Shown here: positions 1 to 64,000 of the stretch, one piece after another | Position numbering within the stretch: position 1 is the first letter of the stretch | Layout of the letters: every line of letters begins with the position of its first letter | From: Candidatus Doudnabacteria bacterium | GTDB lineage: Bacteria; Patescibacteriota; Doudnabacteria; UBA920 | DNA: 64,000 nucleotides | Reading direction: 5' to 3' | Assembly: GCA_963837465.1 (NCBI GenBank) | Contig: CAWINB010000004.1 | Span: forward strand, 330,853-394,852 | Made by a program: the position numbers and the translations under genes | The notes under the pieces: generated by a model | Told to the model about the DNA's origin: nothing | Seen by the model: the letters and a program-made list of their open reading frames with translations, nothing else | The model's database searches: none

Positions 1-96
1 GCCGTAGCCAGGCAGTTTTATCGTTTCCGCGGCAATACAGAGTTATCTAAACAGCCAATCTTAGCCTTAAATTAATTTGTGGTAAAATAAAATTAT

Positions 97-507
97 ATGG
101 AAAACAACATAACAATCACCATTCAACGTTTTACTGAGTGGGCAAAACTAAAACTTAGTATTCACCTTAACCATGACCCTGGAGCTATTTATTTTAAAGA
201 GCGACAAATTTGGTGGGTGAGCTTAGGGCAGAACATTGGCAGCGAGCAAAACGGCAAGCACAAAAACTTTGAGCGTCCGGTGTTAGTCCTTAAAAAGTTT
301 AACGCTGAAATGTTTTTGGCCGTTCCTCTGTCTAGCCAGGTTAAGCCTGGCGACTACAGATTTGTCTTTGAGCGCAACCAAACAAAATTTACAGCTAACT
401 TATCTCAAATTAGAGTGTTAAGCAGTAAGCGTCTGCTCCGATTAGTGGACAAAATGGAAGAATCAGACTTTGAAAATCTGCAGCAAATATTCCGCAAGCT
501 GACTTAA
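97..507 (+). CDS. putative PemK/MazF-like mRNA interferase toxin
   Basis: 136 aa. Motif pattern IWWVSLG..GSEQNG..RPVLVL..AVPLSSQ..ANLSQIR matches the MazF/PemK signature layout. No antitoxin is visible in the 96 nt upstream. Confidence 0.5.
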   Translation: MENNITITIQRFTEWAKLKLSIHLNHDPGAIYFKERQIWWVSLGQNIGSEQNGKHKNFERPVLVLKKFNAEMFLAVPLSSQVKPGDYRFVFERNQTKFTANLSQIRVLSSKRLLRLVDKMEESDFENLQQIFRKLT

Positions 508-514
508 ACAAGTA

Positions 515-550
515 AAAAGCCACTGGCCTAATAACCGGTGGCTTTTAAAA
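515..550 (+). terminator. rho-independent terminator (GC hairpin gccactgg/ccggtggc followed by TTTT)
   Basis: Inverted repeat plus T-run directly after the stop of the 97..507 CDS. Confidence 0.55.
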
Positions 551-854
551 AATAACGGCCTCCCTTTCGGGAGGCCTCGGAACTCCTTACGGAGTCAAAA
601 TGTATTTATACATTAGCAGGTGTATAAGTACCTTGTCAAGCAATTTTACAAAATTTTAAAAAGTGTTATAATCAAGGCACAATTTAATTGCCTAAACCTA
701 TAGCAATATGGGCATGGCATAAAACCCTTGAGAGATACTGAACCCCGCGTTCAGCGTCCTCTCAAGGTCTTGCTCGGAAACGGGTATGTGGCCGCAAGGC
801 CTCGTTGACACGGGGCTTTGTGTAAGCAAAATTATTAAGAATTAAAAAAACCAA

Positions 855-2057
855 ATGGACCAACAATCTAGTTTCCAAATGCAGTATCCCTTAAGCCCTA
901 AAAAGTTCTGGAAAAAAATTTTTCCGAACCTGTTTACTTATTTTTTTCTTGCGATTATACCAGGTTTAGCTATTGGGTTTATAGTATTTCTTGCCCTCGG
1001 CGGCGGTAATGGCAGTAGTAATGGTTCAATATTGCCTTACTTAGGCTATGCTTTTGTTTGTACTCTAATTTCCTATGCGGCAATTATCTCTTTAAATGCC
1101 TGGTACATAAAAACCTATATCAAAAGATATTACTATGATTGTAGCGACCAGTTTGTAACAATCAAAAAAGGAGTTTTTACTCCTACAGAAATTCATGTGC
1201 AATATCCCAAAATCCAGGATGTATATGTTGACCAAGATTTTTTAGACAGACTAATGGGATTATATGATGTCCATATTGCTAGCGCTACCGTAACTTCCGG
1301 CATTGAAGCTCATATTGACGGTGTTGAAAAAGATGTAGCCGAAGCCATTAAAAATTTTTTGCTGGCAAAAATTCAAGGTGTTAGTATGTCATCTGGTGTT
1401 CCAACTCCTGGGCAACCTGCAGGCATGGCTCCGGCAGCTCCAATGCCTCCACGGGCAGCCAGCTTTCAGTCGACTACAAAAGTTTCCAGCGACACTTTTC
1501 CCATTAGCGGTGCATGGACATTTAGCGCAATAATAGGTGCCTTCTTTTATAGTCTGCTGCTAACGTTGATTTTTGGCAGCTGGATTGGCAGGCTTGCCGT
1601 GGATGTATTTTCCTCTTCATCAGTAAATTCTACTGATGCAGGAGCTATCTTAGGCTATGCATTTTTACTTTTTTTACTTATTTTCTTTGGAAGAATAATT
1701 TGGGTCTTGATTTGGAAAAGCAGTTATTATTTTGAGTTTTTACCTGATTATATTTTACTCCGCACAGGCGTAATTAGCAGATCAGAAAACCACTTGCCTT
1801 ATAAATCAATCCAGAATGTTACCAATAAACAAGGTATTATTGAAAGAATGTTAGGCATTGCTACTGTTAGTGTAGAAAATGCAGCCTTTGTTACCAGTAA
1901 CGCTCCGCGATCATTCTCTCTTGGAGGCCGCTCTAGCAGCAGGTCAGCCGGTATCGCGCTTATTGGCCAGCCAAAAGAAAGAGCCGAACAACTGAATCAA
2001 CTCTTGAACCAAATTACAAGCGCACAGGGTAACACAAGCGTCTTGATGGGGGTTTAA
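855..2057 (+). CDS. membrane protein with tandem bacterial PH (bPH_2/YdbT-like) domains
   Basis: 400 aa with N-terminal TM helices. Two repeats resemble the bPH_2 fold (KKGVFTPTEIHVQYPKIQDVYVDQDFLDRLMGLYDVHIASAT and a second copy near residues 290-340). Confidence 0.55.
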   Translation: MDQQSSFQMQYPLSPKKFWKKIFPNLFTYFFLAIIPGLAIGFIVFLALGGGNGSSNGSILPYLGYAFVCTLISYAAIISLNAWYIKTYIKRYYYDCSDQFVTIKKGVFTPTEIHVQYPKIQDVYVDQDFLDRLMGLYDVHIASATVTSGIEAHIDGVEKDVAEAIKNFLLAKIQGVSMSSGVPTPGQPAGMAPAAPMPPRAASFQSTTKVSSDTFPISGAWTFSAIIGAFFYSLLLTLIFGSWIGRLAVDVFSSSSVNSTDAGAILGYAFLLFLLIFFGRIIWVLIWKSSYYFEFLPDYILLRTGVISRSENHLPYKSIQNVTNKQGIIERMLGIATVSVENAAFVTSNAPRSFSLGGRSSSRSAGIALIGQPKERAEQLNQLLNQITSAQGNTSVLMGV

Positions 2058-2098
2058 TTTTTTACCAATAAGGACAGGGTTAATACTAAATTGAGTCT

Positions 2099-2818
2099 AT
2101 GCTAAATCAAGAAGCCTTAGATTATATAAAACAAAACCGGAATGCTGGAATAAACGACCAAGTTATTAGGCAAAATTTGGTCAACGCGGGTTGGCCTGTG
2201 GCAGATATAGACAGTGCTTTTTCTAATAATGCGCACGTCGCCCAATTTCAGAGTCCAACACTGCCCCTTTCCTCTAATGCAAACAAAGTTCCGGTTTTTA
2301 AGATTTTAGTAGTCGGTTTTATTTTTCTTATTGTTTTAGCAGGAGTTGGTTGGCTATTGATAAGTCATACAAAAAAAATTACACCCACTTTGCTCAATCA
2401 AAATCTTGGGGATGTTAAACCAACAGACACCCAGCCACAAGATATTGATGTTTTGCCAATGTATGGCGGCTACCAAAAAACCGCGGCCGAGCAAAAAGCT
2501 GATACTGATTTTATAAATACGGCGAGCCAAGTGTCTGGGGGTCGCACAGCAGCTGCAGCCACTTTAGTTCAGACTGCTAACCAATCTTTAAATCAGGGAG
2601 ATTACGATACAGCAATAAAAAGTTTTAACCAGGCGTGGCTCTTGGATTGGAATAATTCCGATATCTATAAAGGGTATATTCAGGTAAGTGAAAAACAAAA
2701 CACACTCCTTGACTTACGTCAGTCTACTGAAAGAACCGTTGCTCAATACCCACAGCAAGCAACTATACAATGTTTTTTAGGGGTTATAGATACTATTGAC
2801 TTTCGCCAATTAGATTGA
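2099..2818 (+). CDS. hypothetical membrane-anchored protein, TPR-like C-terminal part
   Basis: 239 aa with a single TM segment around residues 65-90. It ends exactly at the IS630 insertion and may be the 5' part of a gene split by the IS. Confidence 0.4.
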   Translation: MLNQEALDYIKQNRNAGINDQVIRQNLVNAGWPVADIDSAFSNNAHVAQFQSPTLPLSSNANKVPVFKILVVGFIFLIVLAGVGWLLISHTKKITPTLLNQNLGDVKPTDTQPQDIDVLPMYGGYQKTAAEQKADTDFINTASQVSGGRTAAAATLVQTANQSLNQGDYDTAIKSFNQAWLLDWNNSDIYKGYIQVSEKQNTLLDLRQSTERTVAQYPQQATIQCFLGVIDTIDFRQLD

Positions 2819-2824
2819 ATAGTC

Positions 2825-3298
2825 TTAAACATAGAGTACCGAGGCTCTCAGAAATCCCCGTAACAGTTCCCGGTCATTCCTGATTTTACGATAACTCCTG
2901 CCAACCGCGGCCTTTAACAGCGGCAAGCCTTTGGGCCGCAGGTTGCATAAATGTTTGTTCTTCATAGCGGACCACAGGTATTCGGCCGGGTTGAGTTCCG
3001 GCGCGTAAGCCGGAAACCGCTCCACCTTCAGCCAATGCTTTTGAGTTTTGAGGTATTCTATCGTCGCTTTAGCCTTATGCGCCGATAGTCCGTCCCAAAA
3101 CAACAACAGCTTCTTACCCTTTAAGTGGCGTTTCAGTTCTTTTAAATAGTCAATAACATCGGGAAATTTGACGCTATGGGGCAGGCTTTTTAAAAACAAC
3201 CGGGGATTATTGCCTTTAGGGGTACAAACAATTGTCCCGGAAAGGCTCATTGTCGCCCAAGAGCCCGTGGATTGTATTATCGGCGTCCTGCCCACCAC
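2825..3298 (-). CDS. IS630-family transposase, DDE catalytic part (orfB), probably expressed by frameshift from orfA
   Basis: 157 aa with LLLFWDGLSAHKA...YAPELNPAEYLWSAMK, the DDE_3 D..D..E region of IS630/Tc1-mariner transposases. Confidence 0.8.
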   Translation of the reverse strand: MVGRTPIIQSTGSWATMSLSGTIVCTPKGNNPRLFLKSLPHSVKFPDVIDYLKELKRHLKGKKLLLFWDGLSAHKAKATIEYLKTQKHWLKVERFPAYAPELNPAEYLWSAMKNKHLCNLRPKGLPLLKAAVGRSYRKIRNDRELLRGFLRASVLYV

Positions 3299-3374
3299 AG
3301 ACCAGGTTCTTCTGACAGTAGGTTTTTCAGAAATTCCCGACTCATCGTGGAAGCCCAGTAAATACAGGTGTTTA

Positions 3375-3872
3375 TCAGCCCATTTTTTTTAAGGCCGGAA
3401 AGCTTTGAACTTTCCAGGCTTTGATGGCTGACTCATCGCGTTCTTTGGCTCTGGTTTCAGGCTTTTGGCAGGAAAAGCCCAAAGAGATGAGAATTTTCCA
3501 GACATGGCCCGGGTGGTAGTTAACCTTACTGATGCTTTTAATTACCTTGCCGATCCTTTGAAGTGTCCATAAGTCGGTGGAATAACCCAGGGCTTTGGGG
3601 CCCTTTAAGATAGCGGCTTTGAGCTTTCTCCGGTCTTCATTATCCAGTTGAGGCTTGGGGCCGGGCCTGCCCTTGCTTTTTAAGCCCTCTAAACCGCCAT
3701 CTTTATAGAGCTCCACCCAGTTACTGACCGCCTCAAAGCTGACTTTTAGCTTTTTGGCTATAAAATACTGGCTTTTGCCCTGGCTATGGAGCCTGATGGC
3801 TTGTCTGCGGCGCGACTCCAGCGCCTGTGGATCCCGTTTGCGAGACCCTGAAGATATATGTTTGTTTTTCAT
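3375..3872 (-). CDS. IS630-family transposase, N-terminal HTH part (orfA)
   Basis: 165 aa with a winged-helix/HTH region (QYFIAKKLKVSFEAVSNWV) typical of IS630 transposase N-termini. Confidence 0.75.
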   Translation of the reverse strand: MKNKHISSGSRKRDPQALESRRRQAIRLHSQGKSQYFIAKKLKVSFEAVSNWVELYKDGGLEGLKSKGRPGPKPQLDNEDRRKLKAAILKGPKALGYSTDLWTLQRIGKVIKSISKVNYHPGHVWKILISLGFSCQKPETRAKERDESAIKAWKVQSFPALKKMG

Positions 3873-3914
3873 ATACCTTCATGGTAGCACAAAATTAATC
3901 CATATTCAAGCTAA

Positions 3915-4583
3915 TTGGCGAAGGTCAATAGTTTTGCTTCTGATTACCAAAATACACAAACAGATTTATCAAGCATAGAAAAAGCAGAGTTTGAAAAAGG
4001 ATTGGCTTTAGATAATAATAATCCATTTTGCCAGTTGAACTACGCGGCTTCACTTTATGTTAATGGAGACTATCAGGATGCTTGGACCCATCTTGTAGCT
4101 AACTCACTTTTACCAAACAGTCGTTATGATAACCAGCTAACTTTAAATATATACAATAAAGTTCAAACCTTAAATTCTGCCGACGAATATAGTTTGATTG
4201 AAACTACTTATCAACGCCTTGGCCAGACGGATAATGCCTTTGCTATTCTTCAAAAGGGAGTTGCTTTGTATCCCAATAACGTTCCTTTAATGTGTGATCT
4301 TGGGGGCGTGTATATAAACAAGTGGTATGCCGCCGAGCAGGCCAATCCTAATGTTTCAAATGATTTATTGAAACAGGCAGAAATGTATTTGCAAAAGGGC
4401 ATACAGTTAAATCCGCAATCAGCCTCCTGTCACGGCAATTATGCACTCGCAATATATAATGATAATAGCCAAAGTTTAAGTCTTGTGTGGCCAGAAGTAG
4501 AAAAAGCGGAAAGTCTTGGATGGGTTTTTGACCAAAAATTCCTTACTAACTTACAAGCAGTATCTCCTGAGCCCAAGCAATAA
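3915..4583 (+). CDS. TPR-like repeat protein (possibly the 3' part of a gene interrupted by IS630)
   Basis: 222 aa with TPR-like helical repeats (LGQTDNAFAILQKGVALYPNN..., AEMYLQKGIQLNPQSA...). It starts immediately after the IS. Confidence 0.4.
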   Translation: MAKVNSFASDYQNTQTDLSSIEKAEFEKGLALDNNNPFCQLNYAASLYVNGDYQDAWTHLVANSLLPNSRYDNQLTLNIYNKVQTLNSADEYSLIETTYQRLGQTDNAFAILQKGVALYPNNVPLMCDLGGVYINKWYAAEQANPNVSNDLLKQAEMYLQKGIQLNPQSASCHGNYALAIYNDNSQSLSLVWPEVEKAESLGWVFDQKFLTNLQAVSPEPKQ

Positions 4584-4727
4584 GTTACAAGAAAAGTAGC
4601 CACATAAAAAAGGGCGTCGTGCGTTGGCCGATAGCCCTTTTTATATACTTTTTTGATAGAGTGGTTTTAGTATTTTTTACATGCTATAATATAAGTACAA
4701 TTTTTGTACAGGTTTTAGACCTTACAC

Positions 4728-5336
4728 TCAAATGAGTTTGAGGACATGCCACCAATTCTCAATGTAATCAGGCCTTTTGTTCTGGTACTTGAGGTAGTAG
4801 GCGTGTTCCCAAACGTCTAGGCCTATTAAGGGGATGTGGCCTTGCATTACCGGGGAGTTTTGGTTGGGTGTGGAATAGACCTGGAGCTTGCTGTCAATGT
4901 CGCGAACCAGCCAGGCCCAGCCGGAGCCAAAGCGGGTGGTAGCCGCTTCCGTAAATTTTTTCTTAAATTCATCAACAGAACCAAAAGCAGAGGTAATTTC
5001 TTCTACAAGTTTGGAATCCGGTTCTTTTTTGGGACCCATAATCTTCCAAAAAAAACTGTGGTTTAAATGGCCGCCGCCGTTGTTGCGCAGGGTGGTTTTA
5101 TCCTTTTCTTCCATTTCCAGGGACTCAAAATTTTCCAGCAGATTTTCCAGAGGCTGCTCGGCCAAATTTGGGTATTTTTCCAACACAGCGTTGAGCTTAT
5201 CTATATATGCCTGATGGTGTTTGGTGTAATGTATTTCCATTGTTTTGGCGTCAATATAAGGCTCCAAGGCATTATAGTCGTAGTTTAATTTGGGTAGTTC
5301 ATATTTTCCGCCGGAGGCGGACATATCAGTATTCAT
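4728..5336 (-). CDS. sodA: Fe/Mn superoxide dismutase
   Basis: 202 aa with YTKHHQAYIDKLN, GGGHLNHSFFW, WEHAYYLKYQNKRPDY, the canonical Fe/Mn-SOD motifs. Confidence 0.9.
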   Translation of the reverse strand: MNTDMSASGGKYELPKLNYDYNALEPYIDAKTMEIHYTKHHQAYIDKLNAVLEKYPNLAEQPLENLLENFESLEMEEKDKTTLRNNGGGHLNHSFFWKIMGPKKEPDSKLVEEITSAFGSVDEFKKKFTEAATTRFGSGWAWLVRDIDSKLQVYSTPNQNSPVMQGHIPLIGLDVWEHAYYLKYQNKRPDYIENWWHVLKLI

Positions 5337-5726
5337 ATAATTTCCTTTCTTTAAGTTTTCTGTCTAAATTATATCACATACTGGGTTAAATTTTTATTAA
5401 GTCTCAAAAAAACGGGCTTTTGACACCACGGGGCATTTATGGTAGCATAATGTTACTTGGAATTTATTGATCCTCCTTCGCTAAAGCTTCGGAGGACAAG
5501 CTTCTAATATAGCATAGTAATTTGTAGCCATTAATTTCCGTGCGAAAGATTTTGCCGTAGTTTATATGCAATTTTTGTCTTCTTTTAGAGCGTTTATTGG
5601 GACCGTGCTAAATTTTGGTTCATCGGCCGTTTCTCAAATCTTATTTACTGCTTAAAGTTTGGCTAAAACTTTGGGTTTTTGCATATACGGGTAAAAATCC
5701 TTATCGCGCGGATATAGGGAATTTTT

Positions 5727-7268
5727 ATGATGACGATTTTCGCCGCGATTATAGCGGCAGCAGCCGGGTTGGCCGTGGGGTATTTTGTCCGCAACTCCAT
5801 TGCCGGCAAAAAAGTTGCAGGCGCGGAAACCAGGGCGGAAAAAATCCTGGAAGATGCCAAGGCCCGGGAAAAAGAACTGTTACTGGACGCCAAAACCAGA
5901 AGCCTGGAAATAATTGACCAGGCCAAAAAGCAGGAAGCCGAGTTCCGCGGCCAGATTGTAAGGTTTGAAGACCGCATAGACCGCAAAGAAAAAGAACTGG
6001 ACCAGAAATCCAATCTTTTAGATAGGCAAAAAAGCGATTTGGAGCAAAAAGGCGAACAGATTAAGCAAATCCAGGAAGAAATCAAGGAAGCGCGCCAGAA
6101 GCAGCTGGATAATCTGCAAAAGATTGCCGGTATGACGCGCGAGGAAGCCGCCAAAGTTTTGCTGGATAACGCTGAAAAGACCATAAAGGAAGAAATGGTC
6201 GGCCTGCATAAAAAACTGCTGGAACAAACGCGCGAAGACGCGGAGCGCGACGGCCGCAACATTGTGGCCCAGGCTATTGAACGCGTGGCCAGCGAAGTTA
6301 CGGCGGAAGTTACCACCACCACGGTACAAATCCCCAGTGAAGAAATGAAGGGCCGCATTATAGGAAAAGAGGGCCGCAACATCCGCGCTTTTGAACAGAT
6401 GATGGGCGTGGAAATTTTAATTGATGATAGTCCCGATACGGTAGTCATCAGCGGCTTTAATTCCATACGCCGCCACATTGCCAAACTGACTTTGGAAAAG
6501 CTGCTGGCCGATGGACGCATCCATCCTGCCAGAATTGAAGAAGCTTACGAAAAAAGCAAGGCGGAAATTAACGAACAAATCAAGCAGGCCGGCGAACAGG
6601 CGGTTTACGAACTTGGCATTGCCAATTTTCCGCCAAAACTGGTTCATCTTATAGGCCGGCTGCTGTTTAGAACATCTTATGGCCAGAATATTTTGCGCCA
6701 CAGCGTGGAAATGGCCAAAATTGGCGCGCTTATGGCGGAGGAATTGGGCGCGGATGTTTTAATCACCAAACAGGGCGCGCTGCTGCATGACATCGGCAAA
6801 GCCCTGGACCAGGATCTGGAAGGCAGCCACGTGGAGCTGGGTAAAAAAGTGGCGGAAAAATTCGGCCTGGATCCAAGAGTGGTGGAGGCCATTGCCAGCC
6901 ATCACCACGATACCGATGTTTCCGGCAAAAGCGTGGCCGCGCAAAGCGTGGAAGCTATTATAGTTGATGCCTGCGACAATATTTCCGGCGCGCGGCCGGG
7001 AGCGAGAAAAGATTCTTTGGAAAATTACATAAAACGTTTAACGGATTTGGAAAATATCGCCAACTCTTACGAGGGCGTGGAAAAAACCTACGCCATCCAG
7101 GGCGGCCGCGAAATCCGCGTGTTTGTTACCCCATCTAAATTAGATGACCTTGCCTGCCAAAAATTGGCGCGCGATATTGCCAATCGTCTGGAGCAAGAGT
7201 TGAAGTTCCCGGGGGAAATTAAGGTGCATGTTATCCGCGAGACGCGCGTCATAGAATACGCGAGGTAG
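5727..7268 (+). CDS. rny: ribonuclease Y
   Basis: 513 aa with an N-terminal TM helix, a coiled-coil, a KH domain (GKEGRNIRAFEQMMGVEILID) and an HD domain (LLHDIGKA...HH). This is the RNase Y architecture. Confidence 0.9.
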   Translation: MMTIFAAIIAAAAGLAVGYFVRNSIAGKKVAGAETRAEKILEDAKAREKELLLDAKTRSLEIIDQAKKQEAEFRGQIVRFEDRIDRKEKELDQKSNLLDRQKSDLEQKGEQIKQIQEEIKEARQKQLDNLQKIAGMTREEAAKVLLDNAEKTIKEEMVGLHKKLLEQTREDAERDGRNIVAQAIERVASEVTAEVTTTTVQIPSEEMKGRIIGKEGRNIRAFEQMMGVEILIDDSPDTVVISGFNSIRRHIAKLTLEKLLADGRIHPARIEEAYEKSKAEINEQIKQAGEQAVYELGIANFPPKLVHLIGRLLFRTSYGQNILRHSVEMAKIGALMAEELGADVLITKQGALLHDIGKALDQDLEGSHVELGKKVAEKFGLDPRVVEAIASHHHDTDVSGKSVAAQSVEAIIVDACDNISGARPGARKDSLENYIKRLTDLENIANSYEGVEKTYAIQGGREIRVFVTPSKLDDLACQKLARDIANRLEQELKFPGEIKVHVIRETRVIEYAR

Positions 7269-7422
7269 CATATAGACTCTCCATCCCGGAATTTTTTGCG
7301 CCGATGGTAATTCATAAGCCGCAAAAAATATCCGGGATCCAGAACAAAGCTTAATCCTGGACCCAGGATATTTTTCACCTGATGATAGGCGCTGAAGTGA
7401 AAAATTCGGGGGTGGAAACAGT

Positions 7423-8247
7423 TTGACTTTTTTATTAAAACGCAAGATGCCCAAAATTCTTTTCATCGGTGACGTCGTCGGAAAACCCGGGAGAAAAATT
7501 CTTTCCCAGGTTTTGCCTGTGTGGAAAGAAAAATATAAGCCGGATGCCACCATTGTCAACGTGGAAAACCTGGCGCACGGCAAAGGGGTGACGCCGACAA
7601 CTTTGGCGGAAGTGGAAGCCCTGGACGCGGATTGTTTTACTTCCGGCAACCACATTTTTAAAAAAAAGGATTTATCCAACGAATGCTTTGATATATATCC
7701 AAAACTTATCCGTCCGGCTAATTTTGGAGACTCCCCGGCCGGCCACGGGTATTACCGCTTTGCCAAAGACGGTCGGCAATATTTGATAATCAACCTAAAC
7801 GGCCAGGTGTTTATGGAAAACCAGTTTGACGGCGAGATCGGGAACCCCTTTTTGGCCGTGGACAAGCTTATTTCCGAGCAGGGGCAAAAAGGTGATATAA
7901 TAATTGTGGATTTCCACGCGGAAGCCACCAGCGAAAAAGTATCCATGGGTATACATTTAAACGGCCGGGTCGCCTCCGTGTTTGGCACCCACACCCATAT
8001 TCCCACGGCCGATGCCAGAGTGCTGTCCGGCGGCACCGCTTACATAACCGATGTCGGAATGGCAGGAACCAGAGATTCGGTTTTGGGAGTCATTCCCGCA
8101 AACGCCCTTAAAAAATTTTTGGATTCCAGCGCGAAATTTGTAAATGAGATTCAGGAAGACGGAGTGCTGATGATAAACGGGGTGTTGATAGAGATTGGCG
8201 AGAATCAGAAAGCGATAAAAATAGAAAAGCTTTATCAGGAAATATGA
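7423..8247 (+). CDS. ymdB: YmdB-like metallophosphoesterase (2',3'-cyclic nucleotide phosphodiesterase, TIGR00282 family)
   Basis: MPKILFIGDVVGKPGRKIL...NVENLAHGKG...GNH motif. rny-ymdB synteny matches Firmicutes. The true start is probably the Met at 7447. Confidence 0.8.
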   Translation: MTFLLKRKMPKILFIGDVVGKPGRKILSQVLPVWKEKYKPDATIVNVENLAHGKGVTPTTLAEVEALDADCFTSGNHIFKKKDLSNECFDIYPKLIRPANFGDSPAGHGYYRFAKDGRQYLIINLNGQVFMENQFDGEIGNPFLAVDKLISEQGQKGDIIIVDFHAEATSEKVSMGIHLNGRVASVFGTHTHIPTADARVLSGGTAYITDVGMAGTRDSVLGVIPANALKKFLDSSAKFVNEIQEDGVLMINGVLIEIGENQKAIKIEKLYQEI

Positions 8248-8480
8248 GTTTAAAAGTTATGAATGAAGGACTGCTTCCTGTTTCAAAAATAGGCGCGCTA
8301 TGCATAGCTATTTTTGGATTACTTCTGATGTATGTAAGTAAATATTTTGAACGGATGCCCATTTTTTTAGCCGCCAGTTTAATTATTGGATTCTTATTGT
8401 TTTTCCAGATATTTTTATCCTCTTTATATAAAACTCTCAAAATCAAAAACAGGTATTTAATTTGGTTTGAGATAAAGTAA
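8244..8480 (+). CDS. small membrane protein
   Basis: 78 aa with two predicted TM helices. Confidence 0.35.
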   Translation: MSLKVMNEGLLPVSKIGALCIAIFGLLLMYVSKYFERMPIFLAASLIIGFLLFFQIFLSSLYKTLKIKNRYLIWFEIK

Positions 8481-8484
8481 CATT

Positions 8485-8853
8485 ATGGCTCCAAAATTCT
8501 TAAACGCATCTTTGTTCATCCTTTTTGGATCCCAAAACAAAGGCCATGCCGGCGCGGCTTCCGATTTTGATATCGGCATATTGGCGGATGAGCCTTTGAC
8601 CTTTGAACAAAAAAGCAAATTAAGCGAAGAAATTGCCAAGGAGTTTGGTTTTGCGGAAGATAAAATTGACCTTGTGGACTTAAATGAGGCTTCGCCTTTG
8701 CTGCAAATGGAGGCCGCTAAAAGCGGAAAGCTCCTTAAAGGAAAAGAATCGGATTTTTTTAAATTTAAACTTTTGGCGTGGAAACGTTACCAGCACACCG
8801 CGAAATTCAGAAGAATGAGAAAAGAGCACTTACAGCAAATATATGGGCAATGA
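8485..8853 (+). CDS. MNT-type nucleotidyltransferase (antitoxin of a HEPN/MNT pair)
   Basis: FGSQNKGHAGAASDFDIGIL matches the GS..(D/E).D nucleotidyltransferase motif. It overlaps the downstream HEPN gene. Confidence 0.7.
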   Translation: MAPKFLNASLFILFGSQNKGHAGAASDFDIGILADEPLTFEQKSKLSEEIAKEFGFAEDKIDLVDLNEASPLLQMEAAKSGKLLKGKESDFFKFKLLAWKRYQHTAKFRRMRKEHLQQIYGQ

Positions 8854-9265
8854 AATTGTGGAAAAAAAATCCGAACAAATCCATTCTCTTATTGAAGAGT
8901 TAAAAGAGTGGACAGCGGTGGATTTTGGGACTTTTGACGGGACCGTGACTTTAGTGCGGGCTTGTGAAAGGAATTTGGAATTGTTAGTTGAGCTGGCCAG
9001 CGATATAAATGCCAGTATCATTTTGGAAAAACAGGGCAAGACCCCCGATAGCTACAAAGATTCTTTCCAATGGCTTCAAAAATTGGGTATAATAGGTGAA
9101 GATCTTTGCAAAAAACTCATAGATTCGGTAAAATTACGCAACGGCTTGGTGCATGAATATGAATTTGAACTTAATAACAGAAAATTTTACGATTCCATAA
9201 AGAATGATTTTATTCCCGCTTACCAAGAGTATTTAAAGTCAGTAGTCAAAAGCACCGCAAAGTAA
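8843..9265 (+). CDS. HepT/DUF86 HEPN-domain toxin
   Basis: 140 aa with the RNGLVHEY Rx4-6H HEPN motif. The start overlaps the MNT stop. Confidence 0.7.
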   Translation: MGNEIVEKKSEQIHSLIEELKEWTAVDFGTFDGTVTLVRACERNLELLVELASDINASIILEKQGKTPDSYKDSFQWLQKLGIIGEDLCKKLIDSVKLRNGLVHEYEFELNNRKFYDSIKNDFIPAYQEYLKSVVKSTAK

Positions 9266-9294
9266 TTTACACTAATTTTCTCTCAGAAAATTAT

Positions 9295-9825
9295 ATGCCC
9301 TCAAGATTTTTAAATCCAAGCGAGGTGGTGGCGCAGACCGGCCTGATGCAGGGGCAGGTTGTGGCGGACATGGGTTGCGGCAACGGTTTTTATGTATTGC
9401 CGGCCGCGCAGATGGTTGGGCCCACGGGCACGATTATTGCCGTGGATGTTATGGAACAAAAATTGGCTGCTACCATTTCCATAGCCAACCAGTTCGGTTA
9501 CAAAAACGTGCGCGTTTTGCAGGCGGATTTGGCCAAACCGCTTTTGGATATTCCGGAAAATTATTGCGACCTGGTCATTATCGGCAATATCTTTCACGAA
9601 ATCAGCCAGAAGGACCAGCTGATAAGAAATATTTACCGGATTTTAAAATCCCAGGGCCGCGTGGTGATAGTGGAATGGAAAAAAACCGCCACGCCTTTTG
9701 GGCCACCGCTGGACAAGCGCGTGGATCAGGAGAAAATGGAAATAATGCTTATGGAGGCGGGACTGCGCAAGGACAAAGATTTGCAGGCCGACGGGTATCA
9801 TTACGCGGTGTTGTTTGAAAAATAA
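9295..9825 (+). CDS. class I SAM-dependent methyltransferase
   Basis: Motif I VADMGCGNGFY, motif II-like VDV, post-I acidic residue. Confidence 0.7.
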   Translation: MPSRFLNPSEVVAQTGLMQGQVVADMGCGNGFYVLPAAQMVGPTGTIIAVDVMEQKLAATISIANQFGYKNVRVLQADLAKPLLDIPENYCDLVIIGNIFHEISQKDQLIRNIYRILKSQGRVVIVEWKKTATPFGPPLDKRVDQEKMEIMLMEAGLRKDKDLQADGYHYAVLFEK

Positions 9826-9934
9826 TCTACAGAGTTGGCGCATTAACCGCGCTACAGAAGCCTACAGAACCTGGTGGCCCTGATTGTTTCTGTAGTTTTC
9901 TGTAGATTAGTATAATGAGTAATTCTATAGTTTT

Positions 9935-10333
9935 ATGAATTTAAAATCATATTTTAACTCCCAATACCTTTTTCAGATTAATTCCGCCTTTATCAGCCCT
10001 GGCGAGAAGCTTTTTTTTCTGCTGGGCGTGATTTTGCTTTTGGTCGCCGTGGTCCTGAAAATATCAGCCAAGCTTGCGCCTACCCCCGTGGACTCCGGTT
10101 ACCGCAAAAAGTTTTACGTGCTGTTGCTGACCATCGGCCTGCTGGAAATTTTTTGGTACCTGCTGCGTTACGAGAACGTGGAGTTTTTTGGCAGCCGTTT
10201 TACGGCTTTCTTGTTCCTGTTCATCGGCCTGGTCTGGCTTCTGCGCGTTTTGCTGTCGATGTTAAAAAATTACCGACCGGCTAAAGTTGCCTGGGAAAAA
10301 GAACAGGTCAGGATGAAGTATTTGCCCAAATGA
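9935..10333 (+). CDS. membrane protein
   Basis: 132 aa with 3 predicted TM helices. Confidence 0.4.
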   Translation: MNLKSYFNSQYLFQINSAFISPGEKLFFLLGVILLLVAVVLKISAKLAPTPVDSGYRKKFYVLLLTIGLLEIFWYLLRYENVEFFGSRFTAFLFLFIGLVWLLRVLLSMLKNYRPAKVAWEKEQVRMKYLPK

Positions 10334-10360
10334 CAAAAATAAAAAGACAAATGTTTATCC

Positions 10361-10780
10361 ATGTTCAATCTTTTTAAACCAACAATCAGGAAACCAAAAT
10401 CTTTGGGTCAGCTGGGTGAACAGTTCGCCCAGGAAGAATATAAAAAGCTCGGTTATAAAATTATCGCGGCCAACGAGTACAATAAAAAAGGCAAACAACT
10501 TGGAGAGATAGATTTCATCGCCAAAAATAACGAATCCATAATATTTGTGGAGGTTAAGACCCGTAAAGATCGCCTGGGTAAATTTGGCACGGGCGCCGAA
10601 GCGGTTGATGTTTACAAACAGCGGAAACTGCTGGCAGCGGTAAAAATGTACTTTTTGCGCAATCCGGCAATGTCCGAACTTAAGCCCCGGATTGATGTTT
10701 GTCTTATGGAATTCGGCGAGCTTGACAAAAGCTTTAAACCTGCTAAAATAATAACGAATGCAGTAGAAGATTGGAACTGA
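10361..10780 (+). CDS. yraN: YraN-family (UPF0102) endonuclease
   Basis: GEIDFIAKNNESIIFVEVKTRK, the PD-(D/E)xK-like YraN signature. Length is 139 aa. Confidence 0.75.
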   Translation: MFNLFKPTIRKPKSLGQLGEQFAQEEYKKLGYKIIAANEYNKKGKQLGEIDFIAKNNESIIFVEVKTRKDRLGKFGTGAEAVDVYKQRKLLAAVKMYFLRNPAMSELKPRIDVCLMEFGELDKSFKPAKIITNAVEDWN

Positions 10781-10782
10781 CT

Positions 10783-10808
10783 GACGAGCGATGCTCGTCA
10801 TTTTAATT
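10783..10808 (+). terminator. rho-independent terminator after yraN
   Basis: Hairpin tgacgagcg-atg-ctcgtca followed by tttt. Confidence 0.6.
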
Positions 10809-10912
10809 AGTAAGCCGCTGAAAAGACGCTGATAGGTACGCTGAATAAACGCTGAACCGGCGTTTCAGCGACAAATCAGCGTACCTATCAGCGATAAATT
10901 AGCGCTTTAAAT

Positions 10913-12130
10913 ATGAATGAGCAACTAGAACAAGCTTTGGATCAGATTGCCGAAGAAAAAGGCATTAGCCGCGAGGATTTAATTTCTATGATAGAGGCGT
11001 CTTTGGCCGCGGCCTTCCGCAAGGATTACGGTGAAAAAGACCAGAATATCGTGGTGGAATTTAACCCCGAAACAATGGGCGCCAAGGTTTTTGACGTTAA
11101 AACCGTGGTGGAAACCCCAACCGAAGCCGAGGAAGACCCGCAAAAATTAATTGATTTGGAAGCGGCAAAACAAATCAAAAAATCCTATAAAGTGGGTGAC
11201 GAAATTAAAACCGAAATCACGCCAAAAACCGGCACCTCTTACGGCCGCATTGCGGCACAGACCGCCAAACAGGTAATCATTCAAAAGCTCCGCGAGGCTG
11301 AACGCAACGTCCAGTTTTCCGACTTTAAATCCAAAGAGCGCACTCTGCAAAACGGTATTGTGCAAAGAGTGGAAGGCGATACCGTGCTGGTGGATTTGGG
11401 CAAGGCCGCCGGAGTGCTGTTTCCCAGCGAGCAAATCCGCGGCGAGCGTTACGCCATTGGTCAGCGGGTAAAAGTTTTAATCCTCCATGTCGAACCGGCC
11501 ACCAAGGGCCCTAAAATTACCCTGTCCCGCTCGCATCCGGATATGGTCCGCAAGCTGTTTGAGCTGGAAGTGCCGGAAATTTATAACGGCAGCGTGGAAA
11601 TAAAAGCCATTGCCCGCGAGGCGGGATCCCGTTCCAAAGTGGCGGTAATTTCCACCCAGGACGGCATTGATCCCATAGGCAGTTGCGTAGGGCAAAAAGG
11701 CAGCCGCGTGCAAACCGTAATGGCCGAACTCGGCGGCGAGAAAATAGATATTATAGAATTTTCAGACGACACCGTAAAATTTATCGCCAACGCGCTTTCC
11801 CCGGCCAAAATTTTAAATGTTCAGCTGGATGAAGACAAAAAAGAAGCCAAAGTCGGCGTTTTGGAAGACCAGTTATCCCTTGCCATCGGCAAAGCCGGAC
11901 AAAACGTGCGGTTGGCCGCGCGGTTGACCGGATGGAAGATTGATATCAATGGGGAAAAATTGGCCGGAGATGCGGCATCAGAACCTGCTGCTGAAGGCGA
12001 AGAAGCAGAAACCGTTGCCCCCGAAACATCAGCCACGGAAGAAGCTCAAACCGACGCCGGCGGAGTAAGCGAAGGTACTTTGCAGGAAGCGGAGAACCCC
12101 GAAAAGCAGATGGAAGAAAAGGGAGAATAA
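10913..12130 (+). CDS. nusA: transcription termination/antitermination factor NusA
   Basis: 405 aa with the NusA N-terminal domain, an S1 domain (QNGIVQRVEGDTVLVDLGK) and two KH domains (GSRSKVAVIS..., GQNVRLAARLTGWKIDI), plus an acidic C-terminal tail. Confidence 0.9.
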   Translation: MNEQLEQALDQIAEEKGISREDLISMIEASLAAAFRKDYGEKDQNIVVEFNPETMGAKVFDVKTVVETPTEAEEDPQKLIDLEAAKQIKKSYKVGDEIKTEITPKTGTSYGRIAAQTAKQVIIQKLREAERNVQFSDFKSKERTLQNGIVQRVEGDTVLVDLGKAAGVLFPSEQIRGERYAIGQRVKVLILHVEPATKGPKITLSRSHPDMVRKLFELEVPEIYNGSVEIKAIAREAGSRSKVAVISTQDGIDPIGSCVGQKGSRVQTVMAELGGEKIDIIEFSDDTVKFIANALSPAKILNVQLDEDKKEAKVGVLEDQLSLAIGKAGQNVRLAARLTGWKIDINGEKLAGDAASEPAAEGEEAETVAPETSATEEAQTDAGGVSEGTLQEAENPEKQMEEKGE

Positions 12131-12208
12131 TAATTAATTTCAAATTACAAATATCAATTTGCCGAGTCACGCAACTTGGTATTAAATCATTAGGATTTTA
12201 TTTGGAAT

Positions 12209-12805
12209 TTGATATTTGGAATTTTACTTATGCCTTTAATACCAATGGTCATTGAGAAATCCCCGCAGGGGGAGCGCGGCTATGATATTTACAGTCGACT
12301 TTTAAAAGATCGAATAATTTTTTTAGGCGAACCTATAGACGACGCGGTCGCCAATATTTTAATCGCCCAATTGCTTTTTTTGGACGCGGATAATTCCAAG
12401 CAGGATATCAAGCTTTACATTAATTCTCCCGGCGGCTCGGTAACCTCGGCTATGGCGCTTTATGATACTATGAACCACGTTAAATCCGATGTTTCCACTA
12501 TTTGCATCGGCCAGGCCGCCTCGGCTGCCGCGGTACTGCTTGCGGCCGGAGCCAAAGGCAAAAGAATCGCCCTGCCTAACGCGCGCGTGCTTATCCACCA
12601 GGTTATGGGCGGAGCCGAAGGCCAGCAAAAAGATATTGTCATAGCGGCCAACGAGATTACGCGCATAAAAAACCAGCTTAACCATATTCTTTCCAAACAC
12701 ACTGGTCAGCCGGTAAAGAAAATAGAATCGGACACCGATCGTGATTTCTGGATGACTTCGGACGAGGCCAAGAAATACGGGATTATAGATAAAATTATCC
12801 AGTAG
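12209..12805 (+). CDS. clpP: ATP-dependent Clp protease proteolytic subunit
   Basis: [11 protein letters not shown]...[18 protein letters not shown]...[22 protein letters not shown]...IHQ. The Ser-His catalytic context is conserved. Confidence 0.9.
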
Positions 12806-12844
12806 TGCTGTTTTCAGGGCGGTTTCCAATATGTATCAATAAAA

Positions 12845-12870
12845 ATCCGGACCCAGGGTCCGGATTTTTA
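12845..12870 (+). terminator. rho-independent terminator after clpP
   Basis: atccggaccc-agg-gtccggat followed by ttttta. Confidence 0.7.
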
Positions 12871-12903
12871 TATATATTATTTCGCCTGCCGACGGCAAAA
12901 TTA

Positions 12904-14016
12904 TTAACCCAAGCTCTGAAAAGTTATTTTAATTATTTCAGATTCGGTAAAAATTCTCAAAGCCGGGCCCCAGGTGCCCACGCCGCTGGAAGTTAAAACC
13001 TGTAAGTCCCCTAAAGCCTTAAGGCCGTAATCGTAACCTTTAAAAATTTTGCGGGTAACATAGCGACCCGGCCAAATTTGTCCCAGGTGGGTGTGGCCCG
13101 AAAGCTGCAGGCTTACTCCGCTTTGTTCCGCGACGGACAAATGACTGGGTACGTGTTTTAAAAGTATGGAGGGCTTGTTGTTTGCCAAACCGGTTTTCAG
13201 TAGCCGAGTTTTAACAGTTTCATCAGTTTCCTGTTTATAGGCCAGGCCTAAAACCTGCAAACCCTCTATCTCCACTTTCTGGTCTTCCAAAATTTTGATG
13301 CCGGCATTTCTTATGGCTTGTTCGCAAATACCGTAACCGGCGAACATTTCGTGGTTGCCGGAACAAAAGTAAATTCCCAATGGAGCTTTGATTTTTTTAA
13401 ATTCATTTGCCAATCCCTGGAAGTCGCTGCGCGCGCCGTCATAAAAATCTCCGGGAATAAAAACAATCTCGGGATTTAAAGAGTTGGTAATTTTGATTAT
13501 TTTTTTGGCGAAACCGTTTTTTAAAATCTGCCCCAGATGCAAATCGGAAACCATAACCGCGGTTTTGCCTTTCCAAAAATCCGGCAAATTGGGCAGATTG
13601 ACCGTTAGGTGCTTAATTCTTATTACGCGCGCGTTAACGGCGCCGTAAACAACCAGGGTCAATGAGACGATAATGCTAAGGTGCCCCGCGGTAGTTAGTG
13701 CCAGCAGGCCTAAAGCGCAAAGGACCAGGGTTAAAGCGGAAGCCATTAAAAAGTAGAGCCCCCATACTATCCAAATTCCGGCCAAGACGTTGCCCCAGTT
13801 TAAGAGGAAACTTTGGTAATTATGGGTAAGCAGTGTAAACAATAAAAAAGCAAAAGATAACAGCAGCATTATTACGGCCAGCAAAATGTGGTAAGGGTAA
13901 AGGGCGGGGAAAAACAACAGCAGGAGCTCGTATCCCAGCCAATGGCAAGCGGCAATAAACAATTGCGCGATTCCAATTACGTAAATTAAATTTTTAGGCA
14001 TGTTTACAGTATACAT
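12904..14016 (-). CDS. membrane-anchored calcineurin-like metallophosphoesterase
   Basis: 370 aa with an N-terminal multi-TM region, then VMVSDLHLGQ...GNHE, the metallophosphatase motifs. Confidence 0.7.
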   Translation of the reverse strand: MYTVNMPKNLIYVIGIAQLFIAACHWLGYELLLLFFPALYPYHILLAVIMLLLSFAFLLFTLLTHNYQSFLLNWGNVLAGIWIVWGLYFLMASALTLVLCALGLLALTTAGHLSIIVSLTLVVYGAVNARVIRIKHLTVNLPNLPDFWKGKTAVMVSDLHLGQILKNGFAKKIIKITNSLNPEIVFIPGDFYDGARSDFQGLANEFKKIKAPLGIYFCSGNHEMFAGYGICEQAIRNAGIKILEDQKVEIEGLQVLGLAYKQETDETVKTRLLKTGLANNKPSILLKHVPSHLSVAEQSGVSLQLSGHTHLGQIWPGRYVTRKIFKGYDYGLKALGDLQVLTSSGVGTWGPALRIFTESEIIKITFQSLG

Positions 14017-14182
14017 TATAATTAAGTTGTTGTAATACGCATAGCCGAAACTTAAATTTTTACCGAGAAAATTAAATTGACGTCCGGGGAGGCGTTGTTA
14101 AAGTCGCCGTCCTATCCAAACGAGCATGGAAGCAGTTTTAAGTTTAATAAAACCGCAGTAGTTTCTAATCAAGACATGGCCC

Positions 14183-15469
14183 CTATCCGCCAGCGGCCAT
14201 TTTTTGATGTTCCTTAAGTTTAATGTTTTTAAATACTGCTGACTTTGCTTCCTGCATAAGTTTTGCCCATCCGTTATGGCTGTGGCCGGTGCTGATGTCA
14301 TCCAGTTGTTTTTCCGTCCGTCCTGGGGCAAGGTAGCGTGTCCAATTATCCAGAGTCTTCAGTTTGGCATAGGGAGTTAAGTAAATATCATATTTTTTCT
14401 TTTCCTTGCCCTTATGGTCAACCGTGGTGGTGGCAAAGCCGCAGGGTCTGTGGAAGTTCAGGTAAGGGTTAAAAAACTTCTGGTAAAATTCGTTAATCTC
14501 CTGCGCGTAGGTTTTCGGGATATGAGTGTAGCCCATATACTTTCTGATGACACTGCCGTTCTTGCTTTCCACTAAGGCATTGTCATTGCAGTGCCTGCTT
14601 CGTGATTTTGTCTGTTTAATAACTAACCTTCTAAGAATATCAGCTACCGTGTAATTAATGTTCTCGCTACCGTTGTCAGAGTGGAAGTTAATTACTGTAA
14701 AGGGAAACATTTGCTGCAACTGTTCAAATATGGGTTTTAAATGCAGCTCGGAAATCGTTTCCACACAGAAGACCATTTCCCATTGGGTGACTTCATCCAC
14801 CAGGTTTAAGTGGTAAATACCTTTCTCATACTTGCCCAAAGCCAGCTTACGGTCGCCCTGATGCACGGTATCCACCCGCAGATAGCCCGGAATGCCCATA
14901 TTGTCGGGTCTTCTTCTAATACCAATCGGGGTGCTTACTGGATCGGTTATGGTAAAGGTGGTGGAGTGGCTGGTGTAAATTCTTTTAACTCGCAGATTGT
15001 AGATATGGGAAACGGAAATATCTTTTAGTCTTTTAAACCGTTCGTCACCGAATATTTCATATTCAGCCATTAGGATCTGTTTGGTGGCATGGGCATTCAT
15101 TCGTTGGTGCAGATTATCGGTTTCAGCCAGCAATAGTATTTCTGCCGGGCCATAAACAGTAACAAACCGGTTTTTCTTGCCCCAATTCGGGGACAAGGCC
15201 ACTAACCCACTTCCTCTCTTGTTGGTAATCAGTCGTTTTAGCTGTCTGCCCGACATGCCGGTCATCCGTTGGATATATTCCTTAATCTGCCCCTTGTCTT
15301 TTTTGCCTTTAAGCCGGACATAGCCAAACTTGTTTAAGACGTTGTTAATCCATTCATATTTCTCCTTTCTGGAAACTGAGGTAAAATTAATTGCTGTATT
15401 GACCTTTAGAAATTCCTTGATTTGAGCTATGCTCGTAACGCTTAAGTCTGTCATATCGATTGTCATCAA
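14183..15469 (-). CDS. DDE transposase with rve (integrase-core) domain, IS481-like
   Basis: 428 aa with an N-terminal HTH. FHSDNGSEN...HCNDNALVESKNGSV matches the rve D,D(35)E region. It lies immediately upstream of the rRNA promoter. Confidence 0.7.
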   Translation of the reverse strand: MMTIDMTDLSVTSIAQIKEFLKVNTAINFTSVSRKEKYEWINNVLNKFGYVRLKGKKDKGQIKEYIQRMTGMSGRQLKRLITNKRGSGLVALSPNWGKKNRFVTVYGPAEILLLAETDNLHQRMNAHATKQILMAEYEIFGDERFKRLKDISVSHIYNLRVKRIYTSHSTTFTITDPVSTPIGIRRRPDNMGIPGYLRVDTVHQGDRKLALGKYEKGIYHLNLVDEVTQWEMVFCVETISELHLKPIFEQLQQMFPFTVINFHSDNGSENINYTVADILRRLVIKQTKSRSRHCNDNALVESKNGSVIRKYMGYTHIPKTYAQEINEFYQKFFNPYLNFHRPCGFATTTVDHKGKEKKKYDIYLTPYAKLKTLDNWTRYLAPGRTEKQLDDISTGHSHNGWAKLMQEAKSAVFKNIKLKEHQKMAAGG

Positions 15470-15599
15470 GTCAGTGTGGCAGGCTTATGCTCTTTGTACA
15501 GCTTCCGGGCAACCCTCCGGTTTCAGCAATTGGGGTACCGTCCTCCTTTAGAGGCTGTCTCAAAGATAGGGGCCATGTTCCATTGTATAAGACTGGCGC

Positions 15600-15628
15600 T
15601 TGACACCTTTTTCCAAAAGGTTTATAAT
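15600..15628 (+). promoter_or_regulatory. consensus sigma70-type promoter (TTGACA-17 nt-TATAAT), probable rRNA promoter
   Basis: Perfect -35 and -10 hexamers with a 17-nt spacer, about 690 nt upstream of the 16S 5' end on the same strand. Confidence 0.55.
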
Positions 15629-16287
15629 TGCTTGGCGGTTAGGAATTAAATCTTAACGTTTAAAACTTCAATAAACTTTTAGTTCAATTTTGCTCTTATG
15701 TAAGCGGGCATCGCTGATTATAGGAGATCCCTATTGGCACCTGGGAGACTGGACATTATCCACATTTAAGATGGATATGTTTTTTTTAGCCTCAATTTTA
15801 GACCCTTCAGGATCAAATTATAGAGGCTAATCCGCCGAAGCCTTGGCGAAGGCTGGATAACTAAGTTTGATCGCCGATAAATCGGCACGCTACGCCAATC
15901 ATCTTGGTCAAAGCAAAGTACCTCAAAATGAGATGCTCCGCTCCGCTCAGGATGCGTTCCTACGGAACTGTACCTTAACAGTTAAATAGTGATTAGAAAA
16001 CACTGAATACCGCCCGGTATTTAGTGTGTACAAAACCATCGCGTCTTGACCTATTTAAACCAGGTTGAGATGCAATGTTTGCGTCAATTCAATATGAGTT
16101 CAATGATATTCTGTGAATAACAGAAAAATGTTTTGTTAGGTTTACATTTTACAAAAATAAATCTAACGCCAACTTAACATCAATATTTATATTCGTGTTA
16201 AGAGGTTTGTCTTTTAGACAGATCAAACTTTCAATTTTATTTCCGTCCCGCCAAAGGCTGGGACAATTCAGGATTTATAATTGATTT

Positions 16288-17873
<1,586 letters not shown>

Positions 17874-17878
17874 AGGAA

Positions 17879-18137
17879 CTTTTCTTGACTACACTGGTTT
17901 TCGAACTGTGTGTCAAGACATTCTGTTGGTCGTCGTCAATTATTTCGATTTTTGACGCAATCCTTTCTCAATAAGAAACGACGTAAACGTAAGTGGTTTT
18001 GTATAGCGGTAATTCTACCCATATTTAGCAATAAATATGGGCCTGAGCGCCTTTAATGCTCGGGGTCACTATTTAGCCGTTAAAAAACGGAAATTGCAAT
18101 TAAAAAGCCTGACTTCTACTACTGAAGTGAGGCTTTT
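17879..18137 (+). promoter_or_regulatory. conserved left-arm leader of island 1 (attL arm), with covarying hairpins
   Basis: Homologous to 34681-34942 and 47739-47996. Shared blocks are ggtcgtcg, acgtaaac, ggttttgta, ggtaattctacc, tttagcaataaata, tcactatttagccgttaa, gaaattgcaa. A hairpin plus T-run lies just before the int ATG. Confidence 0.6.
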
Positions 18138-19121
18138 ATGTTTTATAAGGAAAGTGTCGTAGAAACATCTACGAAAACCGACAGTAGGGTTTTGCCATCG
18201 TCCCCGGCTGTTTACAGCCCAAAGATGAGCGAGTTGGTTGATGGGTTTTTAAAGCACGGTCAGTTTGATTTAAGCTGGTCGGCTGGGACAGTCGCAAAAT
18301 ACGGTGAGTGTTTACGGATGACTATTCGGGACATCGGCGATTTGCCGGTAAATGAAATCCGTTTGGTTCACCTTACGGAATTAAAATCTAAAATAATAAT
18401 GCGCGGAGCCGGAGAGTCCAGAGTCGGCTCAATGGTTTTTGCGTTAAAAAGTTTTTTAAAATACTGCAAGGAAATTGTGGAGTTGGATGTGCTGGACTTT
18501 AACAAGATTACCCCGCCAAAACGCCATCGCCGGGAAGTGCTGTTTTTGACCAACGAAGAAATTCAGCGGTTTGTGGATGTTATAAAAATAAAAAATACCT
18601 GGGATGGGAAAAATAAAAAGAGTTGCGTCCGAATGGATGGTCTAAGGTTCAGGGCTTTGGTAGAAGTCTTGCTTGGCAGCGGTATGAGAATATCCGAGGC
18701 GTTATCGCTTAACCGGGGTAGTATAAATTTTGAAAAGAAAGAGGCAAAAATTATCGGTAAAGGTAGCAAGGAACGCACGGTATTTTTTAACGATCGTTCG
18801 TTGGAATGGGTTAGGTATTTATTGGAAGAAAGGAAGGACAGTCACGAACCTTTATTTCTTTCCCAAAAAGGCAACAGGTGGGATAAGGGAGAAGTTAATA
18901 AACTGTTTCAGCGTTATACTAAAAAAGCGGAAATCACCAAAAAATTAACGCCCCATATTCTGCGGCATACTATGGCCACAAACTTACTTTTTAACGGTTG
19001 CCCGATTTCCCACGTCAAAGAAATTTTAGGCCATGATAGGCTGGAAACCACGTGCCGCTACTATCTGGGTTTGGACAAGAGTAAGGCCAAGGAGGCTCAC
19101 GAAAAATTCTTGAATTATTAA
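18138..19121 (+). CDS. tyrosine recombinase/integrase (class A)
   Basis: 327 aa with LLGSGMRISEAL...IIGKGSKERTVFF...HILRHTMATNLL...GHDRLETTCRYY. The R..H..R..Y catalytic residues are present. Confidence 0.85.
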   Translation: MFYKESVVETSTKTDSRVLPSSPAVYSPKMSELVDGFLKHGQFDLSWSAGTVAKYGECLRMTIRDIGDLPVNEIRLVHLTELKSKIIMRGAGESRVGSMVFALKSFLKYCKEIVELDVLDFNKITPPKRHRREVLFLTNEEIQRFVDVIKIKNTWDGKNKKSCVRMDGLRFRALVEVLLGSGMRISEALSLNRGSINFEKKEAKIIGKGSKERTVFFNDRSLEWVRYLLEERKDSHEPLFLSQKGNRWDKGEVNKLFQRYTKKAEITKKLTPHILRHTMATNLLFNGCPISHVKEILGHDRLETTCRYYLGLDKSKAKEAHEKFLNY

Positions 19122-19365
19122 AAAAATTTATTGAATAAATAGCTCAATTTCGCTATAATTAGAATAATTGAATAGGTGCCTAACCCCATGGCTAAAACTA
19201 TGGGTATGGTAGAAGTAAAGAATCCTCAGCTACGTAAAGACGGTCTCTTAACCGCTCTCGTAGCTGAGGTGCGTGCGAAAGCATGCGGTGGTGTCGAAAG
19301 GCACTGCTGCGGTTGGGAGGCCCTTTTTGTATCCAACCGCAATTTAAAAACCTCAGCTACAACAA

Positions 19366-21255
19366 ATGAATAACAAATCACTGATTTTTGAATTGCCCAA
19401 AATTGTGGAAGAGGGCAAAAAAGAAGTTGAAAAAATATTGGAACGGCTTTCCAGTCAAAGTCGGTTAGGTTTGCAGACTAATGAGCTGGTTCTACCGGCA
19501 AAAGATAGTGGCGGGCTTTTTCGCGGGCATATAGCAGAACAGAAAAACAATGAGTGGCTGAATCGCTTAATATATGGCGATAATTTGTTAGCTATGCAGG
19601 CTTTGCTTTCCGGCGATGAGCAGAGCGGTCTTGCCAGTATGCGTGGGAAAATAGATTTAATTTACATTGATCCACCGTTTGATAGCAAAGCTGACTACCG
19701 CACAAAGGTTACCTTGCCTGGCGTGGATTTGGAGCAAAAGCCAACAGTTATAGAACAATTTGCATACGCCGATACTTGGAAAGATGGCACCGTAAGCTAT
19801 TTGAAAATGCTTTATCCTCGTCTTGCTTTAATGCGCGAGTTGCTCTCCGAACAAGGCAGTATTTATGTGCATATTGATTGGCACGTCGGGCATTATGTAA
19901 AAATTTTACTTGATGATATTTTTGGAAAAAATAATTTTAGGAACGAAATAATTTGGTGGTATCTTTGGGGAGGAAGAGGTAAGACACAATGGAATAGCAA
20001 ACATGATAATATTTTATTTTATTCCAAGGATAATAATTGGATTTTTAACTTTAAGGATGTATTAGATGATCACAATTTAATGACAGAAGGGTCAAAAAAT
20101 AGGTTGAATTACAAAGGTGCGATGGTAACTACCAAAAGCGAATCCTCAGAAATACCCGAAGATAAAGTGCTGCCTTCTGATACTTGGTATATAGCAACCA
20201 TTAATGCAATGGCAAAAGAAAAATTAAATTATGGTACTCAAAAACCAGAATCTTTGGTAGAAAAAATAATCAAAGCATCTTCAAATGAAAATTCCATTGT
20301 AGCAGATTTTTTTGCGGGGAGCGGGACAACTGGAGCGGTGGCGGAAAAACTTGGACGGAGGTGGATTATGTCGGATATTGGCAAGCCAGCGGCTTTGATA
20401 ATGCGCAAACGGTTAATTGACCAAAACGCCAAACCGTTTTTGTATCAATCCATCGGCGACTACCAAAAAGAAGCGTTTACCTCCTCAAAGTTATACCGCC
20501 GGGTTGGCGACCTGGCCCAGGTGGTATTGCAACTTTACGGCGCAATCCCTTTTACAGAAGACCAAAGCCAAATGCGAAATTTGGGGTATATAAAAGACAG
20601 TAAAACTTTGGTAATGGTGGATTCGCCGAATAAAATGACCGGCCTTGCCACGCTTAAAAAAGCGCAGGAGCTTAAAGCCAGTTTTATGGGCGGATTTAAC
20701 AAAGTGGTGGTCTTGGGCTGGAATTTTACTTTTGATATTACCGAAGCTATTCATTCGCTTAACGATAAAAGCGTGGAAGTTTTAGTTATACCCCCGGATC
20801 TGTTAGATAAGTTAAAGAGCAAAGCTGATTACAAAGACTTGATTGACAGCGGTAAAATTCGTTTTTCCTCTTTGCAATATCTGACTTTAAAACCAATTAC
20901 GGTAAAAATATTGCCGGATGATAAAGAACAGTTGCATGTTGAATTAGATAATTATGTTTTACTTTCCCCAGACAACATACCTTTGGACGAAAAGGACAAG
21001 GAAAAATTAAAAGAAGTCATTGCTAAAGATCCATTGTCTTTGGTTGAATATTGGAGCATTGATCCCGATTATGACGGAGTTACTTTTCGCAGCCTATGGC
21101 AGGATTATCGGGAAAATGAAGACAATGACGCAGAGCCTTACCATGTTGTAAAATCGGTAGATTTGACTGTCCCCAAAAAGAAAGAAAAAAGAATTGTATG
21201 CGTAAAGGTCGTGGATGTTTTTGGTTTTGAAAGTATTGCGACCGAGGAAGTTTAA
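19366..21255 (+). CDS. mod: Type III restriction-modification methyltransferase (Mod, N6-adenine)
   Basis: 629 aa with the IDPPFDS (DPPF/Y) motif and AdoMet-binding [11 protein letters not shown]. It is followed 4 nt later by the res helicase. Confidence 0.8.
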
Positions 21256-21258
21256 CAT

Positions 21259-24171
21259 ATGCCATCACCAATCAGCATAGGCACAAGGGACATTCCCTTA
21301 AAACTTGCCAAGACAATTAGTGAGAAAGTAAATTTAGCTTGGGACAGTGGAGAGTTTTTAGACAAGACCACGGCCGTTACTCAAGATTTGCTAAAATTTT
21401 GGTTTACCGAACCACACATAGAAAACCGATATATTAATTTTCACTCCGGCCAGCGCCAGGCTATTTTAAACACCATTTATTTGCACGAAATTTTAAGCAC
21501 GAAGTCCGTTAAAGATATTTACGAGAACATAGAATTTGAACTGTTGCCGGAAATAGACATAGCCGAGCTAAAAAAGCCAAAATACGAAATTCCCAAATAC
21601 GCTATTAAGATGGCAACCGGGACGGGCAAAACATGGGTGATGCACGCCTTGTTAATTTGGCAATATCTAAACGCCAAATATGAAGCCCAAAAATCAGGAA
21701 AGTTTTCCAAGAACTTTTTATTAGTCGCCCCCGGCATAATCGTCTACGAACGGCTGCTGGATGCTTATTTGGGTAAGGAAAATGAAAATCGGGAACGCCA
21801 ATTTGAGCAATCTGATTTTTACCAGTTTAAGGATTTGCTCTTGCCTCCGGCCTTTAGGGAAGAATTTTTTGGCTTTATCCAGTCGGCCGTAGCCAAGAAG
21901 CAGGACATCGGCAGCAAGGTGACTGGTGACGGCCTGATCGCCATTGCCAACTGGCATTTATTTATGGGGGAAGAAGAATCGGAAGACAAACCCGTTTCGC
22001 CATTAGACAGTCCACAACAAATCCTCAAAGACATCATGCCAATTCGGCCGGGAGTATCCGGCGGCAATTCTTTGGATGCTTTAGATAGTGCCTATTGGGG
22101 CGGCAAGGAATTGGATTATTTGGCCAATTTGCCGGATTTAGTTTGTATAAATGACGAGGCACACCACATCCACGAAAATAAAACCTACGGGGAAGTCAGC
22201 GAGGTGGAATGGCAAAAGAGCTTGAATAAAATTGCCGCCTCCAAAGGCCATAAATTCATGCAGATAGATTTTAGCGCCACCCCTTACGACGTAACCGGCA
22301 GCGGGCAAAATCGTATCAAGCATTACTTTCCCCACATCATTGTGGATTTTAAGCTAAAGACGGCCATAGACGGCGGCTTTGTAAAGACCATAGCCATAGA
22401 CAAGCGCAAGGAACTTGTGGATTTGCCTTTAGACTTTAAATCGGTACGGGACGAAAACAATACCGCTATTGCGCTCTCGGACGGGCAAAAGCTGATGATC
22501 CGTGCCGGATTAAATCGATTAAAAATTCTTGAAACGGAATTTGTTAAATTCACTAAAGATGCCGATGGGGTTTCCAATAAATATCCCAAAATGTTGATCA
22601 TGTGCGAGGATACTAAAGTTACGCCATTGGTTGAGGCTTTTTTTCTGGACGAAGGCTTAAGCGAGGACGAGGTGCTTCGGGTAGATTCCAATAAAAAAGG
22701 CGAGATACCGGAAACGGAATGGAGAGAACTTAAACAAAAATTATTTAATATTGATAAGCATGATAAGCCTAAAGTTATTATTTCCGTGCTCATGTTGCGT
22801 GAGGGTTTTGACGTAAATAATATCTGCGTTATTGTCCCGTTGCGTTCGTCCGCCGCCCCGATTTTGCTGGAACAGACTATTGGCCGTGGTTTGCGGCTGA
22901 TGTGGCGGGAGCCGGAATATCGTGAAGCCAAAATGGACAATATCCGGCAATTGATAAAAGAAAAACGGGAACCGCAAAACTTGCTGGACTTGCTGTTTAT
23001 TGTTGAGCATCCGGCGTTTTTGCAATTCTATGAGGATTTAGACAAAGAAAGCATCGTAGAAGTTGGTGACATACCAGAGGGAGGGGTGTTGGGGGAAATT
23101 ATTAAGGTTGGCTTAAAACCCGACTGGCAAAAATATGATATGTATTGGCCGATCATCTTGCGTGATGCGGAAGATGAAATGTCCGGCAGCCGTCCGCCGG
23201 TTGAAAAAATGGAAAAATTTACCGTTTATGCGTTGGAAGATTTAAAGAAGTTTTTTCATAAAGGCGGCGAAAAATTCGTGTCCGAGGAGTTAACCGTTAA
23301 AACCCGTTTTGGGGAGTACATGGTAGATGCCAGCCTGTTTACTTCCCAAAGCTATAATGAGTATTTGCAGAAAATAATCCACGCAGTAGTCAATAGGACG
23401 GCGAAGACAAGTGCACGTGGGCATAAAGTTTACCCGACGTTACAAATAAACCAACTGCAATTAGTTGAAGCTTTGGATTTTTATATCCGCAATCTGTTGT
23501 TTGGTAACTCATATGACCCGTTTGTTGATAATAATTGGAAAGTGCTTTTACTGAAGAATGGCGTTGTTACCCAGCATATCGTCAAAGAGGTGGGCAAACT
23601 AATTTTTGAAATGCAGAATAACACTACCACGAGCGAGGCATTGGTAGAAAAGCGCCATTTTGCCGAAGTGGACAGTTTGAGGATGAGGGAAAATTATTCC
23701 TTGCCGATTGTAAAAACTATTTACGAAAGATTGCGCTACCCTTCTAACAAAGGCGGTTTTGAAAAAGACTTTTTAAGCTATGCGGATGGCGACGGGCAGG
23801 TGGAGGCGATAATTAAAATCGAAGAATACCAGCACACCTTTGCCGTTATCAACTATATGCGTTCCGATGGTTTTCTCGCCCAATACCACCCGGACTTTTT
23901 AGTGCAGGCGGTCAATAAAATCTATGTTATTGAAACAAAAGCCGACAAAGACATTGACGATAAAAATGTCCGGCAAAAGCAGCTGGCTACGCTGGATTGG
24001 ATTAAGCGGATCAACGGGTTAAAAACCGAAGACAGATTAAAAAAAGAATGGGAATATGTTTTGCTAGGTCAAAGCAATTTTTACGGTTTAAGCAAAAACG
24101 GGGCTTCCATAACTGAAATTTGCGAATTAGCCAAGGTTAGCGAGGCTGCGGTGACCGGCAGGCTACTTTAG
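21259..24171 (+). CDS. res: Type III restriction enzyme Res subunit (SF2 helicase-nuclease)
   Basis: 970 aa with Walker A ATGTGKT, DEAH-like NDEAHH and helicase motif VI QTIGRGLR. Confidence 0.8.
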   Translation: MPSPISIGTRDIPLKLAKTISEKVNLAWDSGEFLDKTTAVTQDLLKFWFTEPHIENRYINFHSGQRQAILNTIYLHEILSTKSVKDIYENIEFELLPEIDIAELKKPKYEIPKYAIKMATGTGKTWVMHALLIWQYLNAKYEAQKSGKFSKNFLLVAPGIIVYERLLDAYLGKENENRERQFEQSDFYQFKDLLLPPAFREEFFGFIQSAVAKKQDIGSKVTGDGLIAIANWHLFMGEEESEDKPVSPLDSPQQILKDIMPIRPGVSGGNSLDALDSAYWGGKELDYLANLPDLVCINDEAHHIHENKTYGEVSEVEWQKSLNKIAASKGHKFMQIDFSATPYDVTGSGQNRIKHYFPHIIVDFKLKTAIDGGFVKTIAIDKRKELVDLPLDFKSVRDENNTAIALSDGQKLMIRAGLNRLKILETEFVKFTKDADGVSNKYPKMLIMCEDTKVTPLVEAFFLDEGLSEDEVLRVDSNKKGEIPETEWRELKQKLFNIDKHDKPKVIISVLMLREGFDVNNICVIVPLRSSAAPILLEQTIGRGLRLMWREPEYREAKMDNIRQLIKEKREPQNLLDLLFIVEHPAFLQFYEDLDKESIVEVGDIPEGGVLGEIIKVGLKPDWQKYDMYWPIILRDAEDEMSGSRPPVEKMEKFTVYALEDLKKFFHKGGEKFVSEELTVKTRFGEYMVDASLFTSQSYNEYLQKIIHAVVNRTAKTSARGHKVYPTLQINQLQLVEALDFYIRNLLFGNSYDPFVDNNWKVLLLKNGVVTQHIVKEVGKLIFEMQNNTTTSEALVEKRHFAEVDSLRMRENYSLPIVKTIYERLRYPSNKGGFEKDFLSYADGDGQVEAIIKIEEYQHTFAVINYMRSDGFLAQYHPDFLVQAVNKIYVIETKADKDIDDKNVRQKQLATLDWIKRINGLKTEDRLKKEWEYVLLGQSNFYGLSKNGASITEICELAKVSEAAVTGRLL

Positions 24172-24192
24172 CATTATGGATTGTAAAAATTT

Positions 24193-24369
24193 ATGTCACA
24201 TGAAGATTTAGACATTGACGAGTTCAAAAGAATTTTTGGAAAGTATTATGACAAGCCGCTTTCCGACCAAGATGCATATGAAGGCGCTTATGATTTGCTT
24301 AACGCTTTTAAATGGTTAGTAGATCAGGACGAAAGCAACAATCTAAAAATTCAGCCAAAAACTAGATGA
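24193..24369 (+). CDS. small hypothetical protein (58 aa)
   Basis: ORF found by eye, below the track threshold. Its stop overlaps the next start in an ATGA arrangement. Confidence 0.35.
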   Translation: MSHEDLDIDEFKRIFGKYYDKPLSDQDAYEGAYDLLNAFKWLVDQDESNNLKIQPKTR

Positions 24370-24533
24370 TTTCTCAAGAAGCGTTAGAAAAATATAAGGC
24401 TATTTACAAGGAAGAGTATGGTGCGGATATTTCAGACGCAGAAGCCTTGGATTTGGCCGTCAATCTTTTAACAATGATGAACGCAGTATATCGGCCGATA
24501 AAAAAAGAATGGGCTGAAGATGCTGACCTTTGA
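24366..24533 (+). CDS. small hypothetical protein (55 aa), paralog of 24708..24893
   Basis: MISQEALEKYKAIYKEEYGADISDAEALDLAVNLL aligns with MISKEHLEKYKQIYKNRFGKELSNQEALEQATKLL of the ORF 340 nt downstream. Confidence 0.4.
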   Translation: MISQEALEKYKAIYKEEYGADISDAEALDLAVNLLTMMNAVYRPIKKEWAEDADL

Positions 24534-24560
24534 ATTTAACAATCAAATTTAGATAAATTT

Positions 24561-24698
24561 ATGAAGGTATTTATTAGGTTAGTGTTAGGCTTAGTGGCAT
24601 TATTGTTTATAACTTTTATGTCGGCTGCTTTTGGGATAGGCGGGTTTTTGTTCACGCTCGGTTTGTTTGCGGTTATAGTTTATGCTTTTGCTAGGTAG
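24561..24698 (+). CDS. small hydrophobic peptide (45 aa, two TM helices)
   Basis: MKVFIRLVLGLVALLFITFMSAAFGIGGFLFTLGLFAVIVYAFAR. It lies between the two paralogs. Confidence 0.3.
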   Translation: MKVFIRLVLGLVALLFITFMSAAFGIGGFLFTLGLFAVIVYAFAR

Positions 24699-24707
24699 CT
24701 ATTTTTT

Positions 24708-24893
24708 ATGATTTCAAAAGAGCATCTTGAAAAATATAAACAGATTTATAAAAACCGTTTTGGGAAAGAATTATCTAACCAAGAGGCTCTTGAGCAGGCC
24801 ACTAAGTTGCTTAGGTTAATAGAAATTATTTACCATCCCATGACCCAGGAAGAGCTGGATATGGTTAATAGGCGGAGACAGGAATTGGGTTAA
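24708..24893 (+). CDS. small hypothetical protein (61 aa), paralog of 24366..24533
   Basis: See paralog alignment. Confidence 0.4.
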   Translation: MISKEHLEKYKQIYKNRFGKELSNQEALEQATKLLRLIEIIYHPMTQEELDMVNRRRQELG

Positions 24894-24899
24894 AAAGCT

Positions 24900-26114
24900 T
24901 TGACTAAAGTTTGCCATCACAAAGCTTGGAATTTTGCTATAATTAAGAGGCACAAAGCCTCTTTTAATTTAACCCCCTCTATGAACTATATCGAAGATTG
25001 GAAATTATATCTTTGGAAAAAACTGTTGCTGAAATCTGATTATTTCAGCCAGCAAAACCTTAACCTATTTCAGGCTATCCGTAATTTTGTATTTGGCCAG
25101 GACTGGGGCGGAACTGTAGGCAACGATTTGATAGCACAAGCATTAATTGAAATGAGCAATTTTCAGCCGCCCGCTGTTGAGATTACCAACGTTAGGATGT
25201 TAAAAGATTACCGAGATTACCATTACAAGAGATTGTCTGAAGAAGAAGCAAAAAAGGCGCTCGCGGCTGCCACAAGCTCAAGCTATACAAATCCAAATTC
25301 CAAAACCGTCCACGTTGTTTTGCAGCCCAACCACGGATTGCCTAAAGAAGTAGACCAGAAGCTGGAGAAACTTGAGAAGGACAAAAATCTGGCTGACTTA
25401 GATTTGGCGGACTTAAAAACGATGGCCTATAATGCCAAGCTCCCTCAATACTTATGGAATTACGTTAGCTTTGATGCGAAATTCCACAAAGAGCCTTTAG
25501 AAAAAAAGCTAAACGATTACATCGACTCTTTTATCCAAGGGGATTTGGTAGCGCCAAGGGGTTTTAGACTTTACGGCCCAAGACAGCAGATGGAGAGAAT
25601 GTGGCAAACTATACAGGTATTAGCGACTGGTCAGGGCTCGAAAAACCTCAAAGTTACTTTGCGGGACATTGTGCCGCCGGGACGTAGCCCAGTAAATGAG
25701 CATAATCTCTATAAATTTTATGAAATGATACTGGCTTTGGAGCGCAGTGGCGACATCACAGTTACTGATATAGTCGGCTCCGAGGCAGTTATTTCCATAG
25801 CCCCAAGGCATTTAAAAAATCTCGACCCGGACTTAAGGATACCCCCTGCTTTTGCTAAATTTGAAGGCAAGTTTGTCGAACATGAACTTCATTGGTATTG
25901 CCCTATATGCGGCAACAAGATTAAAGTCTTTGAGGACAAAGACACGCTGGCGGAAACCCTTACTATCCGCACCAAACGCTGTAAAAACGGCCACGAAAAC
26001 AAAATAATGATTATCGATGATAAGCTGTATTTGGAAAATACGCCCATTGCCGTTTCAGAAGCAATGGCACACTTTAAGCGCAGGAATAAAGTCCAAAAAC
26101 CAGATGGCGTTTGA
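24900..26114 (+). CDS. hypothetical protein with C-terminal zinc-ribbon (CPICGN...C.NGH)
   Basis: 404 aa with no recognisable catalytic motif. The true start is possibly the Met at about 24981. Confidence 0.4.
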   Translation: MTKVCHHKAWNFAIIKRHKASFNLTPSMNYIEDWKLYLWKKLLLKSDYFSQQNLNLFQAIRNFVFGQDWGGTVGNDLIAQALIEMSNFQPPAVEITNVRMLKDYRDYHYKRLSEEEAKKALAAATSSSYTNPNSKTVHVVLQPNHGLPKEVDQKLEKLEKDKNLADLDLADLKTMAYNAKLPQYLWNYVSFDAKFHKEPLEKKLNDYIDSFIQGDLVAPRGFRLYGPRQQMERMWQTIQVLATGQGSKNLKVTLRDIVPPGRSPVNEHNLYKFYEMILALERSGDITVTDIVGSEAVISIAPRHLKNLDPDLRIPPAFAKFEGKFVEHELHWYCPICGNKIKVFEDKDTLAETLTIRTKRCKNGHENKIMIIDDKLYLENTPIAVSEAMAHFKRRNKVQKPDGV

Positions 26115-26497
26115 CAGTAAGTTATTTTGGGTGTAAAATGTAAGCAGTTAATCTTTTACAATTTAATTGTTTCGCCTTATCGGTCTTGCCAGGCGGCGAG
26201 AGGTAAGGAAGGAATGATTATCCAAAACTTTTTAGACGGTTATACCCAAAGCTATTTGGCTCTGCCAGGAGGCGGAGGAGTAAGCGAGTAAGTATAACGC
26301 CATTAAGCCAAGATAATAGAAAAATCGGACCGTTGATTCGGCCTGGTCTTCTTGTTATTTTGGCTTTTTTCGTTTGACCAGCGCTTTTAACGGCGCTGGT
26401 TTTTGCGTTTTACGCAAGAAAATGGGGCAATTAGGTTGCTGCCTTGGGATCTGGTTTGCTCATAGAGGGGTTATCCTGAAACCGGGCAGCACCCTAA

Positions 26498-27703
26498 TTG
26501 CCTCTAAATAATCAAAATCCCTCTATGATGATTGACAGTATACGTCTAAGAATTTCTATATTTAGTAGCGTGAAAAATAACTTCTTTTTTAGAGAAAAAA
26601 GAGGGAGCCTTGATTATGATAATAGTAATAGACAGAGGGTTAAACAATTTATACGAACCAATTTTAAGTGGAGCGAACAACAACGGTCTCAGGGTAAATA
26701 TATCCCAAAATATTGGACAGAAACCAACAGCTTTGAGGGCGGTAAACAGTATCTTATTTTTGAATTTTCAGTTCCAAAGTTCTTGCAGGGACATAATTTA
26801 GTCGAAATTGCAGAAACCATGCTGCCTGTCTTGGTGGATCGTCTCGAGGACTTCTGTAAAATAATTCAACTATCAGTTGCGGAGGTAGATATTTTGGGTG
26901 CGCAAGTCACGATGGTCGCATATTGTCATAATGTTCCGATAGCCCATCTGGCTCCTTCGCAAGAAGTTATGAAATTGTTATCTGGATATACCTATCGTTT
27001 TCGTTCTAAATTTCGGCCCGAGCAAAATGAATTGGGACAGATTACTCATTTACAACTCGGTAATAATACTTCCCATGTTACTGCTTATGATAAGTTGCCG
27101 GAGATTATAGTGCATGCCCGAACTACTGAGGAATTGGAAATTGCCAAAATAATTAAAAATAAACAGTTGCCAAATCCTTACGGAAAAATTATTCAAGACA
27201 CCATTAGGTTTGAGCTCACTTTACATAATACTGTGTCGGTAAGGCAAGCAATGAAAAAATTTTATGGTGACAAGCCTTTTTACACACTCAAGGATGTGTT
27301 CAAAGCCGATATTGCGGCGGCATTATTAAAGTTGGAAATGGAGGAAATTTATAATCACCCCCTTAAAAATATAGCTGCAAATTCTAATTATGACTTCCGA
27401 AAACTAAATGATGAGGTCGGTAAATTTATTCGAGACCGCCATCAGGACGGCAAACTGATTGGCTTGCTGGAACAGGCCACCCTTGTTCTACACGCCGGGG
27501 GCTGGGCGGCGGTCAGAACTTATTTAGCGAAAGGTTGTTGCCGCCGGACTTTGCAATACCGGATAGCTGAACTACGCGAAATAGAAAAAATTGGAATTAA
27601 TTTGGGAACGCCAAATGAAAAAATTATGGAATATATTTTAAACCAATTTGGCATTGGAAAAACTAATTTACTTCCTAAAGGCCAACAATTATTGTTTAGC
27701 TAA
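26498..27703 (+). CDS. hypothetical protein, possible replication-initiation protein of the element
   Basis: 401 aa. Preceded by imperfect direct repeats (tgccaggcggcgagaggtaagg at 26184 and tgccaggaggcggaggagtaagcg at 26262). The functional call is weak. Confidence 0.3.
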   Translation: MPLNNQNPSMMIDSIRLRISIFSSVKNNFFFREKRGSLDYDNSNRQRVKQFIRTNFKWSEQQRSQGKYIPKYWTETNSFEGGKQYLIFEFSVPKFLQGHNLVEIAETMLPVLVDRLEDFCKIIQLSVAEVDILGAQVTMVAYCHNVPIAHLAPSQEVMKLLSGYTYRFRSKFRPEQNELGQITHLQLGNNTSHVTAYDKLPEIIVHARTTEELEIAKIIKNKQLPNPYGKIIQDTIRFELTLHNTVSVRQAMKKFYGDKPFYTLKDVFKADIAAALLKLEMEEIYNHPLKNIAANSNYDFRKLNDEVGKFIRDRHQDGKLIGLLEQATLVLHAGGWAAVRTYLAKGCCRRTLQYRIAELREIEKIGINLGTPNEKIMEYILNQFGIGKTNLLPKGQQLLFS

Positions 27704-27916
27704 TTTATATGCAACTGCCATGTTTATCTATAGCCAACAAAAACCATACAGTCTATGCGTCTTTTGTCTCCCTAAGTATTACGTCAATACACGTGCAATC
27801 TTTTGCACATTTTCACAGAGAATAATTGTGCAAGTTATAAAGCGCAGCTTAGGCAATATATGTGCAATCGCAAAAAGCCAAAATGTTACAAATCAATGAC
27901 TGAATAAAGTTGTCTC

Positions 27917-28885
27917 ATGAGCCAGTTTAACCAAAACCCAGATCCTAATTTTATACAGCAGCCATCTGCTCCGGTTTTAGGTTTGCCGGTCGTAAATACC
28001 CCACAGCTTTTGACCTTTGAACAGTTGATCCCGTTGTTTGGCGATTACGTCACTTACGATTTGAATCATAGTCCTAAGACATCCAAAAAGTATGTCGAGG
28101 GGTTAAGGCATATTTTGAAAGACCTACCCTTTATAGTTTACCCCCAAGACTTAACGTTGCCGCATATTACGGAACTGAAGAAAAAAGTGCAGTTGCGTGG
28201 CGCAAAAGAGTCCCGAGTTAATAGTCTACTATTCTCATTGCGAAAATTTTTAACCTATTGTAACGAAGTCTATAAACTGGTTACAATAAATCCAAAGGAA
28301 ATTAAAGTTATGCGATTACCAAAAAGGGAAGTGGTGTTTTTGGCTCCTGCCGAAATTGAGCAATTTTTAAGCGCAATGGATACAACAACTTTGCCGGGAT
28401 TACGAATACGGACGCTTGTAGAGGTGCTACTTTCCACTGCTATGCGAATTTCCGAAGCCCTGTCGGTCAGCCGTGGGGACATTGACTGGGAGGGCAAGGA
28501 AATTGTCATTATAGGGAAAGGCAATAAGCAGCGGACGGTATTTTTAAGCGATAGGGCAATCGGTTGGCTTCAAACCTATTTACTCCGGCGTAAGGATAAT
28601 GACCCTGCTTTGTTCGTAACCTTTGGCGAACCCAAACGCTTGTCGCCTTATGACTTGTCTAAGCAGTTTAAGCACTATGCTGAAAAAGCAGGATTAAAGA
28701 AAAAAGTAACACCCCATATTTTACGCCATACGGCCGCGACAACCATGTCCCATAACGGCGCGGACATTCGTAACATTCAGCTAATTTTAGGCCATAGCGA
28801 CATTAAAACAACCGCCAAATATTACTTAGGCGTGGACAAAGAGGCTTTAAAGGAAGCCCATAAAAAGTTTCTAAAATACGATTAG
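27917..28885 (+). CDS. tyrosine recombinase/integrase (class B)
   Basis: 322 aa with LLSTAMRISEAL...IIGKGNKQRTVFL...HILRHTAATTM...GHSDIKTTAKYY. A distinct clade from the 18138 integrase. Confidence 0.85.
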   Translation: MSQFNQNPDPNFIQQPSAPVLGLPVVNTPQLLTFEQLIPLFGDYVTYDLNHSPKTSKKYVEGLRHILKDLPFIVYPQDLTLPHITELKKKVQLRGAKESRVNSLLFSLRKFLTYCNEVYKLVTINPKEIKVMRLPKREVVFLAPAEIEQFLSAMDTTTLPGLRIRTLVEVLLSTAMRISEALSVSRGDIDWEGKEIVIIGKGNKQRTVFLSDRAIGWLQTYLLRRKDNDPALFVTFGEPKRLSPYDLSKQFKHYAEKAGLKKKVTPHILRHTAATTMSHNGADIRNIQLILGHSDIKTTAKYYLGVDKEALKEAHKKFLKYD

Positions 28886-28962
28886 GCAGGCAAACTACCT
28901 ATGGATTGAGTGGTTTCTAAGATAGTTTACCCCTTATTTTATAGGGTTTTTATGATTTTGGC

Positions 28963-28991
28963 TTGACAGAAGCCATAAAATCAGGTATAAT
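28963..28991 (+). promoter_or_regulatory. consensus sigma70 promoter (TTGACA-17-TATAAT) upstream of DGR target gene
   Basis: Perfect hexamers with a 17-nt spacer. An SD (aaggaggg) lies at about 29112. Confidence 0.55.
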
Positions 28992-29128
28992 TAAAAGTTA
29001 ATTTTGAGACTGGAAATTGAGCTATCAAAGTTTATTTAATGGCTGAATTGCCTGTCCCAACTGTTGGGATTTGGTGTGCCGTGGCTTTCACGGATGCAGT
29101 TAATGTTCCTATAAATCAATAAGGAGGG

Positions 29129-29806
29129 ATGACGCCAATGGAAACCCCGTTGACCGTATCCACTAACAATCCCCGAGAAGGCAAACAGGGCCGGAAGTTG
29201 TATTACCGGCTCAAAACCTCAATTAAGAAATCCGGATTATTAATTGTAGCGCTTCAACCCGCGCTTGAGTTCCCCGGCACAGCGATGGAAGACGACATCG
29301 CGGCTATCTTGGTAAAGTATTCCAAGATGGCTCGTGGCATCGTTACTCCCGTCCGCGCCGAGGACACCGGCCTCATGCCCCAGGGCTATTCGGTATACCT
29401 CACGCCGCAGGGCGTTCGCAAGGATCGTCTGGAAGGCGACGTCGAGCTGGCTAATGTCGACTACATCTGCCCGTTGCGGGATGATGATGGCGACTATATC
29501 GGCGGCGAGGTAATGCTCCAGCGGTCGGTCGAACTCAAGGCCATCGGTAGCCTCGGCTACGCTTTCGCGCTTCTCAAGGCGCAGGAGCAAGGGAAGGAAA
29601 TCTTTCCTGTCGAGTCGCGCGGCAAGCATTATTTCATTATGCCGCTCACCGAGCTGCTCGGTGACGACCGTGGCCGCCGCGTGGCTTGCTTCGGCTGGCA
29701 CGGCAAGTCGCTGCGTTGGGTGCTCTTCTTCCGTTGGGTCGGCGGCGTCTTCGCTCGCCGCGGTCGGTTTGTTGTTCCCCGCGAGAAGAAGCCCTCGGTC
29801 GCTTAG
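29129..29806 (+). CDS. DGR variable (target) protein, VR at C-terminus
   Basis: 225 aa. GC content is much higher than the surroundings. The C-terminal region ...ACFGWHGKSLRWVLFFRWVGGVFARRGRFVVPR is encoded by the VR. Confidence 0.75.
   Translation: MTPMETPLTVSTNNPREGKQGRKLYYRLKTSIKKSGLLIVALQPALEFPGTAMEDDIAAILVKYSKMARGIVTPVRAEDTGLMPQGYSVYLTPQGVRKDRLEGDVELANVDYICPLRDDDGDYIGGEVMLQRSVELKAIGSLGYAFALLKAQEQGKEIFPVESRGKHYFIMPLTELLGDDRGRRVACFGWHGKSLRWVLFFRWVGGVFARRGRFVVPREKKPSVA
29654..29782 (+). repeat. DGR variable repeat (VR)
   Basis: 129 nt aligned to the TR at 30148-30276. About 25 mismatches, every one at a position where the TR has adenine. A GC-rich IMH-like sequence and the hairpin ccccgcat...atgcgggg follow at 29783-29890. 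Confidence 0.85.
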
Positions 29807-30147
29807 TCCCTCGGCTCTGCCGCTGGGTTCTGGACTCTTGGCGCTTCGCATTGCCCCGCATTTTGACTTCGGTCAGGATGCGGGGTGTTTTTTTGTCCAA
29901 AATTTTGAAAGTTTGGTATAATTTAAGTAGATGGGATTTATGCCTGCGGTTAAGGCTTCAGGTGACCACATCTCGCATTGTTAAAAAACCAGAGTATCGG
30001 CGGCTACGGTTTCCGGTAGAGTGTTTTTTAACAAATCTTAAAAAGAAGATACTCGGTGCAAAGTATTGGCGGGCTTTAAGGCCCCAAATAAAATACAACC
30101 CCAAGAGTATTCAAGGGGTGGTGGCTTGGAATATACTTTGCATAATC

Positions 30148-30276
30148 CTGCTCGATGACAACCGTAACCGCAACGTGGCTTACTTCAACTGGAACGACAA
30201 GTCGCAGCGTTGGGTGCTCAACTTCAATTGGGTCGACAACAACTTCAATCGCAACGATCGGTTTGTTGTTCCCCGC
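30148..30276 (+). repeat. DGR template repeat (TR)
   Basis: Adenine-rich (AAC codons: AYFNWNDKSQRWVLNFNWVDNNFNRNDRFVVPR). Lies between the target gene and avd/RT. Confidence 0.85.
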
Positions 30277-30644
30277 TATTGTCTTCTTACTCCTCCCACA
30301 ACGGGAGGAGTTTCTTTTAATAACTGCCGCTGCCAGCCGCCAAACATTTTACCCGCGTCAACCAGAGGTGTTGAAATATCACTAAATTGTTTATTGTCTA
30401 AGGCTTTTAACTCCCAAGCCAATTGTAGGAAGTATTTAAGGGTATCAAGTTTAATGCTTGCCTTTTGAATTAAGATTGACTTGCTATCCCTTGAGGTAAA
30501 GCCCGCTGTCAGCGTTAGTTCAATAACATCGGTGAACAGGACATTGATTTTTTCAGCCAAGGAGTATTTTACCAGCTTGGGCAGGTGTGGCAGGTAGTTG
30601 TGCCAGAGTTTGTAAGCATCGGTAATTTTTTGTAATACCGGCAA
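30276..30644 (-). CDS. avd: DGR accessory variability determinant (Avd)-like four-helix-bundle protein
   Basis: 122 aa, helical, 23S-rRNA-IVS-protein-like sequence (LAEKINVLFTDVIELTLTAGF...LKYFLQLAWEL). Located between TR and RT as in canonical DGRs. Confidence 0.6.
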   Translation of the reverse strand: MPVLQKITDAYKLWHNYLPHLPKLVKYSLAEKINVLFTDVIELTLTAGFTSRDSKSILIQKASIKLDTLKYFLQLAWELKALDNKQFSDISTPLVDAGKMFGGWQRQLLKETPPVVGGVRRQ

Positions 30645-30673
30645 GTTGATAAAATTTCCGTTGGGGGGGGGGG

Positions 30674-31717
30674 TTGTTAAAAGTCATTTTTATAAGTTTA
30701 ATTATGAAAACGCAATTAAAAATAAGTTACGAGGAAATCATTTCACTCGAAAATTTGTTTGCCGCCTGGCAGGAGTTTTTGCCGGGCAAGAGAAAAAAGA
30801 AAGACGTGCAGGAATTTGGCCTTAGGCTTGCTGATAACATTTTACAGCTTCAGGAGGAACTTGCCAATTTTAGCTATATCCACGGCCCATACAAGGCCTT
30901 TAACATTTCTGACCCCAAGCCGAGGAATATCCATAAGGCAAGCGTTCGGGACAGAGTTTTACATCACGCCATTTACCGCAAACTATATCCGTTTTTCGAC
31001 AAAACTTTTATCGGCAGTTCGTATTCCTGCCGTTTGGACAAAGGAGTTCACAAGGCTTTGAATAAGTTTAGGGCATTGGCGTTTAAAGCAAGTAAAAATC
31101 ATACGCAAACAGCTTGGGTGCTCAAGTGTGATATTAAAAAGTTTTTCGCCAGCATTGACCATGCAAAACTGCTGAAAATTTTATCAGCTTACGTTCCCGA
31201 TAAAAATATTCTTTGGGTTTTAGAGCGAATTATTTATAGCTTTGATTATAAGGTAGCAGGCCGCGGCCTCCCGCTTGGCAACCTGACCTCCCAATTATTT
31301 TGCAACGTATATATGAACGAATTTGACCAATTCATAAAACACAAACTCAAGGCCAAATATTATATCCGTTATGCTGATGATTTTGTTTTTTTATCGGGTA
31401 GCAAGGACGAGCTAATATCCTTAGTTCCTAAAGTAGCCGAGTTTTTAGGAGAGGACTTAAAACTGTCTTTGCATCCGGATAAAGTTTTTATAAAGACCTT
31501 GGCCTCGGGCGTGGACTTCCTGGGCTGGGTGCATTTCCCTCATTACCGGGTTCTAAGAAAAAATACCGGCAGAAGAATGTTCAAACGAATTTACGGCCAT
31601 CCAACAAATGAAACATTCCAGTCATATTTAGGGTTAATGAGCCACGGAAATACTTACGGGCTTAAACAAAAATTGTTGAATTGGTATGGGTTACTTAAAA
31701 CAGCACAGCAGGAATAG
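30674..31717 (+). CDS. DGR reverse transcriptase
   Basis: RT motifs include YIRYADDFVFL (YADD). Motif 4 is LGNLTSQLFCNVYMN, the IGxxxSQ-like feature characteristic of DGR RTs. Also SDPKPRNIHKASVRDRVLHHA. The probable start is the Met at 30704. Confidence 0.85.
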   Translation: MLKVIFISLIMKTQLKISYEEIISLENLFAAWQEFLPGKRKKKDVQEFGLRLADNILQLQEELANFSYIHGPYKAFNISDPKPRNIHKASVRDRVLHHAIYRKLYPFFDKTFIGSSYSCRLDKGVHKALNKFRALAFKASKNHTQTAWVLKCDIKKFFASIDHAKLLKILSAYVPDKNILWVLERIIYSFDYKVAGRGLPLGNLTSQLFCNVYMNEFDQFIKHKLKAKYYIRYADDFVFLSGSKDELISLVPKVAEFLGEDLKLSLHPDKVFIKTLASGVDFLGWVHFPHYRVLRKNTGRRMFKRIYGHPTNETFQSYLGLMSHGNTYGLKQKLLNWYGLLKTAQQE

Positions 31718-31786
31718 AAAAGGCCACGTTGCTGGAACGTGGCCCCCGTCTTAATGTGACGACGGATTGAGTGGCTGCTTGCGGGA

Positions 31787-32353
31787 TTACCGACTGACGT
31801 AGGCGAACTGGCCTTCCTGCACCGGCTTGCGTTCGGTAGCGCCGACCAGCGAAGCGACAGTCATGCGCATACCCACCGGCAGATTTTGGAGGAGTGTGGC
31901 ATGGCCGCCTTTGAAGCGGATTGCATCGCGGTAGTTGTTGACCCGCTCGCTGAGCTGATCGAACGTCGCTTCCTGCGGTTTTCCATTGCCTTTGTTGAGA
32001 TTCAACTTGGCTCCGGGTGGAACGCAGATGGCGCAGACAACGGGCGGGTTATTGCTGGTGACAGCTTGTTTGATTTTAGCCACCACACCCGTTTCATTAC
32101 GAACCGACTGCCACGCCTGAAAGGCGTTTAAGTCAGCTACGGAGGCCAGACCGATTGTGCCTGTGCCGAAGCGGTGAGTAACGAGTTCCTCACCCTCTTG
32201 AGCCAGACGGTTATTGACTCCCATCAAGGAGTAGTCGCACATAGGGTTAAACCCTCTTTCCAATTGGATTTTCAAGGTCATGACAGCACCATGAATTATC
32301 CAAATCATAAACGAACAGAGAGAGAGAGAGTCAATAGAGGATTTTTTATGCAA
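31787..32353 (-). CDS. hypothetical protein, high-GC (foreign composition)
   Basis: 188-aa ORF. The probable start is the internal Met at about 32283. No recognisable motif. Confidence 0.3.
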   Translation of the reverse strand: MHKKSSIDSLSLCSFMIWIIHGAVMTLKIQLERGFNPMCDYSLMGVNNRLAQEGEELVTHRFGTGTIGLASVADLNAFQAWQSVRNETGVVAKIKQAVTSNNPPVVCAICVPPGAKLNLNKGNGKPQEATFDQLSERVNNYRDAIRFKGGHATLLQNLPVGMRMTVASLVGATERKPVQEGQFAYVSR

Positions 32354-32549
32354 GGTCGCTAAAAAAATTGATTTTTGCTAAAATATAGTAAACACTACGG
32401 GTCGATTTATAAAAAATTTATGCCGGACTATAATCACCTGCTTGTAACAACCCAAGCTAAAAGCAAAAGGCCAAAATGGTGGTGGATAGTAATTGTTATT
32501 TTTGCAGTTTTGATAGTAATTGTGCTATTAAAAAAATAATTTTATAACT

Positions 32550-33200
32550 ATGGAAACTGAAACCCGTTCTACCCCCCCCCATACCTCTTCCGAGAACCCA
32601 GACACTTGGGTCAAAGACACCACCCAAGCTATGAGGAAGCCTGGCGGCAGGGACTTGGCCGACTACAAGGAATTTTTAGGATTTACCGAAAATGAGCTTG
32701 CAGGCAAGACAATTTTAGATTTGGGTTCGGGTTCAAAAGAAAAATTATCACGCCAGCTAAAGGAAGCCGGCGTTGTTGCTAATGTAGTTAGTCTGAACCC
32801 GGATTATACCATTCCTAAGTATAGGCGCATTATAAACAACGAGGAAGACTGGCAGAAAAAATCCGTAGCCGCCTTAGCCCAAAGCCTGCCTTTTAAGGAT
32901 GGCAGCTTTGACAGTGTTTTATCTTTGGAAGCCATAACGATGTATGAGGATGCTTTTGAAAAACCGGACAGTGCCAAAAAATGGGCGGCAGAAATAGCAA
33001 GGGTCTTAAAACCCGGCGGCGAAGCAAGGCTGGGAGAAATTTTGGGTTTCAAAGGTGAACTAAAGCAACAGGCTTGGCAGGAGCTGGTTAGGCTTTTTGC
33101 GGATTTAGGCGTAGAGGCAAGAATTGAGCAATTTAAAATCAGGGAAACAAACCCGATGCCGAGATTTAGGTTGGTTCTGAAAAAATCTTTAATCCAATAA
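32550..33200 (+). CDS. class I SAM-dependent methyltransferase with C9 homopolymer tract near 5' end
   Basis: ILDLGSGSKEK motif I and LKPGGEARL. A C9 run at 32572-32580 lies within the N-terminal extension. Confidence 0.6.
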   Translation: METETRSTPPHTSSENPDTWVKDTTQAMRKPGGRDLADYKEFLGFTENELAGKTILDLGSGSKEKLSRQLKEAGVVANVVSLNPDYTIPKYRRIINNEEDWQKKSVAALAQSLPFKDGSFDSVLSLEAITMYEDAFEKPDSAKKWAAEIARVLKPGGEARLGEILGFKGELKQQAWQELVRLFADLGVEARIEQFKIRETNPMPRFRLVLKKSLIQ

Positions 33201-33222
33201 TTAACCATTAACCTTTTTATTT

Positions 33223-33657
33223 ATGACAGAAATCAAAAGAAATTTTGAGGATGAACCCACTCGCCAAGAGCGTGATCCTCAACATTTAGAAGTAAAGCGT
33301 TTGTTTGAATCCTTAGCAGCCCAACACGGCACTGGGATTATGCTTAAGTATATTGAAAGTGTTACCGATGTTGCTCCCAAAGTGGCGTCCGAATGGTTTG
33401 AAGGTCATCGTCATCCCAGCTCAGGTATTCGCAAGGCTATCCTTAACTGCTTGCGGAATTTTAAGCATGAAGATTTACCCAAGCAACCGGAACATATAAA
33501 AGCTCCGCTGGCTACCAGTCAGCCAAAAGAAAATAAACAAATTCCAACAAGACAGCCAAGGCCGCAGGAGCAGAAAAAACAGGAAACCATTGCAAAAAAT
33601 GAAGCTGAGCTTAAAGCCATAATGGATAGGGCAAGGGAAAAGGGGCAAATAACTTAG
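33223..33657 (+). CDS. hypothetical protein
   Basis: 144 aa, charged and helical. Confidence 0.3.
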   Translation: MTEIKRNFEDEPTRQERDPQHLEVKRLFESLAAQHGTGIMLKYIESVTDVAPKVASEWFEGHRHPSSGIRKAILNCLRNFKHEDLPKQPEHIKAPLATSQPKENKQIPTRQPRPQEQKKQETIAKNEAELKAIMDRAREKGQIT

Positions 33658-33690
33658 TTTTTTATAGATTTATTGGTCTTTATATAGGAC

Positions 33691-33719
33691 TTGACAATGT
33701 GGTGTTTACCATATACAAT
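33691..33719 (+). promoter_or_regulatory. sigma70-type promoter (TTGACA-17-TACAAT) for brnTA
   Basis: Consensus -35, a 17-nt spacer and a near-consensus -10, located 7 nt upstream of the brnT start. Confidence 0.5.
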
Positions 33720-33725
33720 TGAAGT

Positions 33726-34040
33726 ATGGATTTCATATTAAACAATTTTGAGGGTTTTGAGTGGGATGAGGGGAACGAACAAAAGAGCTTTTTGAAACAT
33801 GGCATTACGCCATTGGAAGCGGAAGAAGCATTTTTTAACCCCAATTTTATATCAGCTGATCCTGTCCATAGCCAGAGCGAAAAGCGTTACCGCTTATTGG
33901 GCAGAACTAACAGTAGTAAAGTTTTAATAATAGCTTTTACAATAAGAAGTAACAAAGCGAGAGTTATCTCTTCGCGATTAGCCAATAAAAAAGAAAGGAC
34001 ATTATATGACCAAGCAGTTAAAGCCAATTCCCAAATTTAA
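33726..34040 (+). CDS. brnT: BrnT-family (DUF497) toxin
   Basis: FEWDEGNEQKSFLKHGITPLEAEEAFFNP matches the BrnT signature. It overlaps the downstream antitoxin gene. Confidence 0.7.
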   Translation: MDFILNNFEGFEWDEGNEQKSFLKHGITPLEAEEAFFNPNFISADPVHSQSEKRYRLLGRTNSSKVLIIAFTIRSNKARVISSRLANKKERTLYDQAVKANSQI

Positions 34041-34272
34041 GACTGAAGCCGAAGAAGCCAAGTTTTGGAATAGCCACGACTCTACCCAGTATATTGACTG
34101 GTTAAAAGCCCCGCGTGGCGTTTTTCCTAACCTAAAACCATCTTCTCAATCTGTTTCACTTCGCATTCCAGCCAACATATTAGCTCGCATTAAAGTGCAA
34201 GCCAATCAGTTAGACGTGCCTTATCAATCTTTGATGAAGCAGTATATTGCTAACGGTGTAATGAAGAATTAA
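34006..34272 (+). CDS. brnA: BrnA-family antitoxin
   Basis: FWNSHDSTQYIDW...SLRIPANILARIK, with an RHH-like C-terminus typical of BrnA. Confidence 0.65.
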   Translation: MTKQLKPIPKFKTEAEEAKFWNSHDSTQYIDWLKAPRGVFPNLKPSSQSVSLRIPANILARIKVQANQLDVPYQSLMKQYIANGVMKN

Positions 34273-34584
34273 ATGCAATGGGCAGTATAAGACATATTGA
34301 CGCAGGTCATCCGGATGAGTGGTATAAGGACAGGTTTATGGTCACATTTACCGAGGAAGGTATAATGGATCTGAGGTACCAAGATTGGGTTGGCGGCAGG
34401 ATGGAAGTGTATGTTGTGGGAGAGCAGTATGCAATAGATGAAATTCGGTTTTTTTACCCCAAACACATTAGAATGGATAAACTTTAGGGAGCAATATGAT
34501 GGCAAGTGGTTAGATAAAACTGCATTTGAAGACGTAGTGGAAACGGTAAAGAAAAGGTTTTACACCAAACCAGAAAGCAGAATT

Positions 34585-34680
34585 TAACAATTAAATTGAT
34601 CTTTTAAATTTTTAATACAGTAGTAGTTTGTCAGGCAATTTCCGTTTACAACGGCTCAGAAACACCTCCTTTCTAAGGAA
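34585..34680 (+). repeat. right arm type 1 plus att core copy 2 (RA at 34585-34662, core at 34663-34680)
   Basis: About 78 bp (aattgatcttttaaatttttaatacagtagtagtttgtcaggcaatttccgtttacaacggctcagaaa) identical to 51783-51858, followed by cacctcctttctaaggaa. Confidence 0.75.
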
Positions 34681-34942
34681 TAAATATGCAGCCTTAAACT
34701 TTTCGAAGTTTATGTTGTTGCACATTCCAGTGGTCGTCATCTTCTATTTCGATAGAAGGTGCACATACTCTAACGATTGAACGTAAACGAACGGTTTTGT
34801 AAAAGGTAATTCTACCCTTATTTTCGCAAGATTATAAGGAGTCTCAACGCCTTAAATGTTGGGAGTCACTATTTAGCCGTTAAGGGAACTTAACGAAATT
34901 GCAAATAAAAGCCTCGTCATCAGCAATGATAACGAGGTTTTT

Positions 34943-35929
34943 ATGTATGAGGTTAATTCGGTAGAAAGAGTCGCAAAAGGTGGAATTGCGGCGACAGTCA
35001 GCCCCGCCGCTCCTATCGGCACAAAGATTAGCACTTTGGTGCCGCAATTCTTGGCTTATGGCCAGTATGACCTGTCCTTTGCCGCAGGCACCATAGAGAA
35101 ATACCGCGATAGCCTAAACGTCTTTATGCGGGACGTTGGGGATTTGCCCGTAGAGGAATTAAACTTTGGGCATTTTACTTTGCTGAAACAAAAAATTATG
35201 GAAAGGGGGTCGGGGGTCTCACGCATAGCGGGCGTGGTCTTTGCGATGAAAAGTATGTTAAAGTTTGCTACCGACGTATTGGAGATGCAGATTTTGGATT
35301 ATAAGAAAATCAGAGCGCCGAAGCGGCGCAGGCGGGACGTAGTTTATTTAACCAATGCCGAAATCCAGCAGTTCGTTGACAGCATAAAGTTTGAAAAATG
35401 CTGGACGGGCAATACCCGTAAAAAGGGCATCAGCGTCCACCGCCTGAGGTTTCGGACTTTGGTTGAAGTCTTGCTTGGCACGGGGATGCGTATAAGCGAA
35501 GCATTGTCGCTTACAAGGGATGTTATAAACTTTGAAAAAGGCGAGGCTAAGATAATCGGCAAAGGAAGCAAGGAGCGCACAGTGTTTTTTAACGAACGGG
35601 CTTTGTATTGGATTAAGTTTTATTTGGAACAGAGAAACGACGACAATCCCGTTATATTTTTAAACCGAAAAGGCAAGCCGCTGGACAGGGGCGATGCCGA
35701 TACTTTGTTTAAGCGTTACGCAGAAAGGTCAGGTATAACTAAAAAATTAACGCCGCACATTTTGCGGCACACGATGGCGACGAATCTGCTTTTTAACGGA
35801 TGCCCGATTGGCCATATTAAGGAAATCCTCGGACACGACCGATTAGAGACAACTTGTCGTTATTATTTGGGCTTAGACAAAGATAAAGCTAAAGAAGCCC
35901 ACGGCCAATTTTTAAATTACGAACAATAA
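34943..35929 (+). CDS. tyrosine recombinase/integrase (class A)
   Basis: 328 aa. The C-terminal catalytic half is near-identical in pattern to the 18138 and 47997 integrases. Confidence 0.85.
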   Translation: MYEVNSVERVAKGGIAATVSPAAPIGTKISTLVPQFLAYGQYDLSFAAGTIEKYRDSLNVFMRDVGDLPVEELNFGHFTLLKQKIMERGSGVSRIAGVVFAMKSMLKFATDVLEMQILDYKKIRAPKRRRRDVVYLTNAEIQQFVDSIKFEKCWTGNTRKKGISVHRLRFRTLVEVLLGTGMRISEALSLTRDVINFEKGEAKIIGKGSKERTVFFNERALYWIKFYLEQRNDDNPVIFLNRKGKPLDRGDADTLFKRYAERSGITKKLTPHILRHTMATNLLFNGCPIGHIKEILGHDRLETTCRYYLGLDKDKAKEAHGQFLNYEQ

Positions 35930-35934
35930 GGCCT

Positions 35935-36690
35935 CTAAACAAGCTGGTGATAAATCGTCGCTGTAATTGTTCCAGCATCAAGCATAACAATAATCTGCTC
36001 GCAAGCATTTTTGAAATCGCCGAAGAAGTCTTCTGCAACTAAAATTAAGTTACCTTTTTGGTCAGAAGATAGATTTTGTTTATTATAGATGCGCTCGGAG
36101 AGAATGATTGTCTGATGTGGCAGAGTATAGTGATTAACACCACACCTGAGTTCTTTATAAAGCCTGTCCTTGTAAGGCTGGTATGATGGCGGAAAGAGTT
36201 TGTCTATGGCATTTTTAAATCTGTTGCCGCTTTCCCTGTCCACAAAAAAAGAATTGCTGGTATCAAGGAATGTTCCCAATAATTCTACCCCAGCCATCAT
36301 CAAACTCCAAGAATAAAACGGGTGCTTCTGAACAATATCTTGGGTTTGGCTTATTAAGTCCTGCAATATTTGTTTTTGAGACATTGCATTCGCAGGCGCT
36401 GGTATGGAGCCTATGGAAAAGCTCTGCGTGCCAGCTGTAGAATGGGCGAGCGCAAAACCTACGGTGGTTCCAGAAGAAGATAGACCAGCCGCTACTGTTG
36501 TTCCGCTAAAACCGCCTATTGGCTGATTTAAAGCAGGTGCTGGTTTATTGGATGTTTGAGTTTCGGGTTCTGTTAAAAATTTGTTTTTTAGTTTGAAATA
36601 AAGAACTATAAGCAGAGCCGCTACCAAAATTGCAAAAACTGTCCATCCAAAAATTAGCACTATAAATTTTATCAGACCCCAGATAATCAT
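35935..36690 (-). CDS. membrane-anchored hypothetical protein
   Basis: 251 aa with an N-terminal TM helix, a Gly/Ser/Thr-rich linker and a C-terminal globular domain. Confidence 0.4.
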   Translation of the reverse strand: MIIWGLIKFIVLIFGWTVFAILVAALLIVLYFKLKNKFLTEPETQTSNKPAPALNQPIGGFSGTTVAAGLSSSGTTVGFALAHSTAGTQSFSIGSIPAPANAMSQKQILQDLISQTQDIVQKHPFYSWSLMMAGVELLGTFLDTSNSFFVDRESGNRFKNAIDKLFPPSYQPYKDRLYKELRCGVNHYTLPHQTIILSERIYNKQNLSSDQKGNLILVAEDFFGDFKNACEQIIVMLDAGTITATIYHQLV

Positions 36691-37187
36691 ATAATTTAAT
36701 TTGTTTCTTTAATTATACTCGCTTTGCCTATTATTGCCATTGGTTGCGGATAACCCGATAGACATTTTATTTTGAATCCTTTAGAGTCGAGTTGAAATTA
36801 AACAACTTGGCTATGAAATTTAAAAATCGGGCAGAAAAAATGGAATGGCTAAAAGCCACAGGGCAGAAGATACAGCAAATGGCGCACGACCGCCGAATCG
36901 CCATTGTGCGGGGCGAGTTTGGCCGAGCCTATGACTTGCTACGTGGTATAAACTTCGCCCGCCGAGAATTTAAGAAAATTAGCGAATCGCTAAGGCCTCA
37001 CTAATAATTATATTTTACCGTCCGTGAGATTAAGCGGGCTGTTCGTAATAGATATAAAAAATTGAGAGAAAAAAAATTGGAAAATTAGTGTCACACCTTT
37101 GATGACCGCAATCGAGTTGTGAGATAAAATTGTAGATACATAAAGAGTATCTATTTTTTTATGTAAATTTAGAAAATTATTTAGGCC

Positions 37188-38048
37188 GTGGAAACGGCCA
37201 GAAAGGTAAGTATGAAAGATTTTAAGATAGTCCCCGATGAATTACAAGACCGCCTTATCAGCGGCGAAATAAATATCAAAAATTGGATGGTGGCAATATG
37301 GATATATGTAAACACCAACCGATTTAATGGTTATTGCGTAACCAGCTATCAGGAAATCGCCAGCATCTTCAAAGGGTTGATAGAAGAAAGTAATGCCAGA
37401 ACCATTTTCCGCAAATTGCGCCACCTGAAAATAATAACATTTAAAAATCATAAGGGAGTGGCGGGCAAGTTTAAAGTTTGGCCGAATAAAATAATAATGT
37501 ATAACAAAAAAATTCAGTTGGTAGTTGGCGAGCAGGGAGAAGTTAAGCGTATAGGTAACGGCGACAAAAAAGATGACGACCTTGACCCACCTTCCGAGCT
37601 AGACCATTCACAGCTTACAGCCGAAATTCACAACCTAAATGATGGCAAAGCCCCTGAACTATTGCCAGAAAGCGACCCTATAAATAGTAGAATTCACAAC
37701 CACCAAGAGAGAGAGTCAGAGTCAGATGAAGATTCATATAACGATACGAACGATGCTTTGCCTGAAGGCAAAGCTCTCTCAATCTACATTGCTATGAAAT
37801 TAGGAGAACCCAATGTCGCCACTATAGAGGCATTAGAAAAACAGTATAGCCCTGAACAAATGCTAGAAGCTTTGGAGTCTACTTTAAGACGGGCAAAAAG
37901 AAAGGGCGGCGATGATGATAGCTATGTGGAAAATCCCGCCGCTTATTTTACCACCACATTAAAGCAGATGAAGAAATTAGAGGAGATGGATAAAACACGT
38001 GATGATTCTTGGATGCTTAATTTTCCTAAAGCCGACAGCAACCAATAA
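37188..38048 (+). CDS. hypothetical wHTH/acidic protein (possible replication or partition adaptor)
   Basis: 286 aa with an N-terminal winged-helix-like region and a long acidic low-complexity centre. Confidence 0.3.
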   Translation: METARKVSMKDFKIVPDELQDRLISGEINIKNWMVAIWIYVNTNRFNGYCVTSYQEIASIFKGLIEESNARTIFRKLRHLKIITFKNHKGVAGKFKVWPNKIIMYNKKIQLVVGEQGEVKRIGNGDKKDDDLDPPSELDHSQLTAEIHNLNDGKAPELLPESDPINSRIHNHQERESESDEDSYNDTNDALPEGKALSIYIAMKLGEPNVATIEALEKQYSPEQMLEALESTLRRAKRKGGDDDSYVENPAAYFTTTLKQMKKLEEMDKTRDDSWMLNFPKADSNQ

Positions 38049-38582
38049 AGTTTAATTTAATTATTCATTTAGAAAGGAGTAATATGTAACATCCAACATT
38101 TATTAGGGGTTCCCGCCGCTGAAACCCGCACAAATAAAAAAGCCCACCCGTGGAAGGACTAGGCTTTTCAGTGGCAACACATTAACAACTAATTTTCGTT
38201 AACGGCTCTGCCTATTTATATTATAGGCGAGCTGGCGAAAAAAGCAAGAAAGGCCAAAATGCCAAAAACAGCAATAAGTAAAGTATCACCCAACCATAAG
38301 GAACTTCTAAAAAATTATAACCAGCAAAAAGTGGAACTTCATCAAGCGTTGAAACTTTTAATCGTTTGCAGTGATTCCTTAGATTCTGCAATAGATGGGA
38401 TAATAGATGCAACGATGGATGTTCTGGCCAAAGCTGAAGAGGAATGTCGTATGGAGTTCCAAACAGTAAATAAGTAAGATTGGTAGTTTTATTCAGAAAT
38501 TTAATAAATAATTTTCGTTTCGCCTCCCGCCCGCATTTCTAATCGGGCGAGAGGCGGCGAAAAAGACTAAGGAAATTATAAA

Positions 38583-39614
38583 ATGCAAAATACAGCAGTA
38601 GCAACTATGAACCCGCCTATGCTGGCGGTTGCAGAAGACTTGTCGCCGATAGAAATTGTCTATTTGGCCACAAGCGAGATTCGGCCTGATAAAAATCAGC
38701 CCCGTAAATCTCTAGACAGTAAGAAAATTAAGGAAATGGCGGAAAGCATTAAGGCCGTTCGGGGGATTATAAATCCCATCGAAGTCGACCAAGACTATAT
38801 TATTGTTACGGGACAGCTCCGCTGGGAAGCCGCTAAGGTGGCGGGGTTAGAAAAAGTGCCGTGCAAAATAATAGAAATCAGCGATGAGGAGCGCTTCCGC
38901 AGGCAAGTAGTGGAAAACTTGCACCACAACGTGATGAGCGATATGGATATTGCTAAAGCATTTGCTAAGATGCTTAACATTCTACCTGGTAGCAGGTTGC
39001 AGGGAAAAGACGCTGGCCTTAGCCGCTTGGCTGAAGATATTGGTAAAAGCGTGGACTACATCAGCCAGCATTTAGACCGATTGGAAGACTCTGGGCGCAT
39101 TCAGGAAGCTTTGAGTTCGGGAAAAATTTCTTTTACCCACGCAAGAGAGACAAAGAAAGTTCCCGCTGGCTTCAGGGAAGCCGTAGAGAAAAAAATGCTG
39201 GCGGGCGAGTTTCCCCATAGCGGTTCCATAGCGGAATTGGCTAAAGGCTTAAAGAGGAATCCAGATAAAGCCGACCAAATTTTGGCATTTAATTTTACGG
39301 AGTTAAAGTCGCCTGAGGAAGTTAAACAGGCAGTATCCAAAATTGCATCTCCTGCGGCGGATGCTTCGGGGGCAGTAGAGGAATTCAATAGAATTATAAA
39401 TGGGCTTATGCACTGGCTTGAAAACACCCCGTCGTCCTATGCCGCTGAACACCCCGAATTGAAAATCAACCAAACGCTAACCAAGCTCGGCAAGGAGATT
39501 AAGAAATGGCTGAAAAATCTGAAAGAATTTCAGGCTCGAGCGGAAGTTAAGGGGCAGACGATGTTGGATATGGATATCCCCGAAATAACAGTAGATGATA
39601 TCCCCGAATTCTAA
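38583..39614 (+). CDS. ParB/Srx-like N-terminal-domain protein (ParB-like nuclease/partition protein)
   Basis: KNQPRKSLDSKKIKEMAESIKAVRGIINPIEVD...VTGQLRWEAAKVAGLEKVPCKII, the ParB N-terminal domain motifs. Confidence 0.7.
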   Translation: MQNTAVATMNPPMLAVAEDLSPIEIVYLATSEIRPDKNQPRKSLDSKKIKEMAESIKAVRGIINPIEVDQDYIIVTGQLRWEAAKVAGLEKVPCKIIEISDEERFRRQVVENLHHNVMSDMDIAKAFAKMLNILPGSRLQGKDAGLSRLAEDIGKSVDYISQHLDRLEDSGRIQEALSSGKISFTHARETKKVPAGFREAVEKKMLAGEFPHSGSIAELAKGLKRNPDKADQILAFNFTELKSPEEVKQAVSKIASPAADASGAVEEFNRIINGLMHWLENTPSSYAAEHPELKINQTLTKLGKEIKKWLKNLKEFQARAEVKGQTMLDMDIPEITVDDIPEF

Positions 39615-39632
39615 AATTAAAGACATAACCAT

Positions 39633-40682
39633 ATGAACAATATGACAACCTTCACTAAACAGTGGACTTCCAATAGGCCTAGAATTTTCGGGGTCTTTGG
39701 GAAAACCCAGCAGGATGACACATTTGAAATTTTAATTCCAAAATTTCTTGACTACGCCCAATTTGATTTGAAACTGGCCAAAGAGACCATCGGAAAATAC
39801 AAAGAATCTTTGGGTTGGGTGACAAGGTATCTGCCCGACGTGGAACGCCCCGCCCAAATGACGCTGGAAGATGTTACCCGAATTAAAAAGCAGGTGGCAA
39901 TGCGTGGCAATAGCGAGGCTCGGACTAACTCCATTATCTTCGCCTTGCGGAAGTTTTTGGACTATTGCGGCAAGCGGATGCAGATTGAAACCATTGACCC
40001 AAAGACCATAGAGCCGCTGAAAATCCCCAAGCGGGAAGTTATCTACCTTAACAAGGACGAGATAAAAAATCTGCGTGATGTATTTGACTTAGCCAACAAG
40101 CGGGAGTTCCGAATGCGGGTGCTGGTGGAATTTCTGCTCGGCACGGGAATGAGAATCTCTGAAGCGCTATCGGTCAATCGTGAGCAGATTAATTATGACA
40201 GCAAGGAAATAAAAATTGTCGGCAAGGGCAACAAGGAGCGCACAGTTTTTGTTTCCGATGATGCCTTAGGCTGGATAAAAAGGTATCTGGATACCCGCAC
40301 GGATGACAATCCTGCTGTCTTTATAACCTTTGGCGAGCAAGAAAGGTTAAGGCGGGGCGACTTGGCAGAATTATTAAGAGGTTATGGAATAAAAGCGGGG
40401 CTACAGAAGAAAGTTACGCCGCATATCTTGAGACACTCATCGGCAACCACGATGATGCGGAAAGGCTGTCCTCTGCCTTACATCCAGCAGTTGCTCGGCC
40501 ACGCCGACATTAAAACGACCGCCAAATATTATCTTGGCGTTGATAAACAATCCGTCAAAGATGCTCACGAAAAATATCTTAAGTTCGACCACCACCGTTT
40601 GGGAATGGCGGCACCTGTGCGTAAAGGTATTGACTTGGATAGCTACCTTGAGTATTTCTCGGCCTATCTTCCGAAAGAGTAG
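39633..40682 (+). CDS. tyrosine recombinase/integrase (class B, with about 30-aa C-terminal extension)
   Basis: 349 aa with LLGTGMRISEAL...IVGKGNKERTVFV...HILRHSSATTMM...GHADIKTTAKYY. Confidence 0.85.
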   Translation: MNNMTTFTKQWTSNRPRIFGVFGKTQQDDTFEILIPKFLDYAQFDLKLAKETIGKYKESLGWVTRYLPDVERPAQMTLEDVTRIKKQVAMRGNSEARTNSIIFALRKFLDYCGKRMQIETIDPKTIEPLKIPKREVIYLNKDEIKNLRDVFDLANKREFRMRVLVEFLLGTGMRISEALSVNREQINYDSKEIKIVGKGNKERTVFVSDDALGWIKRYLDTRTDDNPAVFITFGEQERLRRGDLAELLRGYGIKAGLQKKVTPHILRHSSATTMMRKGCPLPYIQQLLGHADIKTTAKYYLGVDKQSVKDAHEKYLKFDHHRLGMAAPVRKGIDLDSYLEYFSAYLPKE

Positions 40683-40823
40683 AACAACAGCACCCGCCTG
40701 ATATTTATCAGGCGGGTGTTTGTTTTTAATTTTGAACCCGTCAAAAATAATGTTATAATTTAGGTAGTTTATGCACGCTGAAATATGAGCGTCATAGTAT
40801 ATAAAACAGTATAGGGAGCGGAT

Positions 40824-41861
40824 ATGGATACAAATTACCCCAATAAAATAAACAAAATTTTAAAGCCTAAGGCCGATAAGCGGTTGCCTTTGGTTATTGA
40901 CCTTTTTGCTGGCTGTGGAGGCTTGGCTTTGGGTTTTGAAGCGCAGGGTTTTGAAACTTTAGGCTATGAAATGGATAAAGACTGTTGCGAAACCTATAAT
41001 AAAAATTTAACTGGTAAATGTATACAGCAGTTTTTGGATGTTAATAGTGATTTTCCCAAAGCGGAAATTGTGATTGGCGGTCCACCTTGCCAGCCATTCA
41101 GCGTTAGGGGAAAACAAAAAGGTTTGGCCGACGAGCGGAACGGTTTTCCAGCTTTTATTGCCGCCGTTGAAAAAGCCAAGCCCCGCTTTTGGATGTTTGA
41201 AAATGTGAGAGGGTTATTTTACAAAAATAAAGAATATTTAAACGAAGTAATAGAAACGCTAAAAAATCTTGGTTATTTTGTTGAGTCTCATTTAGTTAAT
41301 GCTTCCAATTATGAAGTTCCCCAAAACAGGGAGAGGGTTATAGTAATAGGCTATAAAAATGGAAGTTTTAAATTTCCCCAAAAGCTCGGCACTAAAGTGA
41401 CGGCTGGGGAAGCTTTGGGCGAAATGGCCTTATCTGCTCCTAAGGGTTCAAGGTATTTGACCCCAAGTATGGACACTTATGTTGCTAAATATGAAGCGGC
41501 TTCTAAATGTGTTGTCCCAAGAGATTTGCATATGCACCTACCAGCAAGGACTTTGACGTGCAGGAATTTGTCGGGTTCTACAAGCGATATGCACAGAATT
41601 AAATTACCAAACGGCAAGCGTAGACAATTACTCGTTAGAGAGGCCGCTCGCTTGCAGAGCTTTCCTGATAAGTTTGAGTTTTGCGGGAGCGAGAGCAGTG
41701 CTTTTAAACAAATAGGCAATGCTGTGCCGCCTATGCTTTCCTACCACATTGCTGGTGCTGTAAAAGAATATTTGGAATCCGTAAATAAAACCCCGACCAA
41801 ACATATCAGAAATAATTCATTTGCTTACCAATATCAGCAAGCTATAAAATTCAATGTATAA
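40824..41861 (+). CDS. dcm: DNA (cytosine-5)-methyltransferase
   Basis: DLFAGCGGL motif I, GGPPCQPFS motif IV (PC), ENV motif VI. Length is 345 aa. Confidence 0.85.
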   Translation: MDTNYPNKINKILKPKADKRLPLVIDLFAGCGGLALGFEAQGFETLGYEMDKDCCETYNKNLTGKCIQQFLDVNSDFPKAEIVIGGPPCQPFSVRGKQKGLADERNGFPAFIAAVEKAKPRFWMFENVRGLFYKNKEYLNEVIETLKNLGYFVESHLVNASNYEVPQNRERVIVIGYKNGSFKFPQKLGTKVTAGEALGEMALSAPKGSRYLTPSMDTYVAKYEAASKCVVPRDLHMHLPARTLTCRNLSGSTSDMHRIKLPNGKRRQLLVREAARLQSFPDKFEFCGSESSAFKQIGNAVPPMLSYHIAGAVKEYLESVNKTPTKHIRNNSFAYQYQQAIKFNV

Positions 41862-42873
41862 AATCTTAGATAAGTTCGCTCCCTCGGCGGAATTTAAAAC
41901 GAAGTCAAAGCAAAATAAAATTTTAGTTGACCAAGCCGCTTACGCCTTGATGAAGTTTGGTGTGCCTTTTGACGGCCTGTCTTTTAGGAGAATAGAGCGG
42001 ATGGCATTGTCCTTTATGGCGGTTTGCCAAGTTAGCGCAAAAAGCCACTGGCCAAAAACTAAGGATTTTACGGACAAGGTTGCTATGAAAACTAGGGACA
42101 TTATCAATTACGTTAATAAAAATTTTCAGGAAAATATATCGTCTGGTTCCTATGACGACATCCGCAGAAAAGATTTAAAATTGCTGGTGCTTGGAGATAT
42201 TGTCATTAGGACTAACCCCGAAGCGGCAAGGAACGACTCTACCAGAGGCTATGCGCTGAATCCAGCTTACAAAACAATAGTTAAGGAAATTGGCAAACCT
42301 AACTGGGATACCACAGTCAAAAAGTTTTTAAAAGGTAAAAAGACGGTTGCGGAATTACTTTCTTCCAAACGCAATGTGGCGACTATTCCCGTCGTGCTTC
42401 CCTCGGGAGCCGAGCTTCAATTTTCGCTTGGAGAACATAACGTATTACAAAAAGCCATTATAGAAGAATTTTTGCCTCGCTATGGCTATGGCTCCGAAGT
42501 TTTGTATGTTGGCGATACAGCCGACAAGTTCTTATATTTGAACAAAGAGAAGCTGGAAGCTTTAAAGTTCTTTGAGCTATCCCACGGCGAATTGCCCGAT
42601 GTTGTCGCTTATTCAAAAAGCAAAAATTGGTTATACCTTATAGAAGCCGTTCACAGTTCGGGACCGATATCGTCCATTAGGCTTGCGGAGCTAAAAAAGC
42701 TCACACAAAAATGCACCGCCGACATTGTATACATAACAGCATTTTTGGACAGGGAAACTTTTAGGAAATTTATAAAAGACATTGCCTGGGAAACCGAAGT
42801 TTGGATTGCTACCAACCCTGACCATTTGGTGCATTTTAACGGCGACAAATTTTTAGGACCCTACAAACAGTAG
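41854..42873 (+). CDS. putative Type II restriction endonuclease partner of the C5-MTase
   Basis: 339 aa. The start overlaps the dcm stop, so it is operonic. The family was not identified from sequence alone. Confidence 0.45.
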   Translation: MYKILDKFAPSAEFKTKSKQNKILVDQAAYALMKFGVPFDGLSFRRIERMALSFMAVCQVSAKSHWPKTKDFTDKVAMKTRDIINYVNKNFQENISSGSYDDIRRKDLKLLVLGDIVIRTNPEAARNDSTRGYALNPAYKTIVKEIGKPNWDTTVKKFLKGKKTVAELLSSKRNVATIPVVLPSGAELQFSLGEHNVLQKAIIEEFLPRYGYGSEVLYVGDTADKFLYLNKEKLEALKFFELSHGELPDVVAYSKSKNWLYLIEAVHSSGPISSIRLAELKKLTQKCTADIVYITAFLDRETFRKFIKDIAWETEVWIATNPDHLVHFNGDKFLGPYKQ

Positions 42874-43047
42874 GGTTAGCAGGAGAGCCTATGAAAATCG
42901 CTTAAAAGGCGATTTTTTGCTATTATTTAGATATAAAATTGTTGGATAACAGTCGGGGAAAAAACTATATATAGTTAAACAAGATTTTAAAATTTTATAT
43001 AGTTTCAGCTAACCTTAAACCAAAAAAATACTGAAGTAGATTGGCTT

Positions 43048-43614
43048 ATGATAAATAGAAAAATGATTTTTGAAGAAGTAAAAAATTGCTCCAAAAAATT
43101 AGGTTTGGGTAAGGCGAAAGTTAGTTTGTTAATTGTAAACAAGTCAGCGAAAAACAGGTTGGGCAATTTGGAATTAGAAGGAGACATCTATGCGAATCTT
43201 TTGCCCCTAAAAAGTGGTTATAAAATTAGATTTAATATAACGACCATAAATGATAATAAGTTAAACCGTAAGCAGTTGCGTGGATTGGTTTTTCACGAGT
43301 TAACCCACATATTGCGTCACGAATACACAAAATTTATCAGAGGCAAAGACAAAATTTCCTACGCCGAATTTGTAAAAGCCAATAAAAATTATAGTTATTG
43401 GCACGGCAGTTCCATAATTTCTGATATTAACGAATTAGAGGAGCTTTTGATTGATATTTTTGTAACTAGGCTGTGTATATTAGAAGGGTTTTCTTGGGGT
43501 TTGCCAATAGAGGATGAAAGTGGCGAAGCTGTGAATGATAGGAATTATTTGTCCAAAAGAGCCGAAGACTTTTATAGTTCCCTAAAAGAAAAAATCAGTA
43601 ATTTAAATGTTTAG
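43048..43614 (+). CDS. hypothetical HExxH protein (FHELTHILRHEY), possible ImmA/IrrE-like metallopeptidase
   Basis: 188 aa with a single HExxH...H motif. First gene of a tight 5-gene co-directional cluster. Confidence 0.35.
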   Translation: MINRKMIFEEVKNCSKKLGLGKAKVSLLIVNKSAKNRLGNLELEGDIYANLLPLKSGYKIRFNITTINDNKLNRKQLRGLVFHELTHILRHEYTKFIRGKDKISYAEFVKANKNYSYWHGSSIISDINELEELLIDIFVTRLCILEGFSWGLPIEDESGEAVNDRNYLSKRAEDFYSSLKEKISNLNV

Positions 43615-43623
43615 AAAATCTTT

Positions 43624-43806
43624 GTGTATATGGCACTCAAAGAAAAGCAGGCTTACTATAAATGCAAAAAGTGCGGCGATGAGATTTATTGGAATACCCA
43701 CAAAAGGTATACCAAGTGCAGTTGCGGAGCTTTGGCGGTAGACGGGTGCGAAGAATATGTAAGGGTAATAGGCAACGCTAAGGACTGGGGGGAGATAAAA
43801 AAATAA
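43624..43806 (+). CDS. small zinc-ribbon protein (CKKCGDEIYW...CSCGA)
   Basis: 60 aa with four Cys in a CxxC...CxC arrangement. Confidence 0.4.
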   Translation: MYMALKEKQAYYKCKKCGDEIYWNTHKRYTKCSCGALAVDGCEEYVRVIGNAKDWGEIKK

Positions 43807-43817
43807 TTCTAGAAATT

Positions 43818-44237
43818 ATGTCAAACCAAGACAGGTTAAAAATGTCCGATGTATACAGAGATTTTGTTCCAATTTTTGGCAAGAAAGTTCCGTTTGCAGA
43901 AGCTTACCCGCAAATTGAGAATATTAAAGTTGAGGTTGAACAACGAGGACAAGGAGTAAGAGAGTGGAATAAAAATTGGGTCTTGAACGGTATAAATGAC
44001 TTTAGACAATATATAGATTGCAGTAATCCTTTATGCGCCAAAGGCGGTTTTGCGTTGGGTGAAATGGTGCGAGATATGGTGCGCAACAAAGACGAATCCT
44101 TTGAGCAGAGTAAAATTTGTATTGGCAACGAGGGGTCGCCAAAAGGTAAAAGAATTTACCGAAAGTGTATGAATTATTTTACTGTTAAGGTAGCTATTCA
44201 ATACAAAAAGGAAGTAGACAAAGAAAATAAAGAATAA
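43818..44237 (+). CDS. hypothetical protein
   Basis: 139 aa, part of the same tight cluster. Confidence 0.35.
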   Translation: MSNQDRLKMSDVYRDFVPIFGKKVPFAEAYPQIENIKVEVEQRGQGVREWNKNWVLNGINDFRQYIDCSNPLCAKGGFALGEMVRDMVRNKDESFEQSKICIGNEGSPKGKRIYRKCMNYFTVKVAIQYKKEVDKENKE

Positions 44238-44241
44238 ATTT

Positions 44242-44856
44242 ATGCCTGAAAGACCAGCCCCCGAAGAGTTTAATAGGCCAATAGAAAGTCGGCAAGACCA
44301 AACTACGCCGATAGAGTTTCCGCACGCCGAAGCTGGCTTGGAGGCTTACCTTAAAGAGTATCCAAACGAAGCGTCCAGAGCGGAAAAGTTACGAGCCGTG
44401 TTCCAAGAGTTTTTACAGCGGGAAATAAAAAACATAAAAATATTCAAATCAGAACAGCTTGGTGCCGAATTGCCGTATACTTCTATTAAGATTGGGGAAT
44501 TAGCAAGAAGCATTTACAAAAAATACGCTGAGGCAGACAGTTTACCTGTTGAAGCCCCCGATGTCGCACCAGTGGCTCAAGAATTTGTATTTAATTCAGC
44601 CTTGTCCACGGATGAGGGTAATGAGTTTAACTTTGTAGAGGAGGCTATGCACGAAGCCGTTAAACATTTGCCCGCCGCTCTTAAAGCACTTAGAGAGGGC
44701 AAAGCTCCCGAAGAACGGGAAGTTTTTACTCTTGGTATGCCAACTAATGTATTAGGCAGGGTGTCGCCCGAACTGGCGGACAGAATAAACAAAGAACCTT
44801 TTGAGGAATTGGGCAAAGTCTTTGCTGAATTGGTAAAAGCAGAGAATGCGAGCTAA
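44242..44856 (+). CDS. hypothetical protein
   Basis: 204 aa with the start 5 nt after the previous stop. Confidence 0.35.
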   Translation: MPERPAPEEFNRPIESRQDQTTPIEFPHAEAGLEAYLKEYPNEASRAEKLRAVFQEFLQREIKNIKIFKSEQLGAELPYTSIKIGELARSIYKKYAEADSLPVEAPDVAPVAQEFVFNSALSTDEGNEFNFVEEAMHEAVKHLPAALKALREGKAPEEREVFTLGMPTNVLGRVSPELADRINKEPFEELGKVFAELVKAENAS

Positions 44857-45817
44857 AGCAATAAAATTTCAAGGCGTATCTTTGAGTAGCAATATAGCAA
44901 TTAGAACGGCAGAAAATTTAGTTGAAAAAGGCTTGGTTACTCAAGACTTTGCCGTAGCCGAAAAAGACCATTTGCCGTATTTGCAAATTGAAGCCGAGGT
45001 TCCCGTTTCCCTTAGCCCGTCTAAAATAAAAGCCCTGCAAGTGCCAGTTGGTTTTTTTGCCGATGCTTTAAAAGAAAGAAAGTTGCCAGAAGTCAAAAGG
45101 ATAGAAGCTGGTAAGCCGCAGTTTGGAAAAGATGTAAATGAGGTGTTAGCCCAAAGGGGTATACACGAGCAAATGGCTGATGACCAAAAGAAGACTAAGC
45201 GTGGGGTCATACTTGATATACTCAAAAAGGTTGGCAACACTTTTAAGCCAAAACCTGAAACAAAAATTACCACCCTTTATGGTTTAAATGATTTAACCAC
45301 CAAGTCGCCGTCTATGGTTAAAGCGGCAAAAGTCCGCAAGCAGGAATTTGGCGGCACGCTTGGCCAAAACCTTTTGGAAAGGGCTAAGCCCAACGAAAGA
45401 GTGTTTACTGCCGAAATGATGCACCTTAGTCCTCGGTTTAGAAAAACTCAGCTAAGAAGAATGCGGGTGCTTGCTATAACTTTAGAAGATTTGGAACAGG
45501 GTAAAAATTTATTAGAGGTAGCACCAGAGCATATACCAACCCCCGAAGAAGTAAATTTGGTTTTTAGGGAACTAATAGGCAAGGAATACAGGGAAGTGCG
45601 TAAACGAGAAGACGAGCAAGGTCTTTACTTGTTAGAGGTGGAAGTTGCTGGAGAAGCGGAAGGTGAAATTACCGAATACGCTTATATGCGAAAAGGCCGT
45701 TATGCGGAAGGTCAAATTTCGGCAACCGAAATTCACGTTACTTATTACAAGGACGGCAAACCCGTAAGCGGAACATCGGCGGCAAGGTATGTTGATGGGG
45801 AATGGAGAATTCTTTAG
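44846..45817 (+). CDS. hypothetical protein
   Basis: 323 aa. Overlaps the previous gene by 11 nt. Confidence 0.35.
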   Translation: MRAKAIKFQGVSLSSNIAIRTAENLVEKGLVTQDFAVAEKDHLPYLQIEAEVPVSLSPSKIKALQVPVGFFADALKERKLPEVKRIEAGKPQFGKDVNEVLAQRGIHEQMADDQKKTKRGVILDILKKVGNTFKPKPETKITTLYGLNDLTTKSPSMVKAAKVRKQEFGGTLGQNLLERAKPNERVFTAEMMHLSPRFRKTQLRRMRVLAITLEDLEQGKNLLEVAPEHIPTPEEVNLVFRELIGKEYREVRKREDEQGLYLLEVEVAGEAEGEITEYAYMRKGRYAEGQISATEIHVTYYKDGKPVSGTSAARYVDGEWRIL

Positions 45818-45857
45818 TAATAGCATAAAAATGCCAATTTAGTTTTCCTACAAAAAG

Positions 45858-46056
45858 CTATTAAAACTCAATCGGCTAATTTAGGCTCTTAAACAATAGT
45901 GGGTAGCACAGAGGGTAAACTTTGGGAGGGGATAACTGTGTTGCTACAACTTTTTGTAATCGCTAACATCTGTGTAAGACTTTAAAAATTAAATATCTTT
46001 GCTGACCGAAGCGTAGTGCAGGAATTATTTTTTTACACCTCGGATTAAACACCTCC
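45858..46056 (+). repeat. right arm type 2 plus partial core (cacctcc at 46050-46056)
   Basis: About 190 bp homologous to 47521-47720 (ctattaaaact..aatcggct..aaacaatagtggg..gggtaaactttgg.aggggataact.tgttgcta...cgctaacatc...ttacacctcggattaaacacctcc). Confidence 0.7.
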
Positions 46057-46124
46057 ATACGGCTACAACTTCCTCACTTAGCAAAAATCGCCCAAAAGGC
46101 GGTTTTTTTTGTTATAATTTAACT

Positions 46125-47486
46125 ATGCACGAACCAACTGAACCTAATAATCAACCCTGTCCAGGTTGTGGCTATCCAGCTCAAGCTGGCCACGCTCCTA
46201 ATTGCCCTACTGTCAGCAAAGGCGAAAAGGAAAAAAACCTTGAAGGAGTAGAAGCAAGGAAGTATACGGCCGAGGATATACAAAATTTTCAGGGTGAATT
46301 ATCACAATTTGAAAAAATGCGTAAGGCTGATAATGCCAACTACGTCTTTGATTTTACCGAGTATTACCAATTTTTAACCCAGCACAAAAAATCTCAAGAA
46401 CGACCTTTTACACAAAGAGATGTTTCGACACCTGGCTATCAAGATTTGGAAGTTGGCATATTCAAAGGCTGGAAACAAAATTTGTTAGCCAAAAAAGACA
46501 AACTCATCCAGTCACGACCAAAATTAGCACCGATTATCGGAATGCTAGAGAGCGAGCCTACGCCAAAAACCTTAGATGAACTTCGGGATTTGTTTAGAAA
46601 ACATCCCGACTTAAATGAATTTGGCGCAGTCCAATACCAAGACGGCGTGGGAGAACAGGGAGAAAAGAAAAGCGGATTTTTGCATATCAATATGTCCCGC
46701 TATAACGGCTATGAATACGAACTACCCAAGACGGATACCAGAGTTTACTTAAACCCGCCACCCGAAGCTATACCGCAAATATCTATGGAGCTTTGTAATA
46801 TAGCACAGGCTAAAAGATTTCCGTTATATTTTAAAACCATAGATTATTCTTTTCAAAAACCCAATCCCGACAACACCAACAGGCTGGATAAGTTTATTGT
46901 TTATACAGACAAGGCGCACGTGACCGCTCTCTCCCAAGAATTAAAAACTTTGCAAAGCAAACATCCCGAATGGTTTAACGGCAGAGAATTGCCAACTATG
47001 GTTGCCAAAATGGGCGAGGGCGTGGGAGTAGCGGAAGACCCTAACGAACAACAAATGCAAAAGTTTGGCGAGCGTGGCAAGTCATTTAACGGTATGAGGG
47101 CTTTATTTTTAAAGGATGTTTGGACGGGTGTGACAAAAGACATTATCTTAGCGCAACGGACTTGGCGGCCAAGAGGCGGTAGGACTATGGAAGAAATTTT
47201 TAATGATAATCTAAAAGCTGGGCTAACTCGTAGGCAGTTACAGCCTAATGTGATAGCCGATGTTATCGGCAAGGCTTGGGCGGCACAATTAGATAGTTCA
47301 AGAATGGGAAGTCTTCCCGACAGCAGAATAGCAGATGAAGTTGATAATGCCGTGGCAAGAACTATGGCTGATGTAATTCCTAACATTACCCCTGATTCCT
47401 TGCAACCAGCCGTGCAAAACCAAATCAACAAAAAAGCAAAGGATTATTTTATTAACCCTAATAATTTAGCTTTTAATCAAATTTAA
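46125..47486 (+). CDS. hypothetical protein with N-terminal zinc-ribbon (CPGCGYP...CP)
   Basis: 453 aa. The only gene between the two type-2 right arms. Confidence 0.4.
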   Translation: MHEPTEPNNQPCPGCGYPAQAGHAPNCPTVSKGEKEKNLEGVEARKYTAEDIQNFQGELSQFEKMRKADNANYVFDFTEYYQFLTQHKKSQERPFTQRDVSTPGYQDLEVGIFKGWKQNLLAKKDKLIQSRPKLAPIIGMLESEPTPKTLDELRDLFRKHPDLNEFGAVQYQDGVGEQGEKKSGFLHINMSRYNGYEYELPKTDTRVYLNPPPEAIPQISMELCNIAQAKRFPLYFKTIDYSFQKPNPDNTNRLDKFIVYTDKAHVTALSQELKTLQSKHPEWFNGRELPTMVAKMGEGVGVAEDPNEQQMQKFGERGKSFNGMRALFLKDVWTGVTKDIILAQRTWRPRGGRTMEEIFNDNLKAGLTRRQLQPNVIADVIGKAWAAQLDSSRMGSLPDSRIADEVDNAVARTMADVIPNITPDSLQPAVQNQINKKAKDYFINPNNLAFNQI

Positions 47487-47520
47487 GGGATTATGGCCAG
47501 TTTAGTTTTTGTATAAGAAT

Positions 47521-47738
47521 CTATTAAAACTAAATCGGCTTTAAACAATAGTGGGCGGTAGTGGGGGTAAACTTTGGAGGGGATAACTTTGTTGCTAAAA
47601 AATTTTACTGCCGCTAACATCCGAGTAGCAATTTAAAAATTAAATATCATCGCTGTAAGCGAGCTTGAAAATAAATAGTGGGAGCGAGTGGGGGTGAACA
47701 ACTTTACACCTCGGATTAAACACCTCCTTTCTAAGGAA
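47521..47738 (+). repeat. right arm type 2 (second copy) plus att core copy 3 (47721-47738)
   Basis: See 45858-46056. The core is the full 18-mer cacctcctttctaaggaa. Confidence 0.7.
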
Positions 47739-47996
47739 CAATATGCACCCTTTTCCCTTTTCGAAGGGGAATGTTGGTTCACATTCCGTAGGTCGTCGTT
47801 AATTTTTTCGAAAATTAGCGCACTTCTTGAAACTTCAAAGAACGACGTAAACTGGTGGTTTTGTAACGGTAATTCTACCGTATTTAGCAATAAATACGGC
47901 CTAAGCGCCATTAATGCTTGGGATCACTATTTAGCCGTTAAAGGTTAAACACGAAATTGCAAAGAAAGTCTCGGCCGTTATGGTGCGAGGCTTTTT

Positions 47997-48968
47997 ATGT
48001 TCTATGCAAAAACGTCACTTGAATCAACCGCTAAAGTAGGAACTTTAGCGCCAATCTCCAATGATTTGACAATGAGCCAGCTCATTCCAATGTTTTTAAA
48101 GTACGGTCAGTTTGAATTAATGTTCTCACAGAACACGCTCACCAAATACGACGAGTGTTTAAAATGGGTTGTTAGGGACATCGGCGATTTGAAGGTCACG
48201 GAGTTAAGCCTGTTCCATTTTACCGAGTTAAAACAGATAATAACTAACCGTGGTTGCGGCACCAGCCGCGTTGCTTCCATGGTGTTCTCCATGAAGAGTT
48301 TCCTTAAGTATTGCAAGGACTATCTAGAGCTGCCGGTCATGGATTACAAAAAGATAAGGTCGCCGCGGTTTAAGCGCCGTGAAGTGATTTATTTAACTAA
48401 CGAAGAGATTGAGCAGTTTGTCAGCGCCATTAAAATAGAGAATGGCCCTCGTGCCATAAATTCGGTACGTATGGATGGCCTAAGGTTTCGGGTACTGGTG
48501 GAAGTCTTGCTCGGCACCGGCATGCGCATTTCTGAAGCCTTGTCGCTTAACAGGGATATGGTTGATTTTGAAAAGGCCGAAGCCAAGATTATAGGCAAAG
48601 GCAGCAAAGAACGTACAGTATTTTTCAGCGAGCGGTCGCTTGATTGGGTCAAGCGTTATCTATCCCTGCGTACAGACAATGAACCCGCTTTGTTTCTCAC
48701 CCAGCAGAATACGCGCCTGTCCAAGATAGATGTGCCCGGCTTCTTTAAACGGTACAGCAAGAAGGCCGGTATAACGAAGAAACTGACACCGCACGTGCTC
48801 AGGCATACCTGTGCTACGAACCTCTTGTTTAACGGCTGTCCCATAAACAATGTTCAAGTAATTTTAGGGCATGACCGGCTGGAAACCACCTGTCGCTATT
48901 ATCTCGGTGTTGACAAAACAAAAGCCAAAGAGGCACATGGCAACTTTTTAAATTATCAATTGTCGTAA
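47997..48968 (+). CDS. tyrosine recombinase/integrase (class A)
   Basis: 323 aa with LLGTGMRISEAL...IIGKGSKERTVFF...HVLRHTCATNLL...GHDRLETTCRYY. Confidence 0.85.
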   Translation: MFYAKTSLESTAKVGTLAPISNDLTMSQLIPMFLKYGQFELMFSQNTLTKYDECLKWVVRDIGDLKVTELSLFHFTELKQIITNRGCGTSRVASMVFSMKSFLKYCKDYLELPVMDYKKIRSPRFKRREVIYLTNEEIEQFVSAIKIENGPRAINSVRMDGLRFRVLVEVLLGTGMRISEALSLNRDMVDFEKAEAKIIGKGSKERTVFFSERSLDWVKRYLSLRTDNEPALFLTQQNTRLSKIDVPGFFKRYSKKAGITKKLTPHVLRHTCATNLLFNGCPINNVQVILGHDRLETTCRYYLGVDKTKAKEAHGNFLNYQLS

Positions 48969-49357
48969 TTTAGATACTTTGCGTGCGCGGCTTTCAGCGC
49001 GCGTTTATCGGTGCCCAGATAATACTGGGCCGTGGTGCGAATGTCCGAGTGCCCCAAGAGTTCCTGGATATAGCGGATGTCGCAACCGTTTTCCAGCATG
49101 ATCGTCGCGGCCGTGTGCCGCAGCGTATGCGGCGTGACTTTTTTCTTGATCCCGGACTTGGCCGCATACCTGCGGAATTCCTTGCCCAGGTCATAGCGGG
49201 CAAGCCGCTTGGCTTTGCCGAACGTCACGAAAAGGGCCAGGTTGTCATCGGTTCGGCTTTGCAGATACTTATTTATCCATTCCAAAGCGCGATCGCTTAT
49301 GAAAATTACCCGTTCCTTGTTGCCTTTGCCGATTATGGTAGCTTCTTTGGTTTGCAA
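48956..49357 (-). pseudogene. C-terminal fragment of a class-B tyrosine recombinase (N-terminal half deleted)
   Basis: 133 aa beginning IIGKGNKERVIFISDRALEWI and ending ...HAKYLNYDN. It aligns to residues about 190-322 of the 27917 integrase and converges tail-to-tail with the 47997 integrase. Confidence 0.7.
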
Positions 49358-49379
49358 GTTTATGCTGTCGCGGTTAAGG

Positions 49380-50210
49380 CTTAAAATTTCCGAAATACGG
49401 CCGCCGGTGTCGGAAACTTATGGTGTTGAGATTTCGCAGTCAGCGATTTCCGGCATCACGGATAAAGTTTTTCCACAAATGAAGGAATGGCAATCCAAAC
49501 CGCTGTCGTCATTATATCCGTTGCTTTATTTGGACGGTCTGTGGTTTAAAGTTAGGGATAGCGGCAAAATTGTAACCAAGTGTGCCTATATTGCTTTGGG
49601 TATTTGGATTTGCGAGAGCGAGGGCGCAAAATTTTGGTTACAGGTTTTGAGCGAGATAAAAAATCGGGGCGTGGAGTCTGTGCTTATTGCTTGCGTGGAC
49701 GGCTTGAAAAGTTTTCCCGAAGCTATTAAAACTGTGTTCCCGGAAGCCGAGGTGCAAGCCTGCATAGTTCACCAAATTCGTCACACCATAAAGTTCGTGT
49801 CCCACAAAGACCGAAAAACTTTATGCGAAGATTTAAAGAGCGTTTATGCTGCACCATCTGAGGTGGTTGGGTTACAGGCTTTGGAGGAGGTTAAGCAAAA
49901 GTGGCCCCAATACAGTTTCTGCTTAAACAAGTGGGAACAGAGATGGACTGACCTTGCGCCATTCTTTGGCTATCCCGAGCAGATTCGGCGGATAATGTAT
50001 ACCACTAACGCCATAGAAAACCTAAACCGCCAGTTTCGCAAAGTCACCAAGACCACGCAGGTCTTTCCGCACGATGACTCTCTGCTTAAATTGCTCTGGC
50101 TGGCGCAGGACGAGTTGGCAAGGAACTGGGTTATGCCCATGCATAACTGGGGTCAAATTATCACCCAGTTTGCTATCCTGTTTCCAGATAAAATAAATAC
50201 AGAAAATTAA
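49380..50210 (+). pseudogene. IS256-family (mutator-type) transposase, N-terminally truncated
   Basis: LYLDGLWFKV...IACVDGLKSFPEAIKTVFPEAEVQACIVHQIRH matches the IS256 DDE region. About 100 aa of the N-terminus are missing. The annotated ORF start at 49209 runs antisense through the integrase fragment. Confidence 0.65.
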
Positions 50211-50382
50211 TTATTAACTGAACTTTCCCAAATTTGCCCGGCGGTAGAATAGCTCAAAAACCTTAAAGAATTTGGGCAAAATGGGCTATTTACAGCCTAT
50301 GTGGGTATCTCACTTGCAACAGTTTCGATTATATGTTAATATGGTTCTGAAAGATACGGTTAATCGTATCTAATGGAAACAT

Positions 50383-51003
50383 ATGCAGTTTTACGAACTT
50401 AAGGAACAATTAAAGGATTTTATGGTTTTTTCCTTAGCCGATATTCGGAAGGTAGAGCCGAAGTTTTACAGGCCACGCTTGAGTGAGTGGCAGGATAAGG
50501 GTTTGCTGAAGAACTTGCGCCGGGGCTTTTATATGTTCGCCGATACAAAGCTAAATGAAGAAACGTTTTTTTTAATCGCCAATAAGCTCTATGCGCCGTC
50601 CTACGTTTCCTTTGAAATGGCCTTGTCTTATTACAACTTAATTCCTGAAGGCGTATATTCCATAACTTCTGCTACGAGCAAGAAGACAGAAAAGTTTAAG
50701 ACGCCGGTTGGGGAATTTTCCTACCGCAGCTTAAAGCCGCAGCTGTTGTTTGGTTACAATTTGCAGGGCAACGGCAAGCAGCAATACAAGTTGGCGGAAA
50801 TTGAAAAGGCAGTTTTAGATTATCTTTACTTAAATCCAAAGTCTACCAGCAAGGCGGATTTGCAGGAGTGGAGATTTAATGCCCGGGAATTTTTAGCCCG
50901 AGCGGATATGGACAAGTTTAATAGGTATGTTAAAGTTTTTAATAGCCCAAGTTTGGAAAGACGGGCAAAGCAATTTATAAAGTTTATTAAGCAAGCACAA
51001 TAA
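50383..51003 (+). CDS. abiEi: AbiEi-family antitoxin/transcriptional regulator
   Basis: 206 aa directly upstream of, and overlapping, an AbiEii-type nucleotidyltransferase. Size and position match AbiEi. Confidence 0.55.
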   Translation: MQFYELKEQLKDFMVFSLADIRKVEPKFYRPRLSEWQDKGLLKNLRRGFYMFADTKLNEETFFLIANKLYAPSYVSFEMALSYYNLIPEGVYSITSATSKKTEKFKTPVGEFSYRSLKPQLLFGYNLQGNGKQQYKLAEIEKAVLDYLYLNPKSTSKADLQEWRFNAREFLARADMDKFNRYVKVFNSPSLERRAKQFIKFIKQAQ

Positions 51004-51779
51004 TGCTGACTTTAGAACAAATTGAACAGCAGTATCCGGAAAACTTACGAGGCTTTAAGCGTTCGCTGCTTCGGGAGTATTTGCAGTATAAGATTTTAGA
51101 AATTATTTTTGCCTCTGAGTATGCCACCAAGTTAGTTTTTATCGGCGGCACGGCTTTAAGGATAGTTCACGACAACAGTCGTTTTTCGGAAGATGTGGAC
51201 TTTGATAATTTCGGATTAACGGCAGCCGAGTTTGAGGAGACATCGCAAAAGGTTAAGGCAGGACTTACAGCGGAAGGGTTTAATGTTGAAATAGGCTTTA
51301 GGGGTAAGGAATCCTACCGCTGTGATGTAAAGTTTCCCGGCTTACTCTTTGGGAGCGGACTTTCGCAGCACGAAGGCGAAAAGATACTGGTGCAAATAGA
51401 TAGTTTATCCCAAGGCTTTAGCTATAAGCCTGAACGTAAGATATTAAACAAGTTTGATGTTTTTACGGAAATTTTTACCCCTTCGCCCGAGTTATTACTA
51501 TCTCAAAAGATTAACGCTATTTTTACACGGAAGCGGGCAAAGGGCAGGGACTTTTATGATGTTGTGTTTTTACTATCCTTTACAAAGCCAAACTATCAGT
51601 TTTTGACGCAAAAGTGGGGAATTGAGAATGGTGAGGGATTAAGAGCAAAGCTAATGGAAATGGCTTCCAAGCTCGATTTTAAGGATTTGGCACGGGATGT
51701 AGAGCCGTTTCTATTCAATCCGAGTGACAGTAAGAAGGTTGAGTTATTCGCGGATTTTATTAAGCAAGCTAAGTTGTAA
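51003..51779 (+). CDS. abiEii: AbiEii/AbiGii-family nucleotidyltransferase toxin
   Basis: FIGGTALRIVHDNSRFSEDVDFD, the GG..L....RfS.DvD NTase motif of DUF1814/AbiEii. Length is 258 aa. Confidence 0.7.
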   Translation: MLTLEQIEQQYPENLRGFKRSLLREYLQYKILEIIFASEYATKLVFIGGTALRIVHDNSRFSEDVDFDNFGLTAAEFEETSQKVKAGLTAEGFNVEIGFRGKESYRCDVKFPGLLFGSGLSQHEGEKILVQIDSLSQGFSYKPERKILNKFDVFTEIFTPSPELLLSQKINAIFTRKRAKGRDFYDVVFLLSFTKPNYQFLTQKWGIENGEGLRAKLMEMASKLDFKDLARDVEPFLFNPSDSKKVELFADFIKQAKL

Positions 51780-51782
51780 GTT

Positions 51783-51865
51783 AGCAATTAATTGATCTTT
51801 TAAATTTTTAATACAGTAGTAGTTTGTCAGGCAATTTCCGTTTACAACGGCTCAGAAACACCTCC
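51783..51865 (+). repeat. right arm type 1 (second copy) plus partial core cacctcc (51859-51865)
   Basis: Identical over about 78 bp to 34585-34662. After cacctcc the sequence diverges (ctccggctacag). Confidence 0.75.
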
Positions 51866-52558
51866 CTCCGGCTACAGAAAATGCAAATACAGAAACTGTC
51901 CAAGAATGAAATCGCCCGCTCGTAATTGAGAGGGTTTTTGATTATAAGAGACCGATGGGTTGTGGTTCATGTTACCTCTGGACAGTTTTCGGCCGTAGGT
52001 TATAATTAAGGCAAGATATTAACTAATTATTATATGGGGACTTATGCAGGAGGCAGGCCAGGTGGAGAAGTTGACCCGGGGCTTATTGCCGGTCAAATTT
52101 TGGACAAATCAAAAAAAGGCGAAAGCAAACAGAAACAGCCTTTAGCCGAGGCTCTTGCTGATAAGGCATTATCGCGAGACCAGATGTTTCAAAAGCTGTA
52201 TAGTATGGTGCCAGCAATGGAACGCTATGCCGAATCACGGCTCGGCAGCCATAAAGCCAATGCGGCCGACATTGTGAGCAAGGCCATGGCCTACGTGATT
52301 CAGAGTGCAAGCGTTACCTTTTGGGTGCTTATTTCCGGAAATTTTTTTACGAAAAAACTTAATCAAAATCGCAATGTTCAAGAAATACGCGTGTTTTGAA
52401 ATTTTCATTTCAACACACACATATCCCTTGAAGCAACTTAACTAGTTAAACCACGATTTTTTGTCTTAATTGTGTTTTAAAAATACAATCTCACGCACCC
52501 AAAAGGTAACGCTCTCATTCAGAGTATAGATAACGGGGTTTTTCGGTTTAATGCGCCG

Positions 52559-52891
52559 TTGAGCAGTTGGTTTAAAATCTCGGTAAATGGGCGCATCCAG
52601 GATCGTTTTCGGTCGGCAACTAACGACCCCTTGGATCGAGCGGAAAGCATGGATGCGCCTATGGAGTCGGCAAAAGGGGATGAAAGCTATCGCCAGTATG
52701 CTGATTCTACTCCAAATATCGAGGAAAAGTTGGTGGCACAATCCAACGAACAGGCGCTTAAAAGAGGTATCGCCGTGCTCCTAAAACAGAACCAAAAACT
52801 TGGCGACGTTATGAGTTTGGTTGCCGACGGTTTAACCAACCAAGAAATCGCTGAGCGGCTAGGCGTTAATAGCAACCAAGTCAAAGTATAA
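52559..52891 (+). CDS. LuxR/GerE-type HTH regulator (C-terminal HTH)
   Basis: LVADGLTNQEIAERLGVNSNQVKV at the C-terminus. Length is 110 aa. Confidence 0.5.
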   Translation: MSSWFKISVNGRIQDRFRSATNDPLDRAESMDAPMESAKGDESYRQYADSTPNIEEKLVAQSNEQALKRGIAVLLKQNQKLGDVMSLVADGLTNQEIAERLGVNSNQVKV

Positions 52892-52965
52892 TGGACTGGG
52901 AATCCTGTACAGGTATATTAGATAGAAAATCGGGGGTATAATACTGTCAGGAAGGAATAACAAAA

Positions 52966-53256
52966 ATGAAAAAGGTGTTTACCCCGCAGCAGAAAGCTGC
53001 GGTAGCCCTGGAGGCCATTAAGGGCGAATTAACAATTGCACAGATTGCCAGTCAATACGAAGTTCATCCCACTCAGATCGCAGTCTGGAAGAAACAGGCC
53101 ATAGAGATTTTAAAGGCCGGCTTTACCGATAAGCGTAAAAAGGAAAATTTTGACCAGCAGAGGATAACTGATGACCTCTACAAGACCATCGGCCAGCGCG
53201 ACATGGAGCTGGCCTGGCTTAAAAAAAAGTTGCAGCCATTTGGACTTTCAGACTAA
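52966..53256 (+). CDS. IS3-family transposase OrfA
   Basis: 96 aa: LTIAQIASQYEVHPTQIAVWKKQ (HTH) plus a leucine zipper. Confidence 0.7.
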   Translation: MKKVFTPQQKAAVALEAIKGELTIAQIASQYEVHPTQIAVWKKQAIEILKAGFTDKRKKENFDQQRITDDLYKTIGQRDMELAWLKKKLQPFGLSD

Positions 53257-53700
53257 ACAGAATTTAATTATTCCCGGTCTCCAAGGCCTTTCCATTGCCA
53301 GGCAAGCAAAGCTCCTTAATATTTCCCGCTCCGGTTTTTACTACAAGCCCGCGTCCCTAAGCCCTGAAGAAATTCGCATCATGGGCTGTATAGATAAAAT
53401 CTTTACCGATTGCCCATTCTACGGCTCCCGCAGGATCAAGCACGAGCTGGAAAGTCAGCCGTACAAAATTTTCATCTGTCGAGAGCATGTGCAACATCTT
53501 ATGCGCCAGATGGGACTGGAAGCTATATATCCAAAAAAAATTACTACCATACCTAACCTGCAGCACCTTAAATACCCCTACTTGTTAAAAAATTTGCCTA
53601 TTGTGAGGCCTAACCAGGTCTGGGGCACGGATATTACCTACATTAAGCTACTCGGCGGCTTCTGTTATTTAGTCGCCTTACTGGACTGGTTTTCCCGATA
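53171..53700 (+). pseudogene. IS3-family transposase OrfB, truncated after the first part of the rve domain
   Basis: Homology (..VWGTDITYIKLLGGFCYLVALLDWFSRY) stops at about 53700. The remainder of the 53171..54139 ORF is unrelated low-complexity sequence. Confidence 0.6.
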
Positions 53701-54525
53701 CGGGGAATATAGGGATACAAAAAATCAACCGTACATAGAACTGCAAAAATCCGGGTGGAAAGGTGAATTAGGTCAAGAGCTAAAAAATAGATTTAGCTCT
53801 GCCTCTGAACAATCGCATGCAAACTTGTTTAAAATGATGTTTTGGAGAGGCTCAAGAACAGAAAAAGAAAATGGTCAATTTAAGATAGTAGATCGTTTTG
53901 AATTTTTTGACAATCCAAACCCGCCAGATTGGATGATAACTAACCTCCACTGGCTGATAGACACCTCTTTTACCATACTGATTTTGTTGTCAGAAACTTT
54001 TCAGGAACCTCAAAAAAACAGTGATTTTAAAAAAGCAGTACAGACTAAATATTCAAAGTATAAAAAATACATACTTGAGAACCAGGACAAAATATTGATT
54101 AGACATAAGCTCACATATATTCCAGAAGAAGAAGTTTAATTTTTTGGTCAAACTCCACTGTCGATATTTTATAATTGATTTGTTATGACCGTTGGTTGTT
54201 TTTTAAAATTTTTGTTATAGTTTTATCGGAGTAGTGAGAGTTGGTGTTTTTAGCCCTTTTGGCTAAAACACTGCCGTGTAATAAGTCCGCCATCCGCCTT
54301 GTGCGGTGGATTTGCCCGAGTAGGGTGAAAGGTGCGGTTAAAAGCGGCAGTGGCTTACGGGTCCACCAAGAGTTCAGCCGAGCAATAACTGGAGCAAAAC
54401 CGAGGGCTGGAAAGCGAAATAGGATTTTCCTCTCGCTTGCTACTCCCGCAAAGAACTTCCAATTTTGGGAGTTTTTTGTTTTTAAACAATAGGGAATATG
54501 GAGGTATTGTTATAAACACCTCATT

Positions 54526-55152
54526 TTGTGGTATAGTATAGGTATGAAAATGTTGCTTGAATTTGACTACAAAAAAGCCACCCAAGCGATAAACTACCTC
54601 ACAAAAAAAGAGGGCGGACAGATTGATAAACTGAAACTCATTAAGCTTGTCTACCTCGCAGATAGGTATCACTTGCGGCGATATGGTCGGCCGATGGTCA
54701 ACGATGCCTATTTTGCCATGCCTCTCGGCCCAGTTGGTTCATCCGTAAAAGACATTGCGGAGTTTTCTGGTTTTCTTGATGGGTCAGAACTAACCTATGC
54801 TGTAACATATTTGGGACGCGGGGGCGTTGAAAATACAGTGGTGTCCATAGCAGATGTTGATACGGGAGTTTTTTCAAAGAGCGAAATCGAAGCTCTTGAT
54901 TTTGCCTATAATGAGTTTGGCGGACAATCAGCCCCGTCTTTAGTAAATATTACACATCGCTATCCGGAATGGGATAAATTTAAGAGTGCGCTCCAATCAA
55001 AAGAAACAACCCGTGAGCCGATGTCTTATACTGATTTTTTTAAAAACCCCATCAATGGGACAGAAGATAAATTTGTCCTCTCAAGTGACATACTTGCGGC
55101 TTCCAAAGAACTTTTTGATGAAGACTACAAGATTGCCGAATACTGGAGATAA
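54526..55152 (+). CDS. Panacea-domain (DUF4065, SocA-like) putative antitoxin
   Basis: KLKLIKLVYLADRYHLRRYGRPMVNDAYFAMPLGPV matches the Panacea domain signature. Length is 208 aa. Confidence 0.6.
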   Translation: MWYSIGMKMLLEFDYKKATQAINYLTKKEGGQIDKLKLIKLVYLADRYHLRRYGRPMVNDAYFAMPLGPVGSSVKDIAEFSGFLDGSELTYAVTYLGRGGVENTVVSIADVDTGVFSKSEIEALDFAYNEFGGQSAPSLVNITHRYPEWDKFKSALQSKETTREPMSYTDFFKNPINGTEDKFVLSSDILAASKELFDEDYKIAEYWR

Positions 55153-55173
55153 ACGGGATAACCGATATACGGA

Positions 55174-55627
55174 TATGAAAATCCCAGCGCACATTCGCAT
55201 TTTAGCGACAATACAACCTGGCTCGATTTATTATTTTGAAGAAGAGCAACTCTCTTCACCAGAGCCGCACTACTTCATAGTTTTGAATAAAGACCCGCTC
55301 ACAGAGGAATTTCTTATTCTTGTTTGCGCTTCTTCCCAAGTTGAGAAGCGTCGGCAGATAGCAATAAAGCTGGGCTTTCCAAAAGAAACTTTGGTATTTG
55401 TATCACCATCCGAATGCTCGCTTTTCACAAAGGATACCGTTATAGATTGCAACAGGGTTTTTGAAAAAACTTCGCAGTCTCTCATTGAAAAACTTGAGCA
55501 AGAGAATCTCAAAGTATGCGCAGAAGTAATTGCCACAGAGATTATCGCCAAACTGATACAGGGAGTGTTGGCAAGCTCGCAAGTATCCGAAAAGATACAG
55601 CAATTACTCTTAAATCATACCAACTAA
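55174..55627 (+). CDS. hypothetical protein, candidate toxin partner of the Panacea protein
   Basis: Probable start MKIPAHIR, inside the 54986..55627 track ORF. Immediately downstream of and overlapping the Panacea gene. Confidence 0.35.
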
Positions 55628-56587
55628 GCCCCGGGCTTAAAAATCCTATGCATAGTCAGCCAGCGTAAACTTTAGCAAACCTTGTTCGAACCTCTCTGCA
55701 GGTGGCGAGCCACATGGGACGAACAACCTCGAAAGAGGGGGTTCGTCCTTTGTTTATCGATGGATTCTTTTGTTCGAACCTTGCAGATGCCTTTGGTTCT
55801 TGCTTGATGCCATTTTTTATTATTTCCAGCTCTTCAGGCAAGCAAACATTGAGGATTTTGTTGATTAGGGTTGTGTTCGAACCTAATTCCGAAAGTATCT
55901 CTCGTTTCTTTTTAATATCGCCGTGCTTCAACAAATATTTGGCTTGGAACACAAAATCACCGTACGGCAGTGGCGACACCAAATTGTAGTAGAACCTAAA
56001 TTAACAAAATAAATCTCTCTTGCCTGAAGAGAGATTATTGGTGTTAGTTTTGGTTTTGGTAGATTTTTTGGTTTAGCCATTGGCTTGGACAATTTTTTGC
56101 AGATCGAGAGGTTCGTCTTTTTTTGCGTTTTTCATTGGCGCGGTATCGTATACATATTTAAGCAACGAATCCAAGGTAAACGAACCAAACTGTTTTATTA
56201 TGGTATCAACGATGTCTTTTTTTACCGGTGCTATATTCAACTCTACTGGCTTGCCGGTATATTGGAAAAGAAAATAGACTTCATCGGGATGGGATACTTT
56301 ATTTTGTTGTTTGACCTCAATAAATTTATGGGCTTCAAGTGGGCACAGTCATAGTTGAAAGTCAGGGATGAAAAGCAATTCCGAAGCACCAAGTTTTTGC
56401 CAGCCGGGGCCGACATAAAAACTTCACAGTTCATTTATGGTAATACCCTGGCTATTATTTCCCTCAATAAGCGCAAGCCCGTAGCCATAATCATGGAAGA
56501 CCCGGATAGTGGATGTTACCAATCTGCCGCGAGGAACCTTTATTGAATCGTGTTATAATAAAGGAAATTAACCCATTAGAAATAAAT

Positions 56588-57043
56588 ATGAAAATCCATA
56601 CCCAGACTGATAAAGAGAGGCAGCAGCAGTTAAAGCTGTTTTATGATTTCATAAGATCGCACAAGCTGGCGGTTATGGCTACGGTAACCGGAAGCGCTTT
56701 GCCTGAAGCTGCGGTGGTAGGCATTGGGGTGGAGGAAAACTTGCAATTGCTTTGCAGCACTTTCAGCACCTCCAGGAAATATGAAAATATTAAACTGAAT
56801 CCGAAAGTCGCGTTGGTCATTGGCTGGGAACACGGTAAAACGGTGCAGTACGAGGGGACGGCCGAGGAGTTAAGTATTGAGCAGGCCGAAGAAAATCCGC
56901 TGCGGGACGGATTGGAAAAAATACCGGCCATTGCCAAGTATGTACAAAGGGAATACGGCGTGTTCTATAAAATTAAGCCAGAGTGGGTTAGAATGAGCGA
57001 TTTATCGGTAGACCCATGGGAACGGTTTGAAATTAAGTTTTAA
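56588..57043 (+). CDS. pyridoxamine 5'-phosphate oxidase-like FMN-binding split-barrel protein
   Basis: LAVMATVTGSALPEAAVVGIGVEENLQLLCSTFSTSRKYENIKLNPKVALVIGW, a PNPOx-like pattern. Confidence 0.5.
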   Translation: MKIHTQTDKERQQQLKLFYDFIRSHKLAVMATVTGSALPEAAVVGIGVEENLQLLCSTFSTSRKYENIKLNPKVALVIGWEHGKTVQYEGTAEELSIEQAEENPLRDGLEKIPAIAKYVQREYGVFYKIKPEWVRMSDLSVDPWERFEIKF

Positions 57044-57080
57044 CTAAAAATAATTAAGAACCTGTTTTAAAACAAAACAT

Positions 57081-57638
57081 ATGAACGAAACACAAAATGT
57101 TGTGCAAATCCCCGAGCCGGCCTTGTCGCGGTTTTTATTCGCCGACAGCCGCTTTGCCTGGTTCTGGCTTATCGTCAGGTTGTATGTCGGCTGGCAGTGG
57201 CTTTCGGCAGCTTGGGAAAAATTCAACAGCCCCATGTGGGTGGGTAGTCAGGCTGGTGTTGCCATTAAAGGCTTTCTTATGGGTGCCGTGCAAAAAGCTG
57301 CCGGAGCTCATCCTGACGTTTCCGGATGGTATGCTGCTTTTTTGCAGAACTTTGCCATTCCCCACGCCGCGGCTTTTTCTTATGTGGTAACTTATGGCGA
57401 ATTGTTGGTAGGAATTGCCTTGATTTTGGGCGTGCTTACGGGTATAGCGGCTTTCTTTGGCACGTTTATGAACTTGAATTATTTGTTTGCCGGAACCGTC
57501 AGCATCAATCCTTTATTGGCCGTATTAGGATTGTTCTTGATTTTGGCTTGGCGCACAGCAGGCTGGTACGGGCTGGACCGCTGGTTGTTGCCAACCTTGG
57601 GCACGCCTTGGCAAGCAGGCAAAATATTTAAAGGTTAA
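57081..57638 (+). CDS. DoxX-family membrane protein
   Basis: 185 aa with 4 TM helices and a DoxX-like N-terminus (FAWFWLIVRLYVGWQWLSAAWEKF). Confidence 0.55.
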   Translation: MNETQNVVQIPEPALSRFLFADSRFAWFWLIVRLYVGWQWLSAAWEKFNSPMWVGSQAGVAIKGFLMGAVQKAAGAHPDVSGWYAAFLQNFAIPHAAAFSYVVTYGELLVGIALILGVLTGIAAFFGTFMNLNYLFAGTVSINPLLAVLGLFLILAWRTAGWYGLDRWLLPTLGTPWQAGKIFKG

Positions 57639-57678
57639 TAGGTTCTAGAAAAAATTAATCTTTACTATAATATGCAAT

Positions 57679-58470
57679 ATGCAACCATCCTTACAACAGC
57701 TTATAAACCTTAAAGACAAAACTGCCGTTGTTACCGGCGGCGCTATGGGCATTGGCTTTGGTATCGCGTATCGGCTTGCAGAAGCCGGAGCCAATGTAGT
57801 TGTCGCGGATATGAATGAGAAAGTTGGCAAGGCTTCAGCAAAGCAATTGGCTGATAAAGGCTGGAAAGCCGGCTTTGTCAAGGTTGATGTCTCTGATGAT
57901 TTGCAGGTAGGGGCGGCAGTGGAATTTGCCCGCAAAACCTACGGCGGCATTGATATTTTAGTCAATGACGCCGGCATTTATCCCATAGCTCCGATCATGC
58001 AAATGGCTGTGAAGGATTTTGAGAAAGTCCTTGCCGTAAATTTAAAGAGTGTTTTTCTTTTTACCAAAGCCGTGGCGCAAGTTATGATAGAGGACGGCAA
58101 GGGCGGTAAAATTATAAACATCACTTCCGTGGACGCTCTCCATCCTTCTTCGGTGGGTTTGGCTGTTTATGACGCTTCAAAGCATGGGCTGTGGGGTTTT
58201 ACCAAAAATACCGCCTTAGAACTGGCGCCGCATAACATTCAGGTTAATGCCATAGCCCCGGGCGGTATCGCTACACCCGGCACAGGAGCGGGCCAAGCGC
58301 AAACTCCGCAAATAGAGGCAGTCACCAAAGAATTTTTGAAAAAAATTCCCATGAAGCGCATGGGTGATCCCGACGACATCGGCAAAGTCGCCCTGTTCCT
58401 TGCTTCCGACCTTTCCAGCTACATGACCGGGTCACAGGTAGTGGTTGACGGAGGAGTTTTGCTGGCCTGA
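57679..58470 (+). CDS. SDR-family short-chain dehydrogenase/reductase
   Basis: TGGAMGIGFG (TGxxxGxG), NDAG, and YDASKHG (YxxxK). Length is 263 aa. Confidence 0.85.
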   Translation: MQPSLQQLINLKDKTAVVTGGAMGIGFGIAYRLAEAGANVVVADMNEKVGKASAKQLADKGWKAGFVKVDVSDDLQVGAAVEFARKTYGGIDILVNDAGIYPIAPIMQMAVKDFEKVLAVNLKSVFLFTKAVAQVMIEDGKGGKIINITSVDALHPSSVGLAVYDASKHGLWGFTKNTALELAPHNIQVNAIAPGGIATPGTGAGQAQTPQIEAVTKEFLKKIPMKRMGDPDDIGKVALFLASDLSSYMTGSQVVVDGGVLLA

Positions 58471-59072
58471 TAAATTATTATATAATCGCATGACCGGCTA
58501 CAAAGATGTTTTGGGTATTGTTACTTTATTAATCGCAGTAGTCAGCTACAGTTTTTATTTTAAAGATGTCTTTTTGGGCCATACCAGGCCGCAGCCTTTT
58601 TCTTGGTTTGTTTGGTCAGTCCTTTCTGCCGTAGCCTTTGCCGGCCAAATTGCCTCAACTGCCGGGCCGGGCGCTTGGATTACGGGATTTACTGCCAGTG
58701 GTGTGCCTTATCATTTCCGTAATAGCTTCCTTTAAAGGAGCAACGCAATTTAAAATTTTAGACTGGATTTCGCTGTTTGCGGCTTTAGCGGCGCTCCTGC
58801 TTTGGTATTGTACAAGGCAGCCGGTTTTGGCAGAGATGTTGGTAAGCGCGGCTTATGCGCTAGGTTTTATCCCAACCATTGTAAAAAGCTACAACAAGCC
58901 CCAAGAAGAAACGGCTACCACCTTTGGGCTAAATTCCATTAAGTTTGGCATTTCCATTTTTTCCTTAACCGTTTTTTCCGTTGCCACCTGGCTGTATCCG
59001 CTGACACTTTTTGTCTTAAATGGTTTATTTGCCATTATGCTGTTAGCGCGCCGTCAGCAAACGGCTGGTTGA
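58445..59072 (+). pseudogene. membrane protein split across two overlapping frames (frameshift near 58640-58735)
   Basis: ORFs 58445..58735 and 58638..59072 are both hydrophobic multi-TM and overlap in different frames. Either a frameshifted pseudogene or a sequencing error. Confidence 0.35.
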
Positions 59073-59120
59073 ATTAAAAGCAGGTTCTAGCTTAAAATCT
59101 GCCCGGCTATACGGAATATT

Positions 59121-59612
59121 GTGCCAAAGCGCATTGGTCCCTCATGTCGGCGATTTTCTAAATTAGTCATGAATCCCATAATTTTCCTTATCCTCAATCT
59201 GGCTTTAGCCTTTTATAACGTCGGTACCATCTGGGCCATGGAAGTGGATATTTTCCGCTCCTGGAAACTTGCGGGCGCTGATTTTCCCAAAGTCCAGGAA
59301 GTTCACTGGCGAAAACTTCCTTATTGGGTTTTTGCTCCGGTAGTTTCGGCCCTTTTAGGCGGCATCGTGCTGGTTTGGCATCACCCGGCCAACTCGCCAG
59401 CTTGGGGATACTTCGGAGCTTTGCTGTGCCAAGCCGCCTCTTTAATTTTAACCGCCATCTTTTGGGGGCAGTGGCAGGCAAAGCTGTCCAAAGATCCGCT
59501 CGGTCCTAACTGTTTGTACTTGCAGAAAATTTTAGCCACCCACTGGATCAGAACCTTGCTTGTCAATGCCTATGCTTTTATCTTGCTGGCATGGATGGTA
59601 AAAATCATATAA
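59121..59612 (+). CDS. membrane protein
   Basis: 163 aa with 4 predicted TM helices. Confidence 0.4.
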   Translation: MPKRIGPSCRRFSKLVMNPIIFLILNLALAFYNVGTIWAMEVDIFRSWKLAGADFPKVQEVHWRKLPYWVFAPVVSALLGGIVLVWHHPANSPAWGYFGALLCQAASLILTAIFWGQWQAKLSKDPLGPNCLYLQKILATHWIRTLLVNAYAFILLAWMVKII

Positions 59613-59889
59613 CCCGCGAAGGCTATTTAATGAAACAATAAAATCTAAATTACTAATCCAGAAAAGAAATTGCAGGCTTTAGGGACAAAGCGATCCACGA
59701 CTATGCCGGCCTTCATGCCGGGATAGTTTGGGAAACCATCCAAACGGATTTAAAACCACTACAAACAGCCTTGTTAAAAGTATCATAAGAGCTAAAAGTT
59801 GATATTTTTGACAGGCTGTTTTGTTTTCTCAAAAATGCTATAATGTAATTACTAATTGTTATCTCAACTGGAGATAAAAGCCTCTTTTC

Positions 59890-59947
59890 AAACTAAATAG
59901 TGACTCCTGCAACACAGTTCCTACGTCGGGGTGAACACCTCCTTTCT
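59890..59947 (+). repeat. terminal right arm (type 3) plus partial core cacctcctttct (59936-59947)
   Basis: aaatagtg...ggggtgaacacctcctttct resembles the aaatagtgggagcgagtgggggtgaaca...cacctcc of right arm type 2. The probable distal attR of the whole array. Confidence 0.5.
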
Positions 59948-60017
59948 TTCGCACATTTTTATATTTGTTCAGACCCTAAGTTTATTGGGAAACTAAGGGT
60001 TATTCAAAAGGTCTATT

Positions 60018-61226
60018 ATGAAAGTCTATGAAGTCTCCGATTCCCAGCAGCCAAATGCCGCTCCAAAAATAAATTACACCAGCGAGCCTACTCCAAAAGC
60101 AACCGGCAAACGGCAGGTTTCCCTTGTCGGCCCCAAAATAATTATCGGGACTATTGTTTTTGTGTTTTTATTGCTGGTCGGCAGCGCCTATGCTTTTCTT
60201 TCGCATTCCCTGTCGCGTACCAGCAAGAGTTTTAAAAATGGCCAGGCCATCAGTTTGGCTTCTTTCGCGGCGGCGGCAAATACCAAGCTTATGGGGGAAG
60301 ACCAGGATCGCACCAATGTTATGATTTACGGGCTAACCGCGGACGGGCTTCGCACCGACACAATAATTTTGGCCTCGTACTACTGGAATGAACGCAAGTT
60401 GGTCATGCTTAACATCCCCAGGGATTTGTACGCCAACTACGACAACCATGATACAAAGATTGTTTCCCTGTACGCCATTGCCAAAGACGCGGATCCGGGG
60501 GACGAGAGCTATCCCCCCCAGTACGTCAGCGACTTTATTTCCAAGGAATACGGCATCCCCGTAGATTACTGGGTCGTTGCCAATATGAATGCCTTTAAAC
60601 AGCTGGTAGATTCCGTTGGCGGCGTAACCATAAATGTGCCAGACTCTTTTACCGATTATGAGTACCCAACTGACGATTACAGCGGCTACATCCGTCCCGC
60701 TCCCCATTTTAGCGCCGGCGTTCAGACCATGGACGGCGCCACGGCGCTTATTTACGCCCGCAGCCGCCATGCCGCCGGGCCGGAAGGCACGGACTTTGCC
60801 AGGAGCAGGCGCCAGCAGGTTATTATAGAGGCGATTTTAAGCAAACTTAAGCAGCAGGGAGCGTTAACCGATGCGACCAAGCTTGATTCCTATCTGCAAA
60901 TTTTTGGCAGCAATGTTTTTACCGATATGACGCCGGCCGAACTGATTAAATCCGGCCAGCTGGCCGGCCAGCTGAATTTATCGCAGGACGTTATTACTGC
61001 CAACTGGAGCAATGATATTGGTTTTTTGTGTGATTCCACGGACGCGGGAGGTTCTTACGTGCTTCGTTACGGCGTTTTGGGCAACTGCACAGGAGCGGCC
61101 GGCGACAACGACAGCTCCCCATACAGGCAACAGGCCGTTAATTATGTACAGAACCTTTTACAGAGCGCGGAACCTCCGGTTTCAACCAGCACGGCCACCA
61201 GCGCCACAACTACCTCGCCTGACTGA
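60018..61226 (+). CDS. LytR-CpsA-Psr (LCP) family cell-envelope transferase
   Basis: N-terminal TM, then NVMIYGLTADGLRTDTIILASYY...LNIPRDLY, the LCP domain signature. Confidence 0.75.
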   Translation: MKVYEVSDSQQPNAAPKINYTSEPTPKATGKRQVSLVGPKIIIGTIVFVFLLLVGSAYAFLSHSLSRTSKSFKNGQAISLASFAAAANTKLMGEDQDRTNVMIYGLTADGLRTDTIILASYYWNERKLVMLNIPRDLYANYDNHDTKIVSLYAIAKDADPGDESYPPQYVSDFISKEYGIPVDYWVVANMNAFKQLVDSVGGVTINVPDSFTDYEYPTDDYSGYIRPAPHFSAGVQTMDGATALIYARSRHAAGPEGTDFARSRRQQVIIEAILSKLKQQGALTDATKLDSYLQIFGSNVFTDMTPAELIKSGQLAGQLNLSQDVITANWSNDIGFLCDSTDAGGSYVLRYGVLGNCTGAAGDNDSSPYRQQAVNYVQNLLQSAEPPVSTSTATSATTTSPD

Positions 61227-61445
61227 CTTTTAAGACATAGCTTAATAATCAAATATGTCGCAAACCCCGTAAAATCAATATCTCCATTAATTTAAGTCTT
61301 AAAGGCCAGTAAGCCTTGGCCAATCCATCATCTTCCATGTCCACGCGGGACTGCCCCGGGCCATAGGCTTCCGGCGGCGCGAGTATTGGATTTGTCCCTT
61401 AATAACCCGGTTTTAAACCAGGCTCCGTTGTGATATTATAGAGTC

Positions 61446-62165
61446 ATGTTGAAAATACAGCAGCTTACCAAAAAATTTGGAAACAAAATTGCCTTAAATA
61501 ACGCGGATTTGGAAATAAAATCCGGGGAAGTTTTTTGTCTTATTGGACCCAACGGCGCCGGTAAATCCACACTGGTTAAAATTGTGGCCGGGTTGCTGCA
61601 ACCCAGTTCCGGACAGGTTAGCGTGGAAGGGTTTGACTCGGTTAAAGATCCGGAAAAAACCAAAGCCCGGCTTGGCTATATTCCGGACGAACCCACGGTC
61701 TGGAGCGCTGTTACCGGAGGTGAATTTTTGCGGATTGTGGGCGCGCTATACGGTATAAGCGCCCAAAGGCTTGGGGAAAAAATTCCCGCGCTCCTTTCCG
61801 TGTTCGGCTTAGAAAATATAGAGCAGGATTACTTTGAAGATTACTCACGTGGCAACAAGCAAAAATTTTCTATTTTGGCGGCACTGCTGCACAGCCCAAA
61901 TTTTTTACTGGTAGATGAGCCCATAGTCGGCCTGGATCCCACGAGCGCCGAAATCGCCAAAGTCCAATTTTCGGAATTCGCGAAAAACGGCGGCGGTGTT
62001 TTGATGGTCACCCATACCTTGAGTGTAGCCCAGGCTATTGCCGACCGCATAGGTTTTTTGGAAGACGGCCGGCTGAAAGCCGTAGGCAGTATGGCGGAAC
62101 TGCGTTTAAAAGCCGGCTTGCCGGAAACCTCCTCCTTAGAAGAAGTTTATAAAAAGCTGGTTTAA
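61446..62165 (+). CDS. ABC transporter ATP-binding protein
   Basis: Walker A GPNGAGKST, the signature-like YSRGNKQKFSILAAL, and Walker B LLVDEP. Confidence 0.85.
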   Translation: MLKIQQLTKKFGNKIALNNADLEIKSGEVFCLIGPNGAGKSTLVKIVAGLLQPSSGQVSVEGFDSVKDPEKTKARLGYIPDEPTVWSAVTGGEFLRIVGALYGISAQRLGEKIPALLSVFGLENIEQDYFEDYSRGNKQKFSILAALLHSPNFLLVDEPIVGLDPTSAEIAKVQFSEFAKNGGGVLMVTHTLSVAQAIADRIGFLEDGRLKAVGSMAELRLKAGLPETSSLEEVYKKLV

Positions 62166-62430
62166 TTTTCGGTCAGAACTTACGCAATCAGTCCAAGGCC
62201 AGGGGTAGCCGGAAAATTTTTTTGCCTTCGTCTTGCCCAGAAGCTAGCTTAAAAATAGTTTGCAGCCCAAAAGATTTATAAGACAGGTTCTAGTTAAATC
62301 CTTGCAGGGCAAGACGTGAGGCAAAACAAATTTATCCGCCAACCCCTGGCTCACGGTCGGGCGCGGAAGCCATGCGCCAACCTTAATTTCAATAACTAAG
62401 CTCGTCCAAAACGGGCAAATCGGCAGGCAA

Positions 62431-64000
62431 ATGCTAAAATTTTTGTGGCAGATAAATTTAAGGCGCTTGCGCCGCTATTTCCGGAAAAATTTTCTGGCCA
62501 AAGCCGTTACCACGGCTATGTTCGCGCTCGTCTTTTGCGGCGTGGCAGGGGGTATTTACGAGTTTTTTTACCGCGGGTTTTTATACTTAAAAACTTTTCC
62601 TTATTTTAGGTCGGCGCTGATGCTGTATTCGTTTGAGATCTTTTTTTTGCTGACTTGTTTTTTAATCTGGCTGGGCTCGGTCATCTCTTTGTTGTTCGGC
62701 TTGTTTAAAAACGGGCGCTCCAATTTTATTATGGCCACGCCAAAATTCGGGACGCTGCGGATTTATACTCTCTGTTCAAGTTTGCTGTCATCAGTCTGGA
62801 TTTTATTGTTTGTTCTGGCTCCGGCGCTGTGGGCCGGGGAGGTGGTTTTTCATAGCGGTTTTTGGGCTTTTATTTTGGAGATGCTGGCCTGCCTGCTGAT
62901 AATTATTTTCTCGGTTTTACTGGCTTACGTCATGATTTTAGGCACGGCTTATATTTGGAGGTTTTTGCTTAAATCCGGCCCTGGGTTTTTGGGATTGGCG
63001 CTGTGCCTGGCCATTTTGACTTTTATGATATTCGGTGTAGTGGCAGCTAAAATTTCCCATAACGATATTGTCGCGATTTTGAGCACGGAAGATTTAAAAT
63101 TAAGCCAGGCTCCGCTTGGTCCTGTGCTGCAAAGTTTTAAATTATTGCCCACCAGCATGGCGGCCCAGATTGTGACTTTCGGCCAGTTGGGAGAGCTGGG
63201 AAAAACTTCCAGTTGTTTTGCCGTCCTGGCGCTTTTGATAATTATTGAGTTGCTGCTGACCTGGCTTTTGGGAAAAGCTTTTTTGCCGCTGTGGCAAAGC
63301 CTGGCGGAGAGCGGCGGGGCGGCCCGCGGGCGGCCCGGGAATAAAATCCCAAAATCAAACTTGCTGAATTCCCCGTTTGGCGCTGTGCTGTATAAAGAAA
63401 AAATACAACTGTTCCGTAATCCCAAAAACGCTTTTTGGCTGATGTTTTTGCTGCTGCTGTGGCTGAGCTATATTGGTTTTACCCTGACTTTTCAGCTGCG
63501 CTTGCGCAAAGACAGTGACCAGATAAGCCAGCTGCCCAATATTATTTTGGCTGTCCAACTGCTGGTTTTGGTTTATTTTGTCAGCGCGCTGTGTTTGCGT
63601 TTCGTGTTTCCTTCGTTTTCTTCCGAGCGTAATACCGCCTGGATTTTTGCCTGTTCGCCTCTGCGTTTGGGTCGGCTGTTGTGGGCCAAGTTTTGGTTTT
63701 TTGCCCTGACGTTTGGAGGATTCGCATTGTTGGCGGAAGCTGTCAATGTTTTATTGCTCAAGCTGCCAGGCGGCCAGGCCGGACTATTTTTAACATTGGG
63801 ACTGACAACAGTTTTTACGCTCTGCGCTTTGGGTCTGTATTTTGGGGTCAAATTTGCCAATTTTGAAACTGACGATCCCCAGGCTTTGGGCACCTCCGTT
63901 CCCGGCCTGATCTTTATGCTTTGCGCCGTAATCTATGGAGCCTTGTCCGCCTACGTTTATTATGTTTTTTTATCCGCCGCTTTGCCGGCGCTGCCCGTGA
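62431..64000 (+). CDS. ABC-transporter-associated multi-TM permease (3' end beyond window)
   Basis: Open frame from the ATG at 62431 to the window end, strongly hydrophobic by eye translation. Only short antisense ORFs appear in the track here. Confidence 0.5.
   Translation, partial: MLKFLWQINLRRLRRYFRKNFLAKAVTTAMFALVFCGVAGGIYEFFYRGFLYLKTFPYFRSALMLYSFEIFFLLTCFLIWLGSVISLLFGLFKNGRSNFIMATPKFGTLRIYTLCSSLLSSVWILLFVLAPALWAGEVVFHSGFWAFILEMLACLLIIIFSVLLAYVMILGTAYIWRFLLKSGPGFLGLALCLAILTFMIFGVVAAKISHNDIVAILSTEDLKLSQAPLGPVLQSFKLLPTSMAAQIVTFGQLGELGKTSSCFAVLALLIIIELLLTWLLGKAFLPLWQSLAESGGAARGRPGNKIPKSNLLNSPFGAVLYKEKIQLFRNPKNAFWLMFLLLLWLSYIGFTLTFQLRLRKDSDQISQLPNIILAVQLLVLVYFVSALCLRFVFPSFSSERNTAWIFACSPLRLGRLLWAKFWFFALTFGGFALLAEAVNVLLLKLPGGQAGLFLTLGLTTVFTLCALGLYFGVKFANFETDDPQALGTSVPGLIFMLCAVIYGALSAYVYYVFLSAALPALPV

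Follow-up and report, generated by a model that had tools for sequence, protein, structure and literature searches.

Likely use of a 16S rRNA gene 3' end as the attachment site for tandem elements with Xer-like tyrosine recombinases in Doudnabacteria

What lies beyond the end of a 16S rRNA gene that no 23S rRNA gene follows? The window analyzed here, a 64,000-nt stretch of an 868-kb contig of Doudnabacteria (CPR/Patescibacteria), contains a full-length 16S rRNA gene, probably the sole copy. No 23S, tRNA, or tmRNA gene was found in the window, in line with the preliminary description, which had noted the missing 23S. Downstream of the 16S gene lie five or six units in tandem (17861-59947), each delimited by CACCTCC, the anti-Shine-Dalgarno heptamer. 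The array may, as had been suggested, have replaced an ITS-23S linkage; its distal flank is a LytR gene (start 60018), not rRNA. The preliminary description had also suggested the 16S 3' end as the attB of successive islands that restore the gene. This suggestion was supported by 16 CPR loci, by varied element order, and by the contexts of one integrase, P0014: the 16S 3' end, with CACCTCC central, is likely the attachment site for integrative elements with Xer-like 'simple' tyrosine recombinases (IntA). Neither the 16S 3' end as a target of such elements nor a 16S-targeting recombinase family was found described in the searchable literature, as had been surmised. The 16S region comprises:

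15600-15628, + strand: candidate rRNA promoter, TTGACA-17-TATAAT, 12/12 matches
15973-15998, + strand: 16S leader strand of the outer long-range helix, ccttaacagttaaatagtgattagaa, partner of the trailer box
16029-16038, + strand: 16S leader strand of the inner long-range helix, TACAAAACCA, partner of trailer TGGTTTTGTA
16287-17870, + strand: 16S rRNA gene, full length (Rfam, 1274 bits)

The terminal 18-mer of the 16S gene, CACCTCCTTTCTAAGGAA, occurs at 17861 and recurs exactly at 34663 and 47721, as first described. By chance about 0.1 matches are expected with 3 mismatches permitted, and three copies were reached in 0/100 shuffles. A shorter core, cacctcc(tttct), had been reported at three further positions; it is present at 59936 as the 12-mer CACCTCCTTTCT, while the cores at 46050 and 51859 retain CACCTCC alone. 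The heptamer is thus the only sequence common to all junctions. The core copies and the right arms that precede them are:

17861-17878, + strand: core copy 1, CACCTCC + TTTCTAAGGAA; 16S 3' end and left junction of unit E1
34663-34680, + strand: core copy 2, 18-mer
47721-47738, + strand: core copy 3, 18-mer
59936-59947, + strand: terminal core copy, CACCTCCTTTCT; distal junction with the chromosome
34581-34662, + strand: right arm type 1, E1 end
51778-51858, + strand: right arm type 1, second copy, E3 end
45833-46049, + strand: right arm type 2, E2 end
47496-47720, + strand: right arm type 2', E2b end
59887-59935, + strand: right arm type 3, containing CTAAATAGTG, the inverse of the trailer box

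The reported near-identity of the type 1 arms was confirmed (34581-34669 versus 51778-51865, 86/89 identical, with 76 nt at 100%), as was the homology of the type 2 arms (45833-46004 versus 47496-47655, 77% identity), whose final 25 nt, tttacacctcggattaaaCACCTCC, are the same in both copies. Types 2 and 3 have AAATAGTG and GGGGTGAAC in common. In the type 1 and type 2 pairs, identity ends immediately past C7 of the heptamer. The junctions at 46050 and 51859, with 7 bp in common, were counted against reading the 16S end as an attachment site; if the overlap were TTTCTAA, flanked by CTCC/GGAG inverted repeats, these two junctions would be illegitimate products.

Each of the three full cores is followed by a conserved left arm and a tyrosine recombinase gene, as originally observed. 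The mean column identity was 78% across three aligned regions of about 320 bp, each running from some 20 nt before the 18-mer through the left arm to some 20 nt into the integrase gene. The preliminary description was right about this conservation but took the left arm for a recombination arm. It is more than that, namely a complete and probably functional pre-16S 3' trailer, with putative roles in processing and termination. About 260 nt long, it has two stretches that base-pair with the 16S leader:

17879-18137, + strand: trailer 1, with hairpins P1 and P2, GGTTTTGTA, box, and terminator
18066-18083, + strand: trailer 1 box, TCACTATTTAGCCGTTAA
18102-18137, + strand: trailer 1 terminator hairpin with T-run, ending at the integrase ATG
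34681-34942, + strand: trailer 2
47739-47996, + strand: trailer 3

A structure model of the trailer (R1) found 60 copies, in which 88% of cells were paired, versus 61.5% in shuffles. Its covariation score, from an alignment fitted by the model itself, was 0.446 versus 0.132 and was reached in 0/500 shuffles; slid controls gave at most 0.10, and 23 of the 28 pairs had changes on both sides. The leader-trailer helices also covary across genomes, with TAAATAGTGA/TCACTATTTA in the window and AATAGCGGTAAGAAA/TTTCTTACCGCTATT in locus L008, and the pairing extends over 17 nt in L025 and 15 nt in L054. Duplex energies were -35 to -55 kcal/mol versus shuffle means of -20 to -36, and lay below every one of 50 shuffles in 9/11 cases. 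The L041 duplex was not lower than all 50 of its shuffles, the window duplex was barely under its own (-37.2 versus -36.4), and the L026 trailers were not complementary to the nearby 16S leader.

The recombinase genes beside the three full cores are:

18138-19121, + strand: IntA-1, Xer-like tyrosine recombinase (PF00589)
34943-35929, + strand: IntA-2, tyrosine recombinase (PF00589)
47997-48968, + strand: IntA-3, tyrosine recombinase (PF00589)

All three matched PF00589 with E values of about 1e-40 and are 59-62% identical to one another. The catalytic residues R184, K208/K211, H273, R276, H299, and Y308 are invariant in the family, with a spacing that we take to be XerD-like. The recombinases all fall under the XerC, XerD, and XerA equivalog cut-offs, and reached 84 bits with the integron-integrase model, whose cut-off is 265 bits. 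Among family members the N-terminal 28 or so residues differ or are absent, which, as far as sequence can tell, argues against a lambda-type arm-binding domain.

The array had been described as integrase-bearing islands. This holds for the three IntA units, but at least two units (46050-47720 and 51859-59935) have no family integrase, and two further recombinases within units (27917-28885 and 39633-40682) had been missed. The cargo is mainly anti-phage defense (type III and type II restriction-modification, AbiE), with toxin-antitoxin pairs and a diversity-generating retroelement (DGR):

19366-24171, + strand: E1 cargo, type III restriction-modification (mod 19366-21255, res 21259-24171)
26498-27703, + strand: E1 interior, rolling-circle Rep-like protein (Phage_CRI)
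27917-28885, + strand: E1 interior, second tyrosine recombinase
33726-34272, + strand: E1 right-end toxin-antitoxin pair, BrnT toxin and small partner ORF
38583-42873, + strand: E2 cargo, ParB-like protein, Dcm methylase, and BsuBI/PstI-type endonuclease (type II restriction-modification)
39633-40682, + strand: E2 second tyrosine recombinase
46050-46115, + strand: E2b left end, heptamer core (46050-46056), then a short 'type B' trailer
46083-46107, + strand: intrinsic terminator in the E2b 'type B' trailer
46125-47486, + strand: E2b cargo, 453-aa protein with a weak HopA1-like domain
50383-51779, + strand: E3 cargo, AbiEi/AbiEii
51859-51940, + strand: heptamer core (51859-51865), then a short 'type B' trailer with a terminator-like hairpin at its end
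51941-59886, + strand: unit E4, without family integrase; IS3-type transposase, SocA antitoxin-like, PNPOx, DoxX, SDR, and others

E4 may be a mobile unit or captured DNA; the junction type at 51859 was found also in L019.

Beyond the window, 1553 IntA homologues were found. Of the 59 genome loci of the family that could be assessed, 46 have a CACCTCCTTTCTA[AG]GGA core upstream of the gene, at a distance of 150-340 nt. In 16 independent CPR loci the core is a genuine 16S gene end; the bins concerned carry the labels Doudnabacteria, Moranbacteria/Moraniibacteriota, Parcubacteria, Nomurabacteria, and 'Saccharibacteria'. One integrase protein, P0014, is found with identical sequence at a 16S|core junction in L101 and at a non-16S arm|core junction in L100 and L102, so that its element adjoins 16S in one metagenome but an unrelated sequence in the other two. 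Identity between L100 and L101 begins exactly at C1 of CACCTCC and amounts to 99.875% over 7183 bp, and upstream of the core they are unrelated (119/500 matches, first mismatch at -1). Breakpoints are exact on both sides of the heptamer. Element order varies among genomes: the W3-type element adjoins 16S in CAWBGV010000028 and is distal in the window. At the orthologous NusA-ClpP-16S locus, the content after 16S differs in each relative; relatives carry a trailer and cargo, or 16S is absent. An empty attB (16S directly followed by chromosomal flank) was not found in two metagenome scans or in relatives, and no circular excision junctions were observed. Non-CPR members (Bryobacteraceae, Syntrophorhabdaceae, Smithellaceae, Arenicellales) have the core at internal junctions, with no 16S found within 10 kb of it; their pairwise similarity often starts at the core, and the upstream DNA is defense cargo. 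No family members were found in IMG/VR, plasmid, or phage collections.

Each integrase-bearing element consists, from left to right, of the core, a copy of the pre-16S 3' trailer, intA, cargo (mainly addiction modules and genes for defense, in many cases along with another recombinase), and a right arm ending at CACCTCC. The element-borne trailer comprises P1 and P2, two leader-pairing segments forming a putative long-range processing stem, and an intrinsic terminator, with the intA ATG directly 3' of the T-run. Under the proposed mechanism, IntA would catalyze strand exchange within or at the heptamer, the presumed overlap region, joining the host 16S body to the element's copy of the final bases, trailer, and terminator. 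The rRNA gene would thus retain its 3' end, processing stem, and transcription stop, and the element cargo would be shielded from rRNA read-through. The trailer would act in pre-rRNA processing and termination, and integrase expression may rely on terminator read-through, a Shine-Dalgarno-like GAGG being sequestered in the terminator stem. Since each integration would regenerate a usable core, elements could pile up in tandem. The units without integrase (46050-47720 and 51859-59935) were probably moved in trans, and they give the array a cassette-like character as well.

In Dehalococcoides, ssrA is known to harbor tandem islands (PMC3146451), and the Islander/TIGER catalogues list islands and prophages at tRNA/tmRNA 3' ends (PMC7192596); rRNA targets are not mentioned in those parts of the TIGER survey text that we consulted (PMC7192596). 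As in such islands, a tyrosine recombinase gene lies beside the target-proximal junction, direct repeats mark both ends, and the element carries a copy of the stable-RNA 3' end, so that the gene is restored; a regenerated site, tandem accumulation, and accessory and defense cargo are further likenesses. In contrast, the target here is a 16S rRNA gene at its anti-Shine-Dalgarno heptamer, the elements also supply about 260 nt of pre-rRNA trailer, a leader-pairing strand, and an operon terminator, and the recombinase is 'simple' and Xer-like. Integrons (IntI, attI, attC) likewise form ordered arrays at one site with some units lacking a recombinase, each unit ending in a conserved, partly structured recombination arm, and their recombinases belong to the same Xer/IntI neighborhood. 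Unlike in integrons, the array holds several copies of the recombinase gene, which points in the same direction as the cargo; the multi-gene units measure 1.7-17 kb and have promoters of their own, and an rRNA gene end is the primary site.

Xer/dif systems such as XerS-difSL and XerH-difH have two-domain Xer-like recombinases and a site immediately upstream of the recombinase gene, as here, and Xer-exploiting IMEX (e.g., CTX phage) also form tandem arrays at one chromosomal site. Here, however, the recombinase is element-borne, in several copies, and below Xer equivalog cut-offs, and the 16S end takes the place of a terminus dif site. Eukaryotic rDNA elements (the R1/R2 retrotransposons, Pokey) have also specialized on conserved rRNA-gene sequence; they use target-primed reverse transcription or transposases and insert inside 28S, inactivating the hit copy among hundreds, whereas the present elements sit at the very end of 16S with function preserved. 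The 'Cand' simple tyrosine recombinases of candidate phyla, presumed cellular Xer substitutes, were described with no site, element, or rRNA link (Smyshlyaev et al. 2021, PMC8138268). IntA proteins are likewise Xer-related recombinases in CPR genomes and may belong to the same clade.

Could the 16S end instead be the fixed primary site of an integron-like platform, at which cassettes are captured and shuffled by a single resident recombinase or a small number of them, with the structured right arm as attC and the integrases as cargo, rather than a set of autonomous islands? We consider this unlikely. Most units have their own integrase directly beside the core, integrase type travels with trailer type, and a whole element of >7 kb occurs in two contexts. 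The integrase, co-oriented with cargo and not divergent, scores far under the integron-integrase cut-off (84 versus 265 bits), and the cassettes are multi-gene with their own promoters. Such a platform would nevertheless accommodate the integrase-less units of the window (46050-47720, 51859-59935), the arrangement in L030, where two cassettes lacking an integrase come after three nearly identical right arms, the reuse of one right-arm type with different cargo, the co-orientation of nearly all genes with the 16S promoter, and the Xer/integron-integrase neighborhood of the recombinases.

It is very improbable that the trailer and a domesticated Xer-like recombinase are native, non-mobile parts of the CPR rRNA locus, serving for example dif-like resolution and copied by segmental duplication or homologous recombination. 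Such residents would match the 'Cand' Xer-related subgroup, since CPR Xer-like recombinases have been grouped as presumed cellular enzymes (Smyshlyaev et al., PMC8138268), and the IntA proteins are two-domain Xer-like recombinases. The trailer pairs and covaries with the host 16S leader, and L082 and L084 have 16S and trailer without an adjacent integrase, so the trailer there could be read as native host sequence. On the other hand, the window holds three IntA copies and two other recombinases within 42 kb, all under XerC, XerD, and XerA equivalog cut-offs; cargo and element order differ among genomes, and defense arrays in unrelated phyla have the family at internal junctions as well. The exact breakpoints, with no homology on the other side, exclude homologous recombination. 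Extremely improbable is a chimera of collapsed or mis-joined repeats (18-mer, trailers, right arms) from several strains. The window does come from a metagenome-assembled contig with repeats of 80-280 bp, and many related contigs end at 16S or the core, but at 59-78% identity the repeats have diverged too far for collapse to be likely. The same architecture appeared in many independent assemblies from different projects, with two family integrases per contig in four cases (L010/L019, L003/L053, L005/L041, L027/L038), and the junction at 34640-38405 was matched at 100% identity by an independent Logan assembly.

The 16S rRNA gene of the window (16287-17870) is a full-length bacterial gene that covers positions 1-1533 of the Rfam model, so the target gene is intact. 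No 23S rRNA, tRNA or tmRNA gene was found within the window. The host genes upstream of the array are RNase Y, YmdB, NusA and ClpP, and those downstream are LytR and an ABC ATPase. The contig is 868,218 bp long, and its nearest named relatives in a NusA search were Doudnabacteria (CPR/Patescibacteria). A MazF-type toxin lies at the window start (97-507), and an rve-family integrase or transposase (14183-15469, minus strand) is found shortly before the rRNA promoter.

The 3' end of the 16S gene, referred to as the core, was repeated along the array. The 18-mer CACCTCCTTTCTAAGGAA occurred exactly at 17861, 34663 and 47721 (about 0.1 matches expected), and the 12-mer CACCTCCTTTCT was found again at 59936 as the terminal core. 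At 46050 and 51859, only the anti-Shine-Dalgarno heptamer CACCTCC was present, directly after conserved sequence. These direct repeats of the 16S 3' end (18-mer three times, 12-mer once, heptamer twice) flank the following units, each running from core to core.

Units of the array and their cargo
17861-34662: E1, with IntA-1, LOOT RNA, type III restriction-modification, a rolling-circle Rep-like gene, a second recombinase, a diversity-generating retroelement, a methyltransferase and BrnT/A
34663-46049: E2, with IntA-2, ParB, another recombinase, Dcm and a PstI-type endonuclease
46050-47720: E2b, with one HopA1-like ORF and without an integrase
47721-51858: E3, with IntA-3, an IS256-type transposase fragment and AbiEi/AbiEii
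51859-59935: E4, with IS3, a SocA-like gene and small redox genes, without an integrase of the family

An alignment of the three 18-mer regions, from about 20 nt upstream of the core to the first bases of the integrase gene, gave 78% mean column identity, and all three aligned left-arm regions ended at the ATG of a PF00589 tyrosine recombinase. The right arms, which end the units before the next core, were shared in pairs. Type 1 arms close E1 and E3 (34581-34669 and 51778-51865, 86/89 identical), and type 2 arms close E2 and E2b (77% identity across 172 bp, the terminal 25 nt being the same in both copies). The sequence AAATAGTG was present in several Doudnabacteria-type right arms. The preliminary description of these repeats was accurate.

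We then analyzed the recombinases. IntA-1, IntA-2 and IntA-3 matched PF00589 at about 1e-40, and the catalytic residues R184, K208/K211, H273, R276, H299 and Y308 were invariant in a 17-sequence alignment. All five recombinases of the window scored below the curated Xer (XerC, XerD, XerA, XerS or XerH equivalog) and integron cut-offs. The integron integrase model TIGR02249 gave 82-99 bits against a cut-off of 265, which is below the IntI threshold; the best XerA scores were 177-197 bits against 220, and the XerC/XerD scores were 145-180 against 330-335. The closest solved structures were XerA, XerD and XerH.

The organization of the array also differed from that of known systems. While an integron has a single integrase divergent from mostly promoterless single-ORF attC cassettes, the window has several co-oriented integrases, multi-gene units and promoter-like sites. 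In Xer/dif systems each replicon has a single recombinase set and a single dif site, whereas five recombinases and six core copies were found in 42 kb. RIT elements contain three adjacent co-oriented tyrosine recombinase genes; the window recombinases, in contrast, are 5-10 kb apart, and the clusters in non-CPR loci are oriented +,+,- with the core between the first two genes. At L040 (8517-11834), as at many Acidobacteria and deltaproteobacterial loci, the core and trailer lie between two co-oriented recombinases, often with a third, inverted one directly after. Integration into tRNA and tmRNA genes is well established, and islands of this kind are functionally alike in having a tyrosine recombinase, 3'-end direct repeats, an intact target and an integrase beside the junction. 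However, the target here is the 16S 3' end, and an element-borne pre-rRNA trailer is present in addition.

With IntA-1 as the query, 1553 homologues were obtained at E <= 1e-3; among the top 120 listed, identity to IntA-1 was 51-92%. When one genome per species was taken, 78 loci were obtained. In 46 of 59 assessable loci of the family, the core CACCTCCTTTCTA[AG]GGA preceded the recombinase gene by 150-340 nt, and in 16 CPR loci it was the true 16S end. The bins of these 16S-linked loci were Doudnabacteria, Moranbacteria/Moraniibacteriota, Parcubacteria, Nomurabacteria and 'Saccharibacteria'. Several contigs started with only the last ~45 nt of the 16S gene, as expected because assemblies break in rRNA. 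Two family integrases were 9-21 kb apart on each of four contigs. No relatives above 30% identity were found in PLSDB or INPHARED and the family was absent from IMG/VR, which left a phage or plasmid origin of the family unsupported.

The preliminary description had proposed that the sequence following the 16S gene be compared among related genomes. In the Doudnabacteria relatives, the NusA-ClpP-16S synteny was kept and the content after the 16S gene was different in every genome. The NusA-anchored sampling gave two informative genomes (L082 and L084/85); in the rest, the 16S gene was cut by the locus or contig end or was not at this site. Two loci, L090 and L093, kept the NusA-ClpP synteny without a 16S gene there, with HrcA-GrpE-DnaK next in one and his genes in the other, so the position of the 16S gene itself is variable in the Doudnabacteria-related clade.

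Evidence for the site of exchange came from elements found in more than one context. In the contig CAWBGV010000028, the 16S gene is followed by a W3-type element, a W1-type element and then the type 1 arm, CACCTCC and the type B flank of window position 51859, an element order which is the reverse of the window's. The identical integrase protein P0014 was found on three contigs, with the 16S gene directly before the core in L101 and an unrelated arm there in L100 and L102. L100 and L101 were 99.875% identical over 7183 bp from the first C of CACCTCC, and the upstream sequences were unrelated. On the other side, both right-arm pairs in the window were alike through the last C of CACCTCC and divergent from the next base. 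Since the left-side break is at the first C and the right-side break is after the last C, the breakpoints bracket the 7-bp heptamer. The usual length of the overlap region for tyrosine recombinases is 7 bp, and homologous recombination cannot yield junctions with homology on one side only. The overlap could instead be TTTCTAA, which sits between the inverted repeats CTCC and GGAG; the two heptamer-only junctions would then be illegitimate products.

The preliminary description had also proposed a search for empty-site and circular junctions. Neither an empty site nor a circular form was found in the metagenome contig searches or in relatives at the NusA locus; one element in two contexts with an exact breakpoint was found. 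No metagenome contig contained the exact 26-mer that spans the junction of the 16S end with the distal flank. A degenerate pattern of the 16S end followed by the type B trailer (the short flank after the heptamer-only junctions) had one chance match, in a GC-rich coding region with no rRNA. The idea that type B trailers are the native 16S flank was therefore unsupported.

The left arm has the features of a pre-16S trailer. In L082 and L084/85, which were sampled via NusA and not chosen for an integrase, the same ~230-nt segment follows the 16S gene with no adjacent integrase. The trailer has a common architecture across phyla: a small palindrome CUCCUU/AAGGAG, a long hairpin P1 with a UUCG-type loop, GGUCGUC, a hairpin P2, optional hairpins, a conserved box and a terminator hairpin with a T-run that reaches up to the integrase ATG. 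With a covariance model of the 5' domain, 60 copies were found in the window and 93 loci. Support for the trailer helices was good: 88% of cells were paired, compared with 61.5% in shuffles, and 23 of 28 pairs were changed on both sides; the covariation score was 0.446, compared with 0.132 in shuffles and <=0.10 in slid controls, in an alignment fitted by the covariance model itself and thus biased toward the structure. MAFFT with RNAalifold on whole trailers yielded no more than P0, a portion of P2 and the terminator, so that a hand-specified structure and the covariance model were needed. The integrase-proximal terminators were called from RNAfold and reading of the alignment; a simple terminator scan caught only 46083-46107 and missed the long-stem terminators before the integrases.

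The conserved unpaired motifs of the trailer are explained by pairing with the 16S leader. The trailer box TCACTATTTAGCCGTTAA (18066-18083) is complementary to the leader at 15973-15998, and the trailer sequence GGTTTTGTA is complementary to the leader sequence TACAAAACC at 16029-16038, nested within the box-leader helix. Compensatory changes were found in L008 (AATAGCGGTAAGAAA with TTTCTTACCGCTATT) and L011 (CATAGTGA with TCACTATG), and in other CPR classes TTTTGYGRTTAGTCC pairs with GGACTAAYCRCAAAA. The box helices have 10-17 nt of exact complementarity, extending to 20-30 bp, in at least 12 genomes with compensatory changes. Duplex energies computed on narrowed windows were far below the shuffle means, and 9 of 11 were lower than every shuffle, L041 not being among them. 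Because of this complementarity with covariation, we read the left arm, from its sequence, as the 3' half of the classical pre-16S processing stem together with the operon terminator. The trailer follows the integrase type and not the host position: the W1-type trailer is beside the 16S gene in the window and internal in L019, and L100 has it away from any 16S gene. Since the trailer travels with the integrase type, each element has its own replacement trailer. We also asked whether right arms in general imitate the 16S leader and base-pair with the trailer that follows. This was not a general feature: pairing was above shuffles only for L053, L056 and L030, and of these L053 alone had it on the trailer box.

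In the mechanism that we propose, an Xer-like recombinase would exchange strands at the anti-Shine-Dalgarno heptamer, and the element would bring the final bases of the 16S gene along with a terminator and the strands of the processing stem. With this flank supplied by the element, ribosome biogenesis would be maintained and read-through from the rRNA gene kept out of the cargo, and the regenerated core would invite further insertions. The integrase ATG is located directly after the T-run, and GAGG is within the 3' strand of the terminator stem. This arrangement suggests that integrase expression could be limited to rare read-through of the terminator.

Family members outside the CPR, at 47-53% identity, were found in Bryobacteraceae, Syntrophorhabdaceae, Smithellaceae, Arenicellales and others. 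They occupy internal junctions of defence arrays, and the similarity between genomes often begins exactly at the core. Their GC content is host-like, and they are therefore long-term residents. No tRNA was found in 23 related loci, and of the 7 non-CPR loci scanned with Rfam, 6 had no SSU in the 10 kb upstream; a tRNA or rRNA anchor for these members was thus not found in the flanks scanned. In L026, a Bryobacterales bin, the 16S gene lies on the other strand, and its leader, which is GC-rich, shows no pairing with the trailers. This 16S is partial (1-708, minus strand), with mis-binning or chimerism possible, and three trailers are present at 3358-3461 (minus strand), 7225 and 9768, of which one is inverted. 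The DNA between the inverted trailer pair could be invertible. The Arenicellales chromosome L030 has three near-identical right arms at 3504, 7167 and 9689, each ending in CACCTCC, with integrase-less cassettes starting tt(t/c)caactgactatt after the first two; it is the clearest cassette-like array of the data set.

No integrase targeting the 16S 3' end was found in the literature searched, including the available portions of the TIGER integration-site survey and of the tyrosine-recombinase classification. The latter (PMC8138268), as far as it was available, goes no further than naming a 'Cand' subgroup of Xer-like recombinases in candidate phyla. The view of the preliminary description that such recombinases are undescribed agrees with this search, whose coverage was incomplete, and an earlier description is possible.

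Taken as a whole, our broadest reading is tentative, and we consider it rather doubtful in its full extent. It holds that a multi-phylum recombinase family is specialised on the anti-Shine-Dalgarno 16S end, the most conserved short sequence of bacteria, and that its elements have a host-matched whole pre-16S 3' flank with processing-stem strands and terminator. The probably single rRNA locus of the ultra-small CPR would thereby become the main defence-island hotspot, element maintenance and integrase expression would be tied to rRNA transcription, and insertions of tens of kb could be one cause of the widespread 'unlinked' 16S/23S genes. If integration at the 16S 3' end is real, whether or not the broadest reading holds, rRNA genes would join the stable-RNA targets of site-specific integrases, with an element obliged to replace the flanking pre-rRNA processing and termination signals as well. 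Since the trailer box must match the host 16S leader, host-range classes would have a natural explanation. Such integration would also offer a testable route to rRNA operon unlinking, explain the assembly breaks just after the 16S gene in these genomes, and advise caution that sequence downstream of 16S may be mobile. In practical terms, the 16S flank would be a place to mine defence systems in CPR and other uncultured lineages, and the recombinase, with a nearly universal bacterial target, would have potential use in engineering uncultivated bacteria.

The cargo was also inspected. Toxin-antitoxin or AbiE modules are at the right ends of units in the window as well as in other phyla, as would fit a stabilising role. 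E1 contains a textbook diversity-generating retroelement (29129-31717), in which the ORF 29129-29806 carries the variable repeat (29654-29782) at its 3' end and the template repeat spans 30148-30276; 26 of 26 differences between the two are at A positions of the template. Its reverse transcriptase is at 30674-31717, and homologous reverse transcriptase modules were found in L006, L019 and L053. Another part of E1 (24900-28885), with a 404-aa ORF, a rolling-circle Rep-like protein (Phage_CRI) and the second recombinase, could be one element nested in another. The integrase gene of L019 at 10001-11167 is a hybrid, its 5' part W1-like and its 3' part resembling the window's second recombinase, which looks like a deletion through recombination between two integrase genes.

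Four copies of the LOOT RNA (RF03000) were found at 61-89 bits: window 689-802 and 19177-19305, L010 16987-17107 (minus strand) and L014 4399-4512. The copy at 19177-19305 is directly after IntA-1, with a good promoter-like site (19131-19159) ahead and the type III mod gene behind, and the copy at 689-802 is outside the array, upstream of a bPH_2 gene. From these placements, LOOT may be a 5' leader, or else a small RNA that is frequent in the mobile DNA of CPR.

Two elements of other genomes have a phage-like look. The 16S-adjacent P0076 element (L094-L096) encodes a small terminase subunit as well as a second integrase, and the P0014 element (L100-L102) has a block of eight small minus-strand genes. 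The identical P0076 integrase is beside two different 16S 3' regions (L098 versus L094-L099). The 16S gene of L010 contains a group I intron (8071-8566), and those of L041 (7367-9726) and L007 (about 6390-9779) contain long insertions. In the window, E3 is interrupted by the IS256-type transposase fragment (49209-50210), beside an inverted-recombinase remnant (48946-49282), and E4 contains an IS3 pair (52966-54139).

Follow-up and report, generated by a model that had tools for sequence, protein, structure and literature searches.

It is well known that genomic islands and prophages at the 3' ends of tRNA and tmRNA genes bring their own copy of the 3' gene segment within attP (e.g. Williams 2002, Nucleic Acids Res). 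The elements described here, which occupy the 3' end of a 16S rRNA gene, share several features with these islands: a tyrosine integrase lies beside attP, the crossover is located within the 3'-terminal part of a stable-RNA gene, which stays intact because the element itself brings the 3' sequence that it displaces, and tandem arrays bounded by direct repeats form at one site. They differ in their target, which is the last 12 nt of 16S, including the anti-Shine-Dalgarno, and in the extent of the replaced segment. The gene segment replaced at tRNA genes spans a few dozen nucleotides, whereas the 16S-end elements would replace a whole precursor segment, namely a trailer of about 250 nt together with a putative terminator, and this trailer is predicted to pair with a leader about 1.9 kb upstream.

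In E. coli and other bacteria, the pre-16S leader and spacer form a stalk cleaved by RNase III, and the leader contains a boxA antitermination element. The structure predicted here is similar in that long-range helices between the leader and the post-16S sequence enclose the whole 16S, and in that the leader strand lies at a boxA-like motif (GCTCTTTAACAG in the homologous contig L005). However, the 3' strand of this stalk is encoded by a mobile element and not by the host operon, and the unit ends at a putative terminator without running on into tRNA or 23S genes.

Elements specific to rDNA are also known, including the R1/R2 retrotransposons of animal 28S rDNA and the group I introns and homing endonucleases in CPR rRNA genes. 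Like the 16S-end elements, these use the extreme conservation of rRNA genes as a safe and universally present target. R1/R2 and introns insert within the mature rRNA and either inactivate the copy or splice out, whereas the 16S-end elements use tyrosine recombination and sit past the last functional nucleotide, leaving the rRNA colinear with a trailer. The contigs L005 and L228 yielded a single group I intron and a single LAGLIDADG ORF between them.

Neither integration at the 16S 3' end nor a mobile replacement trailer was found described in the literature searched; coverage of that literature was incomplete, and novelty is thus not proven. What is new is that a known principle, in which an integrative element restores the gene it targets, is applied to the 16S precursor, with the function inferred. 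The sequence between the 16S end and each of three integrase genes, termed an arm, is likely to be an element-borne copy of the 16S 3' trailer that replaces the native one; processing, termination and control of the integrase gene (int) are inferred.

The 16S rRNA gene and its tandem element array

The stretch of DNA analysed as a whole (64 kb; hereafter, the window) contains a single 16S rRNA gene on the + strand (16287-17870; Rfam RF00177, 1274.6 bits). The Rfam match is full-length, indicating that the 16S target is intact after the insertions. No 23S or tRNA gene was found in the 64-kb window using Rfam. A probable 16S promoter, TTGACA-17-TATAAT (15600-15628, +), lies about 660 nt 5' of the mature 16S and rests on a consensus scan only, in which 12/12 consensus positions matched.

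The last 12 nt of the 16S, CACCTCCTTTCT, occur as exact copies at 17861, 34663, 47721 and 59936. In the first three copies, the core runs into AAGGAA, with which it forms an imperfect palindrome, TCCTT-TCT-AAGGA, and then come an arm of about 265 nt and an ORF for a tyrosine recombinase. Core copy 1 (17861-17878, +) is joined to the real 16S. Copies 2 (34663-34680, +) and 3 (47721-47738, +) are preceded by non-16S sequence, i.e. by the right ends of elements 1 and 2, respectively. The rightmost copy (59936-59947, +), in which CACCTCCTTTCT runs into TTCGCAC, marks the end of the array; beyond it lie 70 nt that contain no trailer block, and then a LytR_cpsA_psr gene (60018-61226). Because copies 2 and 3 are preceded by non-16S sequence and copy 4 stands before the LytR_cpsA_psr gene, the stretch between 17.9 and 59.9 kb consists of integrative elements arrayed in tandem at the 3' end of the 16S gene in a Patescibacteria (CPR) genome. 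The direct repeats at the junctions in the window are only 12-19 bp long. The trailer-less junction at 59936-59947 may indicate that the native trailer was lost or that a 16S of this genome once functioned without such a trailer. A search of other records for the empty site of this genome did not recover the exact LCP protein (60018-61226).

The three integrases adjoining the arms, encoded on the + strand at 18138-19121 (integrase 1, 327 aa), 34943-35929 (integrase 2, 328 aa) and 47997-48968 (integrase 3, 323 aa), are tyrosine recombinases whose ORFs all match Pfam PF00589 (E ~1e-40). The cargo of the array includes a DNA methylase, a type III restriction helicase-like protein, a rolling-circle Rep-like protein, ParB, a cytosine methylase and an antitoxin. 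Other elements in the array join at CACCTCC followed by nnnCGGCTACA (46056 and 51865) and have a short terminator-like hairpin and no arm; neither of these junctions adjoins a real 16S in the window. The class-B integrases (27917-28885 and 39633-40682) were excluded from the feature, as their upstream regions share no arm. A further motif, AATAGTG(R), was observed shortly 5' of the core at the right ends of several elements. It complements CACTATT of the arm, and may alternatively represent degenerate similarity to the true 16S end.

Structure and covariation of the arms

Arm 1 (17873-18137, +), the trailer now attached to the 16S, arm 2 (34675-34942, +) and arm 3 (47733-47996, +) are homologous, with a mean column identity of 79% in the alignment and pairwise identities of 70-74% (i.e. 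about 25-30% different). Arm 1 contains the local stems Ha (17875-17924), Hb (17934-17957), H1 (18018-18041), H2 (18042-18064) and Hd (18077-18090), a palindromic block, GAAATTGCAA (18090-18099, +), and a terminator-like hairpin (18107-18133, +) with GAGG at 18129-18132 and a U-run at 18134-18137. The local stems of arm 2 are Ha (34677-34728), Hb (34738-34761), H1 (34815-34841), H2 (34842-34864) and Hd (34878-34895), with the terminal hairpin at 34911-34937. In arm 3, Ha (47735-47787), Hb (47797-47820), H1 (47878-47899) and H2 (47900-47922) are followed by the terminal hairpin at 47968-47991. Ha is a three-tier hairpin capped by a UUCG loop, which explains the conserved block tttcgaa, and Hb is a 10-bp UUCG hairpin. 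Hd consists of CCGTTAA paired with TTAACGG and competes for the CCGTTAA segment with a long-range helix, helix A, described in the next section. Compared with simple trailers (e.g. that of L145, ...TTTCTAATCACTATTT...), the class-A arms contain two inserted stems, H1 and H2, which separate TTCTA from TCAC. No conserved ORF was found in the arm, in which only unconserved ORFs of 31-53 aa occur, and Rfam gave no family match in 17860-18150 even at E up to 1.

Whole-arm folding gave z values of -5.2, -5.5 and -4.2 for arms 1, 2 and 3, with 0/200 dinucleotide shuffles folding as well. RNAalifold on a raw, unfitted MAFFT alignment detected Hb only, with both-side changes in 8/9 pairs; the other stems were out of register, and covariance models were therefore used. 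These models were built from arm 1 and one near-identical copy (L007) only, using the arm 1 fold, and homologous arms were then aligned to them. For the 3' half (H1, H2, Hd and the terminator), 95.1% of cells were paired over 25 matches, compared with 73.1% in shuffled and 35-49% in slid controls, and both sides had changed in 28/32 pairs. Three of these 25 matches are weak and are not arms: two are leader regions matched on the opposite strand, and the third is another site in the window. For the 5' half, comprising the two UUCG-loop hairpins Ha and Hb, 91.8% of cells were paired over 24 sequences, compared with 64.3% in shuffled and 32-49% in slid controls, and both sides had changed in 24/29 pairs. 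Alignments fitted to a model structure lean towards that model. Nevertheless, in view of how large the effect is and of the slid controls, the covariation is unlikely to have arisen by chance. Some of it could have been inherited from host trailers and not selected within the elements. Several stem positions are G-U in most sequences (UG 14/16; GU 8/14), and since such persistent pairs would be A-C mismatches on the other strand, RNA of the + strand is indicated.

The terminal hairpins have predicted energies of -18.2, -17.7 and -15.0 kcal/mol in arms 1, 2 and 3 (z from -4 to -8) and are flanked by an upstream A-tract and a run of 4-5 U. Such a hairpin is present in every arm and trailer, with a sequence unrelated between arms. 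The int ATG abuts the U-run, and a GAGG Shine-Dalgarno lies 5-6 nt before each int ATG, inside the 3' strand of the hairpin. On the + strand, none of the terminal hairpins was called by a simple consensus scan for terminators. The anatomy thus fits a terminator, a role that remains inferred in the absence of RNA data and of a + strand call.

These results bear on the original prediction, which was made from sequence alone. Its description of three homologous left arms with ordered blocks held, every listed block being present in the same order, and so did its claim that hairpins with differing stems keep their pairing, for which covariation became strong once 20-25 homologues were added. It had listed only two covarying hairpins and was in this respect incomplete, as Ha, Hb, H2 and Hd also covary. 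The succession of final hairpin, T-run and int ATG held in all three arms, whereas the statement that there is no obvious Shine-Dalgarno failed because of the GAGG element. The prediction would have been refuted if homologues had shown no compensatory substitutions, and this was not the case, since most stem pairs show changes on both sides. Its suggestion that the hairpin is a terminator insulating int fits the anatomy, with the reservation about the + strand scan given above.

The terminal hairpin also raises the alternative that the arm is mainly a cis-regulatory 5' UTR of int, such as an attenuator or sensor, and that its likeness to a 16S trailer is secondary. In favour of this, the hairpin buries the GAGG, the ATG abuts the U-run, and the competition between Hd and helix A for CCGTTAA would permit alternative folds. 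However, the last 35-40 nt would suffice for such regulation, whereas the other approximately 220 nt are explained by leader pairing. In addition, trailers without an integrase have the same architecture, and the arm has no match to an Rfam family. We therefore consider a primarily regulatory 5' UTR unlikely.

Predicted pairing of the arms with the 16S leader

The complementarity of the arms to the 16S leader, like their homology, structure and covariation, is established by the sequences themselves. RNAduplex applied to the whole leader and whole arms was uninformative, giving meaningless loop-rich duplexes with z of only -0.6 to -2.1, and block-level comparison and RNAcofold were therefore used. 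At the block level, the leader sequence TTAACAGTTAAATAGTGA (15975-15992) complements the invariant arm block TCACTATTTAGCCGTTAA at 17/18 positions, G-U pairs counted. Cofolding of the leader (15968-16286) with arm 1, 2 or 3 produced the same four colinear helices each time. Helix A, of 18-21 bp, joins 15975-15993 to 18065-18083. Its leader strand belongs to a segment (15973-15998, +) in which the boxA-like CCTTAACAG is followed by TTAAATAGTGATTAGAA, and its partner is the arm block TCACTATTTAGCCGTTAA, which reads tcactatttagccgttaa as the helix A block. In helix B, the leader strand GTACAAAACCAT (16028-16039, +) pairs with the arm block GGTTTTGTA (ggttttgta; 17993-18004). Helix C is formed by the leader strand ATGTTTGCGTC (16075-16085, +) and the arm block GACGTAAAC (17980-17990), the pairing being that of GTTTGCGTC with the block (g)acgtaaac. 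Helix D pairs the leader strand GCCAAC (16168-16173, +) with GTTGGT (17925-17930), the start of the arm block GGTCGTCG (ggtcgtcg). A local leader hairpin, CACTGAATACCG...CGGTATTTAGTG (16001-16026, +), was read from the sequence between helices A and B. The corresponding strands lie at 34775-34788 (C), 34793-34801 (B) and 34864-34885 (A) in arm 2, and at 47844-47852 (C), 47854-47865 (B) and 47923-47945 (A) in arm 3. The leader-trailer cofold energy was -185.9 kcal/mol, compared with -148.1 +/- 4.7 kcal/mol with shuffled trailers.

Similar pairing was obtained in other hosts when each leader was cofolded with the trailer adjoining the 16S of the same host. Helix A formed in 7/7 of these (L005, L009, L155, L165, L222, L226 and L228), and helices resembling B, C and D formed in most of the seven. 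In L005, the AAUUCUA of the block ggtaattctacc pairs with UAGAAUU of the leader beside helix A. A further host, L008, has quite different sequences and gave five helices of 9, 12, 25, 15 and 8 bp. Covariation between leader and trailer was assessed for helix A in an in-register alignment of its two strands that has a single gap and was made without fitting to a structure. Over 10 rows from 8 hosts, 82.7% of cells were paired compared with 31-46% when slid, and both sides had changed in 13 pairs compared with 3.9 +/- 1.5 in shuffles. Compensation is seen, for example, in L222 (leader AGCGGTAAG, trailer CTTACCGCT) and in L226 (leader CATAG, trailer CTATG). In the five hosts with simple trailers, a host's own trailer fits its leader at least as well as any other trailer, with one tie. 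The leader-pairing strands of the arm must match conserved host sequence and are thus seen as invariant blocks, whereas the local hairpins are free to covary because both of their strands lie inside the arm.

The original prediction had offered, as one option, an RNA that replaces the native 16S trailer and processing stem, and had placed the expected complementarity in the leader at 16150-16290. Complementarity was indeed found, but mainly at 15975-16085. The option itself is supported by the colinear pairing with the leader, by its recurrence in 8 other hosts and by the covariation of helix A. Another option, that of arm-type recombinase sites, is not supported, as Pfam detects no arm-binding domain in the integrases and the stems keep their G-U pairs.

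This last option can be framed more broadly, with the blocks and hairpins acting in DNA as attP arm-type or accessory sites for the integrase, an excisionase or a host factor, as in lambda. The arm does occupy the place expected of P' arm sites, flanked by the crossover core and int; its hairpins are palindromes in DNA, and the right ends of several elements carry AATAGTG(R), the complement of CACTATT in the arm. However, the catalytic domain is all that Pfam finds in the integrases, and relaxing the cutoff to E = 1 revealed no arm-binding domain. The stems vary freely with their pairing kept, fixed G-U pairs included, which is unlike the evolution of protein sites, and the conserved blocks are single-copy. 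Further, it is precisely the leader-complementary blocks that are invariant, and the same blocks occur in trailers and spacers without an integrase, including spacers that run into tRNA genes. Protein-binding sites in DNA are thus a very unlikely explanation of the arms, although a secondary role at the DNA level is not excluded.

Homologues, mobility and the proposed replacement of the trailer

A protein search recovered 1426 integrase homologues at E <= 1e-40. In the integrase alignment, the close relatives (49-82% identity) are found only in Patescibacteria MAGs, labelled Doudnabacteria, Moraniibacteria, Colwellbacteria and 'Saccharibacteria'. The exact 18-mer is absent from viral contigs, and an integrase search of IMG/VR returned only distant relatives of <= 40% identity; the elements are therefore not catalogued as viruses. 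Among the contigs of some homologues, the order 16S-arm-integrase recurs in L222, L226, L228, L230, L232, L235, L237 and L243. A full 16S lies directly upstream of the integrase in L005, L008 and L009, while other contigs begin within the 16S end. Arm 1 of the window is directly 3' of the mature 16S, on the same strand, and so is the arm in L001, L005, L008, L009, L222, L226, L228, L230 and L235. The protein P0039 is translated from a gene that, in L221, is preceded by an arm whose score equals that of arm 2.

Several observations show that the arm travels with the element. Integrase 3 and arm 3 are 97% and 95% identical, respectively, to a copy located on the 16S of L005, whereas the host 16S genes are only about 81-89% identical, and the order of element types differs between L005 and the genome of the window. 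This near-identity across divergent hosts, together with the position of arms 2 and 3 after non-16S sequence, indicates that the arm is borne by the element. Elsewhere, the same arm and integrase adjoin a real 16S (L230, L232 and L235) and also follow non-16S sequence (L231, L233 and L234); the latter may be tandem copies or circles, between which the data cannot distinguish. In L226, a single 4.9-kb element lies between perfect 190-bp repeats consisting of the 16S end and about 175 nt of trailer. The left repeat runs into the hairpin and int, and the right repeat (attR) into a host terminator and host genes.

Homologous trailers also occur where no integrase follows. In L145, L165, L098 and L187, a real 16S is followed by a homologous trailer and a terminator without an integrase; in L145, Fur, ZIP and VKOR genes come after the trailer. 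The presence of such trailers after integrase-less 16S genes suggests that the arm is a copy of the native trailer of the lineage, and it is accordingly a homologue of that trailer and not a new RNA class. Some integrase-less trailers could be relics of older elements, as in L155, in which the trailer is kept and ends in GAGGCTTTTTATGTACTAG and the integrase is gone. A metagenome scan with a degenerate helix A motif matched mostly 16S leaders and ordinary 16S-tRNA spacers of other bacteria; in such spacers (L123, L125, L159 and L177) the complementary 18-mer is located about 108 nt past the 16S end. Helix A is thus widespread in pre-16S RNA. It had been proposed that the original prediction would also fail if the blocks were simply remnants of an ITS. 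This is half met: the arms are homologous to integrase-less trailers, yet they are intact, element-borne copies and are not decaying.

The same homology supports the alternative that the arm is passive, that is, host trailer DNA that offers a long segment of identity for recombination and is of no use to the element. Structure and covariation would then reflect selection on host trailers. The perfect 190-bp repeat of L226, which spans the 16S end and the trailer, and the homologous trailers after integrase-less 16S genes are in agreement with this, and the trailer without an integrase in L155 suggests in such a scheme that arms and native trailers interconvert. However, despite differing by 25-30%, arms 1-3 have all retained the full set of helices and hairpins as well as the pairing with the leader of this host. 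Arm 3 is 95% like its L005 partner, although the host 16S genes are about 11-19% divergent, and has thus not been resampled in each host. In addition, the junction repeats in the window are only 12-19 bp, and a long identity segment is thus not required. Passive homology is for these reasons regarded as an unlikely explanation.

On the preferred reading, that of a mobile replacement 16S trailer, recombination by the tyrosine integrases would take place in the final 12 nt of the 16S (CACCTCCTTTCT), the candidate attB being GGATCACCTCCTTTCTAAGGAA. Integration would separate the 16S from whatever came after it, and the arm would resupply the last 16S nucleotides. Four arm strands are predicted to pair with the host leader in colinear and antiparallel fashion, with helix A set against the boxA-like leader segment, and would so rebuild the leader-trailer stalk for pre-16S processing. 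The terminator-like hairpin and U-run would end the 16S transcription unit, and int may be translated only from rare read-through or unfolded transcripts. As the ATG abuts the U-run and the GAGG lies within the stem, int is probably expressed only when the stem is open in a read-through transcript. In the absence of RNA data, we only infer that transcripts extend through the arm, are cleaved in the stalk and end at the U-run.

A bolder reading extends this to a large and apparently undescribed family of Patescibacteria elements (>1400 integrase homologues, E <= 1e-40) whose attachment site is the conserved 16S 3' end, including the anti-Shine-Dalgarno. Such elements would bring a complete, leader-compatible trailer that spares the host, rebuilds the stalk and terminates the unit, would express int only via read-through from the rRNA promoter, and would also spread LOOT RNAs. 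Taken jointly, these claims are slightly more likely to prove wrong than right. If they are correct, the LOOT RNAs, whose host and role were previously unknown, would be assigned to a host group and a genetic setting.

An understanding of these elements may have several implications for CPR biology. Replacement of an entire functional precursor segment, which pairs with host sequence almost 2 kb away, would constitute a new integration strategy. The strategy would turn the single 16S gene seen in the window into a safe landing site, and host range would depend on rRNA leader sequences; compatibility between leader and trailer would thus, if the reading is true, be a new determinant of the host range of mobile elements. 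The elements may also explain the long variable regions behind 16S in small CPR genomes, and possibly the breaking of contigs at 16S or their mis-binning in this group. Finally, the natural integrase and att pair may serve as a genetic tool for CPR bacteria, which are hard to manipulate.

Terminal features of the arm and its fate

Immediately 5' of the terminal hairpin of each arm (the element-borne copy of the 16S 3' trailer that precedes a class-A integrase) lies a conserved block, GAAATTGCAA, found in the window at 18090-18099, 34898-34907 and 47951-47960. The block includes the palindrome TTGCAA, and ATGCAT occupies the equivalent place in the other trailer type. No pairing partner for GAAATTGCAA was found in the 16S 5' leader. 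The public gene calls of some integrase homologues, including P0014 (354 aa), P0011 (369 aa) and P0004 (354 aa), are 25-45 aa too long, the open reading frame having been prolonged upstream into the non-coding arm.

In the homologous locus L155 (reverse strand, ~390-660), the 16S trailer terminates in GAGGCTTTTTATGTACTAG, which corresponds to the terminal hairpin of the arm together with the integrase ATG, followed two codons later by a stop. This trailer is a relic arm from which the integrase has been deleted, showing that an element arm can turn into a resident trailer.

Junctions and right ends of the array

A second kind of junction, consisting of CACCTCC followed by ATACGGCTACAAC or CTCCGGCTACAG, is present at 46047-46068 and 51856-51877; a terminator-like hairpin comes next, without a class-A arm or integrase. 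Element right ends are also duplicated within the window, 34594-34669 being 100% identical to 51790-51865, and 45889-46056 being similar to 47541-47727. Together, the CACCTCC junctions and duplicated right ends point to a further element type that shares the same core at the 16S 3' end.

At the right ends of elements, AATAGTG(R) or AGTGG is located 8-50 nt 5' of the pseudo-16S core, as seen in the window at 47672-47682 and 59893-59903, in L226 (which holds a single 4.9-kb element) at ~9688 and in L234 at ~1464. AATAGTG(R) is the complement of CACTATT in the arm, and it is conceivable that the right-end motif imitates the leader within a circular or tandem transcript. Alternatively, the motif may be no more than a degenerate likeness to the true 16S end (GTCGTGGATCACC).

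The rightmost junction of the array (59936-60017) retains only CACCTCCTTTCT, and no trailer blocks were found in the 70 nt between it and the LytR_cpsA_psr gene. L226 differs in that the native trailer is retained at attR, the right-hand repeat of the element. A promoter-like site at 59808-59836, in the element right end, is directed outward to the host gene.

Other mobile genes in and around the 16S rRNA gene

Two more tyrosine recombinases, with 41-42% identity to integrase 1, are encoded within elements 1 and 2 (27917-28885 and 39633-40682, respectively). Neither has a conserved arm upstream, and a ParB gene (38583-39614) adjoins the second. They might be resolvases or part of nested elements. 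Transposases of the rve family are encoded directly upstream of the 16S promoter (14183-15469, reverse strand) and within the last element (53171-54139, forward strand). In related hosts, a group I intron interrupts the 16S rRNA gene itself (L005, 1071-1566), or the gene contains a LAGLIDADG open reading frame (L228, 4173-4637). Thus, in these bacteria, selfish elements of several kinds occupy the rRNA gene together.

LOOT RNA in the integrase loci

LOOT RNA (RF03000) was detected in the window at 689-802 and at 19177-19305. The latter copy begins 55 nt past the stop codon of integrase 1, ahead of a DNA methylase gene, and is preceded by a promoter-like site (19131-19159). In L226, LOOT RNA (8494-8611) lies inside the element, flanked by its two repeats. 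It is also located 3' of the integrase in L230 (4491-4611), L231 (4201-4321), L237 (1853-1986), L004 (2549-2669) and L008 (6404-6518). LOOT RNA is not known from sources other than unclassified marine metagenomes. Its recurrence in these loci points to a group of hosts for this RNA and links it to mobile elements.

Follow-up and report, generated by a model that had tools for sequence, protein, structure and literature searches.

Organization of the locus

The window analysed in this study (the whole stretch of DNA, 64,000 nt) belongs to a small-genome (Patescibacteria) bacterium whose 16S rRNA gene has a row of mobile elements inserted at its extreme terminus. A total of six copies of the core CACCTCC were identified on the plus strand of the window, and the array is attached at the 3' end of the 16S rRNA gene (GGATCACCTCCTTTCT).

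16287..17870, plus strand: 16S rRNA gene, full-length match to Rfam RF00177 (1274.6 bits)
17861..17867, plus strand: core 0 (CACCTCC), junction of the 16S gene and unit E1
17868-34669: unit E1, with edge integrase A1
34663..34669, plus strand: core 1, E1/E2 junction
34670-46056: unit E2, with edge integrase A2
46050..46056, plus strand: core 2, E2/E3 junction, followed by ATACGGCTACA and no class-A arm
46057-47727: unit E3, without tyrosine recombinase
47721..47727, plus strand: core 3, E3/E4 junction
47728-51865: unit E4, with edge integrase A3
51859..51865, plus strand: core 4, E4/E5 junction
51866-59942: unit E5, without tyrosine recombinase
59936..59942, plus strand: core 5, distal array end, with TTTCTTTCGCAC and next a LytR_cpsA_psr gene beyond it

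In this region, site-specific integrative elements form a tandem array of five units at the 16S 3' end, with CACCTCC as the core; what the initial annotation had described as three independent islands are units of this one array at a single site. A class-A left arm follows three of the six cores, and the left junction of E3 and E5 is different, CACCTCC being followed by ..CGGCTACA. The half-sites around CACCTCC are non-palindromic. The last 76 nt through core 4 are 100% identical to 34594-34669.

This layout was also found directly after the 16S end in L001, L002, L003, L006, L009, L161, L164, L170, L203 and L205, of which L006 and L009 are syntenic with the window and identical to it in 16S/array arrangement. 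In L162 a LytR_cpsA_psr gene likewise lies a few kb past the last core. Comparison of L163 with L164 revealed 99.8% identity starting exactly at the core and different sequences upstream of it, namely the 16S end in L164 and the right end of another element in L163.

Tyrosine recombinases of the array

17868..18137, plus strand: class-A left arm of E1, beginning TTTCTAAGGAA, with TCACTATTTAGCCGTTA at +206 from the core
18138-19121, plus strand: A1, edge integrase of E1 (PF00589, 1e-39)
27917-28885, plus strand: B1, internal class-B recombinase (PF00589, 1e-40)
34943-35929, plus strand: A2, edge integrase of E2 (PF00589, 1e-39), starting 280 nt past the core
39633-40682, plus strand: B2, internal class-B recombinase (PF00589, 1.6e-38)
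47997-48968, plus strand: A3, edge integrase of E4 (PF00589, 2e-40)
48956-49408, minus strand: B3 fragment (B3f), C-terminal ~150 residues; ORF 48956-49357, extended by tblastn to 49408

All six recombinase ORFs of the initial annotation (three of class A, two full and one fragmentary of class B) were found in place, and they match PF00589 in Pfam with E-values of 1e-30 to 1e-40. The catalytic signature, consisting of Arg (MRISE), Lys (GKGxKxR), HxxRH, LGH and YY, is kept in five of the five full-length A and B proteins; B3f, which corresponds to B1 residues 174-322 (tblastn), lacks the first catalytic Arg because of its truncation. The motifs quoted in that annotation are present with a small deviation, B2 reading KIVGKGNKERTVF and B3f IIGKGNKERVIF...GHSDIRTTAQYY. 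The division into two distinct clades was borne out. Identities are 59-63% among class A, 51-52% between B1 and B2, 63-65% between B1 and B3f and 41-47% between A and B, and a bootstrapped tree with relatives supports the B clade (12 members) at 88% and the edge-integrase clade at 73%.

Class A is the integrase of each element and is positioned at the left edge. The left arm is conserved across all three A arms in the window, where CACCTCCTTTCTAAGGA has three matches against 0.13 expected. The A genes start 276-280 nt downstream of each copy, in agreement with the earlier placement of class A right after the left arm (three of three, measured past the core). Orthologues of A1 with 82-84% identity directly follow the 16S end in L001, L002 and L161. 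Class A would recombine attP (right arm-CACCTCC-TTTCTAAGGA left arm) with the 16S end, and integration would regenerate the 16S terminus and duplicate the core. Three A-only units with both ends seen (L003-a, CAYODY-b and L205) measure 4.9-7.1 kb each. L205 sits alone at the 16S gene and the other two lie within arrays. Neither a Pfam scan of L003-a and CAYODY-b nor the precomputed Pfam listing of L205 contained a Rep, Par or primase gene. Since these units have both ends intact, A is not generally dependent on B in cis. A is not everywhere partnered by B.

The class-B genes lie 8.8 kb (E1) and 3.7 kb (E2) downstream of A. Hence, in the two-recombinase module proposed earlier the pairing does recur, but the module is not compact in two of the three units. 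It had been reasoned that att-like repeats of their own would mark the class-B genes as independent nested elements. The B genes in the window have neither att-like nor long direct repeats at their flanks and no core copy next to them, so a recently nested independent B element is unsupported. Orthologues of B1 with 71-77% identity were found in L001, L002, L161 and L162. As judged from sequence, B is best explained as a catalytically intact, Xer-like second recombinase that has long been part of the backbone of the larger elements and was not inserted separately.

The pairing of A and B is real, old and beyond chance, and its recurrence, claimed initially for the window, extends to other genomes in which the two genes co-diverge. 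Both genes occur in one unit in E1, E2 and E4 of the window and in L001, L002, L010/L163-165, L161 and L170; pairs were also found on the contigs holding P0006/P0134 and P0028/P0161. In all, the pairing recurs on at least six metagenomic contigs besides that of the window, and approximately 20 pairs of A and B matches come from contigs of equal length. Linkage is maintained from 99% down to 58% identity, and the A and B identity matrices are correlated (Mantel r=0.94, p=0.002).

In E4 the two genes are convergent, as had been noted, and the stop regions of A3 and B3f overlap by 13 nt (48956-48968). L170 has the same convergent layout, with an A3 orthologue (96.6% identical) after the 16S end and a longer B3 orthologue, an open frame of ~290 residues that has no clear start codon. 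Nucleotide homology between E4 and L170 begins exactly at core 3 and ends at 49411. Truncated B3 is abutted by a truncated transposase gene.

49209..50210, plus strand: IS256-family (Transposase_mut) gene, 5'-truncated (Pfam profile positions 119-377 of 379)

Replication operons carrying class B

26376-26401: terminator before the Rep-B1 operon
26420..26512, plus strand: 94-nt conserved hairpin that heads the Rep-B1 operon
26498..27703, plus strand: rolling-circle-type replication initiator (Phage_CRI / phrog_702), the gene preceding B1
27793..27867, no strand assigned: GTGCAA/TTGCAC cluster of four motifs between Rep and B1
28963-28991: perfect consensus promoter after the Rep-B1 operon
37188..38048, plus strand: replication-initiator-like gene of E2 (phrog_270 'replication initiation protein', 1.8e-6)
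38583..39614, plus strand: ParB-like partition protein (ParB_N 4e-18, HTH_ParB)
40689-40720: strong terminator immediately 3' of B2

The positions of terminators and promoter make B1 the last gene of a Rep-B1 operon and B2 the last gene of a Rep-ParB-B2 operon, in which the ParB-like gene ends 18 nt ahead of the B2 start. B usually closes an operon for replication or partition. It is preceded by PrimPol/AAA_25 in L011, by DnaG-ribbon...TerL-like genes in L166 and by a 942-aa DnaG-like primase in L206. L001, L002, L161 and L162 have a third recombinase (368 aa), with which B is translationally coupled, and an HTH_17 excisionase-like gene ahead of B. Between B and the right-end core, L166 holds one large reverse-strand gene besides toxin-antitoxin cargo.

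The 94-nt hairpin has four covarying pairs (alignment and consensus fold). Its model (R1) matches the window, L001, L002, L161 and L162 only, that is, E1-type elements only, and a comparison with Rfam gave no significant match (mir-268, E=0.027, chance-level and under the gathering score). The repeats pointed to earlier upstream of B1 are real: a density of four GTGCAA/TTGCAC copies per 100 nt was reached by 0 of 300 shuffles. The cluster contains the inverted pair ACGTGCAA-TCTT-TTGCACAT and is a candidate protein-binding site.

Possible roles of the class-B recombinases

Linkage to and co-divergence with A, together with the operon position, characterize class B. None of the roles suggested initially (resolvase, Xis surrogate, second-target integrase) is provable from sequence, and the association with replication genes favours a resolvase-like one. 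The reading that we favour, plausible if somewhat short of probable, is that B serves the excised replicon, for example in multimer resolution. We infer that the elements excise and replicate; B, supplied by the element-borne operons (in the window Rep-B1 and Rep-ParB-B2, in relatives primase-B or PrimPol-B), would act on the excised, replicating circle and resolve multimers or cointegrates at an element site. For B1 the candidate resolution site would be the GTGCAA cluster just 5' of the gene. However, no recombination site common to B1, B2 and their orthologues was found, an upstream intergenic region is absent at B2 and most orthologues, and rolling-circle replicons, as the E1 Rep suggests, usually have no need for multimer resolution. 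The set of HTH_17 gene, 368-aa recombinase and B also looks like a mobility rather than a maintenance module. Likewise, B directly adjoins A in E4 and L170, and in soil-type relatives the second recombinase is often directly beside the core.

The last two observations would suit A and B acting as a XerC/XerD-like heteromeric integrase, which we regard as unlikely. Each enzyme would bind one half of the asymmetric att core (left, approximately GGCTCGGTAA or the 16S sequence GTCG(A)TGGAT; right, TTTCTAAGGA) and perform one pair of strand exchanges, both being required for an element to integrate and excise autonomously. A and B are full-length simple-Xer-type paralogues without an arm-binding domain, diverged (41-47%) much as XerC from XerD, whose identity is ~37%, and they share an unusual C-terminal tail, YYLGxDKxxxKxAHxK(F/Y)L. 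The non-palindromic half-sites, the strict co-divergence and the tight convergent pair of E4 and L170 point the same way, as do soil-type clade-specific recombinase pairs that flank the core or sit side by side; in many array units one or both genes are missing, and such units might be served in trans. However, physical linkage alone accounts for the co-divergence, B is grouped with replication genes kilobases from A and the core, and intact-ended A-only units exist both alone at the 16S gene and in arrays. B-clade genes without A within 10 kb occur in L011, L162 and L166, and that of L168 lies in a high-GC locus with a tRNA-Pro gene 3.4 kb upstream. Furthermore, second recombinases are polyphyletic. 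Those of other lineages spread over several clades of the bootstrapped tree, clade S1 and the 368-aa type grouping with generic Xer proteins, which is more in keeping with an accessory, modular function than with a co-adapted partner.

The L168 gene is the sole recombinase on its 17-kb locus, which would suit another reading of B. It is conceivable, though doubtful, that B stems from a once-independent integrative plasmid of the pSAM2-like rep-(xis)-int kind, anciently fused or nested into an A-type element, and still gives a second integration/excision specificity, directed at a different target or, from the right-end side, at the same core. With Rep or primase first and B after it, the gene order is like that in the rep-xis-int operon of pSAM2-type elements. 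An HTH_17 (Xis-like) gene, a recombinase and B form an operon in four relatives. In L161, L166 and L206 only toxin-antitoxin cargo lies between B and the right-end core (the L166 gene noted above aside), the soil-type second recombinase reads straight into the core, and the distinct left junction of E3 and E5 suggests that another enzyme may have acted. Against this stand the persistent linkage to A, the lack of an att-like repeat or core copy adjoining any window B gene, the count of 0 of 12 B-clade members at an edge position after CACCTCCTTTCT, and the fact that no second target site was found. A DNA invertase, flipping an element segment as a phase-variable switch, is very improbable. The segment would be the 1.5-kb hairpin and Rep region just 5' of B1, where an 18/20 inverted repeat (26357-26376 / 27865-27884) brackets Rep and ends 33 nt short of B1; invertons usually have a tyrosine recombinase gene beside a segment flanked by inverted repeats, and B3 is oppositely oriented. 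However, this T-rich repeat exceeds chance only marginally, it has no counterpart in E2 or in orthologous elements (where 2-36 nt separate B from the upstream gene), and the B3 orientation is fixed and common to L170.

Comparison with known systems

The array resembles Islander-type islands and prophages (PMC4383910), which tyrosine integrases place in tRNA/tmRNA gene 3' ends, in the integrase gene just inside one element end, the targeting of a structural RNA gene 3' end that the element regenerates, the core duplicated at the far end and the accumulation of degraded, integrase-less units in tandem arrays. It differs in that the target is the 16S rRNA 3' end including the anti-Shine-Dalgarno, the integrase is simple and Xer-like without an arm-binding domain, and most larger units hold a second paralogous recombinase.

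A and B are like Xer recombinases in fold, domain layout and catalytic residues, the closest solved structures being XerA 5hxy, XerD 1a0p and XerC-like 4a8e (PDB E-values 1e-18 to 1e-30), and like XerC/XerD they are two co-occurring paralogues at ~40% identity. However, they score 145-198 bits, far under the NCBIfam equivalog cut-offs of 220-335, they are encoded by mobile elements and not by housekeeping genes, a separate generic Xer clade is present in the same phylum, and an A+B heteromer is hypothetical.

Multimer-resolution tyrosine recombinases include Cre/loxP of P1, ResD/rfsF of F and Rsd/crs. The array shares with such plasmid and phage-plasmid systems the grouping of the recombinase gene with rep/par genes of a circular replicon and, for B1, a short-repeat cluster with an inverted pair directly upstream. 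In contrast, no resolution site was found for B2 or orthologues, the excised element is presumed to replicate, and the sequence relationship to Cre, ResD and Rsd is no closer than superfamily.

Two tyrosine recombinases are needed by Tn554 (TnpA/TnpB/TnpC), by the RIT/BIM recombinase trios and pairs and by the strand-biased circularizing integrative elements (intA-CDS2-intB-CDS4; PMC9345347). These elements likewise have two co-inherited tyrosine recombinases per element. Their recombinase genes are core genes adjacent in one cluster, whereas in E1 and E2 a distance of 3.7-8.8 kb separates A from B and the two are in different transcription units, A-only elements exist, and the partner genes TnpC and CDS2/CDS4 are absent. 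The pSAM2-type actinomycete elements (review: PMC2440964) are alike in having a replication gene and then a recombinase as the operon's last gene; in some relatives that operon also contains an excisionase-like HTH gene. pSAM2 has a single integrase adjoining attP and a tRNA gene target, whereas here A, a different recombinase, holds the att-proximal position.

Tyrosine recombinases of the two classes

All six open reading frames (ORFs) listed below matched PF00589 in Pfam with E-values of 1e-30 to 1e-40, and alignment separated them into two identity classes, as the initial annotation had described. Identities were 59-63% among class-A (edge) proteins and 51-65% among class-B (internal) proteins, and 41-47% between the two classes.

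Tyrosine recombinases of the window
A1: 18138-19121, class A, PF00589
A2: 34943-35929, class A, PF00589
A3: 47997-48968, class A, PF00589
B1: 27917-28885, class B, PF00589
B2: 39633-40682, class B, PF00589
B3f: ORF 48956-49357 with similarity continuing to 49408, minus strand, C-terminal class-B fragment, PF00589

The MRISE, GKGxKxR, HxLRH, LGH and YY motifs were kept in A1-A3, B1 and B2, that is, all catalytic residues are present in the five full-length proteins; B3f is without the first catalytic arginine because it is truncated. Proteins of both classes are alike in length and layout and have in common an unusual tail past the catalytic tyrosine, YYLGxDKxxxKxAHxK(F/Y)L. The nearest solved structures for A and B are XerA, XerD and a XerC-like protein. 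Judged from these sequence features, both classes are simple Xer-like enzymes.

Identity with the chromosomal XerC, XerD or XerA was rejected. Scores of the A and B proteins fell under the NCBIfam equivalog cut-offs for XerA (177-197 bits, cut-off 220), XerC (155-169 bits, cut-off 335) and XerD (145-180 bits, cut-off 330), and the genomic context is that of mobile units and not of a housekeeping Xer gene, with six copies in 31 kb inside core-bounded units that carry RM, TA, DGR and IS genes. The generic Xer-like genes of the phylum form a clade apart from A and B. An integron was rejected as well: scores for the integron integrase TIGR02249 were 83-99 bits (cut-off 265), and the units are not attC-bounded cassettes but multi-gene segments of 1.7-17 kb with their own integrases, whose repeated ends copy the 16S terminus.

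A tandem array at the 3' end of the 16S rRNA gene

Rfam placed a full-length 16S rRNA gene at 16287-17870, with the housekeeping genes RNase Y, YmdB and NusA upstream and no 23S gene in the window. The window belongs to a member of the Patescibacteria, and two other loci, labelled Candidatus Doudnabacteria (L006 and L009), are syntenic with this upstream part. The last bases of the 16S gene, CACCTCC(TTTCT), have five further copies in the same orientation, at 34663, 46050, 47721, 51859 and 59936, and the 17-mer CACCTCCTTTCTAAGGA occurs in three copies in the window against 0.13 expected. With a copy of the 16S end at each of the six CACCTCC cores, the region is therefore a five-unit tandem array (E1-E5) at one attachment site, and the three islands of the initial annotation, each with a class-A and a class-B integrase, have to be recast as units of this array.

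Units of the tandem array
E1: 17868-34669, A1, LOOT RNA, type III restriction-modification pair, hypothetical gene, Rep, B1, diversity-generating retroelement (DGR), methyltransferase, BrnT/BrnA
E2: 34670-46056, A2, Rep-like gene, ParB, B2, Dcm/PstI-like restriction-modification pair, further genes
E3: 46057-47727, single HopA1-like gene, recombinase absent
E4: 47728-51865, A3, B3 fragment, IS256 transposase fragment, AbiEi/AbiEii
E5: 51866-59942, tyrosine recombinase absent

The E2/E3 and E4/E5 junctions have only CACCTCC in common with the other junctions, from which a crossover probably located inside these 7 bp would follow. Candidate half-sites at the core are GGCTCGGTAA directly before CACCTCC and TTTCTAAGGA directly after it.

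The class-A genes A1-A3 start 276-280 nt past a core, with a conserved arm between; A1 itself starts 277 nt past the 16S end, and at 10 other loci the 16S end is likewise followed by an A-type gene. The overall logic is that of islands at tRNA genes, in which the integrase lies beside an attL abutting the 3' end of a structural RNA gene; here the target is 16S rRNA and not tRNA. The core is also repeated at the far ends of units, as seen in the six window cores and in L205, where one A-only unit of 4.9 kb lies between 45-nt direct repeats. Comparison of L163 and L164 revealed 99.8% identity from exactly the core onward and different sequences upstream of it, the 16S end in L164 and the right end of another element in L163; on this comparison the difference constitutes an insertion polymorphism at the core. 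Relatives from Acidobacteria, Syntrophorhabdaceae and soil metagenomes carry CACCTCCTTTCTAAGGA approximately 200-270 nt upstream of the integrase gene, and the block that they have in common with the window contains the anti-Shine-Dalgarno sequence.

Several further features of the array were recorded. The left junctions of E3 and E5 read CACCTCC followed by ATACGGCTACA or by CTCCGGCTACA and then a terminator-like hairpin, with the class-A arm absent; these two units could have arisen by deletion or could be non-autonomous passengers. Although otherwise unrelated, E1 and E4 have right arms (34594-34669 and 51790-51865) that are 100% identical over 76 nt, and those of E2 (45889-46056) and E3 (47541-47727) are about 80% identical over 170 nt, 25 nt of them exact, which suggests arm exchange or recombination inside the array. 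Every class-A arm contains the motif TCACTATTTAGCCGTTA at a fixed offset of +204 to +206 (18067, 34867 and 47925). The same motif in inverted form, (A)AATAGTG, is present at 45895, 47547, 47674 and 59896, 40-174 nt before several right-end cores, and another copy (15985) precedes the 16S gene by roughly 300 nt; all these copies could be arm-type binding sites. Three transposase genes or gene fragments were recorded within the array or next to it, at 14183-15469 (minus strand, rve-type), 49209-50210 (IS256-type) and 53171-54139 (IS3-type). The 16S gene of L006 (approximately 8372-9272) contains an insertion of about 900 nt, including an ORF of 143 amino acids, at the equivalent of window position 17390; the 16S gene of the window is without it.

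Conservation and limits of the A-B pairing

The recurrent pairing of A with B extends to other loci: an A-type and a B-type gene occur in the same unit in L001, L002, L010/L163-165, L161 and L170, and about 20 pairs of A and B database matches come from contigs of equal size. Identity matrices of A-A and B-B across seven units were correlated (Mantel r=0.94, p=0.002; with B3f included, r=0.87, p=0.0006), with quicker divergence in B than in A. L170 is the orthologue of E4 and comprises the 16S end, an A3 orthologue (96.6%) and a convergent B3 orthologue (92.5%). This B3 orthologue is an open frame of some 290 residues with no clear start codon, and its stop region shows the same 13-nt overlap. 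At the nucleotide level L170 and the window are homologous from the core (47721) to 49411, up to the point where the B3 of the window meets the 5'-truncated IS256 transposase gene. Since the convergent A3/B3 pair is shared up to this point, the tail-to-tail layout noted earlier for the third island is native and the truncation is secondary.

Analysis of the same loci also revealed the limits of the pairing. A and B belong to separate operons; the distance between them is 8.8 kb in E1 and 3.7 kb in E2, and they are adjacent only in E4 and L170, where they are convergent. A-only units with both ends seen were found in L003-a (5.9 kb), CAYODY-b (7.1 kb) and L205 (4.9 kb), and L203 is without a second recombinase over 10 kb. 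A Pfam scan of L003-a and CAYODY-b, and the precomputed Pfam listing for L205, gave no Rep, Par or primase genes. Units with both A and B are 10.7-17.4 kb long. B-clade genes without an A gene within 10 kb occur in L011, L162, L166 and L168. The proposed two-recombinase module is thus conserved as a pairing, but given the distances in E1 and E2 and the existence of A-only units it is neither compact nor obligatory. A-only units with intact ends argue against both recombinases being needed for movement.

Two recombinases per element, as here, are known from Tn554, from the strand-biased circularizing elements (SE) with intA/intB (PMC9345347) and from RIT/BIM. In Tn554, SE and RIT/BIM, however, the core genes are adjacent and accompanied by accessory genes, unlike the arrangement found in this study, and no counterpart of TnpC or of CDS2/CDS4 was recognised in the window annotation.

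Operon context of class B

B1 and B2 each close an operon whose first gene is a replication gene. In E1 the order is a terminator (26376-26401), a conserved hairpin, Rep (Phage_CRI / phrog_702) and B1, with a perfect consensus promoter of the next gene 3' of B1 at 28963-28991. In E2 it is a Rep-like gene (phrog_270), ParB, an 18-nt gap, B2 and a strong terminator (40689-40720). Elsewhere the B-clade gene is preceded by a PrimPol/AAA_25 protein (L011), a set running from a DnaG-ribbon to a TerL-like gene (L166) or a 942-aa DnaG-like primase (L206), and a gene set containing DUF5659 precedes it in L164, L166, L170 and the contig with the related protein P0134. Linkage of the recombinase to rep/par genes, as in Cre/ResD-type systems, was therefore observed as Rep-B1, Rep-like-ParB-B2, PrimPol-B and primase-B.

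Translational coupling of B to a 368-aa recombinase was found in L001, L002, L161 and L162. In these closest relatives of E1, an HTH_17 (excisionase-like) gene and this distant third tyrosine recombinase come before B (7239-9758 in L001, 6376-8907 in L002, 6670-9211 in L161 and 8437-10981 in L162), and the stop of the 368-aa recombinase lies 1-16 nt before the start of B (1-2 nt in L001, L161 and L162). The Rep gene occupies their place in the window, and a search of the window for the 368-aa recombinase found none.

The 94-nt imperfect hairpin at 26420-26512 has four covarying pairs and an invariant apical CTCATAGAGGGG. It directly precedes the first gene of the B-ending operon and is present only in the window, L001, L002, L161 and L162; Rfam gave no significant match, with one hit at chance level. 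The strand specificity of its G-U pairs points to either an RNA leader or a single-stranded DNA element. An 18/20 inverted repeat (26357-26376 / 27865-27884) brackets the hairpin and Rep and ends 33 nt before B1.

Candidate sites of class B

Att-like repeats of its own, which the initial annotation had named as the mark of an independent nested element, were looked for around B and not found. Repeat searches over 24100-34700 and 35900-46100 gave only short repeats at chance level, with no long direct repeats on either side of the B modules; no core copy with up to three mismatches, and no degenerate right arm, was found near any B gene; and none of the 12 sequences of the B clade (88% bootstrap) occupies the edge position after CACCTCCTTTCT. 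The lack of own repeats, cores and edge position, together with the co-divergence of A and B, rules out a recent independent insertion of B as far as sequence comparison can tell.

Three other candidates for a B site were rejected. The 10-nt ATTTTGGCTT (26357, 27875 in reverse, and 28955) occurs at chance level, and its last copy overlaps the consensus promoter. The 94-nt hairpin does not serve as a general B site, as its model matches E1-type elements alone and not E2, L010/L164, L166 or L011. A CACCTCC located 93 nt upstream of the B-like gene of L168 lies in a high-GC locus with no TTTCT past the core, no second core, and a tRNA-Pro gene 3.4 kb 5' of the B-like gene.

A cluster of GTGCAA was identified upstream of B1, with four copies in 100 nt including an inverted pair, a density reached by 0 of 300 shuffles. 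The cluster is present upstream of B1 only, and no cognate site common to B1, B2 and their orthologues was found.

Second recombinases in the wider family

Loci of soil-type bacteria likewise have a second recombinase in addition to the edge-type one; it is convergent, in tandem, or located just upstream of the core and facing it. A bootstrapped tree placed these second recombinases in clades of their own, namely S3 (100%), a twelve-member group (97%) and S1 (63%), with a specific edge clade as the partner of each; S1, like the 368-aa type, clusters with generic Xer proteins. The family thus repeatedly carries a second recombinase, although not always the same one. The deep branching order of A, B and the other second-recombinase clades has very short internal branches with low bootstrap support.

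When the B alignment was run against JGI metagenome contigs, these recombinase pairs in soil bacteria came to light; the matches were mainly A-like soil sequences, with no close relative of B (best 47%). A scan of IMG/VR with the A and B alignments gave no close relative (partial matches of at most 40% identity) and no circular form; the elements are thus not among catalogued viruses. Clade-specific paralogous recombinases in fixed pairs or trios were recorded in L005, L007, L088, L090, L092-L094, L098, L099, L102, L104, L107 and L113, which are soil metagenome contigs and Acidobacteria/Terriglobia MAGs; some flank CACCTCC and others are without a nearby core.

Possible roles of the two recombinases

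We propose that A would insert each element, in circular form, into the 16S end and restore that end, that the larger elements would replicate as circles after excision, and that B would act on the excised circle, with the GTGCAA cluster upstream of B1 as a candidate site. The most likely role of B is the resolution of multimers or cointegrates of this circle, a reading that we hold tentatively, at somewhat under an even chance. Gene placement is like that in the Cre and ResD resolution systems. Joint action of A and B as a XerC/XerD-like heteromeric integrase is a rival that we consider unlikely; the A-only units and the polyphyly of the second recombinases speak against it. In a broader form, A and B, together with the clade pairs that share the CACCTCCTTTCTAAGGA core in Acidobacteria, Syntrophorhabdaceae and soil metagenome contigs of unassigned origin, would be co-evolving mobile counterparts of XerC/XerD that jointly recognise the asymmetric site at the 16S end (anti-Shine-Dalgarno), which would offer a family of elements a universal, perfectly conserved landing site in several phyla; this too is improbable in our estimate. 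A variant would have B, with or without the 368-aa recombinase, act on the hairpin at 26420-26512 in the way that integron integrases act on attC.

An ancient fusion of B into an A-type element is possible, and B could be the integrase of an anciently fused rep-int plasmid with a specificity of its own, which we regard as doubtful to a similar degree. It is very unlikely that B is an invertase flipping the Rep segment flanked by inverted repeats.

If the proposed reading is true, a widespread family of integrative elements lands at the end of the 16S rRNA gene, among the most conserved sequences in biology. Elements are found in Patescibacteria, with relatives in Acidobacteria and other soil bacteria, and the arrays at this site carry defence genes (RM systems, TA pairs, DGR and RHS toxins). 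Most interest lies in the system that holds the A-B pair. The regular occurrence of a second, paralogous recombinase might reflect a plasmid-like phase of the elements that has a dedicated resolution system, or else a portable two-subunit Xer-like integrase. Either answer bears on gene movement in organisms with tiny genomes and without known plasmids, on the reason why the 16S gene in such genomes is often unlinked from 23S and located at contig ends, and on efforts to find small recombinases of high specificity for genome engineering. Full-text literature searching, with incomplete coverage that makes a prior description possible, turned up no account of elements integrating at the 16S 3' end, and a paper on insertions inside rRNA genes of CPR bacteria makes no mention of an integrase or recombinase.

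Other features associated with the elements

LOOT RNA (Rfam RF03000) occurs twice in the window, at 689-802 and at 19177-19305 directly after A1, and also in L003 (4399-4512), L011 (3083-3202) and L012 (13342-13459). It appears to be linked to these mobile elements; the only match for LOOT in the literature search was an author name in a 2017 motif paper.

The DGR of E1 spans 29129-31717. Its variable repeat (29654-29782) lies at the 3' end of the ORF 29129-29806, followed by the template repeat (30148-30276) and the reverse transcriptase (30674-31717), and all 26 mismatches are at template adenines. The block of B followed by a DGR recurs in L012, L162 and the contig with P0134.
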